Below are positions 1 through 64,000 of a stretch of DNA of 64,000 bases, in pieces. The notes below the pieces were generated by a model, which was not told the origin of the DNA, did no database searches, and saw nothing but the letters and a program-made list of their open reading frames with translations. The DNA lies in the IMG/VR virus record IMGVR_UViG_3300023174_000042, positions 124,001 to 188,000 of that record; one strand, 5' to 3'. Each line of letters starts with the position of its first letter. Position 1 is the stretch's first letter. The translations under genes were made by a program, and so were the position numbers.

Positions 1-6
1 ATCATT

Positions 7-2151
7 ATGAAAGTATCATTTCAATACGAAAATAAAGACTTTAAGAAATATTCAAATTTTGTTAACAGGTTTATAAAACTCCTACAAAAAGAATTTCCTT
101 TAAAAAACGATGTAAAAATCTTTTTTTTAAATGACAAAAAGGGGGAAATGTCCACTGGAAGTAGAATGCCAAATAACATAATTAAGGTTTTGGTCGCCAA
201 CAGATTAAATCGCGACATTATGAGAACTTTGGCTCACGAATGGGTTCATGAATATCAAATGGATGTTCAGAAAAGAAAACAAGGTCCTAATATTGGTGGT
301 AAAAACGAAGATGAAGCAAATGCGTTTGCTGGTAGACTTATTAAAATGTTTGAAAAAGACAACCCTAACTTAGAGGAAATGATGTATGAACAAAAAGGTA
401 TCAGAGGTAAAATTAGTTTAATTAACGAAGAAATAATAACTGAAGAGAAAAAAACGATAAAAGAAAACTTTTTGGTTGAGATGAAAAAAATTGGAATTGA
501 AAAATTACCATATTCATACTCTTCCTTGTCAAGATTTATTGATTCTAAAACAATGAACGTCCATTACAATAAACATTACAAAGGATATGTTGACAAATTA
601 AATAAAGCCATAAAAAAAATTGATGGAGATATGGATTTAGAAGAAATTATTAGATCCATATCAAAATTTGACAAAAATATTAGAAATAACGCAGGAGGTT
701 CTTTTAATCACGCTTTATTTTGGAAAATGTTGTCACCAAAAAAACAATTACCAAAAGGGGAAATTCTTAAAAAGATAAACAAAGACTTTGGAAACATAAA
801 AAAAATGAAAGACGAGTTTAATCAAGCGGCAAAAGATCGTTTTGGATCAGGTTGGGCTTGGTTATACCTTAGCAAAGACGGAAAATTGAAAATAATGTCC
901 ACCCCAAATCAGGATAATCCACTTATGAATGTTGTTAAAAAAGGTGGATTTCCATTATTGGGTTTAGATGTTTGGGAACATGCTTATTATTTGAAATATC
1001 AAAACAAACGAGATGAATATATCAATAACTTTTGGAATGTTGTAAATTGGGAGTTTGTAAATGATTTATATTTGTCAAAAACAAAAAAAGAAAACATTAA
1101 AGAAAATGTTGAGTCTAAAGAAATTATAAATGAGATCAGCTCAACATTTGCATTTCCATACACAGCAAAACAATTAAGAGAATTAATTCATTCGCAGTAT
1201 GTAGGATGCCATGGTCAACAATATAAAAATGGATGTATAGGAAAGATCCAAACAAAAAAATGTAAAACAGATATTGGTGTTTTAGGCGGTGATTATGCAG
1301 AAAAAAAACACGGAGGAACAAGTCAATGGTCTGTAATCAATCGTTTTGACACCAATGGCAAAGTCAAAAAAGAGATTTACAATATTTGGCAAGAAGAAAC
1401 AGAAGGAGTAACAGATTTTAAAACATGGATTAAAGAACATGCATACGATCTTTTTTCAAATGAAGGAATGTATTTAGATAGATTGGCCGAAATAAACGTT
1501 GGGACTATAGAAATTGGTAAAGAAAATGAGGGATACGCAACAAGTATCATCAAACAAATATATAAATTAAATCCTGATGAAGAAGGTATAACTTACGAAA
1601 TATATGAACATTGTTCGGGAGATGTTAATGATAGAAAAAAAGGTCAAGATATAGTTTTAAAAATTAAAGGTCACGACACAATTTATTTTCAAGTCAAACC
1701 ATTTTTAAATCAAAATAACGATATTCAATATTTTGATGGTGGAGATAGAGGACATTATTTCAAAGTAAATTCTTGGAACACAAACAAAAAATATAAAGAA
1801 GAAAATGTTGATGTAATAGTGTATGTTGATAGATCTGAACAAAAATATATTATGTTTAGAAACGATCATAGTAAAATTTTAACAATAGGAACCTCAAGAA
1901 AAAACATACCATATTTTATATATTATTATGAAATGCCGCTCAAAAGTAATTTCCAAGTTCCATTACAAAAAGAAACATCAAGTGCTCCCGTAAAACAATT
2001 AATATCAAAAGATGTAAGTAAACAAATTGAATTTTATAAACAAAGAATTAAATATTTCACAGACAAAATCAAAGAATTGGGTGGTGAAAGTTCTGAAATT
2101 ACTGAAATGATAAATTTCTACAAAAAAGAGTTAAACAAAATATTTATCTAA
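7..2151 (+). CDS. Multidomain protein: ImmA/IrrE-like (M78) metallopeptidase + Fe/Mn superoxide dismutase + C-terminal PD-(D/E)XK-like domain
   Basis: HEWVH...EDEANAFA in aa 1-128. SOD motifs LPYSY, HYNKHY, NNAGGSFNH, FGSGWAWL, NQDNP and DVWEHAYY in aa ~163-356. DRKKGQDIV...FQVKP near the C-terminus. The SOD call is firm; the flanking domains are less certain. Confidence 0.8.
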   Translation: MKVSFQYENKDFKKYSNFVNRFIKLLQKEFPLKNDVKIFFLNDKKGEMSTGSRMPNNIIKVLVANRLNRDIMRTLAHEWVHEYQMDVQKRKQGPNIGGKNEDEANAFAGRLIKMFEKDNPNLEEMMYEQKGIRGKISLINEEIITEEKKTIKENFLVEMKKIGIEKLPYSYSSLSRFIDSKTMNVHYNKHYKGYVDKLNKAIKKIDGDMDLEEIIRSISKFDKNIRNNAGGSFNHALFWKMLSPKKQLPKGEILKKINKDFGNIKKMKDEFNQAAKDRFGSGWAWLYLSKDGKLKIMSTPNQDNPLMNVVKKGGFPLLGLDVWEHAYYLKYQNKRDEYINNFWNVVNWEFVNDLYLSKTKKENIKENVESKEIINEISSTFAFPYTAKQLRELIHSQYVGCHGQQYKNGCIGKIQTKKCKTDIGVLGGDYAEKKHGGTSQWSVINRFDTNGKVKKEIYNIWQEETEGVTDFKTWIKEHAYDLFSNEGMYLDRLAEINVGTIEIGKENEGYATSIIKQIYKLNPDEEGITYEIYEHCSGDVNDRKKGQDIVLKIKGHDTIYFQVKPFLNQNNDIQYFDGGDRGHYFKVNSWNTNKKYKEENVDVIVYVDRSEQKYIMFRNDHSKILTIGTSRKNIPYFIYYYEMPLKSNFQVPLQKETSSAPVKQLISKDVSKQIEFYKQRIKYFTDKIKELGGESSEITEMINFYKKELNKIFI

Positions 2152-2159
2152 ATAAAAGA

Positions 2160-2166
2160 TATTTAT
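2160..2166 (+). promoter_or_regulatory. TATTTAT putative late-promoter element upstream of the neck gene
   Basis: The same heptamer lies 4-23 nt upstream of about 20 structural-gene starts in sense orientation. Confidence 0.65.
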
Positions 2167-2179
2167 ATAAAAAACTTTT

Positions 2180-3304
2180 ATGGCAATTATCAACGAACCA
2201 GAAAGAAGTCAATTCTATCAAAAAGTTAGACACTTACTTGGAGCCCCTTTGAGGTCAGTAGAACTAGAAGATGAAATGATGGATACTCTTCTTGAGTATT
2301 CAATAGACGATTATTCACAGTATGTTCAAGATTGGTTAACAGAATCTCAATGGACTTCACTTTATAATTTGAATCTTGACACACAATCTTTATCTAGAGC
2401 CTTTATAACAAAAAGTTTAGATTTTGAAACAAGATACACCTACGCTTATTCTAAAATCGTTGGTTTACAGGCGGGAGGTGATTGGGAAATAAAAAAAGAT
2501 TACGTCCAATTAGTTCCAAACCAACAAATTTATGAAATACCGGCCGGTCGAGAAGTAAATGAAGTTTTGTGGTTTACACCACCAACATTAAATAATTTAT
2601 TATTTGATCCATGGGCATTTGGTGGAATCGCAGGAGGGGGTATTTCAGGACCTGCGGGATATGCACAAATAGGAAATATGTCGGGTAGTTATTTTTTAAT
2701 GCCAGCGTTTGATATGTTATTAAGAATGCAAGAGATTAACATTCAAAAAAGAATTATTGCGGGTGATTTAACATATTATATAACAGCATTACCTGGTGGA
2801 AAAAAAGCATTACACTTGTTAAACACACCGGGAGGAAAATTTGATTTTGGTAATTCATCATTAATGCAAGGAAAAGTTTGGTATTGGTATTATGACACAT
2901 CACAAGGCGATAGAGATAAATGTTTGGCCGACAATCCTGACATCATATTACTTCCTTCTGATGTCCCTTACAACAAAATTAGTTGGTATAAATTAAATAA
3001 TCCAGCACAAGTATGGGTAAGAAGATGGTTCATTGCTTATTGTAAAGAAACATTGTCAAGAGTTCGCGGAAAATTTAGTGGAAATTTAAAGGCACCTGAT
3101 GGTGATTTACAAATGGATTACGCATCCTTATCAACTGAGGCTAAAGATGAAAAAACTAAATTAATTGACGAACTTATTGGTGCGGATGGTAGACTCACAA
3201 GACTTCGTCCTGAAAAAATAATGGAAAGAGAAGCGTTGTTAGCAGAAAATTTAAACAAACAACTTAAGTTTAGAGCAATGCCTCGTCAAATATATGTAAT
3301 TTAG
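2180..3304 (+). CDS. Neck/head-completion protein (T4 gp13-like)
   Basis: N-terminal LLGAPLRSVELEDEMMD and C-terminal W(V)RRW...RGKFSG pattern typical of gp13-like neck proteins. Confidence 0.7.
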   Translation: MAIINEPERSQFYQKVRHLLGAPLRSVELEDEMMDTLLEYSIDDYSQYVQDWLTESQWTSLYNLNLDTQSLSRAFITKSLDFETRYTYAYSKIVGLQAGGDWEIKKDYVQLVPNQQIYEIPAGREVNEVLWFTPPTLNNLLFDPWAFGGIAGGGISGPAGYAQIGNMSGSYFLMPAFDMLLRMQEINIQKRIIAGDLTYYITALPGGKKALHLLNTPGGKFDFGNSSLMQGKVWYWYYDTSQGDRDKCLADNPDIILLPSDVPYNKISWYKLNNPAQVWVRRWFIAYCKETLSRVRGKFSGNLKAPDGDLQMDYASLSTEAKDEKTKLIDELIGADGRLTRLRPEKIMEREALLAENLNKQLKFRAMPRQIYVI

Positions 3305-3307
3305 TAT

Positions 3308-3655
3308 ATGCCAATACATAGAGAATCACCAACAAGAAAAACCGTATTCAGAGGAGGTAGATCAATTAACTTGAATACTTTTGAAACTATAATTTTAAGC
3401 GACCCAACTTATACTACAAACGGTGAAAATTTAATTGTCGTTAAAGATATCCCTAATTGTAAATTAAAACTTAATTCTACAACCACCGATAAGGTAATAA
3501 TAAAGTCTTTAACAAATTGCACAATTATACCAGATCTAAACAGAATTGATGAAGATTGGGATGAAATTGAAATTAGTAAAGGGTCTTGTGTGGAACTACA
3601 AAACATACAAGGAGTCTGGTATATATTATCGTCCGATGGTTTGAAACTTGATTAA
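3308..3655 (+). CDS. Small putative virion protein
   Basis: 115-aa ORF directly after the neck gene; beta-rich C-terminus (GSCVELQNIQGVWYI). Confidence 0.5.
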   Translation: MPIHRESPTRKTVFRGGRSINLNTFETIILSDPTYTTNGENLIVVKDIPNCKLKLNSTTTDKVIIKSLTNCTIIPDLNRIDEDWDEIEISKGSCVELQNIQGVWYILSSDGLKLD

Positions 3656-6445
3656 CTCATCTTTTGGGACATATTTTTTCATGATATCGTCGGCCCCTTT
3701 ATACATGTGATATGGAGTTTCATTAACACGATTCCAAAACAACATTTCTTCGTCTGAAATTTCCATAACGTCTTCTAACTTATCTTGATCACTTTCATCA
3801 AATGGTTGTCCGTTTATTAATTCACATTGTTCTTTTGTAAAAAATGGTCTTTCTTCGGGATTTTTAATTAATAATGAATTTCTGACTTCCTGTTTAAAAA
3901 CAACTAACAAAGGCTCAACTCTTTTATTAAAAGTTGCAATTGCTCTTTGAATGTTATATTGTCCCTTCATAGTTGGGTTGCTTTCAAGATCTAATGGGTC
4001 AATTCTATAACAATTAAGTTGGATTATTGAATCCAAAGAATCAGGAATAGGACCACCATAAGTTTCGATGTGATCATTAGACCAACCTTTTTTTGGTTTG
4101 TTAACTTTTTGAACATCTCCATGTGATGCTTTCGATCCATTATTAACATAAAATATCACATCACCAAGATTTACATTTAACCCTTCTTTTATTGCCAACT
4201 CCATGTGTGCTTGACGAGACATTGAGTTTCCCGCTTTTGTTGTTGTTTTACTTTTGGAAACATAATCTTCTATTGTTTGTTTTACTTTCGCTTTGTTTGC
4301 AATATCCATTAAAGGAATTTCAAGATCAAAAATTTGTTGTATGTATTCATAATACCACTCAACAAACTCTTGTCCTTTACCATCAAGAAGTAATTTAATC
4401 CCTTTATCTAAAAACTTTTCAATATAAATCGGCATTTTTTTAGATTTAATTGAGTTTCCTGTAAGTTTAATTTTTCCTTTGGCGGTAATTAACGCATAAT
4501 TTTTACGAGCCAAGTTAATACAAGCAGGCCACTGTCCATCGGTGTCAAGGGCCATTTCACCACGCATCGCAAGATCATTAAACTCCATAACATCTGCTTC
4601 TTCACCAACATATTCTTTTCCTTCTTTTACTTTCCAGTTTTGTCCTTTGCCAATATAACGTCTTTCTTCCACACCTTCAGGAACCGAAAAGTTAATACCA
4701 TCCGTGTCCATTACAAGAGGGGTATAACCACGATCCATAAAAAAATGAATCATCATTCGAAGATACTGACGACCAGTACATGTAATCATTTCACCCTTAT
4801 CCATATCACCCCAATGAAATACTTGAGGGGCTGACAAAGCTCCAAACATCGAGTTAATAAAAATCTTAATCGGCAATTGTTTTCTATCGTATGATGTTGA
4901 TTTCTTTTTATCGATTGTTGCAAACTCTTCAGCAAGTTGTTTATATTTAATACGAGTATTTCTAAAATATGTTAAAAGACCTTTCATTGCTCCTGTGACA
5001 TCGCAATCTGGAAACACATCATGAACCAACTGAATTGATGGGTATAGAGACGAGTAGTCAAGTTTTAATACGTTCTTTGAGTAACCTGTTCTAATCAACC
5101 TTGAAAGTCCTCCTACGAAGTTTCCTTTATCGTTTTTAGCAGGTATTGCTAGTTTATGTTTATAAGACCATGCTAACATTAACATTTTCCATAAAGTAGC
5201 AGTTCCCATAGTTGATACTCTTTCATAAGTTGTTGGAAGAAGAGATGCTAATAAAAAAGAACCTTGGTTGAATTCTTCATCAACCAAAAGTGTTTCTTCT
5301 AAGTCGTCGTCAAGATAACGCTCAATAATATTGTCCCCCGTTGTTTTAATATAAATTTTAGAATGTCTTTCACAAACCTCATCGATCTTTGGATCAAGAC
5401 CAATTTTTTTATATTTACCATTTTCAACATTTAACCAATATTCTTCTTTTTCACGATACATAGAACCAATTTTATCATGATCAACATAAACACGATCTGA
5501 AGCCTCAAGTTCTAAATACTTTGTAATGTATTTCAAACCGGCCTCTTTGATGTTTGAATTAATTGCTTGAGCCCTTCTAACAGAATGTAAAATATCAATA
5601 ATATTATAACCCCACATTGAGGTTTGTGTAAATTTTTCTACTTCGTTTGCCAATTTCAAAATAGATTCTTTTTGTGAAATTGGTTTTTCTGAATTTAAAG
5701 ACTTTGCAATTTTTCTAATGTCTAAGTTTAGAATTTTACATCTTTCATAAATCCAATACCAGTCAAAGTTAAATGAGTTATATCCTGATATAATTGATGG
5801 GGTTAATTCTTCTATTGTTCTAAAAAATTCTGTAATACCTCTTCTCTCTTCATCTTCGTTTGTGCATTCAATAACTTTTTTAAACCCCTTGTTTGTTTTA
5901 ATTCCAATCATAAATATTCTACCATCTTTAGGTTCTAAAGATGTTGTCTCAAGGTCAAATACCATTCTTGTAATGTCGTTATATTCCTCAAAACCCTTGA
6001 ATAGTCTTTTTTCTTTTGATATGAGGTATTGCTCAACTGGAGGTAAAATCATAATCAAATCTTTTACATTTTCACCCCAAGGATCAACTCCTCCTTCTCT
6101 AAAAAATTGGATAAGGTTTCTATAACCTTTCATAGACTTAACCATAAAAGTAAGTCCTCGTTCTAAACGATCATTATTATCAGTTCTAAGTTTTTCAATA
6201 ATAATTCCGTGTTTCGACATTGCTTCTTTTTGTAAAGCCTTTGATTTGGAATAAAAATTAAGATTTTTTAAATCTCCGACCCACGCAAATGAAACAAGGG
6301 TGTCTTTTTGAAGTTGTTTTCCTTTACCAGGAACTTCTTTTATTTTAAAGATCTTATCTGTTAAGTAGTCGTATTCTACTGCTACTATGTATTGTTCTGG
6401 ATCGTTTCCTTGTAGGAAATTTTCAATTTCTTCTTGTGATATCAT
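3626..6445 (-). CDS. DNA polymerase family B
   Basis: ExoI FDLETT, ExoII GYNSFNFDW, region II LDYSSLYPS, region III KIFINSMFG, region I MDTDG, KNYA. No intein is evident. Confidence 0.95.
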   Translation of the reverse strand: MISQEEIENFLQGNDPEQYIVAVEYDYLTDKIFKIKEVPGKGKQLQKDTLVSFAWVGDLKNLNFYSKSKALQKEAMSKHGIIIEKLRTDNNDRLERGLTFMVKSMKGYRNLIQFFREGGVDPWGENVKDLIMILPPVEQYLISKEKRLFKGFEEYNDITRMVFDLETTSLEPKDGRIFMIGIKTNKGFKKVIECTNEDEERRGITEFFRTIEELTPSIISGYNSFNFDWYWIYERCKILNLDIRKIAKSLNSEKPISQKESILKLANEVEKFTQTSMWGYNIIDILHSVRRAQAINSNIKEAGLKYITKYLELEASDRVYVDHDKIGSMYREKEEYWLNVENGKYKKIGLDPKIDEVCERHSKIYIKTTGDNIIERYLDDDLEETLLVDEEFNQGSFLLASLLPTTYERVSTMGTATLWKMLMLAWSYKHKLAIPAKNDKGNFVGGLSRLIRTGYSKNVLKLDYSSLYPSIQLVHDVFPDCDVTGAMKGLLTYFRNTRIKYKQLAEEFATIDKKKSTSYDRKQLPIKIFINSMFGALSAPQVFHWGDMDKGEMITCTGRQYLRMMIHFFMDRGYTPLVMDTDGINFSVPEGVEERRYIGKGQNWKVKEGKEYVGEEADVMEFNDLAMRGEMALDTDGQWPACINLARKNYALITAKGKIKLTGNSIKSKKMPIYIEKFLDKGIKLLLDGKGQEFVEWYYEYIQQIFDLEIPLMDIANKAKVKQTIEDYVSKSKTTTKAGNSMSRQAHMELAIKEGLNVNLGDVIFYVNNGSKASHGDVQKVNKPKKGWSNDHIETYGGPIPDSLDSIIQLNCYRIDPLDLESNPTMKGQYNIQRAIATFNKRVEPLLVVFKQEVRNSLLIKNPEERPFFTKEQCELINGQPFDESDQDKLEDVMEISDEEMLFWNRVNETPYHMYKGADDIMKKYVPKDELIKFQTIGR

Positions 6446-6470
6446 AATTATTTACTTTTGGTGTATTTGC

Positions 6471-6496
6471 TGCCGAATAAGGTCGACATTTACCTT
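6471..6496 (-). promoter_or_regulatory. Hairpin/pseudoknot in the polB 5' UTR (candidate translational operator)
   Basis: Minus-strand AAGGU-(AAAUGUCG)-ACCUU; loop UGUCG is complementary to downstream CGGCA. Confidence 0.4.
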
Positions 6497-6505
6497 CGTA
6501 AAAAA

Positions 6506-6534
6506 AATATAATAGTAAAATCTATTCTTGTCAA
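6506..6534 (-). promoter_or_regulatory. Early/middle promoter of polB (TTGACA-N17-TATATT)
   Basis: Exact -35 hexamer and 17-nt spacer. It can also be read as TTTG-N20-TATATTTT, near the Bacteroidota consensus. Confidence 0.6.
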
Positions 6535-6539
6535 ATAAA

Positions 6540-7703
6540 TTATGGGGCCGCAACTACATTAGGGGGAAATATAATTTTTAAATTGTAATCAAAAGTTCCT
6601 ATCCCACCAACTGAAAAACTGTGAGTGTATAAATCTAATGTAGAAACACAAGGATCTCCACCAAAAGGAGCTCCCGATGTTTCATATATGAAAGTTCCTG
6701 TAAAATTTTCTCTAACATGGAAATAAACAACATTTCCAATAGGAACTTGAATTGATCCAAAATTCGTTAAGGTTGGGCAAATAGAAACCGAATTTGCGCT
6801 TAAAAGATTCCATGTCAATCCTACAGGGAATGGTTGAGTAGAAATGAAAGTTGAAGAAAATGCGTAATACACTCTATAATTTTGACTACCATATGAAGGA
6901 TCTAAACCAACATTTATATTCAAATATCCAAACTGATTTGTTTGTGTTGGTGTTGGTGTGGGAGTATTAGTTGGTGTGTTAGTTGGTGTGTTAGTTGGCG
7001 TTGGCGTGTTAGTTGGAGTCACAGTGTTTGTCGGGGTATTAGTTGGGGTTACGGTAGGTGTTTGTGTATTAGTTGGGGTTACGGTAGGTGTTTGTGTGTT
7101 AGTTGGAGTCACAGTTGGTGTAGTTGTGGGGGTAGGTGTTGTAGTGTTTGTAGGTGTATTTGTAGGTGTGTTAGTTGGTGTCACGGTTGGTGTCACGGTT
7201 GGGGTTGGTGTGTTAGTAGGTGTATTAGTTGGCGTTAAACTTAGTATTGGAATTGGAGTTAAAGTTGGTGTTGGGGATGGGAATGGTGTTGTGCAACAAT
7301 TATAATTTAATACATAACAATTATTGTAAGGTAAGGTGTCTGACAAATAACTTTCAGTAATGTTGATAAACAATTGTTCTCTGATTGGTAAAACTAATGT
7401 TCCCGTTTCATTTATAAATAAAAATTGTCCTTCATACCTACCAACTCTACTTGTGTCTTGTGGTGTAAATCTATAATAAACATAATATTCTGGAGAAGCA
7501 TTTGAGTTAACTTCTGTTTTTTCAACAAAACTTGCCGCCTGCGAATATATTTTTGGAATACCAGTATCGGTATCTATCATAGAAAAAAATATGGAAGAAG
7601 TCTCAATAAAAGACATCATTGACGGATAGTCTTCTATACCATCTTTTACAACCTGTAATTTCAAAAGAGGAAGCGTCGAGTTTTGACCTATAGTAAATTC
7701 CAT
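6540..7703 (-). CDS. Putative virion protein: BppU-like N-terminal domain, mucin-like Thr/Pro stalk, C-terminal beta domain
   Basis: N-terminus (F.I.QNSTLP.L...DT...GRYEGQF) is paralogous to the next gene; long TPT(N/V) repeats; TATTTAT at 7717-7723. Confidence 0.65.
6941..7280 (-). repeat. Coding low-complexity repeat (TPTN/TPTV)n
   Basis: Repeated gttggtgt-type units on the + strand encode about 110 aa of Thr/Pro. Confidence 0.9.
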
Positions 7704-7745
7704 TTAATCTTTTTCTATAAATACAACAAAAGACCATTTAGTGTC

Positions 7746-8786
7746 CTACGGACAAACACCACCAACACAGTTGTTTATACCACCTGTCACTGTTATATAG
7801 TTGTATGGTATTGTAAACGCCCCACAAAAACTTTGTGATCCATTAAATGGTAAAGTAATCGCGGTTGTATTACCATTACAATTTACATAAAGAGAGTTAA
7901 ATATATTATTTTGAGTTTTTGTATAGGTAAAGCATTTACATGGAAATGAAGTTCCACACTCATGTGAATAAATTACTTGACTATAATTACCAAATAATCC
8001 TGAGTATTGACCAACAAATACTATCGTATTAGGTGAGTATGAAACACCATTTCTAGATAAAATTCGAACCCAAAGACCATTTGTAGAAATAGCATAATTA
8101 TCAAAATTTGGTGAACTCCATAAAGTTTGACCGATAGTCAAGGCCGACATACTAGGAGTATAGGCAGTTACAAAAGCGGTTTCTTGTGAACACGCTAACG
8201 ATGCTGATCCAGAACCAAAAGTAATAACCCATTCTGTATATCCTGTTGGTTCAGGTCCGTGTGTTGTTGAAGTTGTTGTTACAGGTATACTTGTTGTTGA
8301 AGTGGTTGTTGGTGATATGGTCGATGTTGTTGTTGTAACAGGAGGGATTTGTGGTGGTGGAATTGGTTGAGATTTACAACAAGGATAGTCAACAACATAA
8401 CAACTTTGAAATTCAAAGTCGTTAATTATAAAACTATCAGTAACATTTACATATATTTCTTGATTCAAAGGTAAAACCAAAACTCCAGTATCGTTTCTAA
8501 ATAAAAATTGTCCTTTGTATCTTCCTGTTTGTTTTGTATCAAATGGTGTAAATTGATAATAAACATAGTATTGATCTTGTTCGCTAGAGTATAAGGGTTC
8601 TTTTTTTATTATACCGGCAGGTCTTGTTGTTATTTTTGGAATTCCAGTTTCGGTATTTACCATAGAAAAAAATATATCGGTCTCTTCTAAAAACCGCATA
8701 GATCTATCGTAATCAGATCTTCCATCTTTTATAACATTAATTTTTAATGTAGGAAGTGTAGAATTTTTCTTAATAAAGAACTCCAT
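7746..8786 (-). CDS. Putative virion protein, paralog of 6540..7703, with Thr-rich linker and Cys-rich tip
   Basis: Shared ~135-aa N-terminal domain; TTTTST linker; TATTTAT at 8800-8806. Confidence 0.65.
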   Translation of the reverse strand: MEFFIKKNSTLPTLKINVIKDGRSDYDRSMRFLEETDIFFSMVNTETGIPKITTRPAGIIKKEPLYSSEQDQYYVYYQFTPFDTKQTGRYKGQFLFRNDTGVLVLPLNQEIYVNVTDSFIINDFEFQSCYVVDYPCCKSQPIPPPQIPPVTTTTSTISPTTTSTTSIPVTTTSTTHGPEPTGYTEWVITFGSGSASLACSQETAFVTAYTPSMSALTIGQTLWSSPNFDNYAISTNGLWVRILSRNGVSYSPNTIVFVGQYSGLFGNYSQVIYSHECGTSFPCKCFTYTKTQNNIFNSLYVNCNGNTTAITLPFNGSQSFCGAFTIPYNYITVTGGINNCVGGVCP

Positions 8787-8812
8787 TTAATCTTTATTAA
8801 TAAATACTTGAA

Positions 8813-10480
8813 TTAAAATTCTTTTCTTAAATTGCCATCGTAGAAGTCAAATCGATTGTGTTCGGTTGGTGTCATAAGTAGAACACCAGCATGAATTCTT
8901 CCCTTAATTGTTTGTTTATAACAATGAGACATAAGAGTTTGTTCATAAGGAAATTGAAATTTTGTCTCTATATAACATTTGTAATTTCCTTCCTTTGACA
9001 AAAGAATTGGCCAATTCGATAGATATATTTCTCCTGTGGCATAAGGTATACCTTCGTAAGATTTTATGTTTTTAAACTCTAAATTTGGGGAATCAGGATC
9101 TTGTCCATGTCTTGGTAGATTTTGATTCATGGGCCAATGTGTTTTTCTAAACTCTTGATCTACATTATACCAAGACCATTGTTTTTCGTGACTACCATAA
9201 AATTCTGTAAAGTTAAGTTTCAAAAAATCAAATTCTTCCTTTTTGAATAATTGAAAAACTTTTTTATACAAATTTTTTGTTTTTCTATTAAAACCATTTT
9301 TACAAGTGTCGTCTTTACCATTGTAAAAAAACATATCATCCTCCAAAAAATAATAGTAATCCATATCAGATTCGTGAAAGTGTTCAGCAACAAAAACTCT
9401 TCCACCTGTAATTCCAATATTATCTTTTTTAATGTGTTCAAAACCATATTGTTCACACAATTCTTTATAATTCGGAGTGGTCGAAAGATCTGTAGAATTA
9501 TCTAACAAAAACTTTTTTGTTTTATGGATAAAATCAGAATCATACTCTAACATAGATGTTATTAATGTTTCAAATTGTTTTGGACTATTGAATGAAATTA
9601 CATATAAACCAACATCACCCGTTCTATTCTTTATTACTTTGTAATTTTTCTTTAAACTTTTAATTTCTACAGAATCGTTCTTAACATCTTCAAAAAATTT
9701 ATAAACCAAACCATTTGATTCAATTTCAACATAATCTGTAATTGTTGGATTGTTATAAAGTAGAATAGAAAACAAACTTTCTTCCGTTCCCATCAAACCT
9801 TTTTGTAATGTAGATTTCATCAAATTATAATATAGAGTATTCATTTGACGAATAACTTCTTTTGTTCCACCAAAAAAACCACCACGACAAACCTTGTCAA
9901 CTCTTGTTCCCGTTATTTCGGTCATCTTATCGATGTTGAATCCATGAATTTCACGATCTGCTTGATATGGAAAACAAATAAATAAAAAGTTGTCAGATAA
10001 TTTATCTATCTTATCTAAGACCTTATCGTTAGTTAAATAACCCATATGAACGGTGTTTGCTAAACCAGCGTCAATCCAATAAAGTTTTTCTGAATCAAAT
10101 TTATCCAAAAGAACCGCATCATGTAAAATAAACATTTTTGACATAACAAGTGGGTTATACATTTCTAATTTTGCTTGTGTTGAATCTTTTAACCAACCGG
10201 CCAAATTATACCATTTTGGGTTATTTCTAATGTTTTGAATTTGGTCAAAAAACTCACCATTTCTAAACCAACTTAGGTCTCTTAAAATAAATTGGGTGTT
10301 TTCTTCACTTCTTCTTTCTGTGACAAATTTTTCTAGTTCTTTGTCACCAAAAATTATCATATTACAATCAACTTGTAATAGTTGTTCAAATTTATTTAAG
10401 TAATGATCAAAAGACCTTGACCATCCTTCAGAAAGATTCCCTCTTCCAATATCCCATAAACCTGTTACTAATGTTATCAT
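8813..10480 (-). CDS. HtrL/YibB-family glycosyltransferase-like domain fused to a GT-A-like domain
   Basis: ITLVTGLWDIGR, YWIDAG, GGFFGG and GTEES motifs; second domain has ISFNSP...LEDD. Confidence 0.65.
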   Translation of the reverse strand: MITLVTGLWDIGRGNLSEGWSRSFDHYLNKFEQLLQVDCNMIIFGDKELEKFVTERRSEENTQFILRDLSWFRNGEFFDQIQNIRNNPKWYNLAGWLKDSTQAKLEMYNPLVMSKMFILHDAVLLDKFDSEKLYWIDAGLANTVHMGYLTNDKVLDKIDKLSDNFLFICFPYQADREIHGFNIDKMTEITGTRVDKVCRGGFFGGTKEVIRQMNTLYYNLMKSTLQKGLMGTEESLFSILLYNNPTITDYVEIESNGLVYKFFEDVKNDSVEIKSLKKNYKVIKNRTGDVGLYVISFNSPKQFETLITSMLEYDSDFIHKTKKFLLDNSTDLSTTPNYKELCEQYGFEHIKKDNIGITGGRVFVAEHFHESDMDYYYFLEDDMFFYNGKDDTCKNGFNRKTKNLYKKVFQLFKKEEFDFLKLNFTEFYGSHEKQWSWYNVDQEFRKTHWPMNQNLPRHGQDPDSPNLEFKNIKSYEGIPYATGEIYLSNWPILLSKEGNYKCYIETKFQFPYEQTLMSHCYKQTIKGRIHAGVLLMTPTEHNRFDFYDGNLRKEF

Positions 10481-10484
10481 TTTT

Positions 10485-11360
10485 TTAATTTAAGTTTTCT
10501 AAAATTTTATAAAAACTTTTTTCTGTTTTTGTTAATTCCAAAAGATCGACACCAGGTATGACATCTTCTTCATGCCACCAAATATCAAAATATAAAGAAG
10601 TAAACAAGTCTTGATTGTTGTAATATAAAAGTGACATAATATTTTCTTCTAAATAAAGTTCGTTTTCATTTAACAATACCTCATTTATTTTATCAATAAA
10701 TAAATCGCAAAATGTTTTCATTATATCTTTTTTACCACCAAAAAAACCTCCGATTATATGTCGATCACTATTATATTTAGAATAATATTTTTTTGGTAAT
10801 GTTGTAGACCAATAATTTTTTTTGTTGTCTTTAGCACAAACAACAATTTTATCTTTAGTAAAATCTATTAGATTATTTAAAAAGTTGTTATTAAAAAGTG
10901 AAGACTCAAAATATTTTTCCCAATATCCTTTTGTTTGGTCTAAATATTTAAAAGGTATTAAACCTGTATGTGAAAGTCCTGCATCAAACCAATATAAATG
11001 TTTTACATCATCAGTTAATTCATTCAAACACCAAACAAACTTTGAATATTGAATTTCATAACACCTATCTTTTAACACGACACTTGACACATCTTTTATT
11101 CTTTGGATGTGTTTGTGAAAATCACATCTTTGTAAATCAAATGTTTTAAATATTATTTGATTTTCATTAAAGTTATTTTGAACATAAAAAAAATCTTTCA
11201 GAATATCTATTTCACTAATACTAGTATAACAAACAAAAGTTGCGTTAGACATTTTTAATAAACTTCGAAGTGAATTTAAATAATGTCCTTGACGACTATC
11301 TCTACCCCCTAATTTAGTGTTGTATAAGTTTGAGTATATTGCTGTGATAATTTTTATCAT
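10485..11360 (-). CDS. HtrL/YibB-family glycosyltransferase-like protein
   Basis: QYSKF, YWFDAG, IIGGFFGG and LEENIMS motifs; paralog of the N-terminal half of 8813..10480. Confidence 0.65.
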   Translation of the reverse strand: MIKIITAIYSNLYNTKLGGRDSRQGHYLNSLRSLLKMSNATFVCYTSISEIDILKDFFYVQNNFNENQIIFKTFDLQRCDFHKHIQRIKDVSSVVLKDRCYEIQYSKFVWCLNELTDDVKHLYWFDAGLSHTGLIPFKYLDQTKGYWEKYFESSLFNNNFLNNLIDFTKDKIVVCAKDNKKNYWSTTLPKKYYSKYNSDRHIIGGFFGGKKDIMKTFCDLFIDKINEVLLNENELYLEENIMSLLYYNNQDLFTSLYFDIWWHEEDVIPGVDLLELTKTEKSFYKILENLN

Positions 11361-12601
11361 AAATTTCCAATAATTCTTTCACACCAATCTTTTGAAACGG
11401 AATGTGGCCAAACAACCCAATACGCAGGAACTTCTGTTGTATTAAACTCTCTCCATATTTTTCCGTAACCATCAGGATCATTTTTAATTCTTAAAATTTC
11501 GTTGGCGTCTGCGTCTTGTCTAAATAGTGTATTATTTTCTTTATCGTGAAAAGCAACAACCCAAAAATCGTAATCAGTTTCAGGAACACGATTTAGATCT
11601 AAGTCAATACAATGTTTGAATATGGTTGAAAATGAATTTTTCCATTCTTCTTCGGTTTTATAATCGTATGTGTTTGGTGGGTATTTTTTATCTATCGTTT
11701 CTTGTTGAATACCTCTTGTCTCAAACAATACGCCAGCATATTTTTCATAATCTCTTATGGTTCTTTCTGTTCCAAACCATTCTGAGTAATCTCCATTATA
11801 TTTTTCACCATCAACACCAAGTAATTGTCTGTTTTTAATATGACATGCGGTGTTTTTTAAATGCCATTCTTTATCTATATCCCATTGTTTAATTCTTCCT
11901 TTTCTTGTGTATTCATGCCAAATAACAACTTTATGTGGGTGAAATAAATCATATCCGTGAGTAAAGGCACGAACTGAAATAGAAATTTCTTCTCCGTGAA
12001 AATAAAATTCAGGATCGTGTTGAACTTCAGTTGAAAATTCACCAAGTGTAAAACAGAAGTGAGCGGAATAAAATCTTGCTGTTACAGGTTCTTTAAGTTC
12101 TTTCCATCCAGGAATTACTTCAGGTAAAAAAAATACAACACCTTCAGGTGTAAATCTATCAAAAGCCATTCTCCACGGCTCGGTAACTCTTCCTTGTGGG
12201 TCGTTTTCCGGATCAAAAGATGAAACATATCCTGTTAACAAAGGTTTTTTATGTCCTTTCTTTTGGAGTTGTTTAATCATCTTAATAAGAGTATCATCCC
12301 AATCTTTTTCAAATCTCATATGGGAATCAATTTGTAATGTATATTTTTCATTACCATACAATTGTTGAACTTGATGTCTTGCCCAACAAACACCTTTTGA
12401 GTCAACATCTAAGACATCAATAATTTTAAATCTTTTGTCATTTCTATATTTGTCAATATTAAAATCGTCTTCTGAATTATATTGATGACAAATACCAATT
12501 CTTAAATTATTTGGGTATTTTGAGTTTTCAATTAGGTTATCTAATGTTGGTTCTAATTGAGGGTCTCTAAACGATGCTATTTGAATAAAAATAGTATTCA
12601 T
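11357..12601 (-). CDS. GT60-family polypeptide/hydroxyproline GlcNAc-transferase (Gnt1/OGNT-like)
   Basis: IFIQIASFRDP, GVCWARH, LQIDSHMRF (DSH motif), FHGEEIS...RAFTHGYD, HEY. Confidence 0.8.
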   Translation of the reverse strand: MNTIFIQIASFRDPQLEPTLDNLIENSKYPNNLRIGICHQYNSEDDFNIDKYRNDKRFKIIDVLDVDSKGVCWARHQVQQLYGNEKYTLQIDSHMRFEKDWDDTLIKMIKQLQKKGHKKPLLTGYVSSFDPENDPQGRVTEPWRMAFDRFTPEGVVFFLPEVIPGWKELKEPVTARFYSAHFCFTLGEFSTEVQHDPEFYFHGEEISISVRAFTHGYDLFHPHKVVIWHEYTRKGRIKQWDIDKEWHLKNTACHIKNRQLLGVDGEKYNGDYSEWFGTERTIRDYEKYAGVLFETRGIQQETIDKKYPPNTYDYKTEEEWKNSFSTIFKHCIDLDLNRVPETDYDFWVVAFHDKENNTLFRQDADANEILRIKNDPDGYGKIWREFNTTEVPAYWVVWPHSVSKDWCERIIGNL

Positions 12602-12662
12602 ATTTATATTTTTATTAAAAATTAGGAATAATAAAAAAAATATAAATTACTTTTTTAAATTA

Positions 12663-12965
12663 TTAAGGTCCTTCGTATAAATAAATTGACGCATCTTGAA
12701 ATAAAAATACTTCAAACCCTTCAAATAATTTTCCATAAATTTCACCACAAGTAAGAAGAAATATTTTTTCACAACCCAAAGAATCAATAATTTTTAATAT
12801 TATTGGTGTTGATGTGTCTAATGGTGGTGGAACAATAAAACTTAATGGTGGTGTAATAAATGTGGCTCCCGAAACCAAATAACAATATGTTATTGTTTGA
12901 TCACAAACATATATATCATAAGGGGGTGTTCCTGATATTGATGTTATTTGAATTATATTTGACAT
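12663..12965 (-). CDS. Small putative virion protein
   Basis: 100-aa ORF with GTPPY beta motif; TATTTAT at 12971-12977. Confidence 0.55.
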   Translation of the reverse strand: MSNIIQITSISGTPPYDIYVCDQTITYCYLVSGATFITPPLSFIVPPPLDTSTPIILKIIDSLGCEKIFLLTCGEIYGKLFEGFEVFLFQDASIYLYEGP

Positions 12966-13011
12966 ATAACATAAATACCAAATTAAAATATTTCTAAAAT
13001 CTGTAAATCAA

Positions 13012-14010
13012 TTAAAGACCAAATCTTGATTTATTCGAATTCCACAAAGAGTCAATTTGATATGAATCTAAAGCCCTATCATATATTTCAACAATAGCCA
13101 ATAACCCACCCCAATATTCATTTAAGTCCCATCTTTTCATTAATACTATTCCTGAATTTCCAGAAGTTGGTGTGGTAACGTCAATTACACTAGATATCAA
13201 TGAATTATCAACATATAAACTAAGATTTATCCCATCGTAAGTTCCAACAATAAAATGCCAACCAGGTGTTAATATATAACCTATAGGTGTAAGATTCCAA
13301 GATCCATTAAAAAACCCTGTTTGTAAATTAGGACTTGTATCACTTCCGTTTCCTAACATATAATTGATGGCGGTCGGAAATACTTCTGAAACAATACATG
13401 GTGACCCACCAATATTTGATCCATCATAAAAATGCCAAACTCCAATCGACCAAGTATTTAAACTTGGTAAACTTGTCGAACATTCTGCGTATTGAGATGA
13501 GGAAGGTTGAAAACTCAAAAATCCTCCAAATCCTACACCATAAATTGGGTTGTTAATCAAATTAAAAACCTTCCCATCAACTAAATCGGTCCATTCTGTT
13601 CCAAAACCAGGATAGCTTGAAGTATTTCCGGCATCTAACGCTAATACTGGAGTCACATATGAATTCCAATATCCGTTTGCTGTTAAATCTAGTGATGCGG
13701 CACTGGCGGTGGTATAAGTTGTTCCTAATAACTTATTGGCTAAAAAAATAAATTCACTATCATTAAAACCATTTGTTCTATAAAATCCAACTGATGCGGT
13801 TAATCCATATACGGGAGTTGGCTGACTATTATCGGGGACTGGTTGTGCTATTACATAACCTAAACTTTCATCAGGACCATTCCACCATTGAAGTCCAGTT
13901 GAATCAAAACCATAAGTTGGATAACCAACCGCTAAATTACCAACTTGTATTGTTCCATCAATTGTTGATCCCGAATTAAACGCAAATGGTCTTGCTATTG
14001 GTATTGACAT
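13012..14010 (-). CDS. LamG/concanavalin-A-like domain virion protein
   Basis: LDAGN..SYPG.G..W.DL, WHFIVGTYDG..LSLYVD and IYDRAL motifs; TATTTAT at 14023-14029. Confidence 0.75.
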   Translation of the reverse strand: MSIPIARPFAFNSGSTIDGTIQVGNLAVGYPTYGFDSTGLQWWNGPDESLGYVIAQPVPDNSQPTPVYGLTASVGFYRTNGFNDSEFIFLANKLLGTTYTTASAASLDLTANGYWNSYVTPVLALDAGNTSSYPGFGTEWTDLVDGKVFNLINNPIYGVGFGGFLSFQPSSSQYAECSTSLPSLNTWSIGVWHFYDGSNIGGSPCIVSEVFPTAINYMLGNGSDTSPNLQTGFFNGSWNLTPIGYILTPGWHFIVGTYDGINLSLYVDNSLISSVIDVTTPTSGNSGIVLMKRWDLNEYWGGLLAIVEIYDRALDSYQIDSLWNSNKSRFGL

Positions 14011-14064
14011 TGTTGTTTTTTAATAAATACTACATTTATAAATATTTTAATATTATTTTTATTT

Positions 14065-16275
14065 ATGAATAAAATCAAACTTTTATATCTCACACCACAC
14101 CTTTCAACAGGAGGAATGCCACAATTCGTATTAAAAAGAATTGAAACCCTTCAAAAATACAAAGATCAAATTGAAATATTTTTAGTGGAATATTCTAAAT
14201 TTAGTGATGAATATGTTATTCAAAGAAATAAAATAACTAAATTGTTAGATCAAAATCACTTTTTTTCTTTGGGGTTATCAACAGAAGAAGATAAAAAATA
14301 TGATTTAATAAAAATTATTAAAGAAAATAATATTGATATTATTCACGTAGAAGAAATACCAGAAGCTTTTGAAAGTTTTAATAAAATACCAAAAGATTTA
14401 TTAAATCAATTATATTCAAATAACAGAACATGGAAACTTGTAGAAACTTGTCATAATGTTTGGTATGATGCCAATAGATTAAAAAAATTACATCCAGATT
14501 ATTATTGTTTGGTTACGCCTTTCCATCAAGTTTCACAATTTAATAATACACCATCACCAAAAAAATTACTCACTTTTCCTTACGAAGAAAAACAAATTTC
14601 AGTTTATAAAAAAATTGAATCAAGACAAAAATTAAAAATTGATGAATCAAAAATCCACATATTAAATGTTGGTTTATGGACGGAAGGGAAAAATCAAAAA
14701 GAAGGAATTGAAGTTGCAAGATTATTACAAGACACAAATCCTAATTTACATTTTCATTTTGTTGGAAATATGGCACCAAACTTTGAAACTTATTGGAAAC
14801 CAATAATGGAGGACTTACCAAAAAATGTTTCTGTTTGGGGTGAAAGAGATGATGTTGATTTATTTATGGAGTGTTGTGATGTTTTAATGTTTAATTCAAC
14901 TTTTGAATGTAACCCTCTTGTTATTAGAGAAGCAATTGGTTATAAAATGAAAATTTTAACAAGAAACCTTCCACAATATATGGGAATGTTTGACCCATAC
15001 ATTAAACCAATAGAAGGAGATATAATTAAAATTTCAAACGATTTGTTAGATCTAATTAATTCAAACCAAAATTATGAAATTAAAGATCAAACAGATTTTG
15101 GAAACGAGTTATTAAATTTTTATAAAAAAGTTATAAATACACCAATGATTCATAATGAACTGATCAAAAACGACTATACTTTTAATCAACACTTTGTTGT
15201 AAATCCATTTTTTGAAATTATGGGAAAAAGTGATAGTTTATTTAACATAAAGTTATTTGACCAAAATAATTTAATATATGAAAATAATTTGCCAATTAAT
15301 AGTTGGGTTAAATTAAACAGAGAATATTATACAAAATGGAGAACCGAAGTTTATGAAAATGGCGAATTGATTTATAATCACACATTAAATTTAAAAAACA
15401 AAAGAGTTTATATTTCATTTGGGTCAAAATCATTAGGAGACACTTTGGCTTGGATACCATACTGCGAAGAGTTTAGAAAAAAACACGACTGCGATTTAAT
15501 CGTTTCAACTTTTATGAACGATCTTTTCAAGTATCAATATACAAATATTGAATTTGTTGAGCCAGGTGAAACGGTGTATAACATAATTGCCCAATATCAA
15601 CTTGGTTGGTATTACAACGAAAATGGGGAATTTGATTCTAACAAACATCCTTTTGATTTTAAAAGACAACCATTACAAAAAACGGCAACAGATATTTTGG
15701 GATTAGAATATAAAGAGATTAGACCAAAACTTAAATTACCAAATGTTTCAAAAAAGAAAAAAGTGGGCATTGGTTTTCATTCAACAGCACAAGCAAAGTA
15801 TTGGAACAATCCTGATGGGTGGCAGTCCGTTATAGACCATCTTAGTATGTTAGGATATGAATGTATGATCTATTCAAAAGAGGGTGATGGTTACATGAAT
15901 AATTTTTATCCAAAAGGAGTTACTATCTTTAAAGGGGGGAATCTTCAGGAGGTTATTAACGATTTGGTTAGTTGTGAATTTTTCATTGGGTTAGGTTCAG
16001 GTTTATCTTGGTTGGCTTGGGCATGTGAATTACCAGTGATTTTAATTTCAGGATTTAGTGAAAAATTTGCAGAAACAAAGTTAGACACATATAGAGTTAT
16101 AAATGAAAACGTATGTCATGGATGTTTTAATAATGATAGATTAAATGCCGGTGATTGGAATTGGTGTCCACTTCATAAAGGAAGTGATCGTCAATTTGAA
16201 TGTTCAAAACAAATAACATCAGACATGGTTATTAAAGAAATTGAATTTTTATTAAAAAATTTCAACAATCGCTAA
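14065..16275 (+). CDS. GT4-like domain fused to an Aah/TibC-type (autotransporter O-heptosyltransferase family) protein glycosyltransferase
   Basis: N-half: HLSTGGMPQF, NVG....KNQ, ECNPLVIREA. C-half: SLGDTLAW, STAQAKYWNN, FIGLGSGLSWLAW, ISGFS, and the iron-finger CHGC-x13-C-x11-C. Confidence 0.85.
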   Translation: MNKIKLLYLTPHLSTGGMPQFVLKRIETLQKYKDQIEIFLVEYSKFSDEYVIQRNKITKLLDQNHFFSLGLSTEEDKKYDLIKIIKENNIDIIHVEEIPEAFESFNKIPKDLLNQLYSNNRTWKLVETCHNVWYDANRLKKLHPDYYCLVTPFHQVSQFNNTPSPKKLLTFPYEEKQISVYKKIESRQKLKIDESKIHILNVGLWTEGKNQKEGIEVARLLQDTNPNLHFHFVGNMAPNFETYWKPIMEDLPKNVSVWGERDDVDLFMECCDVLMFNSTFECNPLVIREAIGYKMKILTRNLPQYMGMFDPYIKPIEGDIIKISNDLLDLINSNQNYEIKDQTDFGNELLNFYKKVINTPMIHNELIKNDYTFNQHFVVNPFFEIMGKSDSLFNIKLFDQNNLIYENNLPINSWVKLNREYYTKWRTEVYENGELIYNHTLNLKNKRVYISFGSKSLGDTLAWIPYCEEFRKKHDCDLIVSTFMNDLFKYQYTNIEFVEPGETVYNIIAQYQLGWYYNENGEFDSNKHPFDFKRQPLQKTATDILGLEYKEIRPKLKLPNVSKKKKVGIGFHSTAQAKYWNNPDGWQSVIDHLSMLGYECMIYSKEGDGYMNNFYPKGVTIFKGGNLQEVINDLVSCEFFIGLGSGLSWLAWACELPVILISGFSEKFAETKLDTYRVINENVCHGCFNNDRLNAGDWNWCPLHKGSDRQFECSKQITSDMVIKEIEFLLKNFNNR

Positions 16276-18681
16276 ATAAGATTGACAAACAGAAGTTGAG
16301 CTACCTCCAACAGTTGTAAAATGAAGATAGGTTTGAGTTGTAAAGTCATTAGAAACTAATGTATATGCACCTGCCGTTGATTGGTCAGATATAATATTAC
16401 CACCTGGTACTATACAATTAATACTACCAGACGAACCACCAATAACAGGAAAACTTCTAAAAATACTCATACTAGTTGTTGAACCAACCGCATCTGTTGC
16501 AATTATTGTCATTAAACTCAATTGAGAAAAATTTGGATTTTGAATATTTCCAATTCTAATTCTTGCCCTACCTCCAACAGATGTGCCAGCAAACGTGTTT
16601 TGATTTACAAAAGTGCATCTAATCATGCCTGAAGAAATATTTGTGGGTATGGCAAACGTTCCATAAATTGTTTCAGTGTTTCCAGTAACAGATAAAGTTG
16701 TCGCTGATTTATAAATTATTGGACTTGTTCCGCTTGTCCCATTTGTTCCTGATGTGCCTGAAGCACCACTTAGTCCCGAACTACCAGATGTTCCATTAGA
16801 ACCTGATGTTCCACTTGTTCCTGATGTTCCACTACTACCTGTCGCTCCGCTTAATCCGCTAGTTCCATTAACTCCTGATGTTCCACTTGTTCCTGATGTT
16901 CCTGATGGTAATTGTGCCACAATAAACAATATGTTTTCTCCACCTGTAAATTGAAAAGTTGATTGAACTAATGTAATTGGAAAAGTCCAATATGAATTAA
17001 ATGAAGTTTCAACACCAACTCCCACAATCCACTTTTGATATTGAGTTGAATCATTTTGATCTTGAATAATGATTGTTGTTCCACTTGGAATTAAAGCCAA
17101 ATAAACATCAATATCATTATTATCTCTATCTAAATGTGAAATATTTATTTGGGTTGATGCTGATTGAGTTACATTATTCCAAATAATATTTGTATTTCCA
17201 GGATTTCCTGATTGTATATTTACTCTCGCATTATATGGGAATATTGTGTTTGATTGCCCATTTATACCACTTGTTCCTGATGAACCATTAGTTCCACTTA
17301 CACCACTTGTTCCTGATGTTCCATCAAATCCATTAGTTCCATCTGTTCCGCTTGTGCCATCTGTTCCGCTTGTGCCAGCTTGTGACATCAAAGCCCAAGA
17401 AGAATTAAAAGGAGGTGGAGGTGTTCCACTTGTACCATTCACAAGACAAATATAAGAGCTCCCCGCATACTCAACGACATCATTTATATTATATGTTACT
17501 AATGGATCCCAAGAATTTTTCCAAACAAAAGAAGAACCATCAGTTCCTGAAGTTCCGCTTGTTCCATCCAAACCGTTAGTTCCAGATGTTCCATCAGTCC
17601 CTGAAGTTCCGTTTACTCCCGATAAACCGCTAGTACCGCTTGTTCCATCTAAACCGCTAGTTCCTGATGTTCCATCAAAACCGCTAGTACCATCTATTCC
17701 GCTAGTTCCTGATGTTCCATCAATACCGCTTGTTCCATCAATACCGCTTGTTCCATCTAAACCGCTAGTTCCTGATGTCCCATCTATACCGCTAGTTCCA
17801 TCTAAACCGCTAGTTCCTGATGTTCCGTTTACTCCTGACAAACCACTTGAGCCGCTTGTTCCATCAATACCGCTAGTCCCCGATGTTCCATCCAAACCGC
17901 TAGTTCCGCTTGTTCCATCCAAACCGCTAGTACCATCTATACCACTAGTTCCTGATGTTCCGTCAAATCCATTAGTTCCGCTTGTTCCATCTATTCCGCT
18001 AGTCCCTGATGTCCCATCCAAACCGCTAGTTCCTGATGTTCCGTCAAATCCATTAGTTCCGCTTGTTCCATCGGTTCCACTTGTTCCTGTTGCACCACTC
18101 AATCCACTAGTTCCAGAAGTTCCACTTGTTCCTGTTGCACCACTCAATCCACTAGTTCCAGAAGTTCCACTTGTTCCTGTTGCTCCGCTTAATCCACTTG
18201 TTCCCGAAGAACCAGAAGTTCCTGATGTTCCGTTAGAACCTGATGTTCCATTAATACCACTTGTTCCGCTTGTCCCTGATGTTCCTGTTGCACCACTTAA
18301 TCCGCTTGTCCCTGAAGACCCGCTAATTCCTGAAGAACCACTACTACCACTCGTCCCTGAAGTTCCACTTGTTCCTGTTGATCCACTCAATCCGCTAGTT
18401 CCTGATGAACCCGACGTTCCACTAGAACCTGAAGTTCCACTTGTTCCCGTTGCCCCACTTAATCCGCTTGTTCCGCTTGAACCATTAGTTCCACTTGTTC
18501 CTGAAGTCCCTGCAGGACCTGTTGAACCACTTAAAATTGCTTGTAAATCACTTAAAGGAGCATAATATGACGATCCTTGTGGGCTTTGTGATGTGTCTCC
18601 TGTTACAACAACATGGAAAATGTCATTCAAAGTGACGGCAGAAACCTTTGTCCTATCTGTTAATCTATTATAAACTGGCAT
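16252..18681 (-). CDS. Collagen-like (Gly-Thr-Ser)n fibre protein with a CBM-like insert
   Basis: About 110 consecutive Gly-X-Y triplets plus two shorter blocks; WDPLVTYNINDVVEYAGSSYIC module; TATTTAT at 18690-18696. Confidence 0.8.
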   Translation of the reverse strand: MPVYNRLTDRTKVSAVTLNDIFHVVVTGDTSQSPQGSSYYAPLSDLQAILSGSTGPAGTSGTSGTNGSSGTSGLSGATGTSGTSGSSGTSGSSGTSGLSGSTGTSGTSGTSGSSGSSGISGSSGTSGLSGATGTSGTSGTSGINGTSGSNGTSGTSGSSGTSGLSGATGTSGTSGTSGLSGATGTSGTSGTSGLSGATGTSGTDGTSGTNGFDGTSGTSGLDGTSGTSGIDGTSGTNGFDGTSGTSGIDGTSGLDGTSGTSGLDGTSGTSGIDGTSGSSGLSGVNGTSGTSGLDGTSGIDGTSGTSGLDGTSGIDGTSGIDGTSGTSGIDGTSGFDGTSGTSGLDGTSGTSGLSGVNGTSGTDGTSGTNGLDGTSGTSGTDGSSFVWKNSWDPLVTYNINDVVEYAGSSYICLVNGTSGTPPPPFNSSWALMSQAGTSGTDGTSGTDGTNGFDGTSGTSGVSGTNGSSGTSGINGQSNTIFPYNARVNIQSGNPGNTNIIWNNVTQSASTQINISHLDRDNNDIDVYLALIPSGTTIIIQDQNDSTQYQKWIVGVGVETSFNSYWTFPITLVQSTFQFTGGENILFIVAQLPSGTSGTSGTSGVNGTSGLSGATGSSGTSGTSGTSGSNGTSGSSGLSGASGTSGTNGTSGTSPIIYKSATTLSVTGNTETIYGTFAIPTNISSGMIRCTFVNQNTFAGTSVGGRARIRIGNIQNPNFSQLSLMTIIATDAVGSTTSMSIFRSFPVIGGSSGSINCIVPGGNIISDQSTAGAYTLVSNDFTTQTYLHFTTVGGSSTSVCQSYLAIVEIF
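17530..18528 (-). repeat. Coding 9-bp-periodic Gly-X-Y (GTS/GSS/GLD) repeat
   Basis: Gly at every third residue across about 333 aa. Confidence 0.9.
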
Positions 18682-18771
18682 CTTTTACTATAAATATTTC
18701 TGTTAGTTAAAATAAAATTAAATAACACCTATAAATATGAACTCAAACCTATTTTAATCTATTTATAAAAT

Positions 18772-19323
18772 ATGTCTAAAAAAAAATTAAATGACTTGAA
18801 GATAAATCTTTACTTAAAAGAATTAAATCTTCTTGAATTAGAAAAAGAATATGCCGACGAATTCACGTCTTATCACAAACCTTTATTTATGGAGGATGCT
18901 TCCAAACATGGTTACGTTGCCCCAATAATCACAGGAGAAAGTATTTCTTGTGGAATAAAAAAAGATATACCTTTTGAAGTTTCAGAAAAAGAATTAAAAA
19001 CAATTAAATCAATTTTTAGATCTATCGCAAAAGAATGTCATCCTGACAAGTCAAAAAGTTCGGTTAGAATTAAATGGTATCAAGAGTCACAAATTGCTTA
19101 TGAAAAAAATGATTTATTAACTCTTTATAAAATTGCAAAAAAGTTAAATATTGAGGTGGATTTTGAAACAAATGGTTTTACATTAATACAAAAGACAATA
19201 GAAGAAAAGAAAAAAGAATTACAATCAATATCAAAGTCTTTTTTATGGTTATGGGCAAACTCAGAAACTCAAGAAGAAAAAGACGAAATAATAAAACAAT
19301 TTATAAACCAAACAAATCAATAA
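18772..19323 (+). CDS. J-domain (DnaJ-like) protein
   Basis: IKSIFRSIAKECHPDK (HPD motif); TATTTAT at 18760-18766. Confidence 0.75.
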   Translation: MSKKKLNDLKINLYLKELNLLELEKEYADEFTSYHKPLFMEDASKHGYVAPIITGESISCGIKKDIPFEVSEKELKTIKSIFRSIAKECHPDKSKSSVRIKWYQESQIAYEKNDLLTLYKIAKKLNIEVDFETNGFTLIQKTIEEKKKELQSISKSFLWLWANSETQEEKDEIIKQFINQTNQ

Positions 19324-19325
19324 CA

Positions 19326-20525
19326 ATGAAAAATTTGAAAATTGGAATTACACTTGGCTTACAATCAAACACAGAGTCAATATGGACAAACGGAATGAAA
19401 CAAAACGTTTTAATGTTTGTTCATTTATTAAAACAATCAGAAAATAATTATGAAGTTTGTATTTTAAACACCGTTGATGTTGATTTTTCAGAACAAAGAC
19501 CTTCTTATCTTAAAGATATTGATATCTACAACTTTAAAGAAAAATATATGGATATGGACCTTATTGTAATGATGGGAGCCCAAGTTCATGAAGAATATAT
19601 AAAACAATTCAAAGAAGATAAAAACAAAAGGTTTATTGGGTATAAATGTGGAAACAATTATGTAATTCACATGGAAAACGTAATGTTTAAAGAAAACAAA
19701 AAAAGATATTTTGAATATGAAACAACGTTTGATGAATTATGGTATATTCCACAACAACACGAAACAAATTATGGGTTCTTTTCAACTCTTTATAGAACAA
19801 ACGCATTTATAGTTCCTTTTATTTGGCATAACAAATTCTTGCTTGAATCAGTCGTTGGAATTGAAACCGGATTTAAAGAAGGAAGATATAAAAAAGGTTA
19901 TAAATATAATTCCCAAAAAGAGAAAAAAGTTTTGGGAATAATGGAGCCAAACATTAATATCGTTAAATATGCTTTAATTCCTGCTATGATTGCTGAAGAA
20001 TCATATAGATCTGAAATAGGAAAAAATAAAATTGAAAAACTTATGATTACAAATGGTGACAAACTTAAAGAAAATCATGAGTTTTTATCAATAATCGGAA
20101 CTTTTGACTTGTATAAAGATAAAAAAATTACCGCAGAATCAAGGTATCAAACATCTTTTGTTTTAACACAATATTTTGACATTTTACTTTGTCATCAAGT
20201 ATTAAACCCATTAAACTATCTTTATTTAGACGCCGCTTATTTGGGTTATCCTGTTTTACACAATGCTCCTCTTTGTAAAGATCTTGGGTATTACTATGAA
20301 AATGGTGACACAAAAGATGGGGCTAAAATGTTAAATCATATTTTATCAGAACACGATAATAACATTTCTGAATATCATAAAAGAAACGATATTGTTTTAC
20401 AAAGATATCATGCCGATAACAAAGAACTTATTAAAACCTATGATAAATTGATTTATAATCTTTTTAATGGGGGAAATAAAGATTTAATTTATAATCCTAA
20501 CACCAACAGATACGACAATCTTTAA
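19326..20525 (+). CDS. DUF2827-family protein (predicted GT-B glycosyltransferase)
   Basis: SIWTNGMKQN, CGNNY, EPNINIVK and LNYLYLDAAYLGYPVLHN. Start moved to the ATG at 19326, just after the J-domain stop. Confidence 0.7.
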   Translation: MKNLKIGITLGLQSNTESIWTNGMKQNVLMFVHLLKQSENNYEVCILNTVDVDFSEQRPSYLKDIDIYNFKEKYMDMDLIVMMGAQVHEEYIKQFKEDKNKRFIGYKCGNNYVIHMENVMFKENKKRYFEYETTFDELWYIPQQHETNYGFFSTLYRTNAFIVPFIWHNKFLLESVVGIETGFKEGRYKKGYKYNSQKEKKVLGIMEPNINIVKYALIPAMIAEESYRSEIGKNKIEKLMITNGDKLKENHEFLSIIGTFDLYKDKKITAESRYQTSFVLTQYFDILLCHQVLNPLNYLYLDAAYLGYPVLHNAPLCKDLGYYYENGDTKDGAKMLNHILSEHDNNISEYHKRNDIVLQRYHADNKELIKTYDKLIYNLFNGGNKDLIYNPNTNRYDNL

Positions 20526-20544
20526 TTATTTTTTTTTGTATAAT

Positions 20545-20576
20545 AAAAAAAAGGGACTCCGAAGAGCCCCTTTTTT
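20545..20576 (-). terminator. Intrinsic terminator with cUUCGg loop, probably bidirectional
   Basis: Minus strand GGGGCUC-UUCG-GAGUCCC-U8; A/T runs on both sides; lies between convergent genes. Confidence 0.85.
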
Positions 20577-20598
20577 GTTTTCATTAACAAGTTAATGA

Positions 20599-23466
20599 TT
20601 AAGCGTAAACACCGTAAGCAGTTACTTTACCACCAGTAGATGGAGTGTAAGTAAATACTACGTTAACACCACCTGTGATGTTGTAGTCAACACCTGCTTC
20701 TTGTAACAATCCATTGTAATAGATTGCTTCAGAATCAGTTTTAACTGAACTAGCCAAAGTGAATGCTTTGTTTGTCCCGTTAACTAAACCAGAAACAGAT
20801 ACTTTTTTGAAATATTCGTTAGTGATTTTGTTTTCGATGCTGTTCAATCCAGTAACTACTTCAGAGAAAGAGTCAATTGCAGATAGATCAGTGTTTGATA
20901 ACAAGTAAGAAACTTCAGTAGACAAGGCAGTTTCTAAAGATGATTCTGCGTCTGTCGCTCTACTTGTCTCGTTGTTAATCTTAGTATTCAACATTGAAAC
21001 GGCATCATTAATTGCAGTATCCAATGAAATATCAGCACTTAATCTTGAACTTTCTTCAACAGAAACTTGAGTGTTGATTTTGTCATTCAATTGAACAAAC
21101 AATGAAGTGTCAGCAGTTTCTCTACTAGAGATTTCAACACCAATTTTGCTTTCCAATGAATACTCAACAGATTCTCTGATGCTTTGTTCAACAGTAACTC
21201 TTCGATCAAGTTCAATTTCAATTGAATTATCGGCAGATCTTCTTTCAGATGCTTCTGAATCAATGTATTGTACCAAAGATTGATCGGCATTTTGTCTGTC
21301 ATAAATTTCAGTTGAGATTGAAGAATCTAATTTAGTTTCTAATGAATTATCTTTAGCAATTCTTGAAGACTCTTCAGCATTCAAATTAAGACCAATAGAA
21401 GTAACCGCTGATAACAACGAATTGTCATTAGCCATATCAATGCTATTAACAAAAGAAACAATTTCTGCGAATTGATCTAAATCAACCGTTGATCCATCAA
21501 GGATAGTATCAATTCTTCCTGATTCTCTTGCGATTGAGTTTGTCAATGAAAGATCTGCGCTTTCTCTATTTGCAATTTCAGAAGAAATTTTAGAGTTAAT
21601 AGAAGTTTTAGCATCTGAAATTACAGATTCTAATGAACCATCATTAGAAACTCTTGATGAAACTTCTGAAGAAATAGCAGAAGATAATTTAGAGTCGATG
21701 CTGTTTTCTCTTACGATAGCCAAAGATTCTTTTGTAGAAACTGTAGTTTCGATAGAAGCAAAACCTCTTGATACTTCACCTTCAATAGAACCTTCAACAG
21801 ATGTGTGAAGTGAACAACACTCAGAAATTTCCGCCTCCAAAGAATTATCGGCAGCAACTCTGTCTGATTCTTCAACACTCACCATAGTAATTATGATGTT
21901 ACTTAATGCATCGGTTATAAATTGTTCTTTAGATTCTCTTGTTGACACTTCAGCTTCAAGACTAGCATTGAAAGCCGCGTCATACAATTCTCTAATAGAA
22001 GCTTCTACTGAAATATCATTTCTTAATGATTCCTCAACAGATTGAGCTCTTGCCTCTTCAGCATCTACATCAGCGATTCTGTTAGAAACTTCAGTAGCCA
22101 AGTTAGAAGATAATGTTGCCTCAGCAACCATAGCTCTCGATTCTTCAGCATCTACATCAGCGATTCTGTTAGAAATTTCTGCAGTTAAATTAGACGCAAT
22201 AGACGCTTCAGCTGCCATAGCTCTTGATTCTTCAGCATTAACATCAGCAATTCTGTTAGAAATTTCAGTTGACAAATTAGATGCGATAGAACCTTCAGCG
22301 GCGATTGCTCTTGATTCTTCTGCGTCAACATCAGCAATTCTGTCAGAAATTTCATTTGTTAACTTTGTAGAAATAGATGATTCAGCGGCGATTGCTCTTG
22401 CAATTTCTGTTGATACCGCCGCTTGTCTGTTAGCAGTTTCCAAAGATAGATTTTGAGAAATAACTGACTCAACTGACGTTGCTCTTGCTTCTTCAGCATC
22501 AACATCTAAACCTCTGTTTACGATTTCAGAAGATAAATCAGACGCGATAGAAAATTCTACCGACATCGCTCTTGATTTTTCTGTAGATACCGCTACTGAT
22601 GCTGTAGATGCCAAGGTAGTGATAGCATTGTTAATGTCACCATCGGCAGATTGGAAAGCAGAAACGATTTCAGTCAATGAATCTAACGCAGCAGGATCAA
22701 CGTTAGAAATAACAAAATCAATTTTTGTGTTCAACGATGAATCAGCAGCAATACGTGCAGATGCTTCAGAATTCAAATCAGTCGCTAATGAACCTTCGGC
22801 CAACTTTGCTCTTGACTCTTCAGCATCAACATCGGCGATTCTTGCAGATGTTTCAGAAGAAATTAAGTTAGACAATGAAGTTTCAGAAGAAATTGCTCTT
22901 GAACCTTCAGCATTTAAAGAAGTTTCTAATGATAAATCACCAGCAACTCTTGAAGACGCTTCAGTAGAAACAGCGTTTGTTCTGTTAACAACTTCAGAAG
23001 ACAAGTTAGAAGAAATAGTTGCTTCAGCAACCATTGCTCTTGATTCTTCAGCGTCAACATCAGCAGTTCTGTTTACGATTTCAGTCGACAAATCAGCAGC
23101 AACTGATTGGTCACCAACAACTCTCAAAGAAGCCTCAGTAGAAACAGCAATAGTTCTGTTTGTAATTTCTGATGCTAAGTCAAAAGCAACTGATGCGTCT
23201 CCAGAAATTCTTGCAACTGTTTCAGTAGAAACTGCGTTTGTTCTGTTAACAACTTCAGAAGATAAGTTTGATTCAAGTGATAAGTCTCCAGAAACTCTTG
23301 AAGAAGCCTCACTTGAAATGTTAGTTGATAAATTGCCTAACTCTGAGTTCACGTTAGTTAAACCAAACGCGATATCACTAGCAACAATACCAACCGGGGT
23401 TGTGATCGATGGACTCGATAATACTAAGTCCGATTGTAAGTCTAAAACTATTTTAGTAGTAGCCAT
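20599..23466 (-). CDS. Long coiled-coil fibre protein (tail fibre/whisker-like)
   Basis: 29-aa repeats (LSTEISNRIADVDAEESRAMAAEASIASN), three LD(S/Q)(L/F)xE(I/V)V knobs, and a C-terminal NGTNKAFTL...YYNGLLQ domain. Confidence 0.75.
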   Translation of the reverse strand: MATTKIVLDLQSDLVLSSPSITTPVGIVASDIAFGLTNVNSELGNLSTNISSEASSRVSGDLSLESNLSSEVVNRTNAVSTETVARISGDASVAFDLASEITNRTIAVSTEASLRVVGDQSVAADLSTEIVNRTADVDAEESRAMVAEATISSNLSSEVVNRTNAVSTEASSRVAGDLSLETSLNAEGSRAISSETSLSNLISSETSARIADVDAEESRAKLAEGSLATDLNSEASARIAADSSLNTKIDFVISNVDPAALDSLTEIVSAFQSADGDINNAITTLASTASVAVSTEKSRAMSVEFSIASDLSSEIVNRGLDVDAEEARATSVESVISQNLSLETANRQAAVSTEIARAIAAESSISTKLTNEISDRIADVDAEESRAIAAEGSIASNLSTEISNRIADVNAEESRAMAAEASIASNLTAEISNRIADVDAEESRAMVAEATLSSNLATEVSNRIADVDAEEARAQSVEESLRNDISVEASIRELYDAAFNASLEAEVSTRESKEQFITDALSNIIITMVSVEESDRVAADNSLEAEISECCSLHTSVEGSIEGEVSRGFASIETTVSTKESLAIVRENSIDSKLSSAISSEVSSRVSNDGSLESVISDAKTSINSKISSEIANRESADLSLTNSIARESGRIDTILDGSTVDLDQFAEIVSFVNSIDMANDNSLLSAVTSIGLNLNAEESSRIAKDNSLETKLDSSISTEIYDRQNADQSLVQYIDSEASERRSADNSIEIELDRRVTVEQSIRESVEYSLESKIGVEISSRETADTSLFVQLNDKINTQVSVEESSRLSADISLDTAINDAVSMLNTKINNETSRATDAESSLETALSTEVSYLLSNTDLSAIDSFSEVVTGLNSIENKITNEYFKKVSVSGLVNGTNKAFTLASSVKTDSEAIYYNGLLQEAGVDYNITGGVNVVFTYTPSTGGKVTAYGVYA

Positions 23467-23505
23467 GAAAAATTGTTTTTCAAGTTTAAAAAGTGTTCTT
23501 TACAC

Positions 23506-23671
23506 CTTGATTCTAACTATTAGAAACAAGTTGGCTGATACATACAAATAATACCAGGGTGATTTTAAGAGTAAAAACACCCACTGAATATTATACTAAT
23601 TTAAATAGGAAGATAAATAAAAAGATATTAATAATTGTCGCATTATGCGACGATACTATACATATAAATAC
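23506..23671 (-). promoter_or_regulatory. Structured ~200-nt 5' leader of the coiled-coil gene, with a late element and a perfect palindrome
   Basis: TATTTAT at 23664-23670; GTCGCAT-T-ATGCGAC at 23637-23651; hairpins at 23555-23586 and 23506-23530. Confidence 0.5.
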
Positions 23672-23698
23672 TTCATAAATTTTAAAAAGTCAAAACTT

Positions 23699-23935
23699 TT
23701 ACAAATTATATAATAAATTCTTTAAGTTCTTAATAGAATTTGTGTATAAAAGAGGTTCACATGAACCGCTTTCGTTTAAATAATTATTAATTTCTTCTTG
23801 TAAACCTTCATTTTTTTCAAACACAAAAACCGCCTTATTTCTGTTTTTCTCTACGGTCATTTTGTAACCTTTGAGTTTTAAGTAAGCCCCTAAATATAAG
23901 TCCGAAGTTGTGTATTTTTCTCCTTGCTCCATCAT
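23699..23935 (-). CDS. DUF5659-like small protein
   Basis: YTTSDLYLGAYLKLKGY...AVFVF pattern; TATTTAT at 23954-23960. Confidence 0.6.
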   Translation of the reverse strand: MMEQGEKYTTSDLYLGAYLKLKGYKMTVEKNRNKAVFVFEKNEGLQEEINNYLNESGSCEPLLYTNSIKNLKNLLYNL

Positions 23936-24002
23936 TTTTTTTTATTTCTTTTTATAAATATGTTTAATTTTTAAGTTATTTAGTTTTTATGTTAATTTTA
24001 TT

Positions 24003-24788
24003 TTAATTGTATCGATATGAACAAGTAACTTTACTTGATTCAGGTGGCGATATGTTGAATGTTATAATTTTTCCGTTTATTGTATAATCATTATTTTCAC
24101 CAAAATCTTGTAATAAACCATTTAAATAAACATGCTCACTTCCTGTTTTTGGTGTTATACTTAATTCAAAAGCTTTGTTTATACCATCAACAGACCCTAT
24201 TGGATGTTCATGGTCAATAAAGTTTATTTCACTATAAGTTCTATATGAACAAAGTAACTTACTATTTGTTTTTGGAGGATTTTTAAATGTAATTGTTTTT
24301 CCACTTATTAAATAATCTAATTGGTCTCCCTTATCTTGTAAAAGACCATTATAATATAGATGTTCTGAGTTGAGTTCAGGGGTAAACCTTAAAAAAAATA
24401 TTTTGTTTACACTATCAACTGGTCCAGATATCAACTCCCTATCAATAAATGTTGATGAATTGACTCCTGGTATAATTAAATTGTTTGGTAAACTTTTTAC
24501 AATATCTAATTGAGATGATGTCAAAAAGAAAATTTCTTCCCAATCCGTAAGTTCAAAAGACCAAAAAATATTTTTTAACTTAAAAAAACGAAGACCACCT
24601 TCGATTCCGACAATCATTCCAGGTCTTCTTCTGTCGTAGGAAATCAAGTTGAGGTCCGATTCTTGATCAACATTTCTAAGACCATCAATACCATATAGCG
24701 GGTCTATAACCGCATATGTGTCAAGAGTGTCCATTGGTGAAATGAAGCCCATAATTCCAACACCACCAACTCTACTAAAATCGGACAT
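24003..24788 (-). CDS. Putative virion protein with two tandem copies of the fibre C-terminal domain
   Basis: Two G.VD..NK.F.L...P...SEH.Y.NGLLQD.G...DY.I.GK.ITF repeats, homologous to the C-terminus of 20599..23466. Confidence 0.7.
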   Translation of the reverse strand: MSDFSRVGGVGIMGFISPMDTLDTYAVIDPLYGIDGLRNVDQESDLNLISYDRRRPGMIVGIEGGLRFFKLKNIFWSFELTDWEEIFFLTSSQLDIVKSLPNNLIIPGVNSSTFIDRELISGPVDSVNKIFFLRFTPELNSEHLYYNGLLQDKGDQLDYLISGKTITFKNPPKTNSKLLCSYRTYSEINFIDHEHPIGSVDGINKAFELSITPKTGSEHVYLNGLLQDFGENNDYTINGKIITFNISPPESSKVTCSYRYN

Positions 24789-24814
24789 TTAAATTTAAAA
24801 TATACATATAATAT

Positions 24815-26305
24815 TTATTCACATAACCATACGTCAACACTAGCAGAAGTTGAAACATATGATCTATATACAGAATAAATAGTGGTATTTCCTAAATTGT
24901 CAATTAAACTTACGTCAGGTTTAGTTATTATTGGAATAACATTTCCATTACATCCCCAATTACTATTTCTAAATATTGAAGGTTGTTTACTTGTAGTTGG
25001 AATTAAAATATAAACATAACCACTTCCAGACACCACATTTAAATGTAAATTAGTGGTTTCGAAGGTTTGAACGTTATTTATAAAATTTTCGTCACCAATA
25101 TCAAAATTGACTTTTGATGATTTACCGAAATAAATTGTTGGTATAATAATAGGAGTTGTTGTTGGTGTTACTGTTGGGGTTGGTGTATTAGTTGGTGTAT
25201 TTGTCGGTGTTGTTGTAGGCGTATTAGTTGGTGTATTTGTCGGTGTTGTTGTAGGCGTATTAGTTGGAGTGTTTGTCGGTGTGGTTGTAGGTGTATTAGT
25301 TGGTGTTGGGGTATTAGTTGGGGTAATTGTCGGCGTTGGAGTATTAGTTGGAGTTGGGGTTTGTGAAGCACCAACACTTGGGGTCACCGTTGGGGTTGGT
25401 GTATTAGTTGGAGTTGGTGTATTAGTAGGTGTAGTTGTAGGTGTTGGAGTATTAGTAGGTGTATTAGTTGGTGTTGGAGTATTAGTTGGGGTAATTGTCG
25501 GTGTTGGTGTATTGGTTGGTGTATTTGTAGGTGTATTCGTTGGAGTTGGTGTGGGTGTTGGTGTTGGCAAAACTTTAATTGCTTTATCGACTACAAAATT
25601 TGTTTGAATGTTAGGATGGTCAGATTTTATGTTTTGCACAATAACGTCTTCTTTAACTTCATCAAAATCCATATCTAATGTAATCATCAAACTTTCCGAC
25701 ATGAAACCTTTTTTGATTGTTATTTCTTTTGGTATTGTAATTTTTTCATCTGACAAATCTTTTAAAACAACATCGAAAGAAATATTTATATCGTGAACTA
25801 ATACTTTGTTGATATTAACATTTGACATTACAATTACAGAACCTGGCATAATTTCAACAGATATCGAAACAATCAAATTAGGTAATGGTGTAATACAAGG
25901 ATTCCAAGTAGGTGTTGGCGTAGGTGTTAAACTAATTGTAGGTGTTGGCGTAGGTGTGGAAGTAGATGTCGGAGTTGGGCTTGGTAGTTTACATGGGTCT
26001 AATGTAGGTGTAGGAGTGTTTGTCGGTGTTGGTGTCGGTGTTAAAGTTCTTGTAGGACTTGGTGTTGGCGTAGGTGTCGGTGTAGGTCTTGGGACGTTTA
26101 AAAAATATGGACAATTTGCGTTTATCGGTTTAATTGTATATGTTCCGTAGATTTCTCTTGGCGGATATAAAAGATGAGGTTCAAATAAAAATGGTAATGT
26201 TATCTGGTCAAAGTTTAATACAACATCATCATTATCCGGTTTGAATAAGACTTCTGCCAATTCACCATCATAAAAAACACTTTTTATTAATATATTTTGG
26301 TTCAT
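24815..26305 (-). CDS. Putative virion protein with two mucin-like Thr/Pro tracts
   Basis: PTPTPT tract of about 60 aa and TPTN tract of about 140 aa separating globular domains. Confidence 0.7.
25150..25570 (-). repeat. Coding (TPTN/TPTT)n repeat
   Basis: Includes near-exact 36-bp duplications (gtattagttggtgtatttgtcggtgttgttgtaggc). Confidence 0.9.
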
Positions 26306-26310
26306 TTTTT

Positions 26311-28497
26311 TTATGTATTAATAATTGTGTATGTGAAATCATTAGGGAAACATGTTGATAAATCACAATTTGGACAATCAGGATCAAACATAAAAAATGT
26401 GTCCCTTAATAATTTGAAATTGTGTTTTACTTCAGGAGAAGACAATGGTTCGGTGTAAAATCTAAATTGAGATATTGCCCCATCAAAAGTTCCTGCAAAA
26501 TTTTCTTCTAATAATATATGAGTTTTTAGTTTATTAAGCGATGTGTTGTTTAGAATATTTTCAGGGAAACATTCTGGATCTTGTATATATAATCCTTGTG
26601 TGGTTGCTGTGCAAGAAGATAATGTTAAATTTTCGTGAAGTCCTTGCGTTCCCCCACCCCACGAAATATTAAAAGGAACACCAACTTGTTTTTCTTTATC
26701 GGTATTTAATCCACGAGGTATTACTTCTTCAAAATCTTCTATTGTGTAAAATATGCGACCATTTATATAAATCTTTAATCGACCCATTCTAAACTTTGTG
26801 TCATCTAACCATCTTTGATTCAATTGGACAAGGGTTACGCTCAAAGGAACTTCATAACCATTTGTGTAAGGAGGTGCAATTAATGACACATCGTTATTTG
26901 CCAAGTTTTGAAGAAGTTCAACTCTTGTTATGTCATCTAATCCACCAAACCATTTTAAGTCGCAATAATCTAAATAAGTATATCTTTCCCAAACAACGTT
27001 TATTAAAAACCAATGTCTAAAATTTAACCAATTTGGATTTGTTTTCAAACAATATGGATAAATTGGTGGTGTGCAAATATCCACAATCGTATATCCTGTG
27101 GTATATGTTTGTCCTGTAACACAAGTTCCCGTTGTAATACATTCACCAGTAAGTTTAATTGCTCTTACACCAATACCAGGGTTATGTGGATCACCACACA
27201 ATCTAAACGAAATGTTATTTGATAACGCATCCCATTTTGGATCTTTTTCACAAGTGTCTTCTACTGATGAAAAAATTGTCGATGGACTCGGTGGTGGACA
27301 TCCGCACGTATCGCAACCACAATTAGGACAAGAGGTGCAACATGGAGGTGTTGGGTCACAGACTATTGTTGTGGGATATGTATCACAAGGAACGGTTGGT
27401 GTGGGAGTTGGTGTTGGAGTAGGAGTTGGAACAATTATAGAAGAACAAACGTGTTGAAAACACATCCACCCACAAGTTTCACAAGGATCTAAATTACAAC
27501 CACACCCACAAGTTAATTTAGTTTCAGGATTTCCTTTGCACAAATTACATCCGTAATTTACATGAGGATCATAAACACCGCCAATTGGTCTTGGGGGATA
27601 TACGTATATACATCTACTATTTGTGATATCGTAATCACAGCAAGCACAAGTTTCTTCACAAGTTAATTCTGATGTCACCCTTTTATAACTTGGGTCACAT
27701 TTTGGAGATCCATCGGCGTAATGATAAAATTTATTTTCCGCCCTTGTTCCCATATAAAAAAATGTGTTTTTATTATTTGGGTATATTTGATTTAATGTTG
27801 TGTATCCTGGAGGTGGCGTATATTCATCAACAAACCTTGGGTTTAATAACATTTCAACAGACCACCCTTTATTCATTCGTTCTGGTAAAATGTCATAGTC
27901 ATAACCAAATAATTTATAAAATCCTTGATAAAAACCTCCATAAAGTTCAACATATCTTCCAAAATCAGGACTGAACTTTGAAACCATTTGATATGTTGTA
28001 TATGCAGGAATCCCCGAAAAAATGTGATTAGATGGAACGTTTGTTGTTGTTTGAATAAACTTCATTCGTCTATCATAATAAAATCTATCAAATTTTTCTG
28101 TGTCATTAAATAATCCATTGGTAAAGTTTAAACTATCTCCTTTAATTCTAAAAGTTAATCCATTGTCAATTCCTGTGAGACCAACATCACATGTTGTTCC
28201 TGCACTAAAACAACTAAAATTCAAATCATCAGGTTGATAATAGTTTTCTGAAACAATTACGTTATTATAATTGTAATCACCATAGTTTAATGTTAGATTT
28301 TGTGTTGTTAAGGGGCTATTAAGATTAAGAGATATTGGTAATTTTTTTCCATTATCAATACCGATAATGTAAGGTGAGAACACAACTTCTTGGTTAAAAT
28401 CAACTTCATCAGATGCCAAAGACATATCTTGCCCGTCATAAATGACTTGCATTTTTAATTTTTGATAATTATATTGATTTATATTTTGGTATGACAT
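26311..28497 (-). CDS. Putative virion protein, LamG-like scaffold with a Cys-rich/PT insertion
   Basis: [15 protein letters not shown] and [15 protein letters not shown]; about 30 Cys in the central insert. Start set at MSYQN, downstream of TATTTAT at 28509-28515. Confidence 0.65.
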
Positions 28498-28508
28498 CTG
28501 TTTTACTA

Positions 28509-28535
28509 ATAAATACCACAAATCAAAGTATTTAT
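28509..28535. promoter_or_regulatory. Back-to-back divergent TATTTAT elements
   Basis: ATAAATA at 28509-28515 serves the minus gene; TATTTAT at 28529-28535 serves the plus gene. Confidence 0.65.
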
Positions 28536-28550
28536 TAAGAAAATTATATC

Positions 28551-29432
28551 ATGATAAAATTAAACCATGAGTATTATAACAACCCGTATTATTTCTTTTT
28601 GAAAGATAAAGGAAATAAAATTGCTGTTTATTATTCGGTTTCAAACACAATTAACGAATCAAGAGAACAAGATGATGTTATTGTTGTTGATAAAGAAGTT
28701 TTTGAAGAAATACAAAACGTTATTTCCAAAATATTAAAATCAGGAAAAAAATTAACCAAAAGACAAGTTCACAAACTTTTGGATTCCAAAGCAAAAAGAA
28801 CTGAATCACCTGATGGAGAATTGGGTGAGTTGGTAAATCCTGACGGATCTATTATCGGTTCAAGTATTCCTATCTTGAATCAAAGAAATTTGGCTAAAAA
28901 AACTATGGACCAAACTGTCCGTATGACAAAAGCAAATCAATTTCCATTTATTCGTGTTTATTATGGTGAATCAGAGGAAGGACAAAAACCTTTATCTGAA
29001 GTTGATCAATCTGAATCATTTGGCTTTGAAGAAACGGAAGATGCTCCGACTTATGATGTCGCAAACAAAATCTTAAAGAAAATGGATGTTGAAGATCCAA
29101 TTGAAAGAGATGAAAGATTAAAAAGATTTGGTTTTGACAGAAAATTAGACAAACAATTAAAACAAGAAAAAAAACGAGGAATATGTAAAAATTGTTTTAC
29201 AAAAAGAAGATTGTCCGAACTTGAAAAAGAAAAAATGGAAAAAATGATAGACGAAATTCTTATTTCAAAAAAATCAAAAGACAAAGAGGTTGTTAAAAAA
29301 CATAAAGAGGAAGACGAAAATGAAATTGTGTCAAAAATTTTAATGAGAAACATTGAAGCAATCAAAAAGTTGGCAGAAAAAGAAAATATTAGCATAGAAA
29401 AATTAATCAAACATTTAAGAGATAGTGAATAG
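28551..29432 (+). CDS. Hypothetical protein (late, charged)
   Basis: 293-aa ORF preceded by the late element. Confidence 0.6.
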   Translation: MIKLNHEYYNNPYYFFLKDKGNKIAVYYSVSNTINESREQDDVIVVDKEVFEEIQNVISKILKSGKKLTKRQVHKLLDSKAKRTESPDGELGELVNPDGSIIGSSIPILNQRNLAKKTMDQTVRMTKANQFPFIRVYYGESEEGQKPLSEVDQSESFGFEETEDAPTYDVANKILKKMDVEDPIERDERLKRFGFDRKLDKQLKQEKKRGICKNCFTKRRLSELEKEKMEKMIDEILISKKSKDKEVVKKHKEEDENEIVSKILMRNIEAIKKLAEKENISIEKLIKHLRDSE

Positions 29433-29895
29433 TAAGTTATATAATAAAACAATTACTCTACCAAAGGAGGTAACGGAATATCTACAAATATGTTTCGATG
29501 AGATTCCAAATTCCGATTCATCAATCGAGGGTCACAAAAGAAACGAGCAATTAAGAAACAGTGGATATGTCACTTATCAACAATTGGGAAGAATTAAAAA
29601 TTGGTTTGATAATTACAATGGAGACAAAACTGATGCTCCATTTATTTTGAATGGTGCTGATTATATGAAAAATTGGGTTGATCAAACAATTCAACAATTA
29701 AGAAAAAATGATTCTTTAGAAACAAGAGTTGATGATGAATTTATGCCAGAAAAAATTGATGGTAACATATCACAAGATCTTGGCCCGTATGCTGATATGA
29801 TTAGACCTTCAAAAGATCATAGCACTTTTACACAAGATGTTAGAATCAAAGAAGATGTTAACAGAATAAACCAAATAATTAAAAAAATAATTTAA
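29425..29895 (+). CDS. Hypothetical protein
   Basis: 156-aa ORF with a GTG start overlapping the previous stop. Confidence 0.6.
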   Translation: MNSKLYNKTITLPKEVTEYLQICFDEIPNSDSSIEGHKRNEQLRNSGYVTYQQLGRIKNWFDNYNGDKTDAPFILNGADYMKNWVDQTIQQLRKNDSLETRVDDEFMPEKIDGNISQDLGPYADMIRPSKDHSTFTQDVRIKEDVNRINQIIKKII

Positions 29896-29896
29896 G

Positions 29897-30181
29897 ATGC
29901 AAACAGAAAGATTAGATTTTAGTCAACCCGCAAATGATTTAACAGCAATTGCTGATTTGCAAAGAAAAAGTTTGATAGTAAAAAATGATTACAAAACCGT
30001 AAATCCTTATTCTGCTGTTAATCCCGATGCGTTATCTGATGGTGATGAATCAGGAAAAGGAACTGGAGTTTTTCTTGACACAATAAATGGGGGATCTTCT
30101 ACAGATATTATTGAAAGAAAAAATGAAATCAAAGTAAACGAATATCAACCAAACAAACCATACACTACTCCATCGGCATAA
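29897..30181 (+). CDS. Hypothetical protein
   Basis: 94-aa ORF, tightly packed in the operon. Confidence 0.6.
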   Translation: MQTERLDFSQPANDLTAIADLQRKSLIVKNDYKTVNPYSAVNPDALSDGDESGKGTGVFLDTINGGSSTDIIERKNEIKVNEYQPNKPYTTPSA

Positions 30182-30561
30182 TGAAACTTTACAACACCCT
30201 TAATAATCTTATATTAGAGGTAGCATCAAGGGATCAAATTATTGATGCTATAAAAAATAAAAAAGTTTGTGTAATCTATTACAACGGAGATGAACCGGGT
30301 GGACGAGGGTTAAGGGTTATTGAACCAGTTGCTTTTGGAAACACAAAAAGGGGAAATCCCGTTTTAAGGGCGTGGGATAGGGAAGGTGCTTCACATACAG
30401 GGTATTTAGGAAAAAAACCTTTACCTGGTTGGAGGTTTTTTAGAATTGATAAAATGCAATTTATAAGACCAACTCAAGAAACCTTTGACACACCAAGACC
30501 AAATTATAACCCAAATGGGGATAAAAGTATGGAAAGAGTAATAATAAACGCAGTATTTTAA
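30181..30561 (+). CDS. Stand-alone WYL-like domain protein
   Basis: AIKNKKVCVIYY...RVIEPVAFG...LRAW...WRFFRIDKM matches the WYL pattern. Confidence 0.65.
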   Translation: MKLYNTLNNLILEVASRDQIIDAIKNKKVCVIYYNGDEPGGRGLRVIEPVAFGNTKRGNPVLRAWDREGASHTGYLGKKPLPGWRFFRIDKMQFIRPTQETFDTPRPNYNPNGDKSMERVIINAVF

Positions 30562-30575
30562 TAATTTAAATTAAT

Positions 30576-31181
30576 ATGAATTCAGAAGCAGAACTACTAC
30601 AAAGACTTATGGTTTCAAAAAAAATCATGGAAAAACACAATCAAATTGGAAGGGGTCAAGTAAGAGAAATGGCGGCACCTGTTGTTGAAGGTTACGATGC
30701 CGTTCCAGCAACGTATAATATTCCGCAAGAGTTTATGACAGAAGAACCAAAACCAATTATGAATCAAAATTCAAATGTTCCTATTGAAGAAAGAATTTCA
30801 AAATCAAAGCTCCCCGATGAAATAAAAAAATTAATGATGGAACACCCAATTCAACAACCAACGATGGGGGTTGGATCTGGAGCAGTTTTAAGTAATGAAT
30901 TGGTTGAAAAAGCGTCAAGACTAATGAACACAAACGCAAAAGGCGATTTTATCGGAGAACAAAAACAAGTTAGACAACCACAACAACAAACACAACAATC
31001 GTTGGTTGGTTTATCTGCAAACGAAATTAAACAAATTGTAAGAGAAACAATGGAAGATGTTTTGTCTGAAAATGGATTATTGATTGAATCAGAAACAAAA
31101 AGTTCTGAAATGTTTAAATTTAGAGTTGGTCAACATCTGTTTGAGGGTAAAGTCTTGAAGATTAAAAAAATGACAAAATAG
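30576..31181 (+). CDS. Hypothetical protein
   Basis: 201-aa ORF, last gene before a terminator. Confidence 0.6.
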   Translation: MNSEAELLQRLMVSKKIMEKHNQIGRGQVREMAAPVVEGYDAVPATYNIPQEFMTEEPKPIMNQNSNVPIEERISKSKLPDEIKKLMMEHPIQQPTMGVGSGAVLSNELVEKASRLMNTNAKGDFIGEQKQVRQPQQQTQQSLVGLSANEIKQIVRETMEDVLSENGLLIESETKSSEMFKFRVGQHLFEGKVLKIKKMTK

Positions 31182-31208
31182 TTTTTTTTTAATAAAGTTA
31201 TAAATATT

Positions 31209-31236
31209 AAACCCACTTCGAAAGAGTGGGTTTTTT
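31209..31236 (+). terminator. Intrinsic terminator
   Basis: AAACCCACTTC-GAAA-GAGTGGG-T6. Confidence 0.85.
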
Positions 31237-31237
31237 A

Positions 31238-31266
31238 TTGATTATTCTTTTGTTTTTGATTACAAT
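31238..31266 (+). promoter_or_regulatory. Early/middle promoter of the glycan operon (TTGATT-N17-TACAAT)
   Basis: Sigma70-like hexamers with 17-nt spacing, immediately after the terminator. Confidence 0.55.
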
Positions 31267-31283
31267 TAAAAAAAAGCAAAAAC

Positions 31284-32498
31284 ATGAAAGAAAAAATTAG
31301 AGTATTGTGTCTCCCCTCAGATAGGTCAGGAGTCGGAAAGTTCAGATCAGTCGACCCCCACATTAAATTACAAAACTTATATTCGGAAGATTTTCATGTT
31401 GACATTGATTACGAACCAAAAATTAACGACATAAATTATTGGAAAAAATATCAAATAGTTCATTTTCACCGAAGTTTTGGCCAACTTGAACAATGTCCAA
31501 ATGTAATAAATAGTTTGAAAAGTTTGGGAATTATTATGATTGCCGACATAGATGACTATTGGTTACCAACAAAAGAACACCCTATTCATCAATTAATTGT
31601 TGAAAATAAAATGCACCAAAAAATTGTGGATAATTTAAAGGCGGCAAGTTATGTTACAACAACCACAGAATTGTTTGCTGAAGAAATTAGAAAATTTAAT
31701 AAAAATGTAATTGTTTTACCAAATGCGATCGACCCTAGCGAACCACAATTTAACCAACCAACACCACCATCAAATAAAATCAGAGTCGGATGGTTGGGAG
31801 GATCGTCACATTTACACGACTTGAAATTGTTGGATGGCATGGTTTCAAAACTTGGATCTGTCCAAGACAAATTACAATATTATGTTTGTGGATTTGACAT
31901 TCGTGGAAGTGTTACAGAAATCAACAAAGAAACTGGAGAACAAAAACAAAGACCAATTAAACCTGAAGAAACGGTGTGGGTTAGATATGAAGAAATATTT
32001 ACAAACAACTACAAAATAATTTCACCTGAATACAAAACATTTTTAAACAAATTCAAAGAAGAGGAATATCCTGCAATTCAGAACGAAAATTATGTTAGAG
32101 TTTGGACAAGACCTGTTGATCAATACGCAAGAAATTATTCAAATTTTGATATTTCTTTGGCACCAATCAAAAACCACATTTTTAACAGAATGAAATCACA
32201 ATTAAAAGTTATTGAAGCAGGATTTTATAAAAAGGCGTTAATTGCGTCAAATGTTGGTCCATATACAATTGATTTAAAACATGCGTTAGATAAAGGTCAA
32301 TTTACGAATGGAAATGCTTTGTTGGTAAATGAAAATAATAATCATAGTGATTGGGCTAAAAACATCAAAAAATTGGTTGACAATCCAAATATGATTACCG
32401 ATCTTGGTGAGAGACTTTATGAAACGGTGAAAGACAGATATGATCTTAATAAGGTTACGGCCGATCGCGCATCTTTTTACAAATCTTTAATTAAATAA
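31284..32498 (+). CDS. GT-B (GT4-like) glycosyltransferase
   Basis: DIDDYW, LPNAID, VGWLGGSSH, DISLAP...FNRMKSQLKVIEAG, IASNVGPY. Confidence 0.85.
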   Translation: MKEKIRVLCLPSDRSGVGKFRSVDPHIKLQNLYSEDFHVDIDYEPKINDINYWKKYQIVHFHRSFGQLEQCPNVINSLKSLGIIMIADIDDYWLPTKEHPIHQLIVENKMHQKIVDNLKAASYVTTTTELFAEEIRKFNKNVIVLPNAIDPSEPQFNQPTPPSNKIRVGWLGGSSHLHDLKLLDGMVSKLGSVQDKLQYYVCGFDIRGSVTEINKETGEQKQRPIKPEETVWVRYEEIFTNNYKIISPEYKTFLNKFKEEEYPAIQNENYVRVWTRPVDQYARNYSNFDISLAPIKNHIFNRMKSQLKVIEAGFYKKALIASNVGPYTIDLKHALDKGQFTNGNALLVNENNNHSDWAKNIKKLVDNPNMITDLGERLYETVKDRYDLNKVTADRASFYKSLIK

Positions 32499-32501
32499 TT
32501 T

Positions 32502-33233
32502 ATGATCAATATACCAATAACAAAAATTTTATTTTTAGATATTGAAACCGTTGGGGGTTGTAAAGACTATCAAAGTTGTATTGATTCTAATCCAGTGGTT
32601 GCCGAACAATTTGAAAAGTATTTTGATTGGTTTTTAAAAAGATTTCCCGAAGATAAAGAATTTGGTGAAGAGGGAGATAGAACAATAAAAGAACATATGG
32701 ATATTGTTTTTAAAAAAAGAGCGGCACTTGTTCCTGAGTTTGCTAAAATCGTGTGTGTTTCTATGGCGTTTGTTTTGGACAACGGTGATGTTAAAAGACA
32801 AACATTTTCTGGCGATGATGAAAAACAACTTTTAATTGACGTAAGAAACTTATTGGATCGTTGTCACAAATTAGATTTTTATCTATGTGGTCATAATTTA
32901 AAGAACTTTGACATCCCGATGTTGGCAAAACGAATGATTATTAATGACATTATGCCATCTAAACTTCTTCCTTCATATGATACAAAACCTTGGGAGATAA
33001 AAGCAATTGATACAAAAGAAATTTGGCAATATGGAGCATATACCTCAATTGGATCTTTGGATTTGATGTGTGCTTGTTTAGAGATACCAACACCAAAAGA
33101 TGGTGAGGTAAATGGGGGTATGGTTCATGAAGCGTATTGGAGTTATAATAAACTTACTGAAATATCAAAATATTGTGAAAAAGATGTTGATGTATTGATT
33201 CAATCAATAAAAAAATTAAAAAATTTAAAATGA
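32502..33233 (+). CDS. Stand-alone PolB-type 3'-5' exonuclease
   Basis: FLDIETV, GHNLKNFDIP and YCEKDV (DEDDy). Confidence 0.85.
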   Translation: MINIPITKILFLDIETVGGCKDYQSCIDSNPVVAEQFEKYFDWFLKRFPEDKEFGEEGDRTIKEHMDIVFKKRAALVPEFAKIVCVSMAFVLDNGDVKRQTFSGDDEKQLLIDVRNLLDRCHKLDFYLCGHNLKNFDIPMLAKRMIINDIMPSKLLPSYDTKPWEIKAIDTKEIWQYGAYTSIGSLDLMCACLEIPTPKDGEVNGGMVHEAYWSYNKLTEISKYCEKDVDVLIQSIKKLKNLK

Positions 33234-33832
33234 CAGAGGAAACTGATGATAATGTAAATGAAAAAGACTTGGAAGATCTATTAAAAATCTTGGAAGATGT
33301 TTCAAATGAAGAAATTGACTACAATGTCATTATGGATTCATTAGGATTGGACATAAAAGAATTGGAGCAGGATTTAAAAGATTATGTTCAACAGATTGAT
33401 TTATCTTATAAAAAAACAAATGAGGACGCAAAAACCCCTTCTTATGTATATCAATCAGACTCTGGTTTTGATTTATGTTCCACAGAAGAAATTTGGATTC
33501 ATGGTTTTGATCGAAAATTAATATCAACAGGATTACACTTTGATATTCCTGAAGGTTATGAAATTCAAATTAGGTCAAAAAGTGGATTGGCTTTAAAACA
33601 AGGTTTGATGGTGTTAAACTCGCCTGGCACGGTAGATCAAGGATATTTGGGAGAAATAAAAGTAATTTTATTTAATACAACAAAAGAAAAAGTTAAAATA
33701 GAAAAAGGTCAAAAAATTGCTCAAGCGGTTCTTTGCCCAGTAGTTTCAGGAAAATGGGTTAATTTAGTTGAAAAAGATAATTTAGAATCCAAAGACAGAA
33801 ATGATAATGGATTTGGATCAACAGGAATATGA
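33230..33832 (+). CDS. dut: Trimeric dUTPase with an acidic N-terminal extension
   Basis: SGFDL, RSKSGLA, NSPGTVDQGYLGEI, IAQAV, R..NGFGSTG. Confidence 0.95.
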   Translation: MTEETDDNVNEKDLEDLLKILEDVSNEEIDYNVIMDSLGLDIKELEQDLKDYVQQIDLSYKKTNEDAKTPSYVYQSDSGFDLCSTEEIWIHGFDRKLISTGLHFDIPEGYEIQIRSKSGLALKQGLMVLNSPGTVDQGYLGEIKVILFNTTKEKVKIEKGQKIAQAVLCPVVSGKWVNLVEKDNLESKDRNDNGFGSTGI

Positions 33833-34551
33833 AAGTCGCATTAGTTTGTATTTCAAAAAACGAAGACCATTATATTGAAGAATGGGTTTCATATTATAAA
33901 AAATTAGGATTTACAAATGTTTTTATCTATGAAAACAATTGGAGATGTAGTTTATTTGATAATGATAGTTTTGTTGTAAAAATACCTTTTGATGGTGACG
34001 CTCAACAGAATAACTCTTATAACAATTTTATAAACAATCATGGAAAGAACTATGATTGGGCCGCTTTTTTTGATGTAGATGAATTTTTAGTTTTGAAAAA
34101 ACACAATAATATATCTGATTTTTTGAAAAATTACAACGACTACTCTAGTGTGGCAATAAATTGGGTGTTTTTTGGAGATGGGGGAAATAAGTTTGTTGAA
34201 AACAATTATAATGTATTAAAAAGATTTACCAAAAGACAAATTGGGGTAGACCAACACATTAAAACAATTTGTAAATTATCATCAAACCCTGTATTTAATT
34301 CACCTCATTATGCTAGTAATTTAAATTGGGTTGACCCAACTTATCATGTGGGATCAGGACCATTTAACACCAACAAAAACGATGAAACTGCCCAATTAAA
34401 TCATTACTTTACAAAAACATTTGAAGAGTTTAAACTTAAAGTAAATAGAAGAAGAGCTGATAACAATTCTATAAGAAATTTAAGTGATTTTGATCCGCAC
34501 AATAGAAATGAAATTGAAGATTTATCGGCGTTAAATTTTTTTATAAGTTAA
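33829..34551 (+). CDS. GT-A glycosyltransferase (GT92/GT2-like)
   Basis: KNEDHYIEEWVSYY, FFDVDEF, INWVFFG, LNHYFTKT. Confidence 0.8.
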   Translation: MKVALVCISKNEDHYIEEWVSYYKKLGFTNVFIYENNWRCSLFDNDSFVVKIPFDGDAQQNNSYNNFINNHGKNYDWAAFFDVDEFLVLKKHNNISDFLKNYNDYSSVAINWVFFGDGGNKFVENNYNVLKRFTKRQIGVDQHIKTICKLSSNPVFNSPHYASNLNWVDPTYHVGSGPFNTNKNDETAQLNHYFTKTFEEFKLKVNRRRADNNSIRNLSDFDPHNRNEIEDLSALNFFIS

Positions 34552-34554
34552 AAA

Positions 34555-36048
34555 ATGATCACAATAATATACTCAACACATAAAAATCAAGAATATAATA
34601 ACAAATTTAAAAAACATTTGTTAGATACTGTTGGTGTAAAAGACGTTCAAGTATTAGAATATGTTAATCACAATCAATACTCACTAGCTCAAGTGTATAA
34701 TAGTGGTATTACAGAATCAATTTACGATATTATTGTTTGTTGTCATAACGATATAAAATTAGAAAAAAATTGGGGAAAAAAACTTATAGAAGATTTTTCA
34801 AATAACAACGAGTTTGGTGTAATTGGAAAGGCAGGTTCTTGTTACTTTCCTAAATCAGGTGTATATTGGGAAAAGATGCATCAAACAATGGTTGGTCAAG
34901 TTTATCACCATCCTGAAGGTCAAAAAAAATGGATTAATAGATATTCGGTTAAACTACCATATTTAATTCCTGTTGTTACAATTGATGGATTATTCATCTC
35001 TTTTGATAAAACAAAAATTAAACACCACTTTGATGAAACAATTGGTAAGTTCCACTTTTACGATCATGGATTCTGTTTACCAAATTATTTAGATAGTGTT
35101 AAAATTGGCGTGACCTCTTCATTTGAAATTACACATGAGTCTGTCGGTCAACCAAATCAAGAATTTTGGGAAAGTAAGGAAAAATTTGTTGGGAAGTGGG
35201 GAGATAAATTACCATTAGATTTAAAACCATCAAAAGTTTATGTTCCTATAATTAAGGAAAAACCATTAAAAAATATTGGCAAAGTTGCGGTTATAATTCC
35301 AACAAAAGGTAAAGTTGATATGTTATATAATTGTGTAAAGTCATTATATGATAACTGTAATTCAAATTTGTTTGATGTGTTTATTGCCGATACAGGATCA
35401 ACAGATGATGAAAAAAATCAAATTAAATCTCAAATTTTATCGTTAGGTAATGTTAATTTAATTGAATACGATTATTACAATTTTGCCAAGATTAATAACG
35501 ATGTTGTTAAAAATCATATAAATGATGATTATGAATTTTTATTATTCTGTAATAATGACATTAAGATATTAAATAATGTGATTTATGGGATGTTAAAAAT
35601 CTTTAAAGAAAAATCTAAAGTTGGAACGGTGGGTGTAAGATTACATTATGAAGATAATACAATTCAACATGACGGAATTATATTTAAATTAGGGGATAAC
35701 AAAAACCTAATAGTAACACATGCAAATGTAGGGTCTTATTATTTGTTTACAAATGGAATCAAAAGTGTTTACGGAAACACTGCGGCTTTAATGATGATAA
35801 GAAAATCAGTATTCAAAAACGTAGGAAACTTCAATGAAAATTACACGACATGTTTTGAAGATGTTGAGTTAAACCTTTCTTGTGTGATTTCAGGTTTTAC
35901 AAATTACTACGACGGTAGTTTAGTTTCATATCACTTTGAAAGTCAAACTAGAGGTAAAAATAGTGAGTCAATTAAAAAAGAATCATATGATTTTGATAAT
36001 ACTTTATTACCATTCATAAAAGAAAATTATAACAAAATATTTAAATAA
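34555..36048 (+). CDS. Two-domain GT-A/GT2 glycosyltransferase
   Basis: CCHNDI, IDGLFI and FHFYD in the first domain; VIIPTK, DTGSTD, FCNNDI, FEDVEL and HFES in the second. Confidence 0.85.
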   Translation: MITIIYSTHKNQEYNNKFKKHLLDTVGVKDVQVLEYVNHNQYSLAQVYNSGITESIYDIIVCCHNDIKLEKNWGKKLIEDFSNNNEFGVIGKAGSCYFPKSGVYWEKMHQTMVGQVYHHPEGQKKWINRYSVKLPYLIPVVTIDGLFISFDKTKIKHHFDETIGKFHFYDHGFCLPNYLDSVKIGVTSSFEITHESVGQPNQEFWESKEKFVGKWGDKLPLDLKPSKVYVPIIKEKPLKNIGKVAVIIPTKGKVDMLYNCVKSLYDNCNSNLFDVFIADTGSTDDEKNQIKSQILSLGNVNLIEYDYYNFAKINNDVVKNHINDDYEFLLFCNNDIKILNNVIYGMLKIFKEKSKVGTVGVRLHYEDNTIQHDGIIFKLGDNKNLIVTHANVGSYYLFTNGIKSVYGNTAALMMIRKSVFKNVGNFNENYTTCFEDVELNLSCVISGFTNYYDGSLVSYHFESQTRGKNSESIKKESYDFDNTLLPFIKENYNKIFK

Positions 36049-36054
36049 ATAATA

Positions 36055-36927
36055 ATGAAAGTATTAATAGGTTGTCTATTATTTAGAGAATACACAGGTT
36101 CAGAAATGTATGTTTTTGAACTAGCAAAAAACTTAATTGATTTAGGATGTGAAGTTACGGTAACATCACCAAATATTGGAGGTCCATTAACGGATTTGGC
36201 AAGAAGTTTTGGAATCAAAACCCATAATTTATCATCAACATTCCAAAATAAAAATTACGATATTATTCACTCACAACATTATCCAGTTACCGAAACACTA
36301 TTAAAAATTTTTCCAAACAAAAAAATGATATGTTCAATCCATTCTGAGATATATCAATTAGAAAATCCTATTTTACATCCTAACATAAAAAAATATATCG
36401 CAATTAGACCTCAAATTAAAAATCATTTAGTAAATAATTTTTGGATTCCAGAAGAAAAAATTACAGTCATTTATAACCCAATTGACATTGAGAAATACAA
36501 CACATTAAACACAAGAGATGATGGTTATACTTTATTTGTTGGGACAATAGACTATACAAGACAAAATACAATTTTTGATTTAGTTGACTATACAAGAAAT
36601 GATAATAGAGAACTATGGTTAGTTGGTAAAAATCACGGAAAATATTTACCACTTATTTTAACAAACTCACATGTTAAATATTTTGATTCCACTTACGATG
36701 TGGATTATTTTGTTAAAAATTGTAAAGAAACTGCAGGAATTTTATTAGGAAGAACTACAATTGAAGGTTGGTTAACTGGTAAACCTGGATGGATCTACGA
36801 TGTAGATGGAAATGGGAATATTAAAAGTAAAGAATTACATCAAGTGCCCGAAGATTTAGATAGGTTTAACTCTAAATTAGTTGTTAAACAAATAAAAGAA
36901 GAGTATTATAAAATTTTAACACAATGA
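36055..36927 (+). CDS. GT4-like glycosyltransferase
   Basis: TGSEMYVFELAK, VIYNPID, GRTTIEG. Confidence 0.8.
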   Translation: MKVLIGCLLFREYTGSEMYVFELAKNLIDLGCEVTVTSPNIGGPLTDLARSFGIKTHNLSSTFQNKNYDIIHSQHYPVTETLLKIFPNKKMICSIHSEIYQLENPILHPNIKKYIAIRPQIKNHLVNNFWIPEEKITVIYNPIDIEKYNTLNTRDDGYTLFVGTIDYTRQNTIFDLVDYTRNDNRELWLVGKNHGKYLPLILTNSHVKYFDSTYDVDYFVKNCKETAGILLGRTTIEGWLTGKPGWIYDVDGNGNIKSKELHQVPEDLDRFNSKLVVKQIKEEYYKILTQ

Positions 36928-37655
36928 AATTAATCATTTTAACCACAAGTTATAATTGTGAAAATTACATAAATAAATGCCTTTCAAGCATTTTGTCACA
37001 AACATATAAAAACTTTATATGTTATATCACAGATGATATGTCTACGGATAACACCACAAAAAAAATAAAAAATTTTATCAAAAATGATGAAAGATTTGTT
37101 TTAATTGAAAATAAATCAAAATTGTATCAGCCAGGTAACTACGATCAAATAATAAGAGGTGAATATGATGTTAATGATGAAGACATTTGTGTTGAGGTTG
37201 ATGGAGACGATTGGTTACCAGATTCTAAAACATTTCAAAGAGTTGTAGACACATATTCCTTTGGAGATGTTTGGTTAGCAAACGGTAGTTTTAGATATCA
37301 TGATGGCAGACCTGGGTTTGCACAACCACATAAAGATTTTGTAAATATTAGACAAAAAGTTTTTACATTAACCCATTTAAGAACTTGGAAATCGTTTTTA
37401 TGGAGACAGATAAAACAAGAAGATTTAAAAGATGAAAATGGGGATTATTGGAGTGTTGCTGGAGACTTATCATTTATGTTTCCTATGGTTGAAATGTGCG
37501 GCCCTGAACATTATAAATTCATGAGTGATATAAATTATATATATAATGAAGGTAATCCATTAAACGATCATAAAGTTAATATGTTTAAAGTTACTGAAGT
37601 TGTTAATAAAATAAGAAGTCTTAAACCGTATGAATTATATAACAACAAATCATAG
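36924..37655 (+). CDS. GT2 glycosyltransferase
   Basis: YNCENYINKCLSSILSQ, DDMSTD, VDGDDWL. Confidence 0.9.
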   Translation: MKLIILTTSYNCENYINKCLSSILSQTYKNFICYITDDMSTDNTTKKIKNFIKNDERFVLIENKSKLYQPGNYDQIIRGEYDVNDEDICVEVDGDDWLPDSKTFQRVVDTYSFGDVWLANGSFRYHDGRPGFAQPHKDFVNIRQKVFTLTHLRTWKSFLWRQIKQEDLKDENGDYWSVAGDLSFMFPMVEMCGPEHYKFMSDINYIYNEGNPLNDHKVNMFKVTEVVNKIRSLKPYELYNNKS

Positions 37656-38421
37656 AGGTGGTATTGGTAATGTAATGTTTAAACTTGCGGCAACAATAAG
37701 TACGGCAATAGATAATAATGTTGATTACATTTTTTCTAAAGAATTTGTAAGACCTAATATAGATCCAAACTATGATACATACACAAATAATCTTTTAAGA
37801 AATATTAAATTCATAAATTCACTTTCACAAAATTATTTTGTCCATACGGAAACCCAATTTAATTACCAAGAAATAAAATACAATAAAGGGATTAATTTAT
37901 TATTAGATGGGTATTTTCAGAGTGAAAAATATTTTATAAATAACAAACAAACTATTATAGATATTTTTAAACCTACGGAAGAAATTAAAAACGATATATT
38001 AAAAACCTTACCTGAAGTTAATAGTTATGTATCAATACACGTTAGACGAGGAGATTATTTAAAATATCCAAACCATCATCCACAACAATCAAATGAATAT
38101 TTCAAAACCGCAACCGAAATAATTGGTATAAATAAAACATATTTAATTTTCAGCGATGATTTAGATGGTATTAAAAATATGTTTGATTATTTACCCAATA
38201 AAATATTCTACACAACAAAAAAAGATTGGTTAGATTTGTATACAATGAGTTTATGTGAAGACAACATAATTTGTAATAGTACATTTAGTTGGTGGGCGGC
38301 ATACTTAAATCAAAACAAAAATAAAAAAGTAATAACAACAAATAAATGGTTTGGTTCTGCAAACGCCAACCATAACACATCAACTCTATTCCCACCTGAA
38401 TGGATAGTTTTAAATAAATAA
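37630..38421 (+). CDS. GT11 alpha-1,2-fucosyltransferase-like
   Basis: GGIGNVMF, GYFQSEKYF, HVRRGDY, FSDD, NSTFSWWAAYL. Confidence 0.9.
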   Translation: MNYITTNHRGGIGNVMFKLAATISTAIDNNVDYIFSKEFVRPNIDPNYDTYTNNLLRNIKFINSLSQNYFVHTETQFNYQEIKYNKGINLLLDGYFQSEKYFINNKQTIIDIFKPTEEIKNDILKTLPEVNSYVSIHVRRGDYLKYPNHHPQQSNEYFKTATEIIGINKTYLIFSDDLDGIKNMFDYLPNKIFYTTKKDWLDLYTMSLCEDNIICNSTFSWWAAYLNQNKNKKVITTNKWFGSANANHNTSTLFPPEWIVLNK

Positions 38422-38425
38422 AAAA

Positions 38426-38845
38426 ATGGAAAAAATTTATTCAAAAGTTGAAGAAGGAAAACTTTTACACATAATTAATAGATTGAGTGACATTAATGGT
38501 AGAACAGAAGTTATACCTGAAAATAATTTTATTCAATGTGCAACATTAAAGATGGAAAAAAATAAAACATTTCCACCACATAAACATATCACTAAAGATA
38601 GACATTATACTGAACAAATCGCTCAGGAATCTTGGATTGTTATTAAAGGTAGTGTTAGATGTATATTGTTTGATATTGATGATCAAATTATTGCAACTCC
38701 AATTTTATATCCAGGAGATGCCAGTTTTACTTTATATGGTGGTCACACATATGAAATTCTAGAACAAGATACTGTTGTTTATGAATATAAAACAGGACCA
38801 TATGAGGGACAATCTTTAGATAAAACATTTATAACAAATGAATAA
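38426..38845 (+). CDS. Cupin-fold (WbuC-like) protein
   Basis: PHKH...QESW...GGHTY...EYKTGPY. Confidence 0.65.
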   Translation: MEKIYSKVEEGKLLHIINRLSDINGRTEVIPENNFIQCATLKMEKNKTFPPHKHITKDRHYTEQIAQESWIVIKGSVRCILFDIDDQIIATPILYPGDASFTLYGGHTYEILEQDTVVYEYKTGPYEGQSLDKTFITNE

Positions 38846-39452
38846 TTTAACTTTAAATAGTGTTGAGATAAGTAGATGGTTTAATGATAGAGGAGATTAT
38901 ACCCATAACATTACATATGATTTAAATGAAAATTCGGTTATTATGGATTTAGGTGGATACACTGGTGTTTGGGCACAACAAATGATTGAAAAATATAACC
39001 CAAACGTTTATATTGTGGAACCTGTTTCTAGTTTTTATGATGGGATGGTATCCAAATTTGAGAATAACCCCAAAGTTAAATTATTAAATGTTGGTGTTGG
39101 AATTGAAGATAGAAGTGGTATTATCTATATGGGAGGAGATGGGACTTCATCTAATTTAATTAATGGGGATGGAATAAATGTTAAATTTAATACTATCGAT
39201 ACCATTCTAAATAATTTTGGTTTAGAATACGTTGATCTTATACAGATTAATATTGAAGGTGATGAATACCCACTTTTAGAGAATATGATATTAACAGGAT
39301 CTATTAATAAATTTAAAAATATACAAATACAATTTCATTTGGGGTTTGAAAATGATGTTGAGAGACGTGAAAAAATTCGTAATAATTTATTAGATAATGG
39401 ATTTAAAATAAATTTTGACTACCCATTTGTGTGGGAATCTTGGGGAAAATAA
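38838..39452 (+). CDS. FkbM-family methyltransferase
   Basis: DLGGYTG, VEPV, INIEGDEY, QIQFH. Confidence 0.85.
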   Translation: MNNLTLNSVEISRWFNDRGDYTHNITYDLNENSVIMDLGGYTGVWAQQMIEKYNPNVYIVEPVSSFYDGMVSKFENNPKVKLLNVGVGIEDRSGIIYMGGDGTSSNLINGDGINVKFNTIDTILNNFGLEYVDLIQINIEGDEYPLLENMILTGSINKFKNIQIQFHLGFENDVERREKIRNNLLDNGFKINFDYPFVWESWGK

Positions 39453-39453
39453 T

Positions 39454-40221
39454 ATGAATGTTTTAGTTAAAACCGTTGGTGGAGGAATTTTTTCAACCTT
39501 CACGATTGCAATACAACAAATTTTAAATGACATCCCAAATGTGGATGAAATTGACAATATCTATATTGAATTAGATAATGATAGATATCATTATTCGGAA
39601 AGAATATTGGGATCGGAAATGATTAATCCATTTGATTATGTTTTAGATCAAAAAAAAATAAATCCTGATATTATTTTAACTGCAAATTTTATTAAAACTT
39701 ATATTAATCATAACGATTTATATGGGACAGAAGAGTTAAAAAAATTACAAATAATTTGTGGTAAAATAAAAATAAAACAAAATGTGTTAAATAAAATAAA
39801 CTCTAAAATTAATGAGAAAACTTTAGGTGTTCATGTTAGATTAACTGATATGTTAGAACACCATATTGAACTACACAAAGGTGGGTCAACTCAAGAATAC
39901 GTTGATTCAATTAAAAACATTATTAACGAAAATGATATTGAAAATATTTTTGTTTCTAGTGACAATGAACATTCTTTACTGATTTTAAAAGAAAATTTTG
40001 ATATAATTAATAATCAAATAAGTAATATAAATAAAACAGAATTTGGTGGCGATTACTTTAGATATCAACTTGATAATTTACATCTTGAATATTTTTGGGT
40101 GGACTCTTTTGTTGACATGATTGGGCTATCTAAATGTGGTATATTATTATATAAATTAAGTAATCTTAATAACTCATCTCTATTTTTTTCAAAAACATTA
40201 AATAAATTTTATAAAATATGA
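39454..40221 (+). CDS. NodZ/GT23-like fucosyltransferase-like protein
   Basis: GGGIFS, LGVHVRLTD, IFVSSDN, DMIGLSKC...SN. Start set at the ATG at 39454. Confidence 0.65.
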   Translation: MNVLVKTVGGGIFSTFTIAIQQILNDIPNVDEIDNIYIELDNDRYHYSERILGSEMINPFDYVLDQKKINPDIILTANFIKTYINHNDLYGTEELKKLQIICGKIKIKQNVLNKINSKINEKTLGVHVRLTDMLEHHIELHKGGSTQEYVDSIKNIINENDIENIFVSSDNEHSLLILKENFDIINNQISNINKTEFGGDYFRYQLDNLHLEYFWVDSFVDMIGLSKCGILLYKLSNLNNSSLFFSKTLNKFYKI

Positions 40222-40748
40222 TTAAAGTTGTTGGTGACGATGTAATTATTGATGACGATGTTGTCGTAAAACAAAATTTAGAAATTATTGGGTCTCACGT
40301 TTCTATTGATAAAGGAGTTTATTGTTCCACAAATGTCACAATAGGATCTTACGTACATATAAGTCCATATGTTACTATTATCGGAGGTAAAAACGGTCAT
40401 TTTATTGCGAATGGATTTAATAATATAATGGCTGGATCAAGAATAATTTGTGGTTCAGATAGATTCGATGAAAGTGGTTTATTTGGGGCAATGATACCAA
40501 AAGAATTAAAAGGCACTCAAATAGTTGAACCTGTTATCATGGAAGAATTCTCAAATGTAGGAACTAATTCCATTGTGTTACCCGGATCAACACTTAGACG
40601 TGGAGTTTTGTTAACTGCCGGTAGTTTACTTATGGGCGATACTGAAGAATGGGGTGTCTATAAAGGAAATCCAGCAATATTAATTAAAAAAATTAATCCA
40701 ACAAAAATTATTGAAAACGCTAAATTATTAGGATATAATGAAGACTAA
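40218..40748 (+). CDS. Hexapeptide-repeat (LbH) acyltransferase
   Basis: IGSHVSID, IGSYVHIS, VGTNSIVLPG, GNPA. Confidence 0.85.
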   Translation: MIKVVGDDVIIDDDVVVKQNLEIIGSHVSIDKGVYCSTNVTIGSYVHISPYVTIIGGKNGHFIANGFNNIMAGSRIICGSDRFDESGLFGAMIPKELKGTQIVEPVIMEEFSNVGTNSIVLPGSTLRRGVLLTAGSLLMGDTEEWGVYKGNPAILIKKINPTKIIENAKLLGYNED

Positions 40749-41535
40749 AATTAATATGATTGGTGGAGGTTTCCAACATAGTATATCAACAAACGATTTA
40801 CCCCCAAAATTTATTGAGTGGGTTAAAGACGGATCTGCTTCAATATCAATACATATTGATAATGGTTTACACTTACCATTTAATGATCAAACTAAAAATT
40901 ATGGGTGGTTATGTGAATCAAAAACAATAATACCACATTTATATGAATGGGCTAAAAATAATATTGAATTATTAAAGAATAAATTCATAAAAGTTTTTAC
41001 ACATGATGTAGAGTTATCCAAGTCATCAGATATTTTTCAACTTACCCAATGTAGTGCCAAATCTTATTTATCTCACGGTGAAATATATCCAAAAACTAAA
41101 TTGGTTTCTATGATTGCATCAAACAAAACCATGTGTTCGGAACACATTTATAGACAACGAATGATTCATAAATTTTCTAAAGACTGTGATCATTTTGGTA
41201 GAGGTTATAACCCAATAAACAATAAAGAAGATGGGTTAAAAGATTATTGTTTTTCATTTGCAATGGAGAATGCAACATATTCAAATATGTTTACGGAAAA
41301 AATTACAGATTGTTTTATGACAGGAACAATACCGATTTATTATGGGATTAGTAATATTGGGAATTACTTCAATACGGATGGAATAATAATATTAGATGAT
41401 AACTTCAAAATTGAAGATTTATCATTTGAACTGTATCATAGTAAAATTGATGCGGTAATAGATAACTTAAAAAGATCAATTGACTTTCCTCATGCGGAGG
41501 ACTACATTTTTAAAACCTTCATTGAAGATAAATAA
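40738..41535 (+). CDS. GT10 alpha-1,3-fucosyltransferase-like
   Basis: SMIASNK, YCFSFAMEN, FTEKITDCF..GTIPIYYG. Confidence 0.85.
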   Translation: MKTKINMIGGGFQHSISTNDLPPKFIEWVKDGSASISIHIDNGLHLPFNDQTKNYGWLCESKTIIPHLYEWAKNNIELLKNKFIKVFTHDVELSKSSDIFQLTQCSAKSYLSHGEIYPKTKLVSMIASNKTMCSEHIYRQRMIHKFSKDCDHFGRGYNPINNKEDGLKDYCFSFAMENATYSNMFTEKITDCFMTGTIPIYYGISNIGNYFNTDGIIILDDNFKIEDLSFELYHSKIDAVIDNLKRSIDFPHAEDYIFKTFIEDK

Positions 41536-41547
41536 AAACATTTTACT

Positions 41548-42147
41548 ATGTCATTTGAAATTATAACTACATTTGAAAATAAAATTTCTAATTTTTTTGG
41601 GTCTCCGTACGCAATTGCGGTTGATAGTTGCACGCACGGTATTGAGTTGTGTTTAAGGTATACTAAAGAAAAAAAAATAAATGTCCCAAAAAGAACATAT
41701 CTGTCCATACCATTTTTAGCAGAAAAAATGGGATTAGAACGAGAATGGAGAGATGAGGAATGGGAAGATTATTACACCCTTAATTATGATAAAAAAAGAA
41801 TAATTGATGCTGCGGTTCTATGGAAAAAAGATAGTTATATTCCAAACACGTTTATGTGTCTTAGTTTCCAATACCAAAAACATTTGTCTTTAGGAAGAGG
41901 TGGTATGATTTTACTTGATGACAAAAATGATTATATTAATTTAAAAAAAATGTCGTATGATGGTAGATTACCAAACATTCCTTGGAGGGATCAAGATATA
42001 GATTGTATTGGTTATCATTACTATATGACACCCGAAACTGCTCAATTAGGGTTAGACAAATTAGAAAAGGCAATCAACACACCACCAAGAAAATGGGTAT
42101 ATAATGATTGGCCAGATTTAACGCAGATGTCAATTTTTAAAAAATAA
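41548..42147 (+). CDS. Miniature DegT/DnrJ-family PLP aminotransferase
   Basis: AIAVDSCTHGI, IIDAA, SFQYQKHL (PLP lysine), GRGGMI, GYHYYM; only 199 aa. Confidence 0.75.
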   Translation: MSFEIITTFENKISNFFGSPYAIAVDSCTHGIELCLRYTKEKKINVPKRTYLSIPFLAEKMGLEREWRDEEWEDYYTLNYDKKRIIDAAVLWKKDSYIPNTFMCLSFQYQKHLSLGRGGMILLDDKNDYINLKKMSYDGRLPNIPWRDQDIDCIGYHYYMTPETAQLGLDKLEKAINTPPRKWVYNDWPDLTQMSIFKK

Positions 42148-42164
42148 AAAATAAAAATAAATCA

Positions 42165-43139
42165 ATGAAAAAAGCATTTATTACAGGTATAAATGGCCAA
42201 GATGGGTCATATTTATCAGAATATCTTTTAGGGTTAGGATATGAAGTTCATGGGATAATTAGAAGAAATTCAGTTTCTGAAAACCAACAAAGTAGATTTA
42301 CTGATGAAATTAGAAATAAATTACACATTTATTATGGAGATCTTTTAGATCAAGGTAGTTTAGAAAGATTGTTAACCGACATTCAGCCAGATGAAATCTA
42401 CAATTTAGCGGCTCAAAGCCACGTTAGAATAAGTTACGACATCCCTCAATTTACAGTTCAGACTAACGCAATAGGTGTTATTAATATTTTAGAAGCATAT
42501 AGAAGAGCTTGTCCGAACTCAAGATTTTATCAAGCGAGTTCATCAGAAATGTTTGGAAGTTCGGTTGACAACGATGGATTTCAAAGAGAGACTACGACAA
42601 TGAATCCAGTATCGCCTTACGGATGCTCAAAGGTATTTGGTTATAATATTGTTAGAAACTACAGAAATGCATATAAATTACACGCATCTAATGGTATTTT
42701 ATTTAATCACGAATCACCAAGAAGAGGTTCTAATTTTGTTACAAATAAAGTAGTTAAAACTGCGGTAGAAATTAAATTAGGATTAACAAATCAATTAGTT
42801 TTGGGTAATATGGACTCTTATAGAGATTGGGGACATTCAAAAGATTATGTTAGGGCAATGCACTTAATAATAAATAACGACACTCCTGATGATTTTGTTG
42901 TATCAACAATGATTACTCACTCAGTTAGAGATATGGTAGAGTACGTTTTTAATAAATTAGAATTAGATTATTCAAAATATGTAAGCCAAGACCATAAGTT
43001 TACTAGACCAGAAGAACTTGATTATTTAAAAGGGGATTCAACAAAAATTAGAACCCAATTGGGGTGGAAACCTGAATATACTTTTGAAATGATGTTAGAT
43101 GAGATGATAGAATATTGGCTAAATTATTTTAAAAAATAA
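42165..43139 (+). CDS. gmd: GDP-mannose 4,6-dehydratase
   Basis: ITGINGQDGSYL, NLAAQSHV, YQASSSEMFG, SPYGCSK, LFNHESPRRG, RDWGH. Confidence 0.95.
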   Translation: MKKAFITGINGQDGSYLSEYLLGLGYEVHGIIRRNSVSENQQSRFTDEIRNKLHIYYGDLLDQGSLERLLTDIQPDEIYNLAAQSHVRISYDIPQFTVQTNAIGVINILEAYRRACPNSRFYQASSSEMFGSSVDNDGFQRETTTMNPVSPYGCSKVFGYNIVRNYRNAYKLHASNGILFNHESPRRGSNFVTNKVVKTAVEIKLGLTNQLVLGNMDSYRDWGHSKDYVRAMHLIINNDTPDDFVVSTMITHSVRDMVEYVFNKLELDYSKYVSQDHKFTRPEELDYLKGDSTKIRTQLGWKPEYTFEMMLDEMIEYWLNYFKK

Positions 43140-43237
43140 ATAATAAAAAAAAATAATAGGTGTAACTTTTTTAACATGAATTTTTGGACAAAAAAATTTT
43201 ATAATCAAGAATCATCAAAAAGATTCGTTAAATAACT

Positions 43238-43975
43238 ATGACAAGAAAAAAACCAACTCCTTTAGTTGAGGAACAAACAAACAAACCATTATCAAAAAAA
43301 GATTTTATTAATTCAGTAATAAAAAGAAAAAGTAAGAGTAAATTTTTAACTGAAAATCAAAAAGATTACTATGATATATTAATGTCAAAACAAATAACTA
43401 TATGTTCAGGCCCTGCTGGCGTTGGTAAATCATACATCGCAATGAAAGCGGCCGTGGATTTACTTATGGATTCTAATAATGGTTATGAAAAAATAATTAT
43501 TGTAAGACCAGCGGTGGAAGCCGAAGAAAAATTAGGTAGTCTTCCTGGTAATTTAGAAGAAAAATTAGACCCTTACATTTTTCCTTCGTATTATCTTTTA
43601 AATAAAATAATTGGAAAAGAATCAAGAGAAAAACTAAAAGACGCAGAAATTATTGAAGTTTTTGCTTTAGCATACATGAGAGGAATGAATATTGATAATT
43701 CAATTTTAATCTTTGAGGAGGCACAAAACGCAACTCCAAACCAAATGAAATTGCTATTGACAAGAATTGGGTTTAATAGTAAATTCTTCATATCTGGCGA
43801 TTTAGAACAAACAGACAGATATAAAGACAAAAAACAATCGGGTCTTTATGATGCGTTGCAAAGATTTAGTGGTGTTGATGATATTGGAGTTTACGATTTT
43901 AGAAACGCCAAAAACGTTAGAAACCCTTTGATTTCAAAAATATTAGAAAAATACGATGATGAGAATAGGAATTGA
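43238..43975 (+). CDS. phoH: PhoH-family ATPase
   Basis: GPAGVGKS, RPAVE, LGSLPG, YMRG, EEAQN, GDLEQTD, VRNPL. Confidence 0.95.
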   Translation: MTRKKPTPLVEEQTNKPLSKKDFINSVIKRKSKSKFLTENQKDYYDILMSKQITICSGPAGVGKSYIAMKAAVDLLMDSNNGYEKIIIVRPAVEAEEKLGSLPGNLEEKLDPYIFPSYYLLNKIIGKESREKLKDAEIIEVFALAYMRGMNIDNSILIFEEAQNATPNQMKLLLTRIGFNSKFFISGDLEQTDRYKDKKQSGLYDALQRFSGVDDIGVYDFRNAKNVRNPLISKILEKYDDENRN

Positions 43976-44621
43976 TATTAATGGAGTGTTAAGAGACACG
44001 ATTGGAAAATTTCAACAATTATATGAAAAACATTTAATTGATAAAGAAGAGGATCAATTTTTGGGACAGACATATGAATTGGATTTGTCAGGAAACACTG
44101 AATTAATCGAATCCTCAACAGATGTTTTTGAATACAAAAAAATATCTGAAGTAAATAGCCTTGATTTATTCAGTCATTTTGCCTTTCAGAGCAAAGAAGA
44201 ACTTTTTAATTTTATGTATGAAGAATATGCTATGGAGTTATTTGGACACGCTCCTTCAACAGAAATGACAACATTTAATATTTTAAATGATTTATATCAC
44301 GAATTAAGAGACGAAAATGAATTGTTAATTGTATCGAGCGAAATAGGAAAATCAAAACCATCATCACTTTTCTTTTTATCCAAATTTGGATGTTTGTTAG
44401 AAAAAATAGTTTTTTTTGGTGAAATTACTAAAAATAACATGTGGAATCAAGTTGATATTTTACTTACGTCAGATCCTAACTTATTATTAGAAAAACAAGT
44501 AGGAAAAATTGTTGTTAAATATAACACAATCTACAATAAACACATTCAAACAGATTTAGAAATTAATTATCTTTCTGAATTTGCTGAAATTATTAAAAAC
44601 ATAAAACAAAATGCTATTTAG
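43956..44621 (+). CDS. HAD-superfamily 5'-nucleotidase-like protein with degenerate motif I
   Basis: IGIDINGVLRD, versus the canonical DxDGVL. Confidence 0.55.
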   Translation: MMRIGIDINGVLRDTIGKFQQLYEKHLIDKEEDQFLGQTYELDLSGNTELIESSTDVFEYKKISEVNSLDLFSHFAFQSKEELFNFMYEEYAMELFGHAPSTEMTTFNILNDLYHELRDENELLIVSSEIGKSKPSSLFFLSKFGCLLEKIVFFGEITKNNMWNQVDILLTSDPNLLLEKQVGKIVVKYNTIYNKHIQTDLEINYLSEFAEIIKNIKQNAI

Positions 44622-44868
44622 TCTATTTGGTGAAAACTACTATATTGATTTAGATAAATTAGAAAAAGAAGTTGAGTTTTTGAACACAACGGGAGAAAGT
44701 CAATTTCATTTGATAAAATATGAAATGGTAAAAATGATGGTCGAAACAATTCTTACAGAATCAGAACCCGTTGATGAAAAATTGGGACCAAATAATAGTG
44801 AATTAACAATACCATTCAAAATTTCTTTTAACACTTTACGAGTTAAAAACATAATAAATAAACTATAA
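44611..44868 (+). CDS. Hypothetical protein
   Basis: 85-aa ORF within the operon. Confidence 0.6.
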   Translation: MLFSLFGENYYIDLDKLEKEVEFLNTTGESQFHLIKYEMVKMMVETILTESEPVDEKLGPNNSELTIPFKISFNTLRVKNIINKL

Positions 44869-44876
44869 TTAAAAAC

Positions 44877-45935
44877 ATGAACAACGATCAATTTGAAAAA
44901 TTAGAAAGATCCATAAATAACATGAAAGAAAAACTTTCAAGGATTTATTTTATGGTACAAGACACAAAAGGAAACGTAAAAGCATCTGTTAGATACATTT
45001 ATCAGATGGCAATGACACTGAAAAAGAATGGTTACAATGCCATTATATTACATGAAAAACCTGATTATTTTGGTGTTTCTTCTTGGATGGGAGAAGAATA
45101 CATGACAGAACTTGTTCACAGGTCTATTGAAGGCACAAGTTTAGAAATTTCCCCTGATGATTTGATTATCATTCCTGAAATTTATGGGTTTGTAATGGAT
45201 CAGATTACAAAATTACCTTGTGGAAAAATTGTATTAAGTCAGGCTTTTGATCACATCTTTGAAACATTACAACCAGGTCAATCTTGGAGTCAATTAGGAT
45301 TTTATAAGTGTATTACAACATCAAGTAAACAAAAAGAATTAATTGAATCTGTTATGAGAAATGTGTCAATAGACATTGTTGAACCATGTGTTTCTGAAAA
45401 CTTTAAAAGAAACGAATTTCCACCAAAAACAATTATAAATATTCACACAAGAGACGCAAGGGACACGGCAAATTTGATTAAAACTTTTTATATTAAATTT
45501 CCACAATATAGATGGATTACTTTTAGAGATCTGAGAGGTCTAAGTGAAATTGAATTTGCTGACGCTATGAAAGATAGTTTCATTTCTGTTTGGATTGATC
45601 AAACAAGTTCTTTTGGAACATTTCCACTTGAATCTATGAAAATGGGTATTCCAGTATTAGGTTTGGTTCCTGATATCATGCCTTCTTGGATGAATGAAGA
45701 TAATGGTCTTTGGGTTAATAACAAAACAATTATTGTAGATGTCCTTTCTGATTTTATACAAAATTGGTTAGAAGACAATTTGAATCCTTCTTTATTTGAA
45801 CAAATGCAAAAAACTATTGAAACAATTAGCACGATTGAAAAATTTGAAAATGATACATTAAACTTATTTTCAGAAATTTTTCAAAAACGTATAACTTCTT
45901 TTGAAGATCAACTTTCTAAATTTGAAACAATTTAA
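44877..45935 (+). CDS. GT-B-like glycosyltransferase
   Basis: DDLIIIPE and SSFGTFPLESMKMGIPV (GT4-type C-terminal motif). Confidence 0.65.
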   Translation: MNNDQFEKLERSINNMKEKLSRIYFMVQDTKGNVKASVRYIYQMAMTLKKNGYNAIILHEKPDYFGVSSWMGEEYMTELVHRSIEGTSLEISPDDLIIIPEIYGFVMDQITKLPCGKIVLSQAFDHIFETLQPGQSWSQLGFYKCITTSSKQKELIESVMRNVSIDIVEPCVSENFKRNEFPPKTIINIHTRDARDTANLIKTFYIKFPQYRWITFRDLRGLSEIEFADAMKDSFISVWIDQTSSFGTFPLESMKMGIPVLGLVPDIMPSWMNEDNGLWVNNKTIIVDVLSDFIQNWLEDNLNPSLFEQMQKTIETISTIEKFENDTLNLFSEIFQKRITSFEDQLSKFETI

Positions 45936-45937
45936 TT

Positions 45938-46744
45938 ATGAGCAAGAAAAACACAATATCTATTATTTTACCGATTAAATCGGCAAAAGCGATCGGTTTC
46001 GAAGACTTTTTTGATAAATGTATCCAATCAGTCAAAAACCAAAAAGAACATGTAAACGAATTAATCATTGTACATGGAGATGAAGATCTTTTAAAAAATC
46101 ATTTAACATCGTATAATTTTGAAGAGTTAAACGTTGTTTTTAAAACTTGGTCAGAGCAGCCAAATTTTGCTAAACAAGTAAATTATGGTGTTGAAGTTGC
46201 GACTTCTAATTGGTGTTCTATTTTAGAATTTGATGACGAGTATTCAAACATTTGGTTTAAAAACGCATTGAATTATATGGATATTTACAAAGATGTTCAC
46301 GCATTTTTACCTATAGTTGTTGACGTAGATGAGAAATTAGTTTTTGCTGGATTTACAAATGAAGCAACATTTGCCGCAAACATATCATCTGAAATTGGCA
46401 TTTTAACAAACGAAACTTTACAAACATTCCAAAATTTTCAAACATCTGGAATGGTTTTTCAAAAAGAAAAATATCAAGAAGTTGGTGGAATGAAATCAAA
46501 TTTAAAATTGACTTTTGGTTATGAATTGTTTTTACGTCTGACACATAATTCGGCAAAAATTATGACAATTCCTAGAATCGGATATAAACATATGAATTTG
46601 AGAGAAGGATCAATTTTTTGGAATTACAAAAATGGTGAAAACAAAATGAATCAAGATGAAGCAAGATTTTGGATTGAGACCGCGAAAAAAGAATACCTTT
46701 TTACCACTGAAAGAGAAATAAATTATGAACCTCAAGAAATTTGA
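45938..46744 (+). CDS. GT2-like glycosyltransferase
   Basis: ISIILPI, CIQSVKNQ, VNYGV, LEFDDEY, EVGG. Confidence 0.75.
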   Translation: MSKKNTISIILPIKSAKAIGFEDFFDKCIQSVKNQKEHVNELIIVHGDEDLLKNHLTSYNFEELNVVFKTWSEQPNFAKQVNYGVEVATSNWCSILEFDDEYSNIWFKNALNYMDIYKDVHAFLPIVVDVDEKLVFAGFTNEATFAANISSEIGILTNETLQTFQNFQTSGMVFQKEKYQEVGGMKSNLKLTFGYELFLRLTHNSAKIMTIPRIGYKHMNLREGSIFWNYKNGENKMNQDEARFWIETAKKEYLFTTEREINYEPQEI

Positions 46745-47487
46745 TGTCTAGTAGTGAAAATGACATAGTTTTTGAAAAGAAAAAGAAAGGTAGAAAACCA
46801 ACAACTAATAATTATTTTGACGAAAGAGAAGAGACGGCGGTTAAAAATTTTTTAATAGCTGAAACTTACGAAGAAAAAAATAAAATTTACAATGAGTTTT
46901 TAAGAGACCCTTTAGATAAAATGATATCTTCGATCATACGAAGATATAAATTGTACAGGAAAGATATGAATTATGAAGAAATTCACATAGACACACATTC
47001 ATTTCTTATGACTAAAATAGATAAGTTTAAACCATCAAAAGAAAAAAAGGCTTATTCTTATTTTGGAACTATTTGTAAAAATTATCTTATGGGTCAAATA
47101 ATGAAAGACCAAAAAGAAACAAATAGAAAAATATCGTATGAGGACATTTCTTCTGACTTGTGTAACAGAGAAGAAATGTCTTATACCATAGATGAAGATG
47201 TTTTAAGTTCAGAATATATTATAAAAAAATTTTTAGAAAGATTAAAAGAAGATATTGATAATATTGACATAAACGATCAAGAACATAAATTAGGAGCAGC
47301 AATATACGATCTTTTTGAAAACTATGGAACTATATTTCCAGACACTAACAATAATAAATTTAATAAAAATATTATATTATTCGAGTTGAGAGAAATGACT
47401 AATCTTTCTACGAAAGAAATCAGAAACTCGATAAAAAAATATAAAAAATTATATTTTGATTTAATACAAGAATTAGTTAAAAGTTAA
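46744..47487 (+). CDS. T4 gp55-like late-transcription sigma factor
   Basis: Basic N-terminus then NYF; KIDKFKPSKEKKAYSYFGTICKNYL resembles the region 2 of gp55-type sigmas. Confidence 0.6.
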   Translation: MSSSENDIVFEKKKKGRKPTTNNYFDEREETAVKNFLIAETYEEKNKIYNEFLRDPLDKMISSIIRRYKLYRKDMNYEEIHIDTHSFLMTKIDKFKPSKEKKAYSYFGTICKNYLMGQIMKDQKETNRKISYEDISSDLCNREEMSYTIDEDVLSSEYIIKKFLERLKEDIDNIDINDQEHKLGAAIYDLFENYGTIFPDTNNNKFNKNIILFELREMTNLSTKEIRNSIKKYKKLYFDLIQELVKS

Positions 47488-47499
47488 TATTTATATACT

Positions 47500-47871
47500 A
47501 TGGCAAGACCACCAAAAAAACAAATCAATTTGACTAAAGAATCAATGTTATCTTTGATGCAAGAAATTTATAATGAACTTGTGGAACAAAGAAATACCGC
47601 TATACGAATTCAAAATAAAATGTTGACCATGATGAAAGAACCTGAAGATATGACTTTGATTGGTCCTGTTATTGAAAAACAACAAAAAATAATAAATGAT
47701 TGTGTTGAGAAAAAACTTACGTTATCAAAATTACAATCTCAAATGTGGCAAAAAAATACAGAAAAAGAAGAGGATTTTACATTATCGGATTTAGATATTG
47801 ACGATGAAACATTTCAAAATTTATTAAAAAAAGATATAAATAATGATAGCACATATAAAATGAAAAAATAA
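47500..47871 (+). CDS. Hypothetical protein (late)
   Basis: 123-aa helical ORF; TATTTAT at 47488-47494. Confidence 0.6.
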   Translation: MARPPKKQINLTKESMLSLMQEIYNELVEQRNTAIRIQNKMLTMMKEPEDMTLIGPVIEKQQKIINDCVEKKLTLSKLQSQMWQKNTEKEEDFTLSDLDIDDETFQNLLKKDINNDSTYKMKK

Positions 47872-47877
47872 CATGAT

Positions 47878-49806
47878 ATGGCGGTTGATATTAATAACGA
47901 TCTAAAAAAAGCGGCTGACAAGACAAATGTTTATAAAACTTATAAACAATATAAACAAAATTATGATGAACTGAAAAAAAAGGCTGGTAGTTCAGAAGAA
48001 CCGGCAAATAAATTTATTTCAAATCAACTAGGTGATTTTGTTAAATGGAGAAAAAAACATACAGCCAACGCAACTACTTTTACAGATGAATTAATTAAAC
48101 AGCTTAAACAAATTAAAGGATCTGGTCTTGAAACTGACACGTTTATTAAAAGAATTTTTTTAAATTCTTTAAAAAAAATAAAACCAGAAATCAAAAATTT
48201 AATTATTGAAAATGTTAAGTCGGCGCTAGCTTGTAGTAATGTTCAAGGATATCAATTTAACACTACATACTACATACCTGTCAAATCTGTAGATTTATTT
48301 GGTGTTTTAGAATTACCAACAGATGACAAAATTGGAAAGTTTTTTTATGAAGAAAAACCAATACAATATGGAACATTTCCATTTTCAATGAATAGAGAAT
48401 TGTATGAAAGAACTCAAAATTTGAATCAAACATATTCGTCTGTCGCTGGAAATAACTATATAGGGACATCTTTTCAAAATCTTTTTGATATATCTTATGT
48501 TGATTCATACGTTGATCCAATTACATCCCAAACAATACAGGGAAGTTTTTTCAAAGTTGATCTAAAACCAAGATCAAATTTTCCAACTATTGATGAATTC
48601 TTAAACGATTATTACAGTTCAATTGACATTTTAAACTATAAAACATTTTTTACAAACTTAGTAGATTACGTTACGGGAGCAATTTCTTTCGGAAAAGGAG
48701 ATGGGAAGTTAAAATTAGGAACAATTCAAAAATCTTTGACGATTATGCAAAGAATTTTAGGACTTTGTTCCGATTCAAACAAAGAAATAAATGTTGGTGG
48801 AACATCCAAAGTTTCTGAAATTGATAACGTAGATGAATCATTTTATGAATTTAACGATATTGATTTAAGGATTATTGATCAAATAACTTCCGATATAAAG
48901 TTGGGGGTTATTGAGTTTGAGGAGTGTGATAATGTCAAAATACCAATGAATTTAGATGCGGTATTAACAGCGTTAGACAATTTACAATTCAATGAAAATA
49001 CCTCAGATGTAAACGAAATAAACGCAGCATTAGGAATTATATATCCTGTTATTGATAATGAAGCAACATATAAACTATCGGTGGATTCAGGTTTTTTCGG
49101 ACAATTTGTAAAAGCAATAGTAAATACTGTATTATCACCAAAAGCAATTCTACCAATAATGATTTCAGCAGGAATGTTAAATCAACCAATATTCAATCAA
49201 ATTAATAACATACAAGATTTTTTAAAAAAATTTAAAAATTTTTTCAATCAATTTTTAACAAAAATTTCTGCTATTTTTACAAAGGCAATTTTTGATGAGT
49301 TGAAAAAAGAAATAAAAACTTTAGTTGCATTGTTGTTAAAAGATATAACTGATGAAAAAAAGAAAAAAATTAATCAAATAATTTTTTCAATAGTTGCAAT
49401 TGTCAAACCTCTAACTCAAGGGGCTAAAGATTTTAGAGAGTGTAAAAGTGTTTTGGATGAGTTATTACAATTATTAAATATTGGTGTTAAAAAACGATTG
49501 GATAAATTAAAAGAGTCTGGATCTGATTTACCTTTACCTTTGTTGTTGTCTGCAAAACTTTTGGATGGGTATTCGCCAACAAGATCTTTTTTGAATACCG
49601 TTCAAAATTTACAAGAATTGGGAATTCCAACAGGGCCAATGCCTGACGGAAGTCCAAATAAATTTTTAGCATCAATTAAGGCAGTTATCGATGGGAATTC
49701 GCAAGAAATTGACGAAAATGGAAAAGTTGCGATAGGAATAGGACCATTAACAGTTACACCAGCAGGAATTACAATACCAAAAGACGCATATGGAAAATTC
49801 ATTTAA
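47878..49806 (+). CDS. Putative structural (baseplate/tail-associated) protein
   Basis: 642-aa ORF in the late operon upstream of the spike-like gene. Confidence 0.5.
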   Translation: MAVDINNDLKKAADKTNVYKTYKQYKQNYDELKKKAGSSEEPANKFISNQLGDFVKWRKKHTANATTFTDELIKQLKQIKGSGLETDTFIKRIFLNSLKKIKPEIKNLIIENVKSALACSNVQGYQFNTTYYIPVKSVDLFGVLELPTDDKIGKFFYEEKPIQYGTFPFSMNRELYERTQNLNQTYSSVAGNNYIGTSFQNLFDISYVDSYVDPITSQTIQGSFFKVDLKPRSNFPTIDEFLNDYYSSIDILNYKTFFTNLVDYVTGAISFGKGDGKLKLGTIQKSLTIMQRILGLCSDSNKEINVGGTSKVSEIDNVDESFYEFNDIDLRIIDQITSDIKLGVIEFEECDNVKIPMNLDAVLTALDNLQFNENTSDVNEINAALGIIYPVIDNEATYKLSVDSGFFGQFVKAIVNTVLSPKAILPIMISAGMLNQPIFNQINNIQDFLKKFKNFFNQFLTKISAIFTKAIFDELKKEIKTLVALLLKDITDEKKKKINQIIFSIVAIVKPLTQGAKDFRECKSVLDELLQLLNIGVKKRLDKLKESGSDLPLPLLLSAKLLDGYSPTRSFLNTVQNLQELGIPTGPMPDGSPNKFLASIKAVIDGNSQEIDENGKVAIGIGPLTVTPAGITIPKDAYGKFI

Positions 49807-50026
49807 TATTAACGAAAAAAAAATAAAATCAGGAGAAATACTTCTGATAATTAAAGAATACAAAGAAAGATCAAATAAAGATCTTCAGTTGGCAATGGAT
49901 TTTATACAAGAAGACTTTAAACTCACAAAAGAATCTTTAATAAAACTAACACATCATTTAGATAAATTAGAAAACACTTATAATTTATTACATAAAGAGT
50001 ATTCTGAAAGAACTAAAATAAAATGA
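49790..50026 (+). CDS. Hypothetical coiled-coil protein
   Basis: 78-aa ORF overlapping both neighbours. Confidence 0.55.
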   Translation: MENSFNINEKKIKSGEILLIIKEYKERSNKDLQLAMDFIQEDFKLTKESLIKLTHHLDKLENTYNLLHKEYSERTKIK

Positions 50027-51573
50027 GTCCAGATAAAATAATATTTCAAGGTTTTGTTATTAACAATCAAGATCCCTTAATGCTTGGAAGAGTAAGGGCC
50101 GTTCCAATTGATCAAGTTGAAACCGCATTATTACCTCAAGATTGGAATCCTGAAAAGGATATTTGGACAGAAAAAGACCCCATAGTTTATCTACCATTAT
50201 TACCATATTATATTAGTCAAGTTCCCGAAGTAGATGAATATATTCATATATTTTATTACAACAAGACACAAGTTAACGACAATTCAAAATTTTACATTCA
50301 AGGACCAATAACAAGACCCCAAAACAATAAGTTTGAAAATTGGCACAACTCTGAATCAATGTTAGCCACTGGTGTTTTTTTAAAACAAGCGAATAATATT
50401 AAAGATCCCTTGAGTTTTGAATTAAAAGGTCAAACTAAGGGTATTTACCCTGAACCGGGCGATAATGCTTTATTGGGAAGAGGAACCGCTGATGTTGTTG
50501 TAAAGGAAAGTGAAGTTTTAATAAGAGCAGGAAAAAATATACCAACACAAACATCAAGTTTTAATTTACCAACACCGCGACAAAATAGGGGGTTTTTACA
50601 AATATCAAACTTTGATTTAGAAAAAAAACAATTAGAACCAATTAAAAAAACATTATTTTCCAACAAATCACAATTAGTTAAAAAATTAATAGAATGGGAA
50701 ATAACAAACGAAATTCAAATTACAGGATTTACACAAGGAGGTGGAGTTACTGGATCAACTTTTTACAATGGTAATATTTCATTGTATTCATTACTTCCTA
50801 AAGATAAAACTAAAAGCACTGAAATTAATATGAATACACCACTTGATCAATATAAAAGTGGAGTTGAATACAAATTGGAGTTCACAGGAAAAACTCAAGA
50901 TGAAGGTGTTAAAATTATTAATCAATTTATAAATGGAGTCAATAATGGAAAAATAAATGTTGATGGATATGACCAATTCCCTTTAGAAAATGATTCAAGA
51001 ATAGAAAAACAATTTCCATTTTATTTTAGACCAACAAAAAATAATATCGATAAATTATCTTCTTCGGCATCTACAGATTATAATATGGTTAATAATTTCT
51101 TTAAAAAAATAAAACTATTACCTTCAGATAGACAATTTGGTAGTGTTTTGGTGTGGTCAAAAAATGTCGTTGGTCAACAATTAAGTGCGGATAAAGTAAC
51201 ATTAAAGCAAAGCATTTATAACCCAAATCCTGTTTCATACGGAACGTTAGCATCTGATTTTATTTATTTTTTATCTCATAAAACAGACATACCGTCAAAA
51301 TCAAAAATAAATCTACAACCAAAAGAAACTTTGTATGGTATTGAACAAGAATATTTTACACAGAATATATTACCAAATACAGACCCAATGGTTCGAGGTA
51401 ATGAATTAATAAAACTTTTAACTTTAATTGTTCGATTTTTAGGGTCGCATGTTCATAACATAAATGAGGCGCCAATACCTATAGGAGTCGATGGAACACA
51501 ATTAGATGAAATAAACAAAATCCTACAAGACGCAGATAATTCAATATTAAATCAAAATATTAGAATTAATTGA
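50023..51573 (+). CDS. Baseplate hub/central spike protein (gp5/VgrG OB-fold-like N-terminus)
   Basis: GFVINNQDPLMLGRVRA...LP...VPEVDEYI; C-terminal HVH. Confidence 0.65.
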   Translation: MSPDKIIFQGFVINNQDPLMLGRVRAVPIDQVETALLPQDWNPEKDIWTEKDPIVYLPLLPYYISQVPEVDEYIHIFYYNKTQVNDNSKFYIQGPITRPQNNKFENWHNSESMLATGVFLKQANNIKDPLSFELKGQTKGIYPEPGDNALLGRGTADVVVKESEVLIRAGKNIPTQTSSFNLPTPRQNRGFLQISNFDLEKKQLEPIKKTLFSNKSQLVKKLIEWEITNEIQITGFTQGGGVTGSTFYNGNISLYSLLPKDKTKSTEINMNTPLDQYKSGVEYKLEFTGKTQDEGVKIINQFINGVNNGKINVDGYDQFPLENDSRIEKQFPFYFRPTKNNIDKLSSSASTDYNMVNNFFKKIKLLPSDRQFGSVLVWSKNVVGQQLSADKVTLKQSIYNPNPVSYGTLASDFIYFLSHKTDIPSKSKINLQPKETLYGIEQEYFTQNILPNTDPMVRGNELIKLLTLIVRFLGSHVHNINEAPIPIGVDGTQLDEINKILQDADNSILNQNIRIN

Positions 51574-51593
51574 TATTTATTAAGAAAAAATAA

Positions 51594-53063
51594 ATGTCAA
51601 TTATTAATTCCTACTTCAGTAGAAACAACACAATAGTATACGATAGTTATGTAAATACAGGAAGAAACCCTGTAATGCAACTCTACTATGGCGATGGGGG
51701 AATTGCAAACCCTGTTGGATATTCAAGATTTATATTTGATTTAAATTTAGATTTATTACGAGAAAAAATTGCAAACGGCACAATTTCTACAAATTGTCAA
51801 AATAGTCAAATAACTCATGTCTTGAAAATGACAAACACGTCTTCATTCAATGAAGAATTACTTAATACATCTATGCCAGATGGAAGTATGAGAGCAACCT
51901 CTTTTGATTTAATTTTATTTAGAATACCCCCAAAAAATTTCAACCCGGCTTTTCCGCAACATTGGGATGAAGGTGTGGGATATGATTTTTATGATGTTCC
52001 TGATGTATTAGGACCAAACAGGGCTTACTCTGATAGACCATCGAATTGGTTTGAAACAACAACAATCAACACTTGGGAGGAACCAGGAATTTATAATAAC
52101 AGAAATGGTGGATTGGTTCCATTTTCGGCAATTACAATTATTGACATTCAACACTTTGAATTTGGAAATGAAGATATTGAATTTGATATGACACAAGAAA
52201 TTAATGATGTGTTAAGTGGTGTGATTCAAAACCCAACGGGTTGGGGAATTGCGTATTTGCCACAAGTAGAAAATTTATCAGGAACAACTGGAACATATTC
52301 AGTTGGTTTTTTTACCCGTCATACTCAAACTTTTTATGAACCATATTTGTTAACCACATATAACGATTTAATCGAAGACGATAGAAATAATTTTTCTATG
52401 GGAAGGTCAAATAAATTATATTTATACATTTATGAAAACGGCGATTTTATTAATTTGGACCACACTCCTTTGGTGTCAATTTCCGATTCACAAGGAACAC
52501 CAATACAAGGTCTTCAAAATCTTCAAACATGTTTAAGAACCAGAGGTGTTTATGAAGTTACATTACCACCACTAATTGGGTATCACACACCTTGTATGTT
52601 TACAGATACTTGGTCAAACATAGAATTAAATGGTTTTAATTTGCCAAACCAAATTAACGAATTTACCGTATATCCATTTAAAAAATCAATTCAAATTGGA
52701 ACAAATACAAATGACCCTTCGCAATATGGGTTTTCTTATTATGGATTAAAGCAAAATGAAAAAATATTAAACACAGACGTTAGAAAAGTAGGGGTTATTA
52801 TAAAACAAGCATATACAACAAATAAACAACTTCCTAATGTTGATGGTCAATATAGAGTTTATGTAAAAGAGGGGACTACTGAAGTCATCGTTCAAGATTG
52901 GACAACTTTAAATAGAACGCCAAATGAATACTATTTTATATTTGACACAAGAGATAAAATACCAAATGAATACTTTGTGGATATTAAAGTAACAACATCA
53001 GGTCAAATAAATGTTTATAAACAACAAATTAATTTCTTTATTGTGAATGTTAAATCAGAATAA
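51594..53063 (+). CDS. Putative structural protein
   Basis: 489-aa beta-rich ORF; TATTTAT at 51574-51580. Confidence 0.55.
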   Translation: MSIINSYFSRNNTIVYDSYVNTGRNPVMQLYYGDGGIANPVGYSRFIFDLNLDLLREKIANGTISTNCQNSQITHVLKMTNTSSFNEELLNTSMPDGSMRATSFDLILFRIPPKNFNPAFPQHWDEGVGYDFYDVPDVLGPNRAYSDRPSNWFETTTINTWEEPGIYNNRNGGLVPFSAITIIDIQHFEFGNEDIEFDMTQEINDVLSGVIQNPTGWGIAYLPQVENLSGTTGTYSVGFFTRHTQTFYEPYLLTTYNDLIEDDRNNFSMGRSNKLYLYIYENGDFINLDHTPLVSISDSQGTPIQGLQNLQTCLRTRGVYEVTLPPLIGYHTPCMFTDTWSNIELNGFNLPNQINEFTVYPFKKSIQIGTNTNDPSQYGFSYYGLKQNEKILNTDVRKVGVIIKQAYTTNKQLPNVDGQYRVYVKEGTTEVIVQDWTTLNRTPNEYYFIFDTRDKIPNEYFVDIKVTTSGQINVYKQQINFFIVNVKSE

Positions 53064-53088
53064 AGAGATATTTATAAAATAAAATATT

Positions 53089-53466
53089 ATGGCAGTACAA
53101 AATTTTGAACTATGTTTTCAACCAGGTGTTTTTGTTGCGGTAAATGATTTCGGAGTAATTCCCGCCCCAACAACAGGTGAAACTTATTCTATCACTTTAT
53201 CGGGAACAACATATTGTGCAACCTTAGTTGGGGGATTACCATCAGGACCACCATACACTTTAGGAACTCTTTTTGATTCTTGTTTTGAATGTAGTCAAAG
53301 TATACCTTCATCGGCAAACACAGAATACACACTTTGTTTAAGAGATTGTAGCGGAAACACAATCAGTTTGAGCATGCCACATCCAGTGGCAACAAACGAA
53401 TACGGAAACGAAGTAACACAATTAAACGCAGTTCAATTGGGAGGACAAAACGGACTTTATAATTAA
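53089..53466 (+). CDS. Small Cys-containing putative virion protein
   Basis: TATTTAT at 53069-53075. Confidence 0.55.
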   Translation: MAVQNFELCFQPGVFVAVNDFGVIPAPTTGETYSITLSGTTYCATLVGGLPSGPPYTLGTLFDSCFECSQSIPSSANTEYTLCLRDCSGNTISLSMPHPVATNEYGNEVTQLNAVQLGGQNGLYN

Positions 53467-53476
53467 AAAAATTATT

Positions 53477-53920
53477 ATGAACAATTTAAACAGAATTATC
53501 AAAAAGGTTATTAAAGAAACATCTGAAGAACATTCTTCAAGATATATGTTTTTTTCAAATTTAGAACAAATGAGAAGACAATGTGATTTATTGTTGGATT
53601 TAGACCATGATATGGTTGAAGAAATTTTAGAAAATGGTCACGATTGGGCTCAAGATCATATTAGTGAGGCAAAAAACAACATGGATCAAGTTTTTGATTT
53701 TTTGATGAATGAATTAGAAGGTGAAAATCACTCTGATGATATGATGACCGAGGGTAGAAAAAAAACAGGAACAAAACTTTGTGCTAGAGGTTTAGCCTCC
53801 GCCAAAGCAAAATATGAGGTTCACCCCTCAGCTTATAGTAATGGTCACGCTGTCCAAGTCTGCAAAGGAAAAATCAAAGGACTTGACGGAAAAAGAAAGT
53901 GTTCAGGAGCATTTTGTTAA
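53477..53920 (+). CDS. Hypothetical protein, possible internal head protein
   Basis: Leader MNNLNRIIKKVIKE; basic C-terminal AKAKYEVHPSAYSNG domain. Confidence 0.55.
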   Translation: MNNLNRIIKKVIKETSEEHSSRYMFFSNLEQMRRQCDLLLDLDHDMVEEILENGHDWAQDHISEAKNNMDQVFDFLMNELEGENHSDDMMTEGRKKTGTKLCARGLASAKAKYEVHPSAYSNGHAVQVCKGKIKGLDGKRKCSGAFC

Positions 53921-53978
53921 AAAAAAAGATTAATATCTTTTTTTTTGTATTTTTATGTTTATCCGTATATTTATTAGT

Positions 53979-54467
53979 ATGGATCAACAATGTAGTAAAT
54001 GTGGAAAAATAAAATCTGTAGTTGATTTTTATAAAACTCAAAGAGGAAATAGATGTAAAGAATGTATTTTAAAAGTGACACGAGATTATAAAAGAAGAAA
54101 AAGATTAGATCCAGAACACAGAAAAAAAGAAGGAATCTTACAAAAAGAAAGAAGAGTTAGATTATGGCAAAACACTCTTATTCATGATTCAAAACATAGA
54201 AAAATAGAATGCACATTAACAGTCGACGATATCAATAAAATGTTTGATAACCAAAATGGTTTATGTTATTGGTTTAAAATACCACTCATACCCTCTGATA
54301 AAACAAAACATCCTCAACAACCGTCGTTAGATAGGTTGGATAGAAATAAAGGATATACCAAAGATAACGTTGTTTTATGTTGTTACTCAGCAAATATTGG
54401 TAGAAATGAAAATGATCAAGAAACTTGGGAAGAATTTGTTAAAAATTTGTTTTTAAATTGCCAATAA
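53979..54467 (+). CDS. HNH/His-Me-finger endonuclease (free-standing homing type)
   Basis: CSKC...CKEC zinc finger; CYW...SLDRLDRNKGYTKDNVVLCC..AN. Start at 53979, after TATTTAT at 53968-53974. Confidence 0.75.
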   Translation: MDQQCSKCGKIKSVVDFYKTQRGNRCKECILKVTRDYKRRKRLDPEHRKKEGILQKERRVRLWQNTLIHDSKHRKIECTLTVDDINKMFDNQNGLCYWFKIPLIPSDKTKHPQQPSLDRLDRNKGYTKDNVVLCCYSANIGRNENDQETWEEFVKNLFLNCQ

Positions 54468-55209
54468 TTTTAGAAATTAAAATATCTTCTTTGATATTTT
54501 TCTTTGGTTTATAACTTGTCATTACAGGTTTTTGACCTTTTCCTGTTTGAGTATCTTTCTTTTCGGCCCTTCTTTTTTGTTGACATGCCGCTCTTTTTTG
54601 AGAATCACTCATTTTGCCAGCAACACCGGCCGCTCTACACTTAGGATAAGCACCTTTTGACGTGTCTTGTCTTCCACAGGGGGGATGTTTTCCATCGACT
54701 TTACGACAAATATTAACCCATGGACCTTTTGGTTGAGAAGATCCTTTAGGTTTCTTCTTTTTACCAAACCAAACCGCTAAATCTTCATTCAAAACTCCTT
54801 TATCTGCAACTTCAAACCATTCATTAAATGGAACTTTTTTTGTGTATGGATCCATTTTTTCTTTAAATGATGCCTCTTTGCTGTTTTCAAAATATTGGTT
54901 TATAATATTTCCGTCATCATCTGAAAATGTTGAGTAGGGATTTCGTTTAATAAAATCTTGTATTTTAGCCGCAGTTCTTTCAAGATCACGAATTTGACTT
55001 CTTCTTAAATCCCAACTTTTATCATAACTATCATATTGAACTAATGGGCTTTTGTAATTAGAAACTGCTTGTGTAAATGGTTGTAAAGATTCACCTGACC
55101 AAGGTCTTAGTCCTGGTTGAACAGGTGCGATATAACTCCCTCTTCCTCCCGTACTGTCACCAGTTGATTCTTTAATGACTTTTTTAATTATTTGATCTAA
55201 TTTATTCAT
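54439..55209 (-). CDS. Hypothetical protein, possible internal head protein
   Basis: Leader MNKLDQIIKKVIKES; basic Cys-containing C-terminal domain (WVNIC...CGR...YPKC); TATTTAT at 55222-55228. Confidence 0.6.
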   Translation of the reverse strand: MNKLDQIIKKVIKESTGDSTGGRGSYIAPVQPGLRPWSGESLQPFTQAVSNYKSPLVQYDSYDKSWDLRRSQIRDLERTAAKIQDFIKRNPYSTFSDDDGNIINQYFENSKEASFKEKMDPYTKKVPFNEWFEVADKGVLNEDLAVWFGKKKKPKGSSQPKGPWVNICRKVDGKHPPCGRQDTSKGAYPKCRAAGVAGKMSDSQKRAACQQKRRAEKKDTQTGKGQKPVMTSYKPKKNIKEDILISKIIGNLKTNF

Positions 55210-55239
55210 TTGATTATAATTATAAATATCTTATATTTG
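55209..55239 (+). promoter_or_regulatory. Bacteroidota-type housekeeping promoter TTTG-N19-TATATTTG
   Basis: Exact match to the -33/-7 consensus, upstream of 55244. Confidence 0.5.
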
Positions 55240-55243
55240 AGTT

Positions 55244-55453
55244 ATGGAACAAGAAAATAAAAATTTTGGTAATTTGTTCAATACAATTGACTTACTAAAT
55301 GAAGACCACTTAGAGTTAATTTTATCTACAATGGATGACGAACACGCTCTCTATTACTTAATTGAAGCCGTTAAATGTGCCCATAGAAAAGGATCTTTTT
55401 CTATTGGAGAAACAGAAGTGATTTCAAAATCAATTAGAACTTTATTAAAGTAA
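55244..55453 (+). CDS. Hypothetical protein
   Basis: 69-aa ORF with its own promoter-like element. Confidence 0.55.
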   Translation: MEQENKNFGNLFNTIDLLNEDHLELILSTMDDEHALYYLIEAVKCAHRKGSFSIGETEVISKSIRTLLK

Positions 55454-56131
55454 TTTATTTGATTTTTTAATATTATCAACACTCCACATAGGTTGTAAAT
55501 TATCTAAAGACCAACATTTCATAAATTCATTATCACCAATTTCTTTTATGTTATATAATGAAATTGGGTGTTTGTGGTCTACATGCCAATCCCCATAATT
55601 ATCCCAAGTCATTTCATCACTAAATTGTTTTTCTAAATGATTTATTAATTGTTCAGGTGTGTATTTTAATATCTCAAAATAGTGTCCATTTTTTTTAATA
55701 TTATTTTCTTTTAATACTTGATAAATTGCGGTTCTGAAATTACTGATTAGTTTATAGAGGGGGTCATTTGATTTACGAGTTTTTTCGTAATTTCTTTTAG
55801 TTTCACGGATTTTATCAGCATTTTTTTCACGGTATTTTTTAAGATATTCTTTTCTGTGTTCTTTGTTATTTTCATACCAATTTTCATAATTTTTTCTTTT
55901 ACGTTGTTTAGTTTTTGGTTTAGATTCGTATTTCTTCATCGCAACTTCTCTACCCCCAATAAATCTTCTACCTGATGGACCTAAATTAACTCCATTTTCT
56001 TTTAAAATTCGCAAAACAATTTGTTTATTTAAACCAACTTTTTTGGATATACTATGTGAACCTAAAAGCTCATCGTTGTACATGTTAACAATTGTTTCTA
56101 TCGTTTCTTGAGTTGGGATGTACTTCTTCAT
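55445..56131 (-). CDS. HNH endonuclease with N-terminal HTH-like region
   Basis: MTWDNYGDWHVDHKHP...CWSLDNLQPMW..DN..KSNK. Start at MKKYIP, after TATTTAT at 56137-56143. Confidence 0.8.
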   Translation of the reverse strand: MKKYIPTQETIETIVNMYNDELLGSHSISKKVGLNKQIVLRILKENGVNLGPSGRRFIGGREVAMKKYESKPKTKQRKRKNYENWYENNKEHRKEYLKKYREKNADKIRETKRNYEKTRKSNDPLYKLISNFRTAIYQVLKENNIKKNGHYFEILKYTPEQLINHLEKQFSDEMTWDNYGDWHVDHKHPISLYNIKEIGDNEFMKCWSLDNLQPMWSVDNIKKSNKLL

Positions 56132-56185
56132 ATAATATAAATATATTATATTTAACCAAAAAATCAATTGTTTTTTTATTATAAT

Positions 56186-56215
56186 AAAAAAGGTCAGATT
56201 TCTCTGACCTTTTTT
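56186..56215 (-). terminator. Intrinsic terminator of the major capsid gene
   Basis: Minus strand GGUCAGA-GAAA-UCUGACC-U6. Confidence 0.9.
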
Positions 56216-56235
56216 GTGATTATTTAAAGATTTGA

Positions 56236-58143
56236 TTATCTCAATTCTCTTAAATCGAATGTACGAACTCCATCAACTGTAATTCTGGCATAGAACCTGT
56301 TATTTACCATCTTCTTCGCGTATCTGGTCATAATACCTTTGATTGGCGTGAAGTTGAATGGGTTATACATTGTAGGTGTCAATTGTAGAGGAACATACGG
56401 TGCGTAGATGTAACCTGTGTCTAACAATGAAGTTCCTTTGTGTCCAATCAAAACTTGGTTTGCTGGGAAGTAAGGATCACGATAAACTTGGTAACGTCCA
56501 GACAATGTACCAACTCTTTCAATACCCATGTTGTATTGGTCTTGATCAGGAGCCGCGTTAGATACGTGGAAGTATTCTAAATCGTCAAAGATAGCAGAAA
56601 CCTCAGAAGAAACAACGATCCAGTTAGCACCACCTCTCAAAGTAGATTTGTGGATTTGTGCTGACAATTGGTTAATTGCTGTAATCAAAGTTTGGTTCCA
56701 GTCTTTTTGAGTGTAAGATGTTGTAGATCCAACTCTTCTCCATCCGTTGTAGTCCCAACGTAATTGCCATGCGGCACCTTTACGTAGGTCACGTAAGATC
56801 TCACGGTCAATTTCAGCCGCAACTTGTTCTGACAACAACGCTGTCAATTCAGCTTCAGCATCGATGTTATGGAATGCGGCAACGTCTTGTGCTAATTCAG
56901 GAGACCATTGTGCTCTTAGTTTTCTTTCTGTAACAGATACAGTTACTGACTCAAGGTCAAAAGAAACCTCACCAATTTGATCTTCGAATTCCATTTCAGC
57001 ATATCTTCTATACCAAGCCAAGAATGAACCACCAGAAGTACCTGAATAAATAGTAGTTCCTGTGTAACCATCCAATGATGTTGAGTTACAATCAGCACAT
57101 ACTGGACAAGATAAATCTACTTCAAGGTAGATACAACCGTCTTGTGAGCAAACGTTGTTATAATTACCACCATCACCAATGTTTGTACCGTTAGCACTTC
57201 CGCTATTTCCAAAGACAGTTGCGGTATTAGTACTTGTAGGTGTAACAATTCCTTGTCCGTAAATTTGAGTTACAACTCTAAACAATAGAGGAACAAATAC
57301 AGTTTGATTGTTATAAGTACTTGTAAATACATTACAAGGTGTAGTTGATGCAGAAATAACTGAAGTTCCATAGATTCTTAGATCGGAAAGGAAAGATTCA
57401 GTATCCATTTCGTTACCATCTGGTCCGATAAGTTTTCCTGTACCAGCATTAGCGAAACCACAAAGTTTCATAAGAACTTTTCTTGTGTTTCCAGAATATT
57501 CAGTTAAAGTCGCATCAACTAAACTACTACCAGCCCATTTTTGTACCGTAGTGTTAGCGGTTACTGCAGTCCACTTACCTTTAGAGTAGTCAAACAATCC
57601 TGGAGGATCTAATCCTGCCTCATTTCCTTCGTAGAATAAATCGTAAAGATCTTTTTTGTAAGGATAAGGACCATTTGGTGGATAACCAGCGTTTACATCG
57701 TTTGGTCCGTTTGGAGCTCCATAAGGTGCATAGTGATCACCACCAGCATTTGCAACTCCGGTTGAAGGGTATCCGTTAGCGTCTAATGAAGATGGGTTTT
57801 GATATCCTTGGATTCTTGGTACAAAATAGAACAATTTACCGATAGGTAAATTCATAGCTTGTACAGATACGATGTCGTTAGCCAACAATTTAGAGAATAC
57901 ACGTCTTACGATTGGGAAAACAACTGTTTCAAATGCTCCGTTAGAAGTACCATCTGAAGATGCTTCGTTAATCAAGAAAGATGCTTGGTTCTCATATAAT
58001 TGAGCTACGTTTTCTTTTAGGTGGCCTTTAAGACCTTCAAGGAACCCTAATTTGTCCCATTTGTTAATTGTGTCTTCTTTGATAACTTTAAGGTGTTTTA
58101 ACCCGATGTTACCTACAAGACCTGATTCTAATAATGCTCCCAT
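56236..58143 (-). CDS. Major capsid protein (T4 gp23-like) with a large internal insertion
   Basis: AQLYENQ, PIVRRVF, VSVQAM..P.G, RKLRAQWSPELAQD, AEIDREI, YAPYVPL, GIMTRY. Confidence 0.95.
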   Translation of the reverse strand: MGALLESGLVGNIGLKHLKVIKEDTINKWDKLGFLEGLKGHLKENVAQLYENQASFLINEASSDGTSNGAFETVVFPIVRRVFSKLLANDIVSVQAMNLPIGKLFYFVPRIQGYQNPSSLDANGYPSTGVANAGGDHYAPYGAPNGPNDVNAGYPPNGPYPYKKDLYDLFYEGNEAGLDPPGLFDYSKGKWTAVTANTTVQKWAGSSLVDATLTEYSGNTRKVLMKLCGFANAGTGKLIGPDGNEMDTESFLSDLRIYGTSVISASTTPCNVFTSTYNNQTVFVPLLFRVVTQIYGQGIVTPTSTNTATVFGNSGSANGTNIGDGGNYNNVCSQDGCIYLEVDLSCPVCADCNSTSLDGYTGTTIYSGTSGGSFLAWYRRYAEMEFEDQIGEVSFDLESVTVSVTERKLRAQWSPELAQDVAAFHNIDAEAELTALLSEQVAAEIDREILRDLRKGAAWQLRWDYNGWRRVGSTTSYTQKDWNQTLITAINQLSAQIHKSTLRGGANWIVVSSEVSAIFDDLEYFHVSNAAPDQDQYNMGIERVGTLSGRYQVYRDPYFPANQVLIGHKGTSLLDTGYIYAPYVPLQLTPTMYNPFNFTPIKGIMTRYAKKMVNNRFYARITVDGVRTFDLRELR

Positions 58144-58169
58144 TTTTTTTGGTTTTTATTATTTATTGT

Positions 58170-59693
58170 TTATTTTATTTTTGTCATCAAATCCTTCATT
58201 CTCAAGAATTGTGGATTTTCATACGTTTTTGATTCAATTAAATTCGCTGATGAACCTGTAGAGACAGTTTTATTCACAGTTCTTTCGATTGATTCGTTTA
58301 TTGAGTTTTCTGTACTTACACCATTTCCTAATTCATTTTTAATGGTTCTGTAAAGATTTTTTGATTCTTTCAAAGATTCAACATTATCAAATCTTTTAAG
58401 AATGTTTATTTTTTCTTGTTTTGTTGTTGAATGTTCAGTAAACAATCTTGTTGAGTAAGCCAAGTTGGAATTAAAAACAGCAACTTCGTTCAATTTTGTT
58501 CTAAACACATCAAGAGCTTTTCTGTATTCTTCATTTTTTTCTCTCAAAGTGTTTATTTCATTTGATTCAGAAAGATTAAATGGATTAAACTCCATGTTTC
58601 TGTTGTTTAATCTTGCTTTTCTAAGACCACGGCTACCATCCTTAGATCCATTACCCAATGTTCTTGAAGCTTCTTTAGTTTCGGCTTTTTTAGTTTGGTG
58701 TTTTTTTCCTTCATAGTCTTTATAGTGACCTTTAACGTCTCCTAATTTTTGACCTTTTGATCTCTTATAATCACCTTTGTTTCCTCCCCACTGTTTTTCT
58801 TCTTTATATTCAAATTTGGCTTTTCCTGTTCCCATCGCTTTAGTACCTTTTCCAAAAGCTTCTTTTCTTTTTTCATCAAAACCTCCATTCATGTTAGGTT
58901 TTTTGTCGTAGTTAAACTTGGGACCTTTTCCAATACCAACACCTTTAGCTTTAATTGCTTTTTTAACTGATTCCATAACTGAGTCATAATCTTCCTCCAT
59001 GTCATCCATTTCCTCCATGTCATCCATTTCCTCCATGTCATCCATGTCATCCATTTCCATCATGTCATCCATTTCCATCATGTCATCCATTTCCATCATG
59101 TTATCGTCTTCATCCATTTCTATTTCATAGACAGTATCTTCTTCAGATTCTTCATCCATTTCTATTTCATAGATTGTTTCACCATCATGATCTTCCATAA
59201 ACTCATCGTCCATTTCCATCATATGGTCTTCTTCTGATTCTCCCAAATGGATCATATACTCATTATCACCATCAGTTAGGTGAATGTTTTCACCTTCTTT
59301 TTTAACAACGATTCCGTCTTGATCTCCCATGGCTTTAAAAACTCTTAAGACTTCCGCGTCAGACGCTCCAGTCATATCAATAGTTTCATCTTCCATGTCT
59401 TCATCTTCCATGTCTTCATCTTCCATGTCTTCATCTTCCATGTCCATGTCTTCATCATCCATTTCCATTTCGTCTTCAGTTCCCATGTCGTCATCTTCTG
59501 GCGTGTTATCAACTTCGACTTCATCGTCTTCAACCTCTTCTTCATCTTGTTCTCTAAGAGATTCTTTTACTAATTGTCTGATTTCTTCACTCATTGTAGA
59601 ATGAAGTATTCCTTTTGCATTTTCTTGTAGAGTTTCTTCCAAATTCTTGATTTGAAAAAGAGCATCTTCTACTACATTTCTGTTATTTGTCAT
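58170..59693 (-). CDS. Prohead core/scaffold protein (gp22-like)
   Basis: Lies between the protease and MCP genes; very acidic D/E/M-rich N-half, basic middle, coiled-coil C-terminus; TATTTAT at 59717-59723. Confidence 0.75.
   Translation of the reverse strand: MTNNRNVVEDALFQIKNLEETLQENAKGILHSTMSEEIRQLVKESLREQDEEEVEDDEVEVDNTPEDDDMGTEDEMEMDDEDMDMEDEDMEDEDMEDEDMEDETIDMTGASDAEVLRVFKAMGDQDGIVVKKEGENIHLTDGDNEYMIHLGESEEDHMMEMDDEFMEDHDGETIYEIEMDEESEEDTVYEIEMDEDDNMMEMDDMMEMDDMMEMDDMDDMEEMDDMEEMDDMEEDYDSVMESVKKAIKAKGVGIGKGPKFNYDKKPNMNGGFDEKRKEAFGKGTKAMGTGKAKFEYKEEKQWGGNKGDYKRSKGQKLGDVKGHYKDYEGKKHQTKKAETKEASRTLGNGSKDGSRGLRKARLNNRNMEFNPFNLSESNEINTLREKNEEYRKALDVFRTKLNEVAVFNSNLAYSTRLFTEHSTTKQEKINILKRFDNVESLKESKNLYRTIKNELGNGVSTENSINESIERTVNKTVSTGSSANLIESKTYENPQFLRMKDLMTKIK
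58992..59100 (-). repeat. Coding 18-bp tandem repeat (MMEMDD/MEEMDD)
   Basis: catccatttc(c/c)atcatgt-type units; a second 15-bp repeat (EDEDM) lies near 59386-59445. Confidence 0.85.
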
Positions 59694-59763
59694 ACTTTTT
59701 ATAAAATATTTTTCTAATAAATATCAATAAAAAAGAAAAAGTTATTGTTTTTTTAAATAAAAC

Positions 59764-59797
59764 AAAAAAAAAAGGGAAAAGACTATTGTCTCTTCCC
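59764..59797 (-). terminator. Intrinsic terminator
   Basis: GGGAAGAGAC-AAUA-GUCUUUUCCC-U10 on the minus strand. Confidence 0.75.
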
Positions 59798-59826
59798 AAT
59801 TTTTTTTAAGTTAAAAAGTTAATTTT

Positions 59827-60039
59827 TTATGATTCTATAACCTCGTCAATTTTACTTTCTGAAATTGAAGTTATTCTCCAAGCCATTGTATAATTTTCAT
59901 AAACTTTGGTTACCTTGGCCTCAACATCGGTTGGTGAAAATGCTTTTACCAACTTTTCTTCTCTCATTTTTTTAATTTTTCCTGTTTCGGTATCAACCAT
60001 ATCGGTTGTAATTTTTGCTATAAAATATTTTTCGTCCAT
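59827..60039 (-). CDS. DUF4494-like small protein
   Basis: YFIAKI...GKIKKMREEKLVKAFSPTDVEAKV resembles the Bacteroidota DUF4494 N-terminal unit. Confidence 0.55.
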   Translation of the reverse strand: MDEKYFIAKITTDMVDTETGKIKKMREEKLVKAFSPTDVEAKVTKVYENYTMAWRITSISESKIDEVIES

Positions 60040-60045
60040 AATTTG

Positions 60046-60774
60046 TTATTTATTCAAATAATCGGACAATCTATTCATTAAGTCAAGCGATTTAGATCCT
60101 GTTTCACCAATATGTCTTTCTGCGTTAATTCTTTTTTCCTCGTCAAGATTTTCTTCAAAGTTAAATCTTTCTTTTGGATCATTGAAAAGATACGCTCCAG
60201 GTGTTGATGGTGAAGAAACCAAGTCAAAACAAATTAATTCAAAATCATCCTGAACTTCGTTTTGCTCACCAACTTTTTTAAGTGACCCAACTCCACGAGA
60301 TGATATACCTAAAGTAACCCCCTGACGAAGATAGTTTGCGGCTAAATCTCCTTTTGTTGATACAATACCTCTTTCGTGAAAACCTGGGCTTGTAAGTAAT
60401 TTTAATTTACCCAATAATACAGGACCCTCCCACCATATATCAGTAATTGCGTGTGAAACTCTATCTAAATCAATCAAAGATGATTCTGGGTGATTTAATT
60501 CAGAAAGGGCGGTTCCTTTTTGAATCATTTTTTTATAATTTTCGGCCTCCCTTTTTAAAATCTTTTCGGGATATATTCTTCCGTTTCTATTTGGGGTGTT
60601 ATATTTTTGTAATACGGCATAAAACTCAAAAGGTTTTGAGTGATCTAACATATCACGATTCTCTCTTATCATAGATAAGTTTCTTCTTTCATTCGGATCG
60701 ATATAACCCGCATCATACTCAACAAGAATCCCACGACCTGAATCTCTTGGGCCTAGTATTTTTAAATTATCCAT
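60046..60774 (-). CDS. Prohead protease (T4 gp21-like)
   Basis: NRNGRIYP, ELNHP, VSH, GISSRGVGS, FDLVSSPSTPGA; TATTTAT at 60790-60796. Confidence 0.92.
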   Translation of the reverse strand: MDNLKILGPRDSGRGILVEYDAGYIDPNERRNLSMIRENRDMLDHSKPFEFYAVLQKYNTPNRNGRIYPEKILKREAENYKKMIQKGTALSELNHPESSLIDLDRVSHAITDIWWEGPVLLGKLKLLTSPGFHERGIVSTKGDLAANYLRQGVTLGISSRGVGSLKKVGEQNEVQDDFELICFDLVSSPSTPGAYLFNDPKERFNFEENLDEEKRINAERHIGETGSKSLDLMNRLSDYLNK

Positions 60775-60796
60775 TTAATATTTTTCTTTATAAATA

Positions 60797-61264
60797 TCAA
60801 CCAACTTCAATTTCTTTTTTTATTGGTTTTATATTTCCATTTTTGGTTAAATAAAACTTAAAATATTTATTTTTATTGATGGTATCGTTGTAGATTTCTT
60901 TAATCAAAGACTTAACGTGTTTTTTTAATTTTTGTGATTTGAAGTCCACAGGTTCTAAAAGAAATAAATTTATTTCTAAATTCATAAAAGATTTCTTTTT
61001 TAATTGAATCCCGCTTGTTCTTAAATCTAAATCTACAATAAATTTTGTGTCAAATACATTTTTGTTTATGTTTTCTAAAACTGAATGTTTTATTGATCTT
61101 GTTAGATTTAATACAACTCTGTTCCAATTTTCAATTTCTTCTTTTGGCTCAACCCAACTTTGAATATTTATAAAGATTGATTTTAAATTTGTGGAATCAA
61201 TTGTTCCATAATGAGATTTGAATGTTCTGTATCCACTCAACTTGATTGTTTTTCCTTTTTTCAT
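60797..61264 (-). CDS. Hypothetical protein
   Basis: 155-aa ORF divergent from bS21, preceded by TTGATA-N17-TAGAAT. Confidence 0.6.
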   Translation of the reverse strand: MKKGKTIKLSGYRTFKSHYGTIDSTNLKSIFINIQSWVEPKEEIENWNRVVLNLTRSIKHSVLENINKNVFDTKFIVDLDLRTSGIQLKKKSFMNLEINLFLLEPVDFKSQKLKKHVKSLIKEIYNDTINKNKYFKFYLTKNGNIKPIKKEIEVG

Positions 61265-61301
61265 AGATTTTTTTCATATGCGAAATGTTTATTTTTGTAT
61301 A

Positions 61302-61330
61302 ATTCTAATAAATTATTATATTTATATCAA
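61302..61330 (-). promoter_or_regulatory. Early/middle promoter TTGATA-N17-TAGAAT, overlapping the opposite-strand late element of bS21
   Basis: Hexamers at 61325-61330 and 61302-61307; + strand TATTTAT at 61319-61325. Confidence 0.5.
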
Positions 61331-61343
61331 CAAACAAAAAAAT

Positions 61344-61532
61344 ATGTTAATTGTAGAAGTAAAAAAAAGTAATATTGAAAAGGCTTTAAAAGATTTAAAA
61401 GGAAAAGTTATTAGAACTAAACAAAATAATATTCTTTTTGAAAGAAAGGAATTTGTCAAACCCTCTGTAATAAAAAGAGAACAAACTAAAAAAGCGATTT
61501 ATAACCAAAAATCTAAAATCCAAAAAGATTAA
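61344..61532 (+). CDS. rpsU: Ribosomal protein bS21
   Basis: 62 aa: MLIVEVKKSNIEKALKDLKGKV...RKEFVKPSVIKRE..KKAIYNQ. The true start is the internal ATG at 61344. Confidence 0.85.
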   Translation: MLIVEVKKSNIEKALKDLKGKVIRTKQNNILFERKEFVKPSVIKREQTKKAIYNQKSKIQKD

Positions 61533-62245
61533 AGACCTTCGTTTAATTTTTTTATTTTATAATAATTCAGTTCTGAAAATGATTCCTTTTGTAATTTGAC
61601 TAAAACCTCATCAATAGTTTTGATTGTATCTATGTCAGATTGATTTTCTTTTTGTGTAGTAAGTTTAGAAATAACATTTTCCTTTTCGTTATTATAATTT
61701 TCTAACAACGATTGTTTTGGTGTTTTCAAAATAGTTTTAAGTTCTTTTCTTTCAGATTCAGAAAGTGTAGATATGAATTTAGAAATAGTTTTGTTTGCCA
61801 CAGACACCATAGAGTTCAAAGGAACTTTAATAATTTCTTTTTTTTCTTTTTGTGGTTCTTTCAAACTTTCTAAAATTAATTTTTTACTTTTAATTTTATG
61901 TTCTAAAGCCAATACGTTTGTGGAAAATAAATTATCAATGTTTTTGTAAGAATTTTCACATTTGTTATGACCGGCCCAAGCATTTAATTCTTTTAGTTGT
62001 GTTGGTTGAATTTTATTTATCAAATTTTCGTAAGCAATAATTGATTCGTTTACAAACTCAACGGCCATATTTTCTGATAAACCTTTTTTTGTTGATAACT
62101 CATCATACAAGAAAAAAAGTTTAGAAATATTTTTATTTTTTAAAACCAACTCTTCAAAAATAAAAAAATTATCTTTAAATAAATTTTTCTTGTAAGACTC
62201 AGTAAGTTGATTTTCTATTTTTGATTTTATTTCACCAAATTTCAT
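61529..62245 (-). CDS. Hypothetical head-module protein
   Basis: Start at MKFGEIK, after TATTTAT at 62262-62268. Confidence 0.6.
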   Translation of the reverse strand: MKFGEIKSKIENQLTESYKKNLFKDNFFIFEELVLKNKNISKLFFLYDELSTKKGLSENMAVEFVNESIIAYENLINKIQPTQLKELNAWAGHNKCENSYKNIDNLFSTNVLALEHKIKSKKLILESLKEPQKEKKEIIKVPLNSMVSVANKTISKFISTLSESERKELKTILKTPKQSLLENYNNEKENVISKLTTQKENQSDIDTIKTIDEVLVKLQKESFSELNYYKIKKLNEGL

Positions 62246-62268
62246 TTTTTTTGTTTTTTTTATAAATA

Positions 62269-62727
62269 TCAACTTATTTTATTTATTTCATCTATTTCCG
62301 TTTCACTAGTTTCTTCATCATATTCGTCTCGGTCAATCATCTCACCATTCCACCAATCATATCCACCAAACCAAGAAGTATAATCTTCAACACCTTCTAT
62401 GTCATCAAAGTAGCTTTCATATGTATTTTTCCAATACTCTATAACTTGAATACTTGCATATCTTTTTGTTACAATTTCATATTCGTGTAACTCAGGTATG
62501 TTAATTTCTTCAGTTAAATAATTTGGGTTATCTCTATAGAGCGCAAAAACAAACTCAATATCTTTATTATTAATATTCATTCCAATATCATTAAAAATGT
62601 CCCTTACGATTTTTTGATTTGAGCTGGATATTAATTGTCTTCCATCACCAAATTGTTCAATACCTTCATTCATTCTTTTTAGAATAAACTTTAAATTTTT
62701 TTGTGGTAGTTTTTCTAATTTACTCAT
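62269..62727 (-). CDS. Hypothetical protein
   Basis: 152 aa with an acidic C-terminus; TATTTAT at 62732-62738. Confidence 0.6.
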   Translation of the reverse strand: MSKLEKLPQKNLKFILKRMNEGIEQFGDGRQLISSSNQKIVRDIFNDIGMNINNKDIEFVFALYRDNPNYLTEEINIPELHEYEIVTKRYASIQVIEYWKNTYESYFDDIEGVEDYTSWFGGYDWWNGEMIDRDEYDEETSETEIDEINKIS

Positions 62728-62738
62728 GTTAATAAATA

Positions 62739-64000
62739 TTAGTCACCAAGAAGTTTTGAAAGATGGTCGTCTAAATCACCTAGTGTGCTATTAACTTTTT
62801 GAAAATCCAAAAATTCATCTTCATCAAAATCATCATCCAAAGATTCTAAAATCAATTTATTTTTATCTTTTTTTATCGACTCTGGTACTGGGGGTGGTGC
62901 CCCTCCTTCAGGTCCAGATGGAGGTGGTGGTGGTGCTCCACCGCCCGCTTCTTCACCAGCAGGGGCCGCTCCTCCACTAGTGGGTGTTCCTCCTGTTACT
63001 GGTTGATAAAGTCTATCTACGGTGCTAAAAATACCTGTCTTAGTGATTATTGTCGCGGTGTTATCGAGTTCTGCAGAAACCGCTCTTTCCATTCTAATTT
63101 GTAATAATTCATTTTTAATTTCATCATCAGAAAAACCAAAAATATGTTTTTTAGCCCAAGTTGCTGAAGTTGGTTGAATTGATTTAGCGATTTCACTAAC
63201 CATATCTTTATACAACGTTACTTTTTCTTTCCAAACATCAATCATTAGAAGGTCCGCTTGTTTTGATGGATTTGTAAGTTGTAATGTAAAATTTGATAAT
63301 TCATCTTCAAAACCCATTAAATATAAATGAATAATTGCGATTTTATTCATTTCGGCAATGGCCGATTTTTGAATTCTATTAATCGTTCTAGCAAATCTAA
63401 TATCCAAAAGAGAAAGATTTTTTCCATCACCAACTGGTTCTTCAAACCCAAGATACGCTTTAGGAACCCTTAATGCCGTGACCAATTTCTTTTGAATATA
63501 TTCAATATCAGCAATTTCAGAAAGGTTTGTTGCTCCCGGTAATGTATCAATCGGACTTGCTTGAGTGGCATCACGAACAGGTATGAAATAATCTTGATCC
63601 ACCGCCATTTGATTAAAACGTAAATCAACGTTTCCGGTTTTTCTATCAACAACCTGATCTCTTTTAAATTTGTTGGCAACTCTTTGAACATATGGTTCAA
63701 CATCTTTATCATCCATGTTCCCAACAAATACTTTAAACACCCTTCTTTCAGGAGCTCTTGATGTTCTATAAATTAACATCGCATCTTCAGATAAAACCAA
63801 TTGTTTCCAAATACGACGTGCTTTTTCTAACATTGACGTTCCATAAGGAAGTTTTCTATCATCACCCAATAATCTAAAGTGAGCAACTTCCCAAGTGTTA
63901 AACTCGGCGTCTCTTGCTTTCCATGAAAACTTTAAAGCCTTTCTGTTAACGTTTATTGTTGATTGAAAAGTTCTAGAATCCATACCCCTTTCTAATCTTT
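62739..64000 (-). CDS. Portal protein (T4 gp20-like), 5'-truncated by the window edge
   Basis: PYGTSMLEKAR, EDAMLIYRTSRAPERRVF, DYFIPVR, IDTLPG, ALRVPKAYL, DIRFARTI. The frame stays open (RLERG) upstream of the called Met. Confidence 0.92.
   Translation of the reverse strand, partial: RLERGMDSRTFQSTINVNRKALKFSWKARDAEFNTWEVAHFRLLGDDRKLPYGTSMLEKARRIWKQLVLSEDAMLIYRTSRAPERRVFKVFVGNMDDKDVEPYVQRVANKFKRDQVVDRKTGNVDLRFNQMAVDQDYFIPVRDATQASPIDTLPGATNLSEIADIEYIQKKLVTALRVPKAYLGFEEPVGDGKNLSLLDIRFARTINRIQKSAIAEMNKIAIIHLYLMGFEDELSNFTLQLTNPSKQADLLMIDVWKEKVTLYKDMVSEIAKSIQPTSATWAKKHIFGFSDDEIKNELLQIRMERAVSAELDNTATIITKTGIFSTVDRLYQPVTGGTPTSGGAAPAGEEAGGGAPPPPPSGPEGGAPPPVPESIKKDKNKLILESLDDDFDEDEFLDFQKVNSTLGDLDDHLSKLLGD

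What the first reader, a model, noticed from the sequence alone, without database searches (positions are those of the whole stretch)
31284..46744. 15-kb glycan-building operon with three different fucosyltransferase-type families
Seen: about ten GT genes (GT4-like x3, GT2/GT92-like x4, GT10, GT11, NodZ-like), plus Gmd, DegT-like, LbH acyltransferase, FkbM and a cupin, all co-directional. No flippase, polymerase, initiating phospho-GT or GDP-fucose synthase is visible in the window. Known: Gmd + aminotransferase + acetyltransferase is the GDP-N-acetylperosamine route, and GT10/11/23 use GDP-sugars. Inference: soluble elongation and capping of protein-linked virion glycans rather than O-antigen conversion. 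DNA hypermodification is an alternative.
Basis: partly seen in the sequence, partly recalled or inferred. Interest (0 to 1): 0.65.

Follow-up and report, generated by a model that had tools for sequence, protein, structure and literature searches.

The report
Swappable glycan gene island, lake phage
A 272-kb freshwater T4-like phage carries a fast-changing block of about ten soluble sugar-transferring enzymes plus a small pathway for an amino-deoxy sugar; islands like this are already known in aquatic phages, and what this one decorates (most likely the phage's own fibres, less likely the host surface, very unlikely DNA) is still untested.

Summary
Window 31284-46744 encodes ten co-directional putative glycosyltransferases: three GT-B/GT4-like, four GT2-type, one GT10, one GT11 and one GT23/NodZ-like. 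It also encodes Gmd, a DegT-type enzyme, an LbH acyltransferase, an FkbM methyltransferase and a cupin. The stretch is not uniform. A hypervariable island (33829-43139) lies between backbone genes (exonuclease, dUTPase, PhoH) and three backbone GTs. Close relatives that are 92-93% identical in DNA swap whole GT cassettes, while Gmd, a conserved 199-aa "mini-DegT" and the cupin persist. The whole 272-kb genome lacks an initiating phospho-GT, Wzx, Wzy, a multi-pass membrane protein and a GDP-fucose synthase; some relatives do carry Fcl. DNA glycosylation is disfavoured: the only thymidylate-synthase homologue has the canonical residues, and there is no C5-methyltransferase or TET. Virion-protein glycosylation gains modest support. 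A (Gly-Thr-Ser)n collagen-like tail fibre is flanked by a GT1-GT9 fusion and a DUF2827 GT, and one backbone GT is homologous to the AmGGT/ApAgt family, whose member ApAgt extends glucose on adhesins. Host-surface remodelling is not excluded. Comparable islands are published for cyanomyophages and pelagimyophages, so this is a new member of a known kind with an unresolved target.

The parts
31209..31233 (+). Intrinsic-terminator-like hairpin (10-bp stem plus T-run) that closes the upstream unit. The co-directional GT block starts 50 nt downstream.
   Evidence: sequence seen
31284..32498 (+). Backbone GT-B glycosyltransferase (404 aa), conserved in relatives L003, L013 and G001.
   Evidence: phrog_7162 glycosyltransferase, E 4e-48. 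Glyco_trans_1_4 at 24 bits is below the cut-off of 27. Relatives are 65-88% identical.
32502..33233 (+). PolB-exo-like 3'-5' exonuclease. A backbone gene, not a glycan gene.
   Evidence: PF10108, E 5.8e-11
33230..33832 (+). dUTPase. A backbone gene that marks the left edge of the variable island.
   Evidence: PF00692, 88.7 bits; synteny
33829..34551 (+). GT2_4/GT92-like glycosyltransferase. A variable slot: no homologue in the 80 Gmd loci, and replaced in G001.
34555..36048 (+). Glycosyltransferase with two GT-A domains (Glyco_tranf_2_5 + Glycos_transf_2), 497 aa.
36055..36927 (+). GT4-type (GT-B) glycosyltransferase, 290 aa.
   Evidence: PF13439, 62.3 bits
36924..37655 (+). GT2 glycosyltransferase.
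   Evidence: PF00535, 63 bits
37630..38421 (+). GT11 (alpha-1,2-fucosyltransferase family) glycosyltransferase.
   Evidence: PF01531, 86.4 bits against a cut-off of 23.9
38426..38845 (+). Conserved cupin (139 aa) of the sugar cassette. Candidate keto-isomerase or epimerase, or a WbuC-like protein.
   Evidence: TIGR04366 WbuC, 39.9 bits against a cut-off of 42. Invariant H52/H54/E68/H107. Found in 64 of 80 Gmd loci at about 80% identity. One viral Atlas neighbour is auto-named QdtA cupin.
38838..39452 (+). FkbM-family methyltransferase (probable sugar O-methylation).
   Evidence: TIGR01444, 51.3 bits; PF05050
39415..40221 (+). GT23-like (FUT8/NodZ-type) glycosyltransferase, 268 aa.
   Evidence: Profile against PDB: FUT8 at E 5.9e-5, NodZ at 3e-3, POFUT2 at 0.017, aligned over GVHVR-x-TD. 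AlphaFold model pLDDT 78.8; Foldseek top hits are FUT8, NodZ and POFUT1/2. Absent from a lake variant and replaced in G003 and G001.
40218..40748 (+). Left-handed beta-helix (hexapeptide) acyltransferase, a probable sugar N-acetyltransferase.
   Evidence: PF00132. The NeuD/PglB/VioB subfamily is the best hit at 42.7 bits, below its cut-off.
40738..41535 (+). GT10 (alpha-1,3/4-fucosyltransferase family) glycosyltransferase.
   Evidence: PF00852, 35.7 bits against a cut-off of 23.9
41548..42147 (+). 'Mini-DegT': a 199-aa PLP sugar-aminotransferase core. It lacks the C-terminal domain and about 45 residues of the large domain.
   Evidence: Matches PF01041 profile positions 19-75 and 165-237 only. 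Invariant K111 (SFQxxKHLSLGRGG) and D87. 38 of 63 viral homologues are 194-201 aa. Model pLDDT 92.7; best matches are GDP-perosamine synthase 3dr7/3dr4/3bn1.
42165..43139 (+). GDP-mannose 4,6-dehydratase (Gmd), the right-hand anchor of the variable island.
   Evidence: PF16363, 382 bits. TIGR01472 at 383.8 bits is just under its cut-off of 415. It is the only SDR in the genome.
43238..43975 (+). PhoH-like ATPase, the first gene of the conserved right-hand backbone.
   Evidence: PF02562, 214 bits; synteny in at least 13 relatives
43956..44868 (+). Two conserved backbone ORFs of unknown function (221 aa and 85 aa).
   Evidence: No family hit; syntenic in relatives
44877..45935 (+). Backbone GT-B glycosyltransferase (352 aa), homologous to AmGGT of the AmGGT/ApAgt alpha-1,6-glucosyltransferase family.
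   Evidence: Profile against PDB 8xsg: E 6.7e-19 over residues 43-336. No hit to T4 AGT or BGT. The role of ApAgt comes from PMC12159676. Syntenic in 15 loci.
45938..46744 (+). Backbone GT2 glycosyltransferase.
   Evidence: PF00535, 35.3 bits; syntenic in 15 loci at 45-61% identity
14065..16275 (+). Outside the finding: a 736-aa fusion of GT1 and GT9-like domains. Across 13 DUF2827 loci it occurs only where the collagen-like fibre occurs.
16252..18681 (-). Outside the finding: an 809-aa collagen-like tail fibre and candidate glycan acceptor. It has 145 G-x-y triplets (x mostly Thr, y mostly Ser), is 36.5% Ser+Thr and has 16 N-x-S/T sequons.
19245..20525 (+). Outside the finding: a DUF2827 protein, a putative cytoplasmic glycosyltransferase from a family found next to trimeric adhesin genes.
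   Evidence: PF10933, 324 bits; bioRxiv 10.64898/2026.01.22.700529; conserved next to fibre-region genes in 13 loci

Best explanation
This is a hypervariable glycan-building island in the morphogenesis region of a freshwater T4-like jumbo phage.

Shown:
- A conserved three-gene sugar cassette (cupin, 199-aa mini-DegT, Gmd), together with an LbH acyltransferase and an FkbM methyltransferase.
- A set of soluble GT-A and GT-B transferases around that cassette, including GT10, GT11 and GT23-like enzymes. This set is exchanged cassette by cassette between close relatives.
- Three further GTs in the conserved backbone on either side.

Inferred pathway: host GDP-mannose is dehydrated by Gmd to GDP-4-keto-6-deoxymannose. 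The cupin may isomerise or epimerise that intermediate. The mini-DegT transaminates it and the LbH enzyme N-acetylates it. The product is a GDP-linked acetamido-6-deoxyhexose, either GDP-N-acetylperosamine or a 3-amino isomer.

Inferred assembly: the soluble GTs use this donor and host nucleotide sugars to build a methylated oligosaccharide capped by fucosyltransferase-type enzymes. This happens in the infected cell's cytoplasm, without a lipid carrier, flippase or polymerase.

Inferred acceptor (my committed guess): a phage structural protein. The leading candidate is the (Gly-Thr-Ser)n collagen-like tail fibre, whose gene is flanked by a GT1-GT9 fusion and a DUF2827 GT. The resulting virion glycan coat would vary between strains.

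Separate confidences:
- Island anatomy and cassette swapping: about 0.9.
- A GDP-amino-6-deoxyhexose pathway: about 0.7.
- Acceptor is a virion protein: about 0.45.
For: Gene families.

Conserved core against variable GTs in 80 viral loci: Gmd in 80, cupin in 64, mini-DegT in 60, GT10 in 32, LbH in 21, GT11 in 17. The backbone and island layout recurs in at least 13 relatives.

Cassette replacement:
- G003 is 92-93.5% identical in DNA on both sides but has 6.7 kb where this phage has 1.3 kb. G001 replaces three other slots.
- A lake contig joins the cupin directly to LbH.

Mini-DegT: it keeps the Schiff-base Lys and the PLP Asp, folds confidently, and best matches GDP-perosamine synthase.

No lipid-linked machinery and no membrane proteins in the whole genome.

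DNA route disfavoured.

Leads towards protein glycosylation:
- The fibre is 36.5% Ser+Thr.
- The GT1-GT9 fusion is present in 5 of 5 loci that have the collagen-like fibre, and in none where the fibre is replaced.
- The DUF2827 family is associated with adhesin genes.
- unk352 is homologous to AmGGT, whose family member ApAgt extends glucose on adhesins in the cytoplasm.

Position: the island lies between the tail-fibre genes (16-28 kb) and the head genes (55-64 kb).
Against: - No glycan has been observed, and nothing here measures an acceptor.
- O-antigen and capsule GTs are usually soluble too. Host Wzx/Wzy or ABC exporters could serve phage-built units, so the missing machinery does not discriminate.
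- The cupin, mini-DegT and Gmd triad also lies on contigs labelled Prochlorococcus, Flavobacteriales, Chitinophagaceae and Marinimicrobia. That suggests an origin in cellular surface-polysaccharide loci.
- Gmd is absent from G011, which has the collagen-like fibre and enough contig to hold the island.
- No recognisable initiating protein-GT of the NGT/GT41 type is present.
- AmGGT itself does not accept glycopeptides.
- Expression timing could not be determined, and no RNA run holds the locus.
- The cupin's function and the donor used by the three fucosyltransferase-type GTs are unknown. The genome has no GDP-fucose synthase.
Confidence: 0.45

Rival explanations
1. Host-surface remodelling. 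The phage GTs and the sugar cassette plug into the host's own O-antigen, capsule or S-layer glycan pathway. The host supplies the initiating transferase, the lipid carrier and the exporter. The infected cell's surface changes, which blocks superinfection or stops progeny from sticking to debris.
For: - This is the published reading for equivalent islands in pelagimyophages and cyanomyophages (PMC7029224; PMC12801897).
- The sugar cassette occurs on bacterial-labelled contigs.
- Cassette-level hypervariability is what O-antigen-like loci show.
- Soluble GTs are normal in such pathways (general knowledge).
Against: - The phage encodes none of the membrane steps. It would depend entirely on host exporters, which are usually selective for their own glycan (general knowledge).
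- 17 putative GT genes is a large investment for a lytic phage.
- Three of the GTs are backbone genes conserved across relatives. Others sit beside a fibre gene and belong to families tied to protein glycosylation.
Confidence: 0.35
2. DNA hypermodification. The GTs build glycans on a modified base in phage DNA to evade restriction, as in T4, RB69, DLP3 and the C5-MT/5mYOX phages.
For: - Multi-GT DNA glycosylation exists in T4-like phages (PMC13326640; bioRxiv 10.1101/2023.12.21.572611).
- dUTPase and an exonuclease lie inside the interval.
- A thymidylate-synthase homologue lies about 8 kb from the genome's second GT cluster.
- In T4 the a-gt gene sits next to gene 55 (from memory).
Against: - The single TS homologue is a ThyA equivalog (295.7 bits against a cut-off of 108). 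It has canonical L143, D169 and N177, the positions that the 5hoC paper uses to tell apart hydroxymethyl-, 5-hydroxy- and dCMP-specific enzymes.
- No C5-cytosine methyltransferase, Tet/JBP or 2OG-FeII_Oxy_3 is present.
- The unk352 profile does not hit T4 AGT or BGT.
- GDP-sugar and fucosyltransferase-type enzymes do not feature in either DNA-glycosylation paper. 'GDP' occurs 0 times in the Pyle et al. text.
Confidence: 0.04
3. A mixed or other target. Different GT sets serve different acceptors: for example, the backbone and fibre-adjacent GTs act on virion proteins while the variable island acts on the host envelope. Alternatively, the product is a soluble or secreted glycoconjugate.
For: - The GTs fall into at least three separately located groups with different conservation: 14-20 kb, 31-47 kb, and genome 258-262.7 kb next to a lysozyme.
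- Gmd presence is uncoupled from the fibre.
Against: - Nothing positive points to a soluble product.
- The tight co-directional packing without strong internal terminators suggests joint expression of the backbone and island GTs.
Confidence: 0.15

Closest known systems
Cell-wall/LPS-type gene sets of large cyanomyoviruses (Synechococcus phage S-SCSM2R, S-SCSM1, Prochlorococcus phage P-SSM2)
   Same: - T4-like aquatic myoviruses with many soluble GTs (13 in S-SCSM2R, including GT10 and two GT11) plus NDP-sugar epimerases.
- S-SCSM2R carries a 195-aa homologue of the mini-DegT (52% identity) inside a GT cluster.
- The target has not been tested there either.
   Different: - This phage comes from freshwater and, by capsid protein, is closer to huge uncultured phages, Microcystis phage Mel-JY01 and Flavobacterium phage immuto (41-44% identity).
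- It has 17 putative GT genes, a GT23-like enzyme and the cupin/mini-DegT/Gmd/LbH module, and no second SDR.
Hypervariable 'host recognition cluster' of pelagimyophages and cyanomyophages (PMC7029224)
   Same: A non-syntenic island inside the structural region of T4-like aquatic phages that holds tail-fibre genes together with many GTs and sugar-nucleotide genes.
   Different: - Those authors found GT8 to be the most represented family and argue for host O-chain modification.
- Here the families are GT2, GT4, GT10, GT11 and GT23-like.
- Here the cassette swap is resolved at 92-93% DNA identity.
GDP-perosamine / GDP-N-acetylperosamine pathway (Gmd, Per, PerB) of Caulobacter, E. coli O157 and Vibrio cholerae O1 (pathway from general knowledge; structures 3bn1, 3dr4, 3dr7)
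   Same: - Gmd followed by a DegT-family aminotransferase and a hexapeptide acetyltransferase.
- GDP-perosamine synthase is the best structural match of the mini-DegT.
   Different: - The aminotransferase is about half the normal length, with no C-terminal domain.
- A strictly co-conserved cupin is present that the perosamine route does not need. This suggests a 3,4-keto-isomerase or epimerase step, and therefore possibly a 3-amino sugar (mycosamine-like; from memory).
- The LbH enzyme is only a generic family match.
Virus-encoded protein glycosylation: mycobacteriophage capsid and tail-tube glycans (Freeman et al. 2023, as summarised in PMC12619734). Chlorovirus PBCV-1 and Mimivirus fibril glycosylation clusters are cited from memory.
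   Same: - Virus-encoded soluble GTs act in the cytoplasm on virion proteins.
- From memory, the giant viruses also encode a dehydratase, a DegT aminotransferase and an LbH acetyltransferase beside their GTs, and have collagen-like proteins.
   Different: - No glycan has been demonstrated for this phage lineage.
- Mycobacteriophages carry far fewer GT genes (two are reported for phage Maravista).
- The giant-virus systems belong to eukaryotic viruses.
Cytoplasmic adhesin glycosylation in bacteria: ApNGT/ApAgt of Actinobacillus (PMC12159676) and DUF2827 proteins beside trimeric autotransporter genes (bioRxiv 10.64898/2026.01.22.700529)
   Same: - unk352 is homologous to AmGGT of the AmGGT/ApAgt family (E 6.7e-19).
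- A 324-bit DUF2827 protein sits beside a trimeric fibre gene and is tandem-duplicated in two relatives, as it is next to adhesin genes.
   Different: - No NGT/GT41 initiating enzyme is present.
- AmGGT does not accept glycopeptides.
- The DUF2827 function is itself only predicted.
Flavobacterium phage vB_FspM_immuto glycan cluster (MW353176)
   Same: - A cultured relative by capsid protein.
- One co-directional cluster holds several GTs, a full-length and a short (214-aa) DegT, a PglB-like acetyltransferase, a methyltransferase and a WcaG-type epimerase.
   Different: - Its short DegT is only 29% identical.
- It has no Gmd, GT10 or GT11 annotated in that stretch, and it does have an SDR epimerase.

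Membership tests
GT10 (Pfam PF00852, alpha-1,3/4-fucosyltransferase family) | Match to the family HMM above the curated gathering score | tested here: met
   ORF 40738-41535 scores 35.7 bits against a cut-off of 23.9, over residues 118-229
GT10 / GT11 / GT23 as fucosyltransferases | Use of GDP-L-fucose as donor | not testable with these tools
   The genome has no GDP-fucose synthase; Gmd is the only SDR. Relatives L009, L058 and L078 do carry an Fcl-like gene next to Gmd. Here the donor could be host GDP-fucose or another GDP-6-deoxyhexose.
GT11 (Pfam PF01531) | Match to the family HMM above the curated gathering score | tested here: met
   ORF 37630-38421 scores 86.4 bits against a cut-off of 23.9
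GT23 (FUT8 / NodZ) | Match to a curated family model (Pfam NodZ / FUT8 catalytic domain) | tested here: not met
   ORF 39415-40221 has no Pfam, NCBIfam or PHROG hit at E <= 0.01
GT23 (FUT8 / NodZ) | Fucosyltransferase-type GT-B fold with the conserved Arg-containing motif I (HxRxxD) and motifs II and III | tested here: met
   The family profile aligns GVHVR-L-TD with FUT8 GVHVR-R-TD at E 5.9e-5, and hits NodZ at 3e-3. R142, H150 and D183 are invariant. Foldseek top hits are FUT8, NodZ, POFUT1/2 and plant FUT1. I file it as GT23-like, not as a member.
GDP-mannose 4,6-dehydratase (TIGR01472 equivalog) | Score above the equivalog cut-off | tested here: inconclusive
   383.8 bits against a cut-off of 415. 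Pfam GDP_Man_Dehyd gives 382 bits against a cut-off of 27, full length. This is by far the best-scoring family.
DegT/DnrJ/EryC1 sugar aminotransferases | Full two-domain fold-type-I architecture (about 360 aa) | tested here: not met
   The protein is 199 aa and matches profile positions 19-75 and 165-237 only. No other DegT fragment exists in the genome. The short form is the norm in the viral family.
DegT/DnrJ/EryC1 sugar aminotransferases | Catalytic Schiff-base lysine and PLP-N1 aspartate | tested here: met
   K111 and D87 are invariant in 29 sequences. K111 lies in the stretch that aligns with the PLP-lysine region of PDB 4zwv. The model has pLDDT 92.7, TM 0.66-0.70 on the query and best matches GDP-perosamine synthase.
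GDP-perosamine N-acetyltransferase PerB / NeuD-PglB-VioB acetyltransferases | Score above the subfamily cut-off | tested here: not met
   TIGR03570 scores 42.7 bits against a cut-off of 160.8. Only the generic hexapeptide repeat passes.
Wzx/Wzy- or ABC-dependent O-antigen / capsule gene cluster | Initiating phosphoglycosyltransferase (Bac_transf or WecA/MraY type) | tested here: not met
   No hit in the whole 272-kb record, and the control genomes ring
Wzx/Wzy- or ABC-dependent O-antigen / capsule gene cluster | Flippase, polymerase or ABC-2 permease (multi-pass membrane proteins) | tested here: not met
   No Polysacc_synt or Wzy_C hit. No protein has more than 3 hydrophobic segments apart from a 1852-aa protein with 5. 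The two proteins with 3 segments have no relevant family. ABC2_membrane itself was not searched.
Phage DNA glycosylation systems | An enzyme that makes the acceptor base: a TS homologue with N177D (+L143D/E or D169N), or C5-MT + 5mYOX/TET | tested here: not met
   The single TS homologue has L143, D169 and N177 (criteria from PMC13326640). No PF00145, PF12851 or PF13640 hit. The Tet_JBP control was silent.
Hypervariable GT-rich island of aquatic T4-like myoviruses | Non-syntenic GT/sugar gene block between conserved modules, near tail-fibre genes, in a phage with a gp23-type capsid | tested here: met
   Gp23 capsid protein, 248 bits. Synteny breaks between dUTPase and PhoH. Cassette swaps occur at 92-93% DNA identity. 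Fibre genes lie 13-15 kb upstream.
Virion protein glycosylation system | Glycan covalently attached to a structural protein | not testable with these tools
   Only circumstantial leads exist: GT genes flank a Ser/Thr-rich fibre, and two GT families are tied to adhesin glycosylation.

The most novel reading that the evidence does not exclude
A bacteriophage carries a self-contained cytoplasmic protein-glycosylation system comparable to those of chloroviruses and mimiviruses. Fibre-adjacent GTs (the GT1-GT9 fusion and DUF2827) start O-glycans on a (Gly-Thr-Ser)n collagen-like tail fibre. The swappable island extends and caps these glycans with acetamido-6-deoxyhexose, methylated sugars and fucose-type residues. 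The amino sugar is supplied by a previously uncharacterised minimal (199-aa) PLP aminotransferase working with a dedicated cupin. Strain-to-strain cassette exchange would then diversify the virion's glycan coat, and with it adsorption or resistance to host defences.
Probability: 0.3. Interest if true: 0.8.

Novelty: new member of a known kind. Interest (0 to 1): 0.5.

Why it matters
Aquatic T4-like phages commonly carry large, fast-evolving sets of glycosyltransferases, and nobody has shown what these enzymes glycosylate.

This genome is a compact and unusually rich case:
- It has 17 putative GT genes.
- It has three fucosyltransferase-type families but no GDP-fucose synthase.
- Its three-gene sugar cassette is shared with bacterial-labelled contigs.

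It also gives concrete handles for a test:
- a defined candidate acceptor, the Ser/Thr-rich collagen-like fibre flanked by GTs;
- cultured phages that carry comparable sugar/GT clusters with a short DegT;
- a minimal DegT variant whose activity can be assayed.

If the virion is the target, phage glycan coats would join receptor-binding proteins as a variable determinant of phage-host interaction in lakes and oceans. If the host surface is the target, this would be a very large investment by a lytic phage in superinfection exclusion.

Tried and rejected
- Megablast of the island against 50,697 phage records found nothing. tblastn of unk352 against the same records also found nothing.
- Expression timing could not be determined. 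TATAAATA lies upstream of only 17 of 327 genes and not upstream of the island. The most enriched upstream 8-mers (TATTTATA/ATATTTAT, TAnnTTTG-like) do not separate gene classes. Sigma-70-like hits are at chance level.
- The cupin profile against PDB gave only spurious beta-propeller hits. Its role as keto-isomerase, epimerase or WbuC-like protein stays open.
- Single-sequence PDB searches of unk268 and DUF2827 found nothing. unk268 only resolved with a profile.
- The test of whether Gmd tracks the collagen-like fibre was inconclusive. Gmd is in G001 and G003 (fibre present) but not in G011 (fibre present). The complete genome G005 lacks both, and the other contigs are too short to judge.
- No RNA run holds the locus, so expression is unknown. 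The laid runs are contigs only.
- The Tet_JBP negative is weak because the control genomes lack that family.
- I considered and rejected the idea that the 199-aa DegT is a pseudogene fragment. It is full-length-conserved at 66-81% identity among the 29 aligned sequences, has invariant catalytic residues, and folds at pLDDT 92.7.
- I considered that the unk352 gene's position might mirror T4 a-gt next to gene 55. The profile does not hit T4 AGT or BGT.
- Not run: complex prediction, because enzyme-substrate contacts with a repetitive fibre are a poor use of it; the search for homologous proteins and the search of protein representatives, because family scans and loci answered the questions and the operators asked for thrift.
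- One paper search failed on a formatting rule, and one DOI was not held.
- No alternative genetic code was used.

Full report
**Source and context.** The window is bases 124001-188000 of a 272,576-bp linear IMG/VR virus record that CheckV rates about 93% complete. The genome is 30.2% G+C. The interval 31284-46744 is 28.4% and its variable core 27.8%. The major capsid protein is gp23-type (Pfam Gp23, 248 bits). Its nearest database relatives, at 41-44% identity, are an uncultured huge phage, Microcystis phage Mel-JY01 and the Flavobacterium 'immuto' phages. The window also holds a portal, a prohead protease, a family-B DNA polymerase and tail-fibre genes. Near-identical DNA of the island occurs in lake and freshwater metagenomes from several independent studies. 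In one of these the contigs match with zero differences. This is therefore a real, recurrent freshwater T4-like jumbo phage.

**Check of the observation.** ORF calling shows 20 tightly packed or overlapping + strand ORFs between 31284 and 46744.
- GT-B/GT4-like enzymes: 31284, 36055 and 44877.
- GT2-type enzymes: 33829, 34555 (two domains), 36924 and 45938.
- GT11 at 37630, GT10 at 40738, FkbM at 38838, a hexapeptide acyltransferase at 40218, and Gmd at 42165 (382 bits).
- A DegT-family ORF at 41548.
- A cupin at 38426 (WbuC family, 39.9 bits against a cut-off of 42).

The 'NodZ-like' gene is ORF 39415-40221. It has no curated-family hit. A profile built from nine viral homologues hits FUT8 (E 5.9e-5), NodZ (3e-3) and POFUT2 (0.017) across the GVHVR-x-TD motif. 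Its AlphaFold model (pLDDT 78.8) has FUT8, NodZ, POFUT1/2 and plant FUT1 as best Foldseek matches.

ORF 44877-45935 had no family hit on its own. A 15-sequence profile matches PDB 8xsg at E 6.7e-19 over almost its full length. So ten GT genes and three fucosyltransferase-type families are present.

The interval also contains an exonuclease, a dUTPase, PhoH and two unknown ORFs. And the DegT-like protein is only 199 aa.

**Anatomy from comparison.** I used Gmd as an anchor and fetched 80 viral loci; at least 599 exist. I then searched all the window's proteins against them.
- Gmd is in 80 of 80.
- The cupin is in 64, at about 80% identity.
- The DegT-like protein is in 60, covered full-length at 70-81% identity in the best hits.
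- GT10 is in 32, LbH in 21, GT11 in 17.
- Each other GT is in only 0-14 loci.

Gene-order maps of the 13 closest loci show a conserved right-hand backbone: PhoH, unk221, unk85, unk352 (GT-B), GT2c, unk248, and onwards. The left-hand backbone is the GT-B gene at 31284, the exonuclease and dUTPase. Everything between dUTPase and PhoH is variable apart from the sugar core.

Two very close relatives make the process visible.
- G003 is 93.5% identical in DNA over window 36683-39452 and 92% over 40746-45212. Between FkbM and GT10 it carries about 6.7 kb of other genes, including two distant GT23-like paralogues, where this phage has 1.3 kb.
- G001 (83-85% identical) replaces the GT2/GT92 slot, the GT4+GT2 pair and the GT23-like gene.
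- A contig from another lake joins the cupin directly to LbH and so lacks FkbM and the GT23-like gene.

All three fucosyltransferase-type families occur together in only 3 of the 80 loci. One strong terminator precedes 31284. None of similar quality lies inside the block, and promoter-like hits are at chance level. Joint transcription is therefore plausible but not shown.

**The sugar module.** The 199-aa 'mini-DegT' matches only profile positions 19-75 and 165-237 of the 360-position DegT model, and no other DegT fragment exists in the genome. It is not a remnant, for these reasons:
- 38 of 63 viral homologues are 194-201 aa, and only three have the canonical length.
- 29 aligned sequences are 66-81% identical to this one, with an invariant lysine (K111 in SFQxxKHLSLGRGG) and aspartate (D87). 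K111 lies in the stretch that aligns with the PLP-lysine region of solved aminotransferases.
- The AlphaFold model is confident (pLDDT 92.7). Its best structural matches are GDP-perosamine synthase chains (E about 1e-9, TM 0.66-0.70 on the query), ahead of ArnB, PglE and others.

Short homologues occur in Synechococcus phage S-SCSM2R (52% identity), the Flavobacterium immuto phages (29%) and two huge uncultured phages, each time inside GT clusters. Among 185,579 species-representative genomes only 15 loci carry the signature. These are on MAG or single-cell contigs labelled Prochlorococcus (four), Flavobacteriales, Chitinophagaceae, Marinimicrobia and others. In 10 of the 15 the cupin, mini-DegT and Gmd lie in that same order, and none shows any other backbone gene of this phage. 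The triad is therefore a mobile cassette shared by aquatic bacteria and phages.

The cupin keeps an H-x-H...E...H pattern and has only viral Atlas neighbours, one auto-named 'QdtA 3,4-ketoisomerase cupin'. PDB gave nothing useful.

My inference, from the established chemistry of 6-deoxy-amino sugar pathways (general knowledge), runs as follows:
1. Gmd makes GDP-4-keto-6-deoxymannose.
2. The mini-DegT aminates it, either at C4 (perosamine) or, if the cupin is a 3,4-keto-isomerase, at C3.
3. The LbH enzyme acetylates the amine.
4. FkbM methylates a sugar hydroxyl.

The genome has no second SDR and hence no GDP-fucose synthase. Relatives L009, L058 and L078 have an Fcl-like gene directly after Gmd, and L041 and L061 have PseB-like genes. 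The donor used by the GT10, GT11 and GT23-like enzymes here is therefore open: host GDP-fucose or another GDP-6-deoxyhexose.

**What is absent, genome-wide.** Six-frame family searches of the whole record found no Bac_transf, no WecA/MraY-type transferase, no Wzx (Polysacc_synt), no Wzy_C and no nucleotidyltransferase above cut-off. The control genomes rang in each case. A hydropathy scan of 327 ORFs found no hydrophobic segment in any island GT. The exonuclease has one. Apart from a 1852-aa protein with five segments, no protein has more than three. The two three-segment proteins have no relevant family. The genome does hold more GTs:
- A second cluster at genome 258.0-262.7 kb, next to a lysozyme, has four GT2-type genes (one just under the Pfam cut-off) and a GT9-like gene.
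- A 736-aa GT1-GT9 fusion lies at window 14065-16275.
- A DUF2827 protein lies at window 19245-20525.

That makes about 17 putative GT genes. For comparison, the 13 in S-SCSM2R were described by its authors as possibly the highest number in a marine phage.

**The DNA alternative.** Known routes to glycosylated phage DNA need one of two things. The first is a thymidylate-synthase homologue that makes 5-hydroxymethyl- or 5-hydroxy-dCMP, diagnosed by N177D with L143D/E or D169N (PMC13326640). The second is a C5-cytosine methyltransferase with a 5mYOX/TET dioxygenase (bioRxiv 10.1101/2023.12.21.572611). The genome has one TS homologue. It scores as a ThyA equivalog (295.7 bits against a cut-off of 108), and its active-site strings V-L-P-P-C-H and R-S-T-D-V-G-L-G-L-S-F-N keep L143, C146, D169 and N177. 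There is no C5-methyltransferase, Tet/JBP or 2OG-FeII_Oxy_3 hit, though the Tet control was silent. The unk352 profile does not hit T4 AGT or BGT. I put this rival at about 0.04.

**Acceptor: virion protein or host surface.** Sequence alone cannot settle this.

For host-surface remodelling:
- It is the published interpretation of comparable islands.
- The cassette has bacterial-labelled kin.
- O-antigen GTs are normally soluble, so the missing membrane steps could be borrowed from the host.

For virion proteins:
- The island lies inside the morphogenesis region.
- Three GTs are conserved backbone genes.
- unk352 is homologous to AmGGT of the AmGGT/ApAgt family, whose member ApAgt extends glucose on autotransporter adhesins in the cytoplasm. 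AmGGT itself does not take glycopeptides.
- An 809-aa collagen-like fibre lies 13 kb upstream. It has 145 G-x-y triplets, with x mostly Thr and y mostly Ser, and is 36.5% Ser+Thr.
- That fibre is flanked by the GT1-GT9 fusion on one side and, past a DnaJ-like gene, by a DUF2827 protein on the other. DUF2827 is a family of predicted cytoplasmic GTs that sit beside trimeric adhesin genes, often in tandem copies.
- In 13 viral DUF2827 loci, the GT1-GT9 fusion occurs in exactly the five that have a collagen-like fibre, and in none where other large genes replace it. DUF2827 is tandem-duplicated in two loci. These loci are close kin, so the counts are not independent.

Against a simple link:
- Gmd is missing from G011, which has the fibre and enough contig to hold the island.
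- No GT41/NGT-type initiating enzyme is present.

I commit to virion-protein glycosylation as the most likely target at about 0.45. Host-surface remodelling stands at about 0.35 and a mixed or other target at about 0.15.

**Novelty and verdict.** GT-rich hypervariable islands in aquatic T4-like phages are documented, so the feature is a new member of a known kind.

Features specific to this case:
- GT10, GT11 and a GT23-like enzyme occur together without an Fcl.
- The cupin, mini-DegT and Gmd cassette is strictly conserved, and its half-size aminotransferase appears in annotations but, as far as my searches went, has not been studied.
- The cassette swap is resolved at 92-93% DNA identity.
- Adhesin-type GT families flank a Ser/Thr-rich collagen-like fibre.

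Its interpretation is a reasonable hypothesis that gains some circumstantial support but is not established.

**Items that rest on my memory rather than a tool:**
- the Mimivirus and PBCV-1 glycosylation clusters;
- BclA-type glycosylated collagen-like proteins;
- mycosamine biosynthesis;
- T4 a-gt lying next to gene 55;
- the reading of unk248 as gp55-like and of the 516-aa ORF at 50023 as gp5-like;
- TAnnTTTG as the Bacteroidota -7 box.

Noticed in passing
window 14065-20525: A conserved block: GT1-GT9 fusion (+), collagen-like (G-T-S)n tail fibre (-), DnaJ-like (+), DUF2827 (+). Across 13 viral loci the GT1-GT9 fusion occurs only together with the collagen-like fibre. DUF2827 is tandem-duplicated in L100 and L101.
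   Followed up: yes
genome 258,000-262,700 (L086:5088-9676), outside the window: A second glycosyltransferase cluster next to a phage lysozyme: four GT2-type genes (one just under the Pfam cut-off) plus a GT9-like gene. It lies about 8 kb from the genome's only thymidylate synthase. The target is unknown.
   Followed up: partly
L103-L115 (contigs labelled Prochlorococcus, Flavobacteriales, Chitinophagaceae, Marinimicrobia): In 10 of the 15 loci the cupin, mini-DegT and Gmd triad recurs in the same order on cellular-labelled MAG or SAG contigs, with no other backbone gene of this phage. I did not resolve whether these are true host loci, other phages or infected cells.
   Followed up: partly
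window 38841-40341 (run X8); L117:2770-9447 (G003): Natural cassette variants. One lake contig lacks FkbM and the GT23-like gene, with 119 other letters at the joint. G003 carries a different 6.7-kb gene set at the same junction, inside DNA that is otherwise 92-93% identical.
   Followed up: yes
window 56236-58143 (-): The major capsid protein is 635 aa. The best Gp23 Pfam stretch covers residues 381-620, and tblastn hits to relatives cover only 52-62% of it in one or two pieces. It therefore carries a large extra N-terminal or inserted region of unknown function.
   Followed up: no
whole genome, upstream regions: The 8-mers TATTTATA and ATATTTAT occur in 34 and 31 of 121 upstream gaps, about 13-14 times more often than expected. 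TAnnTTTG-like words are also enriched. These may be phage promoters and a Bacteroidota-type -7 box, which would hint at the host phylum.
   Followed up: partly
window 46741-47487 and 50023-51573: By eye, unk248 looks like a gp55-type late sigma factor and the 516-aa ORF starts with a gp5/VgrG-like hub motif. No HMM supports either reading.
   Followed up: no
window 53955-54467 (+) and 55445-56167 (-): Two endonuclease VII/HNH-like genes lie close to the capsid gene. They may be homing endonucleases.
   Followed up: no
L086:1806-3113 (genome about 254.8-256.1 kb): A phage-encoded UvrC-like protein with a GIY-YIG domain and a UvrC RNase H endonuclease domain (153 bits).
   Followed up: no
genome 270903-271934 (-): The thymidylate synthase is 343 aa. 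NCBIfam matches it in two or three stretches that leave a gap at about residues 199-232, where the translation shows extra sequence. The active-site residues are canonical.
   Followed up: partly
L009, L058, L078; L041, L061: Related islands carry an Fcl-like GDP-fucose synthase, or PseB-like dehydratases, directly next to Gmd. The sugar repertoire therefore differs between relatives as well as the GT set.
   Followed up: partly
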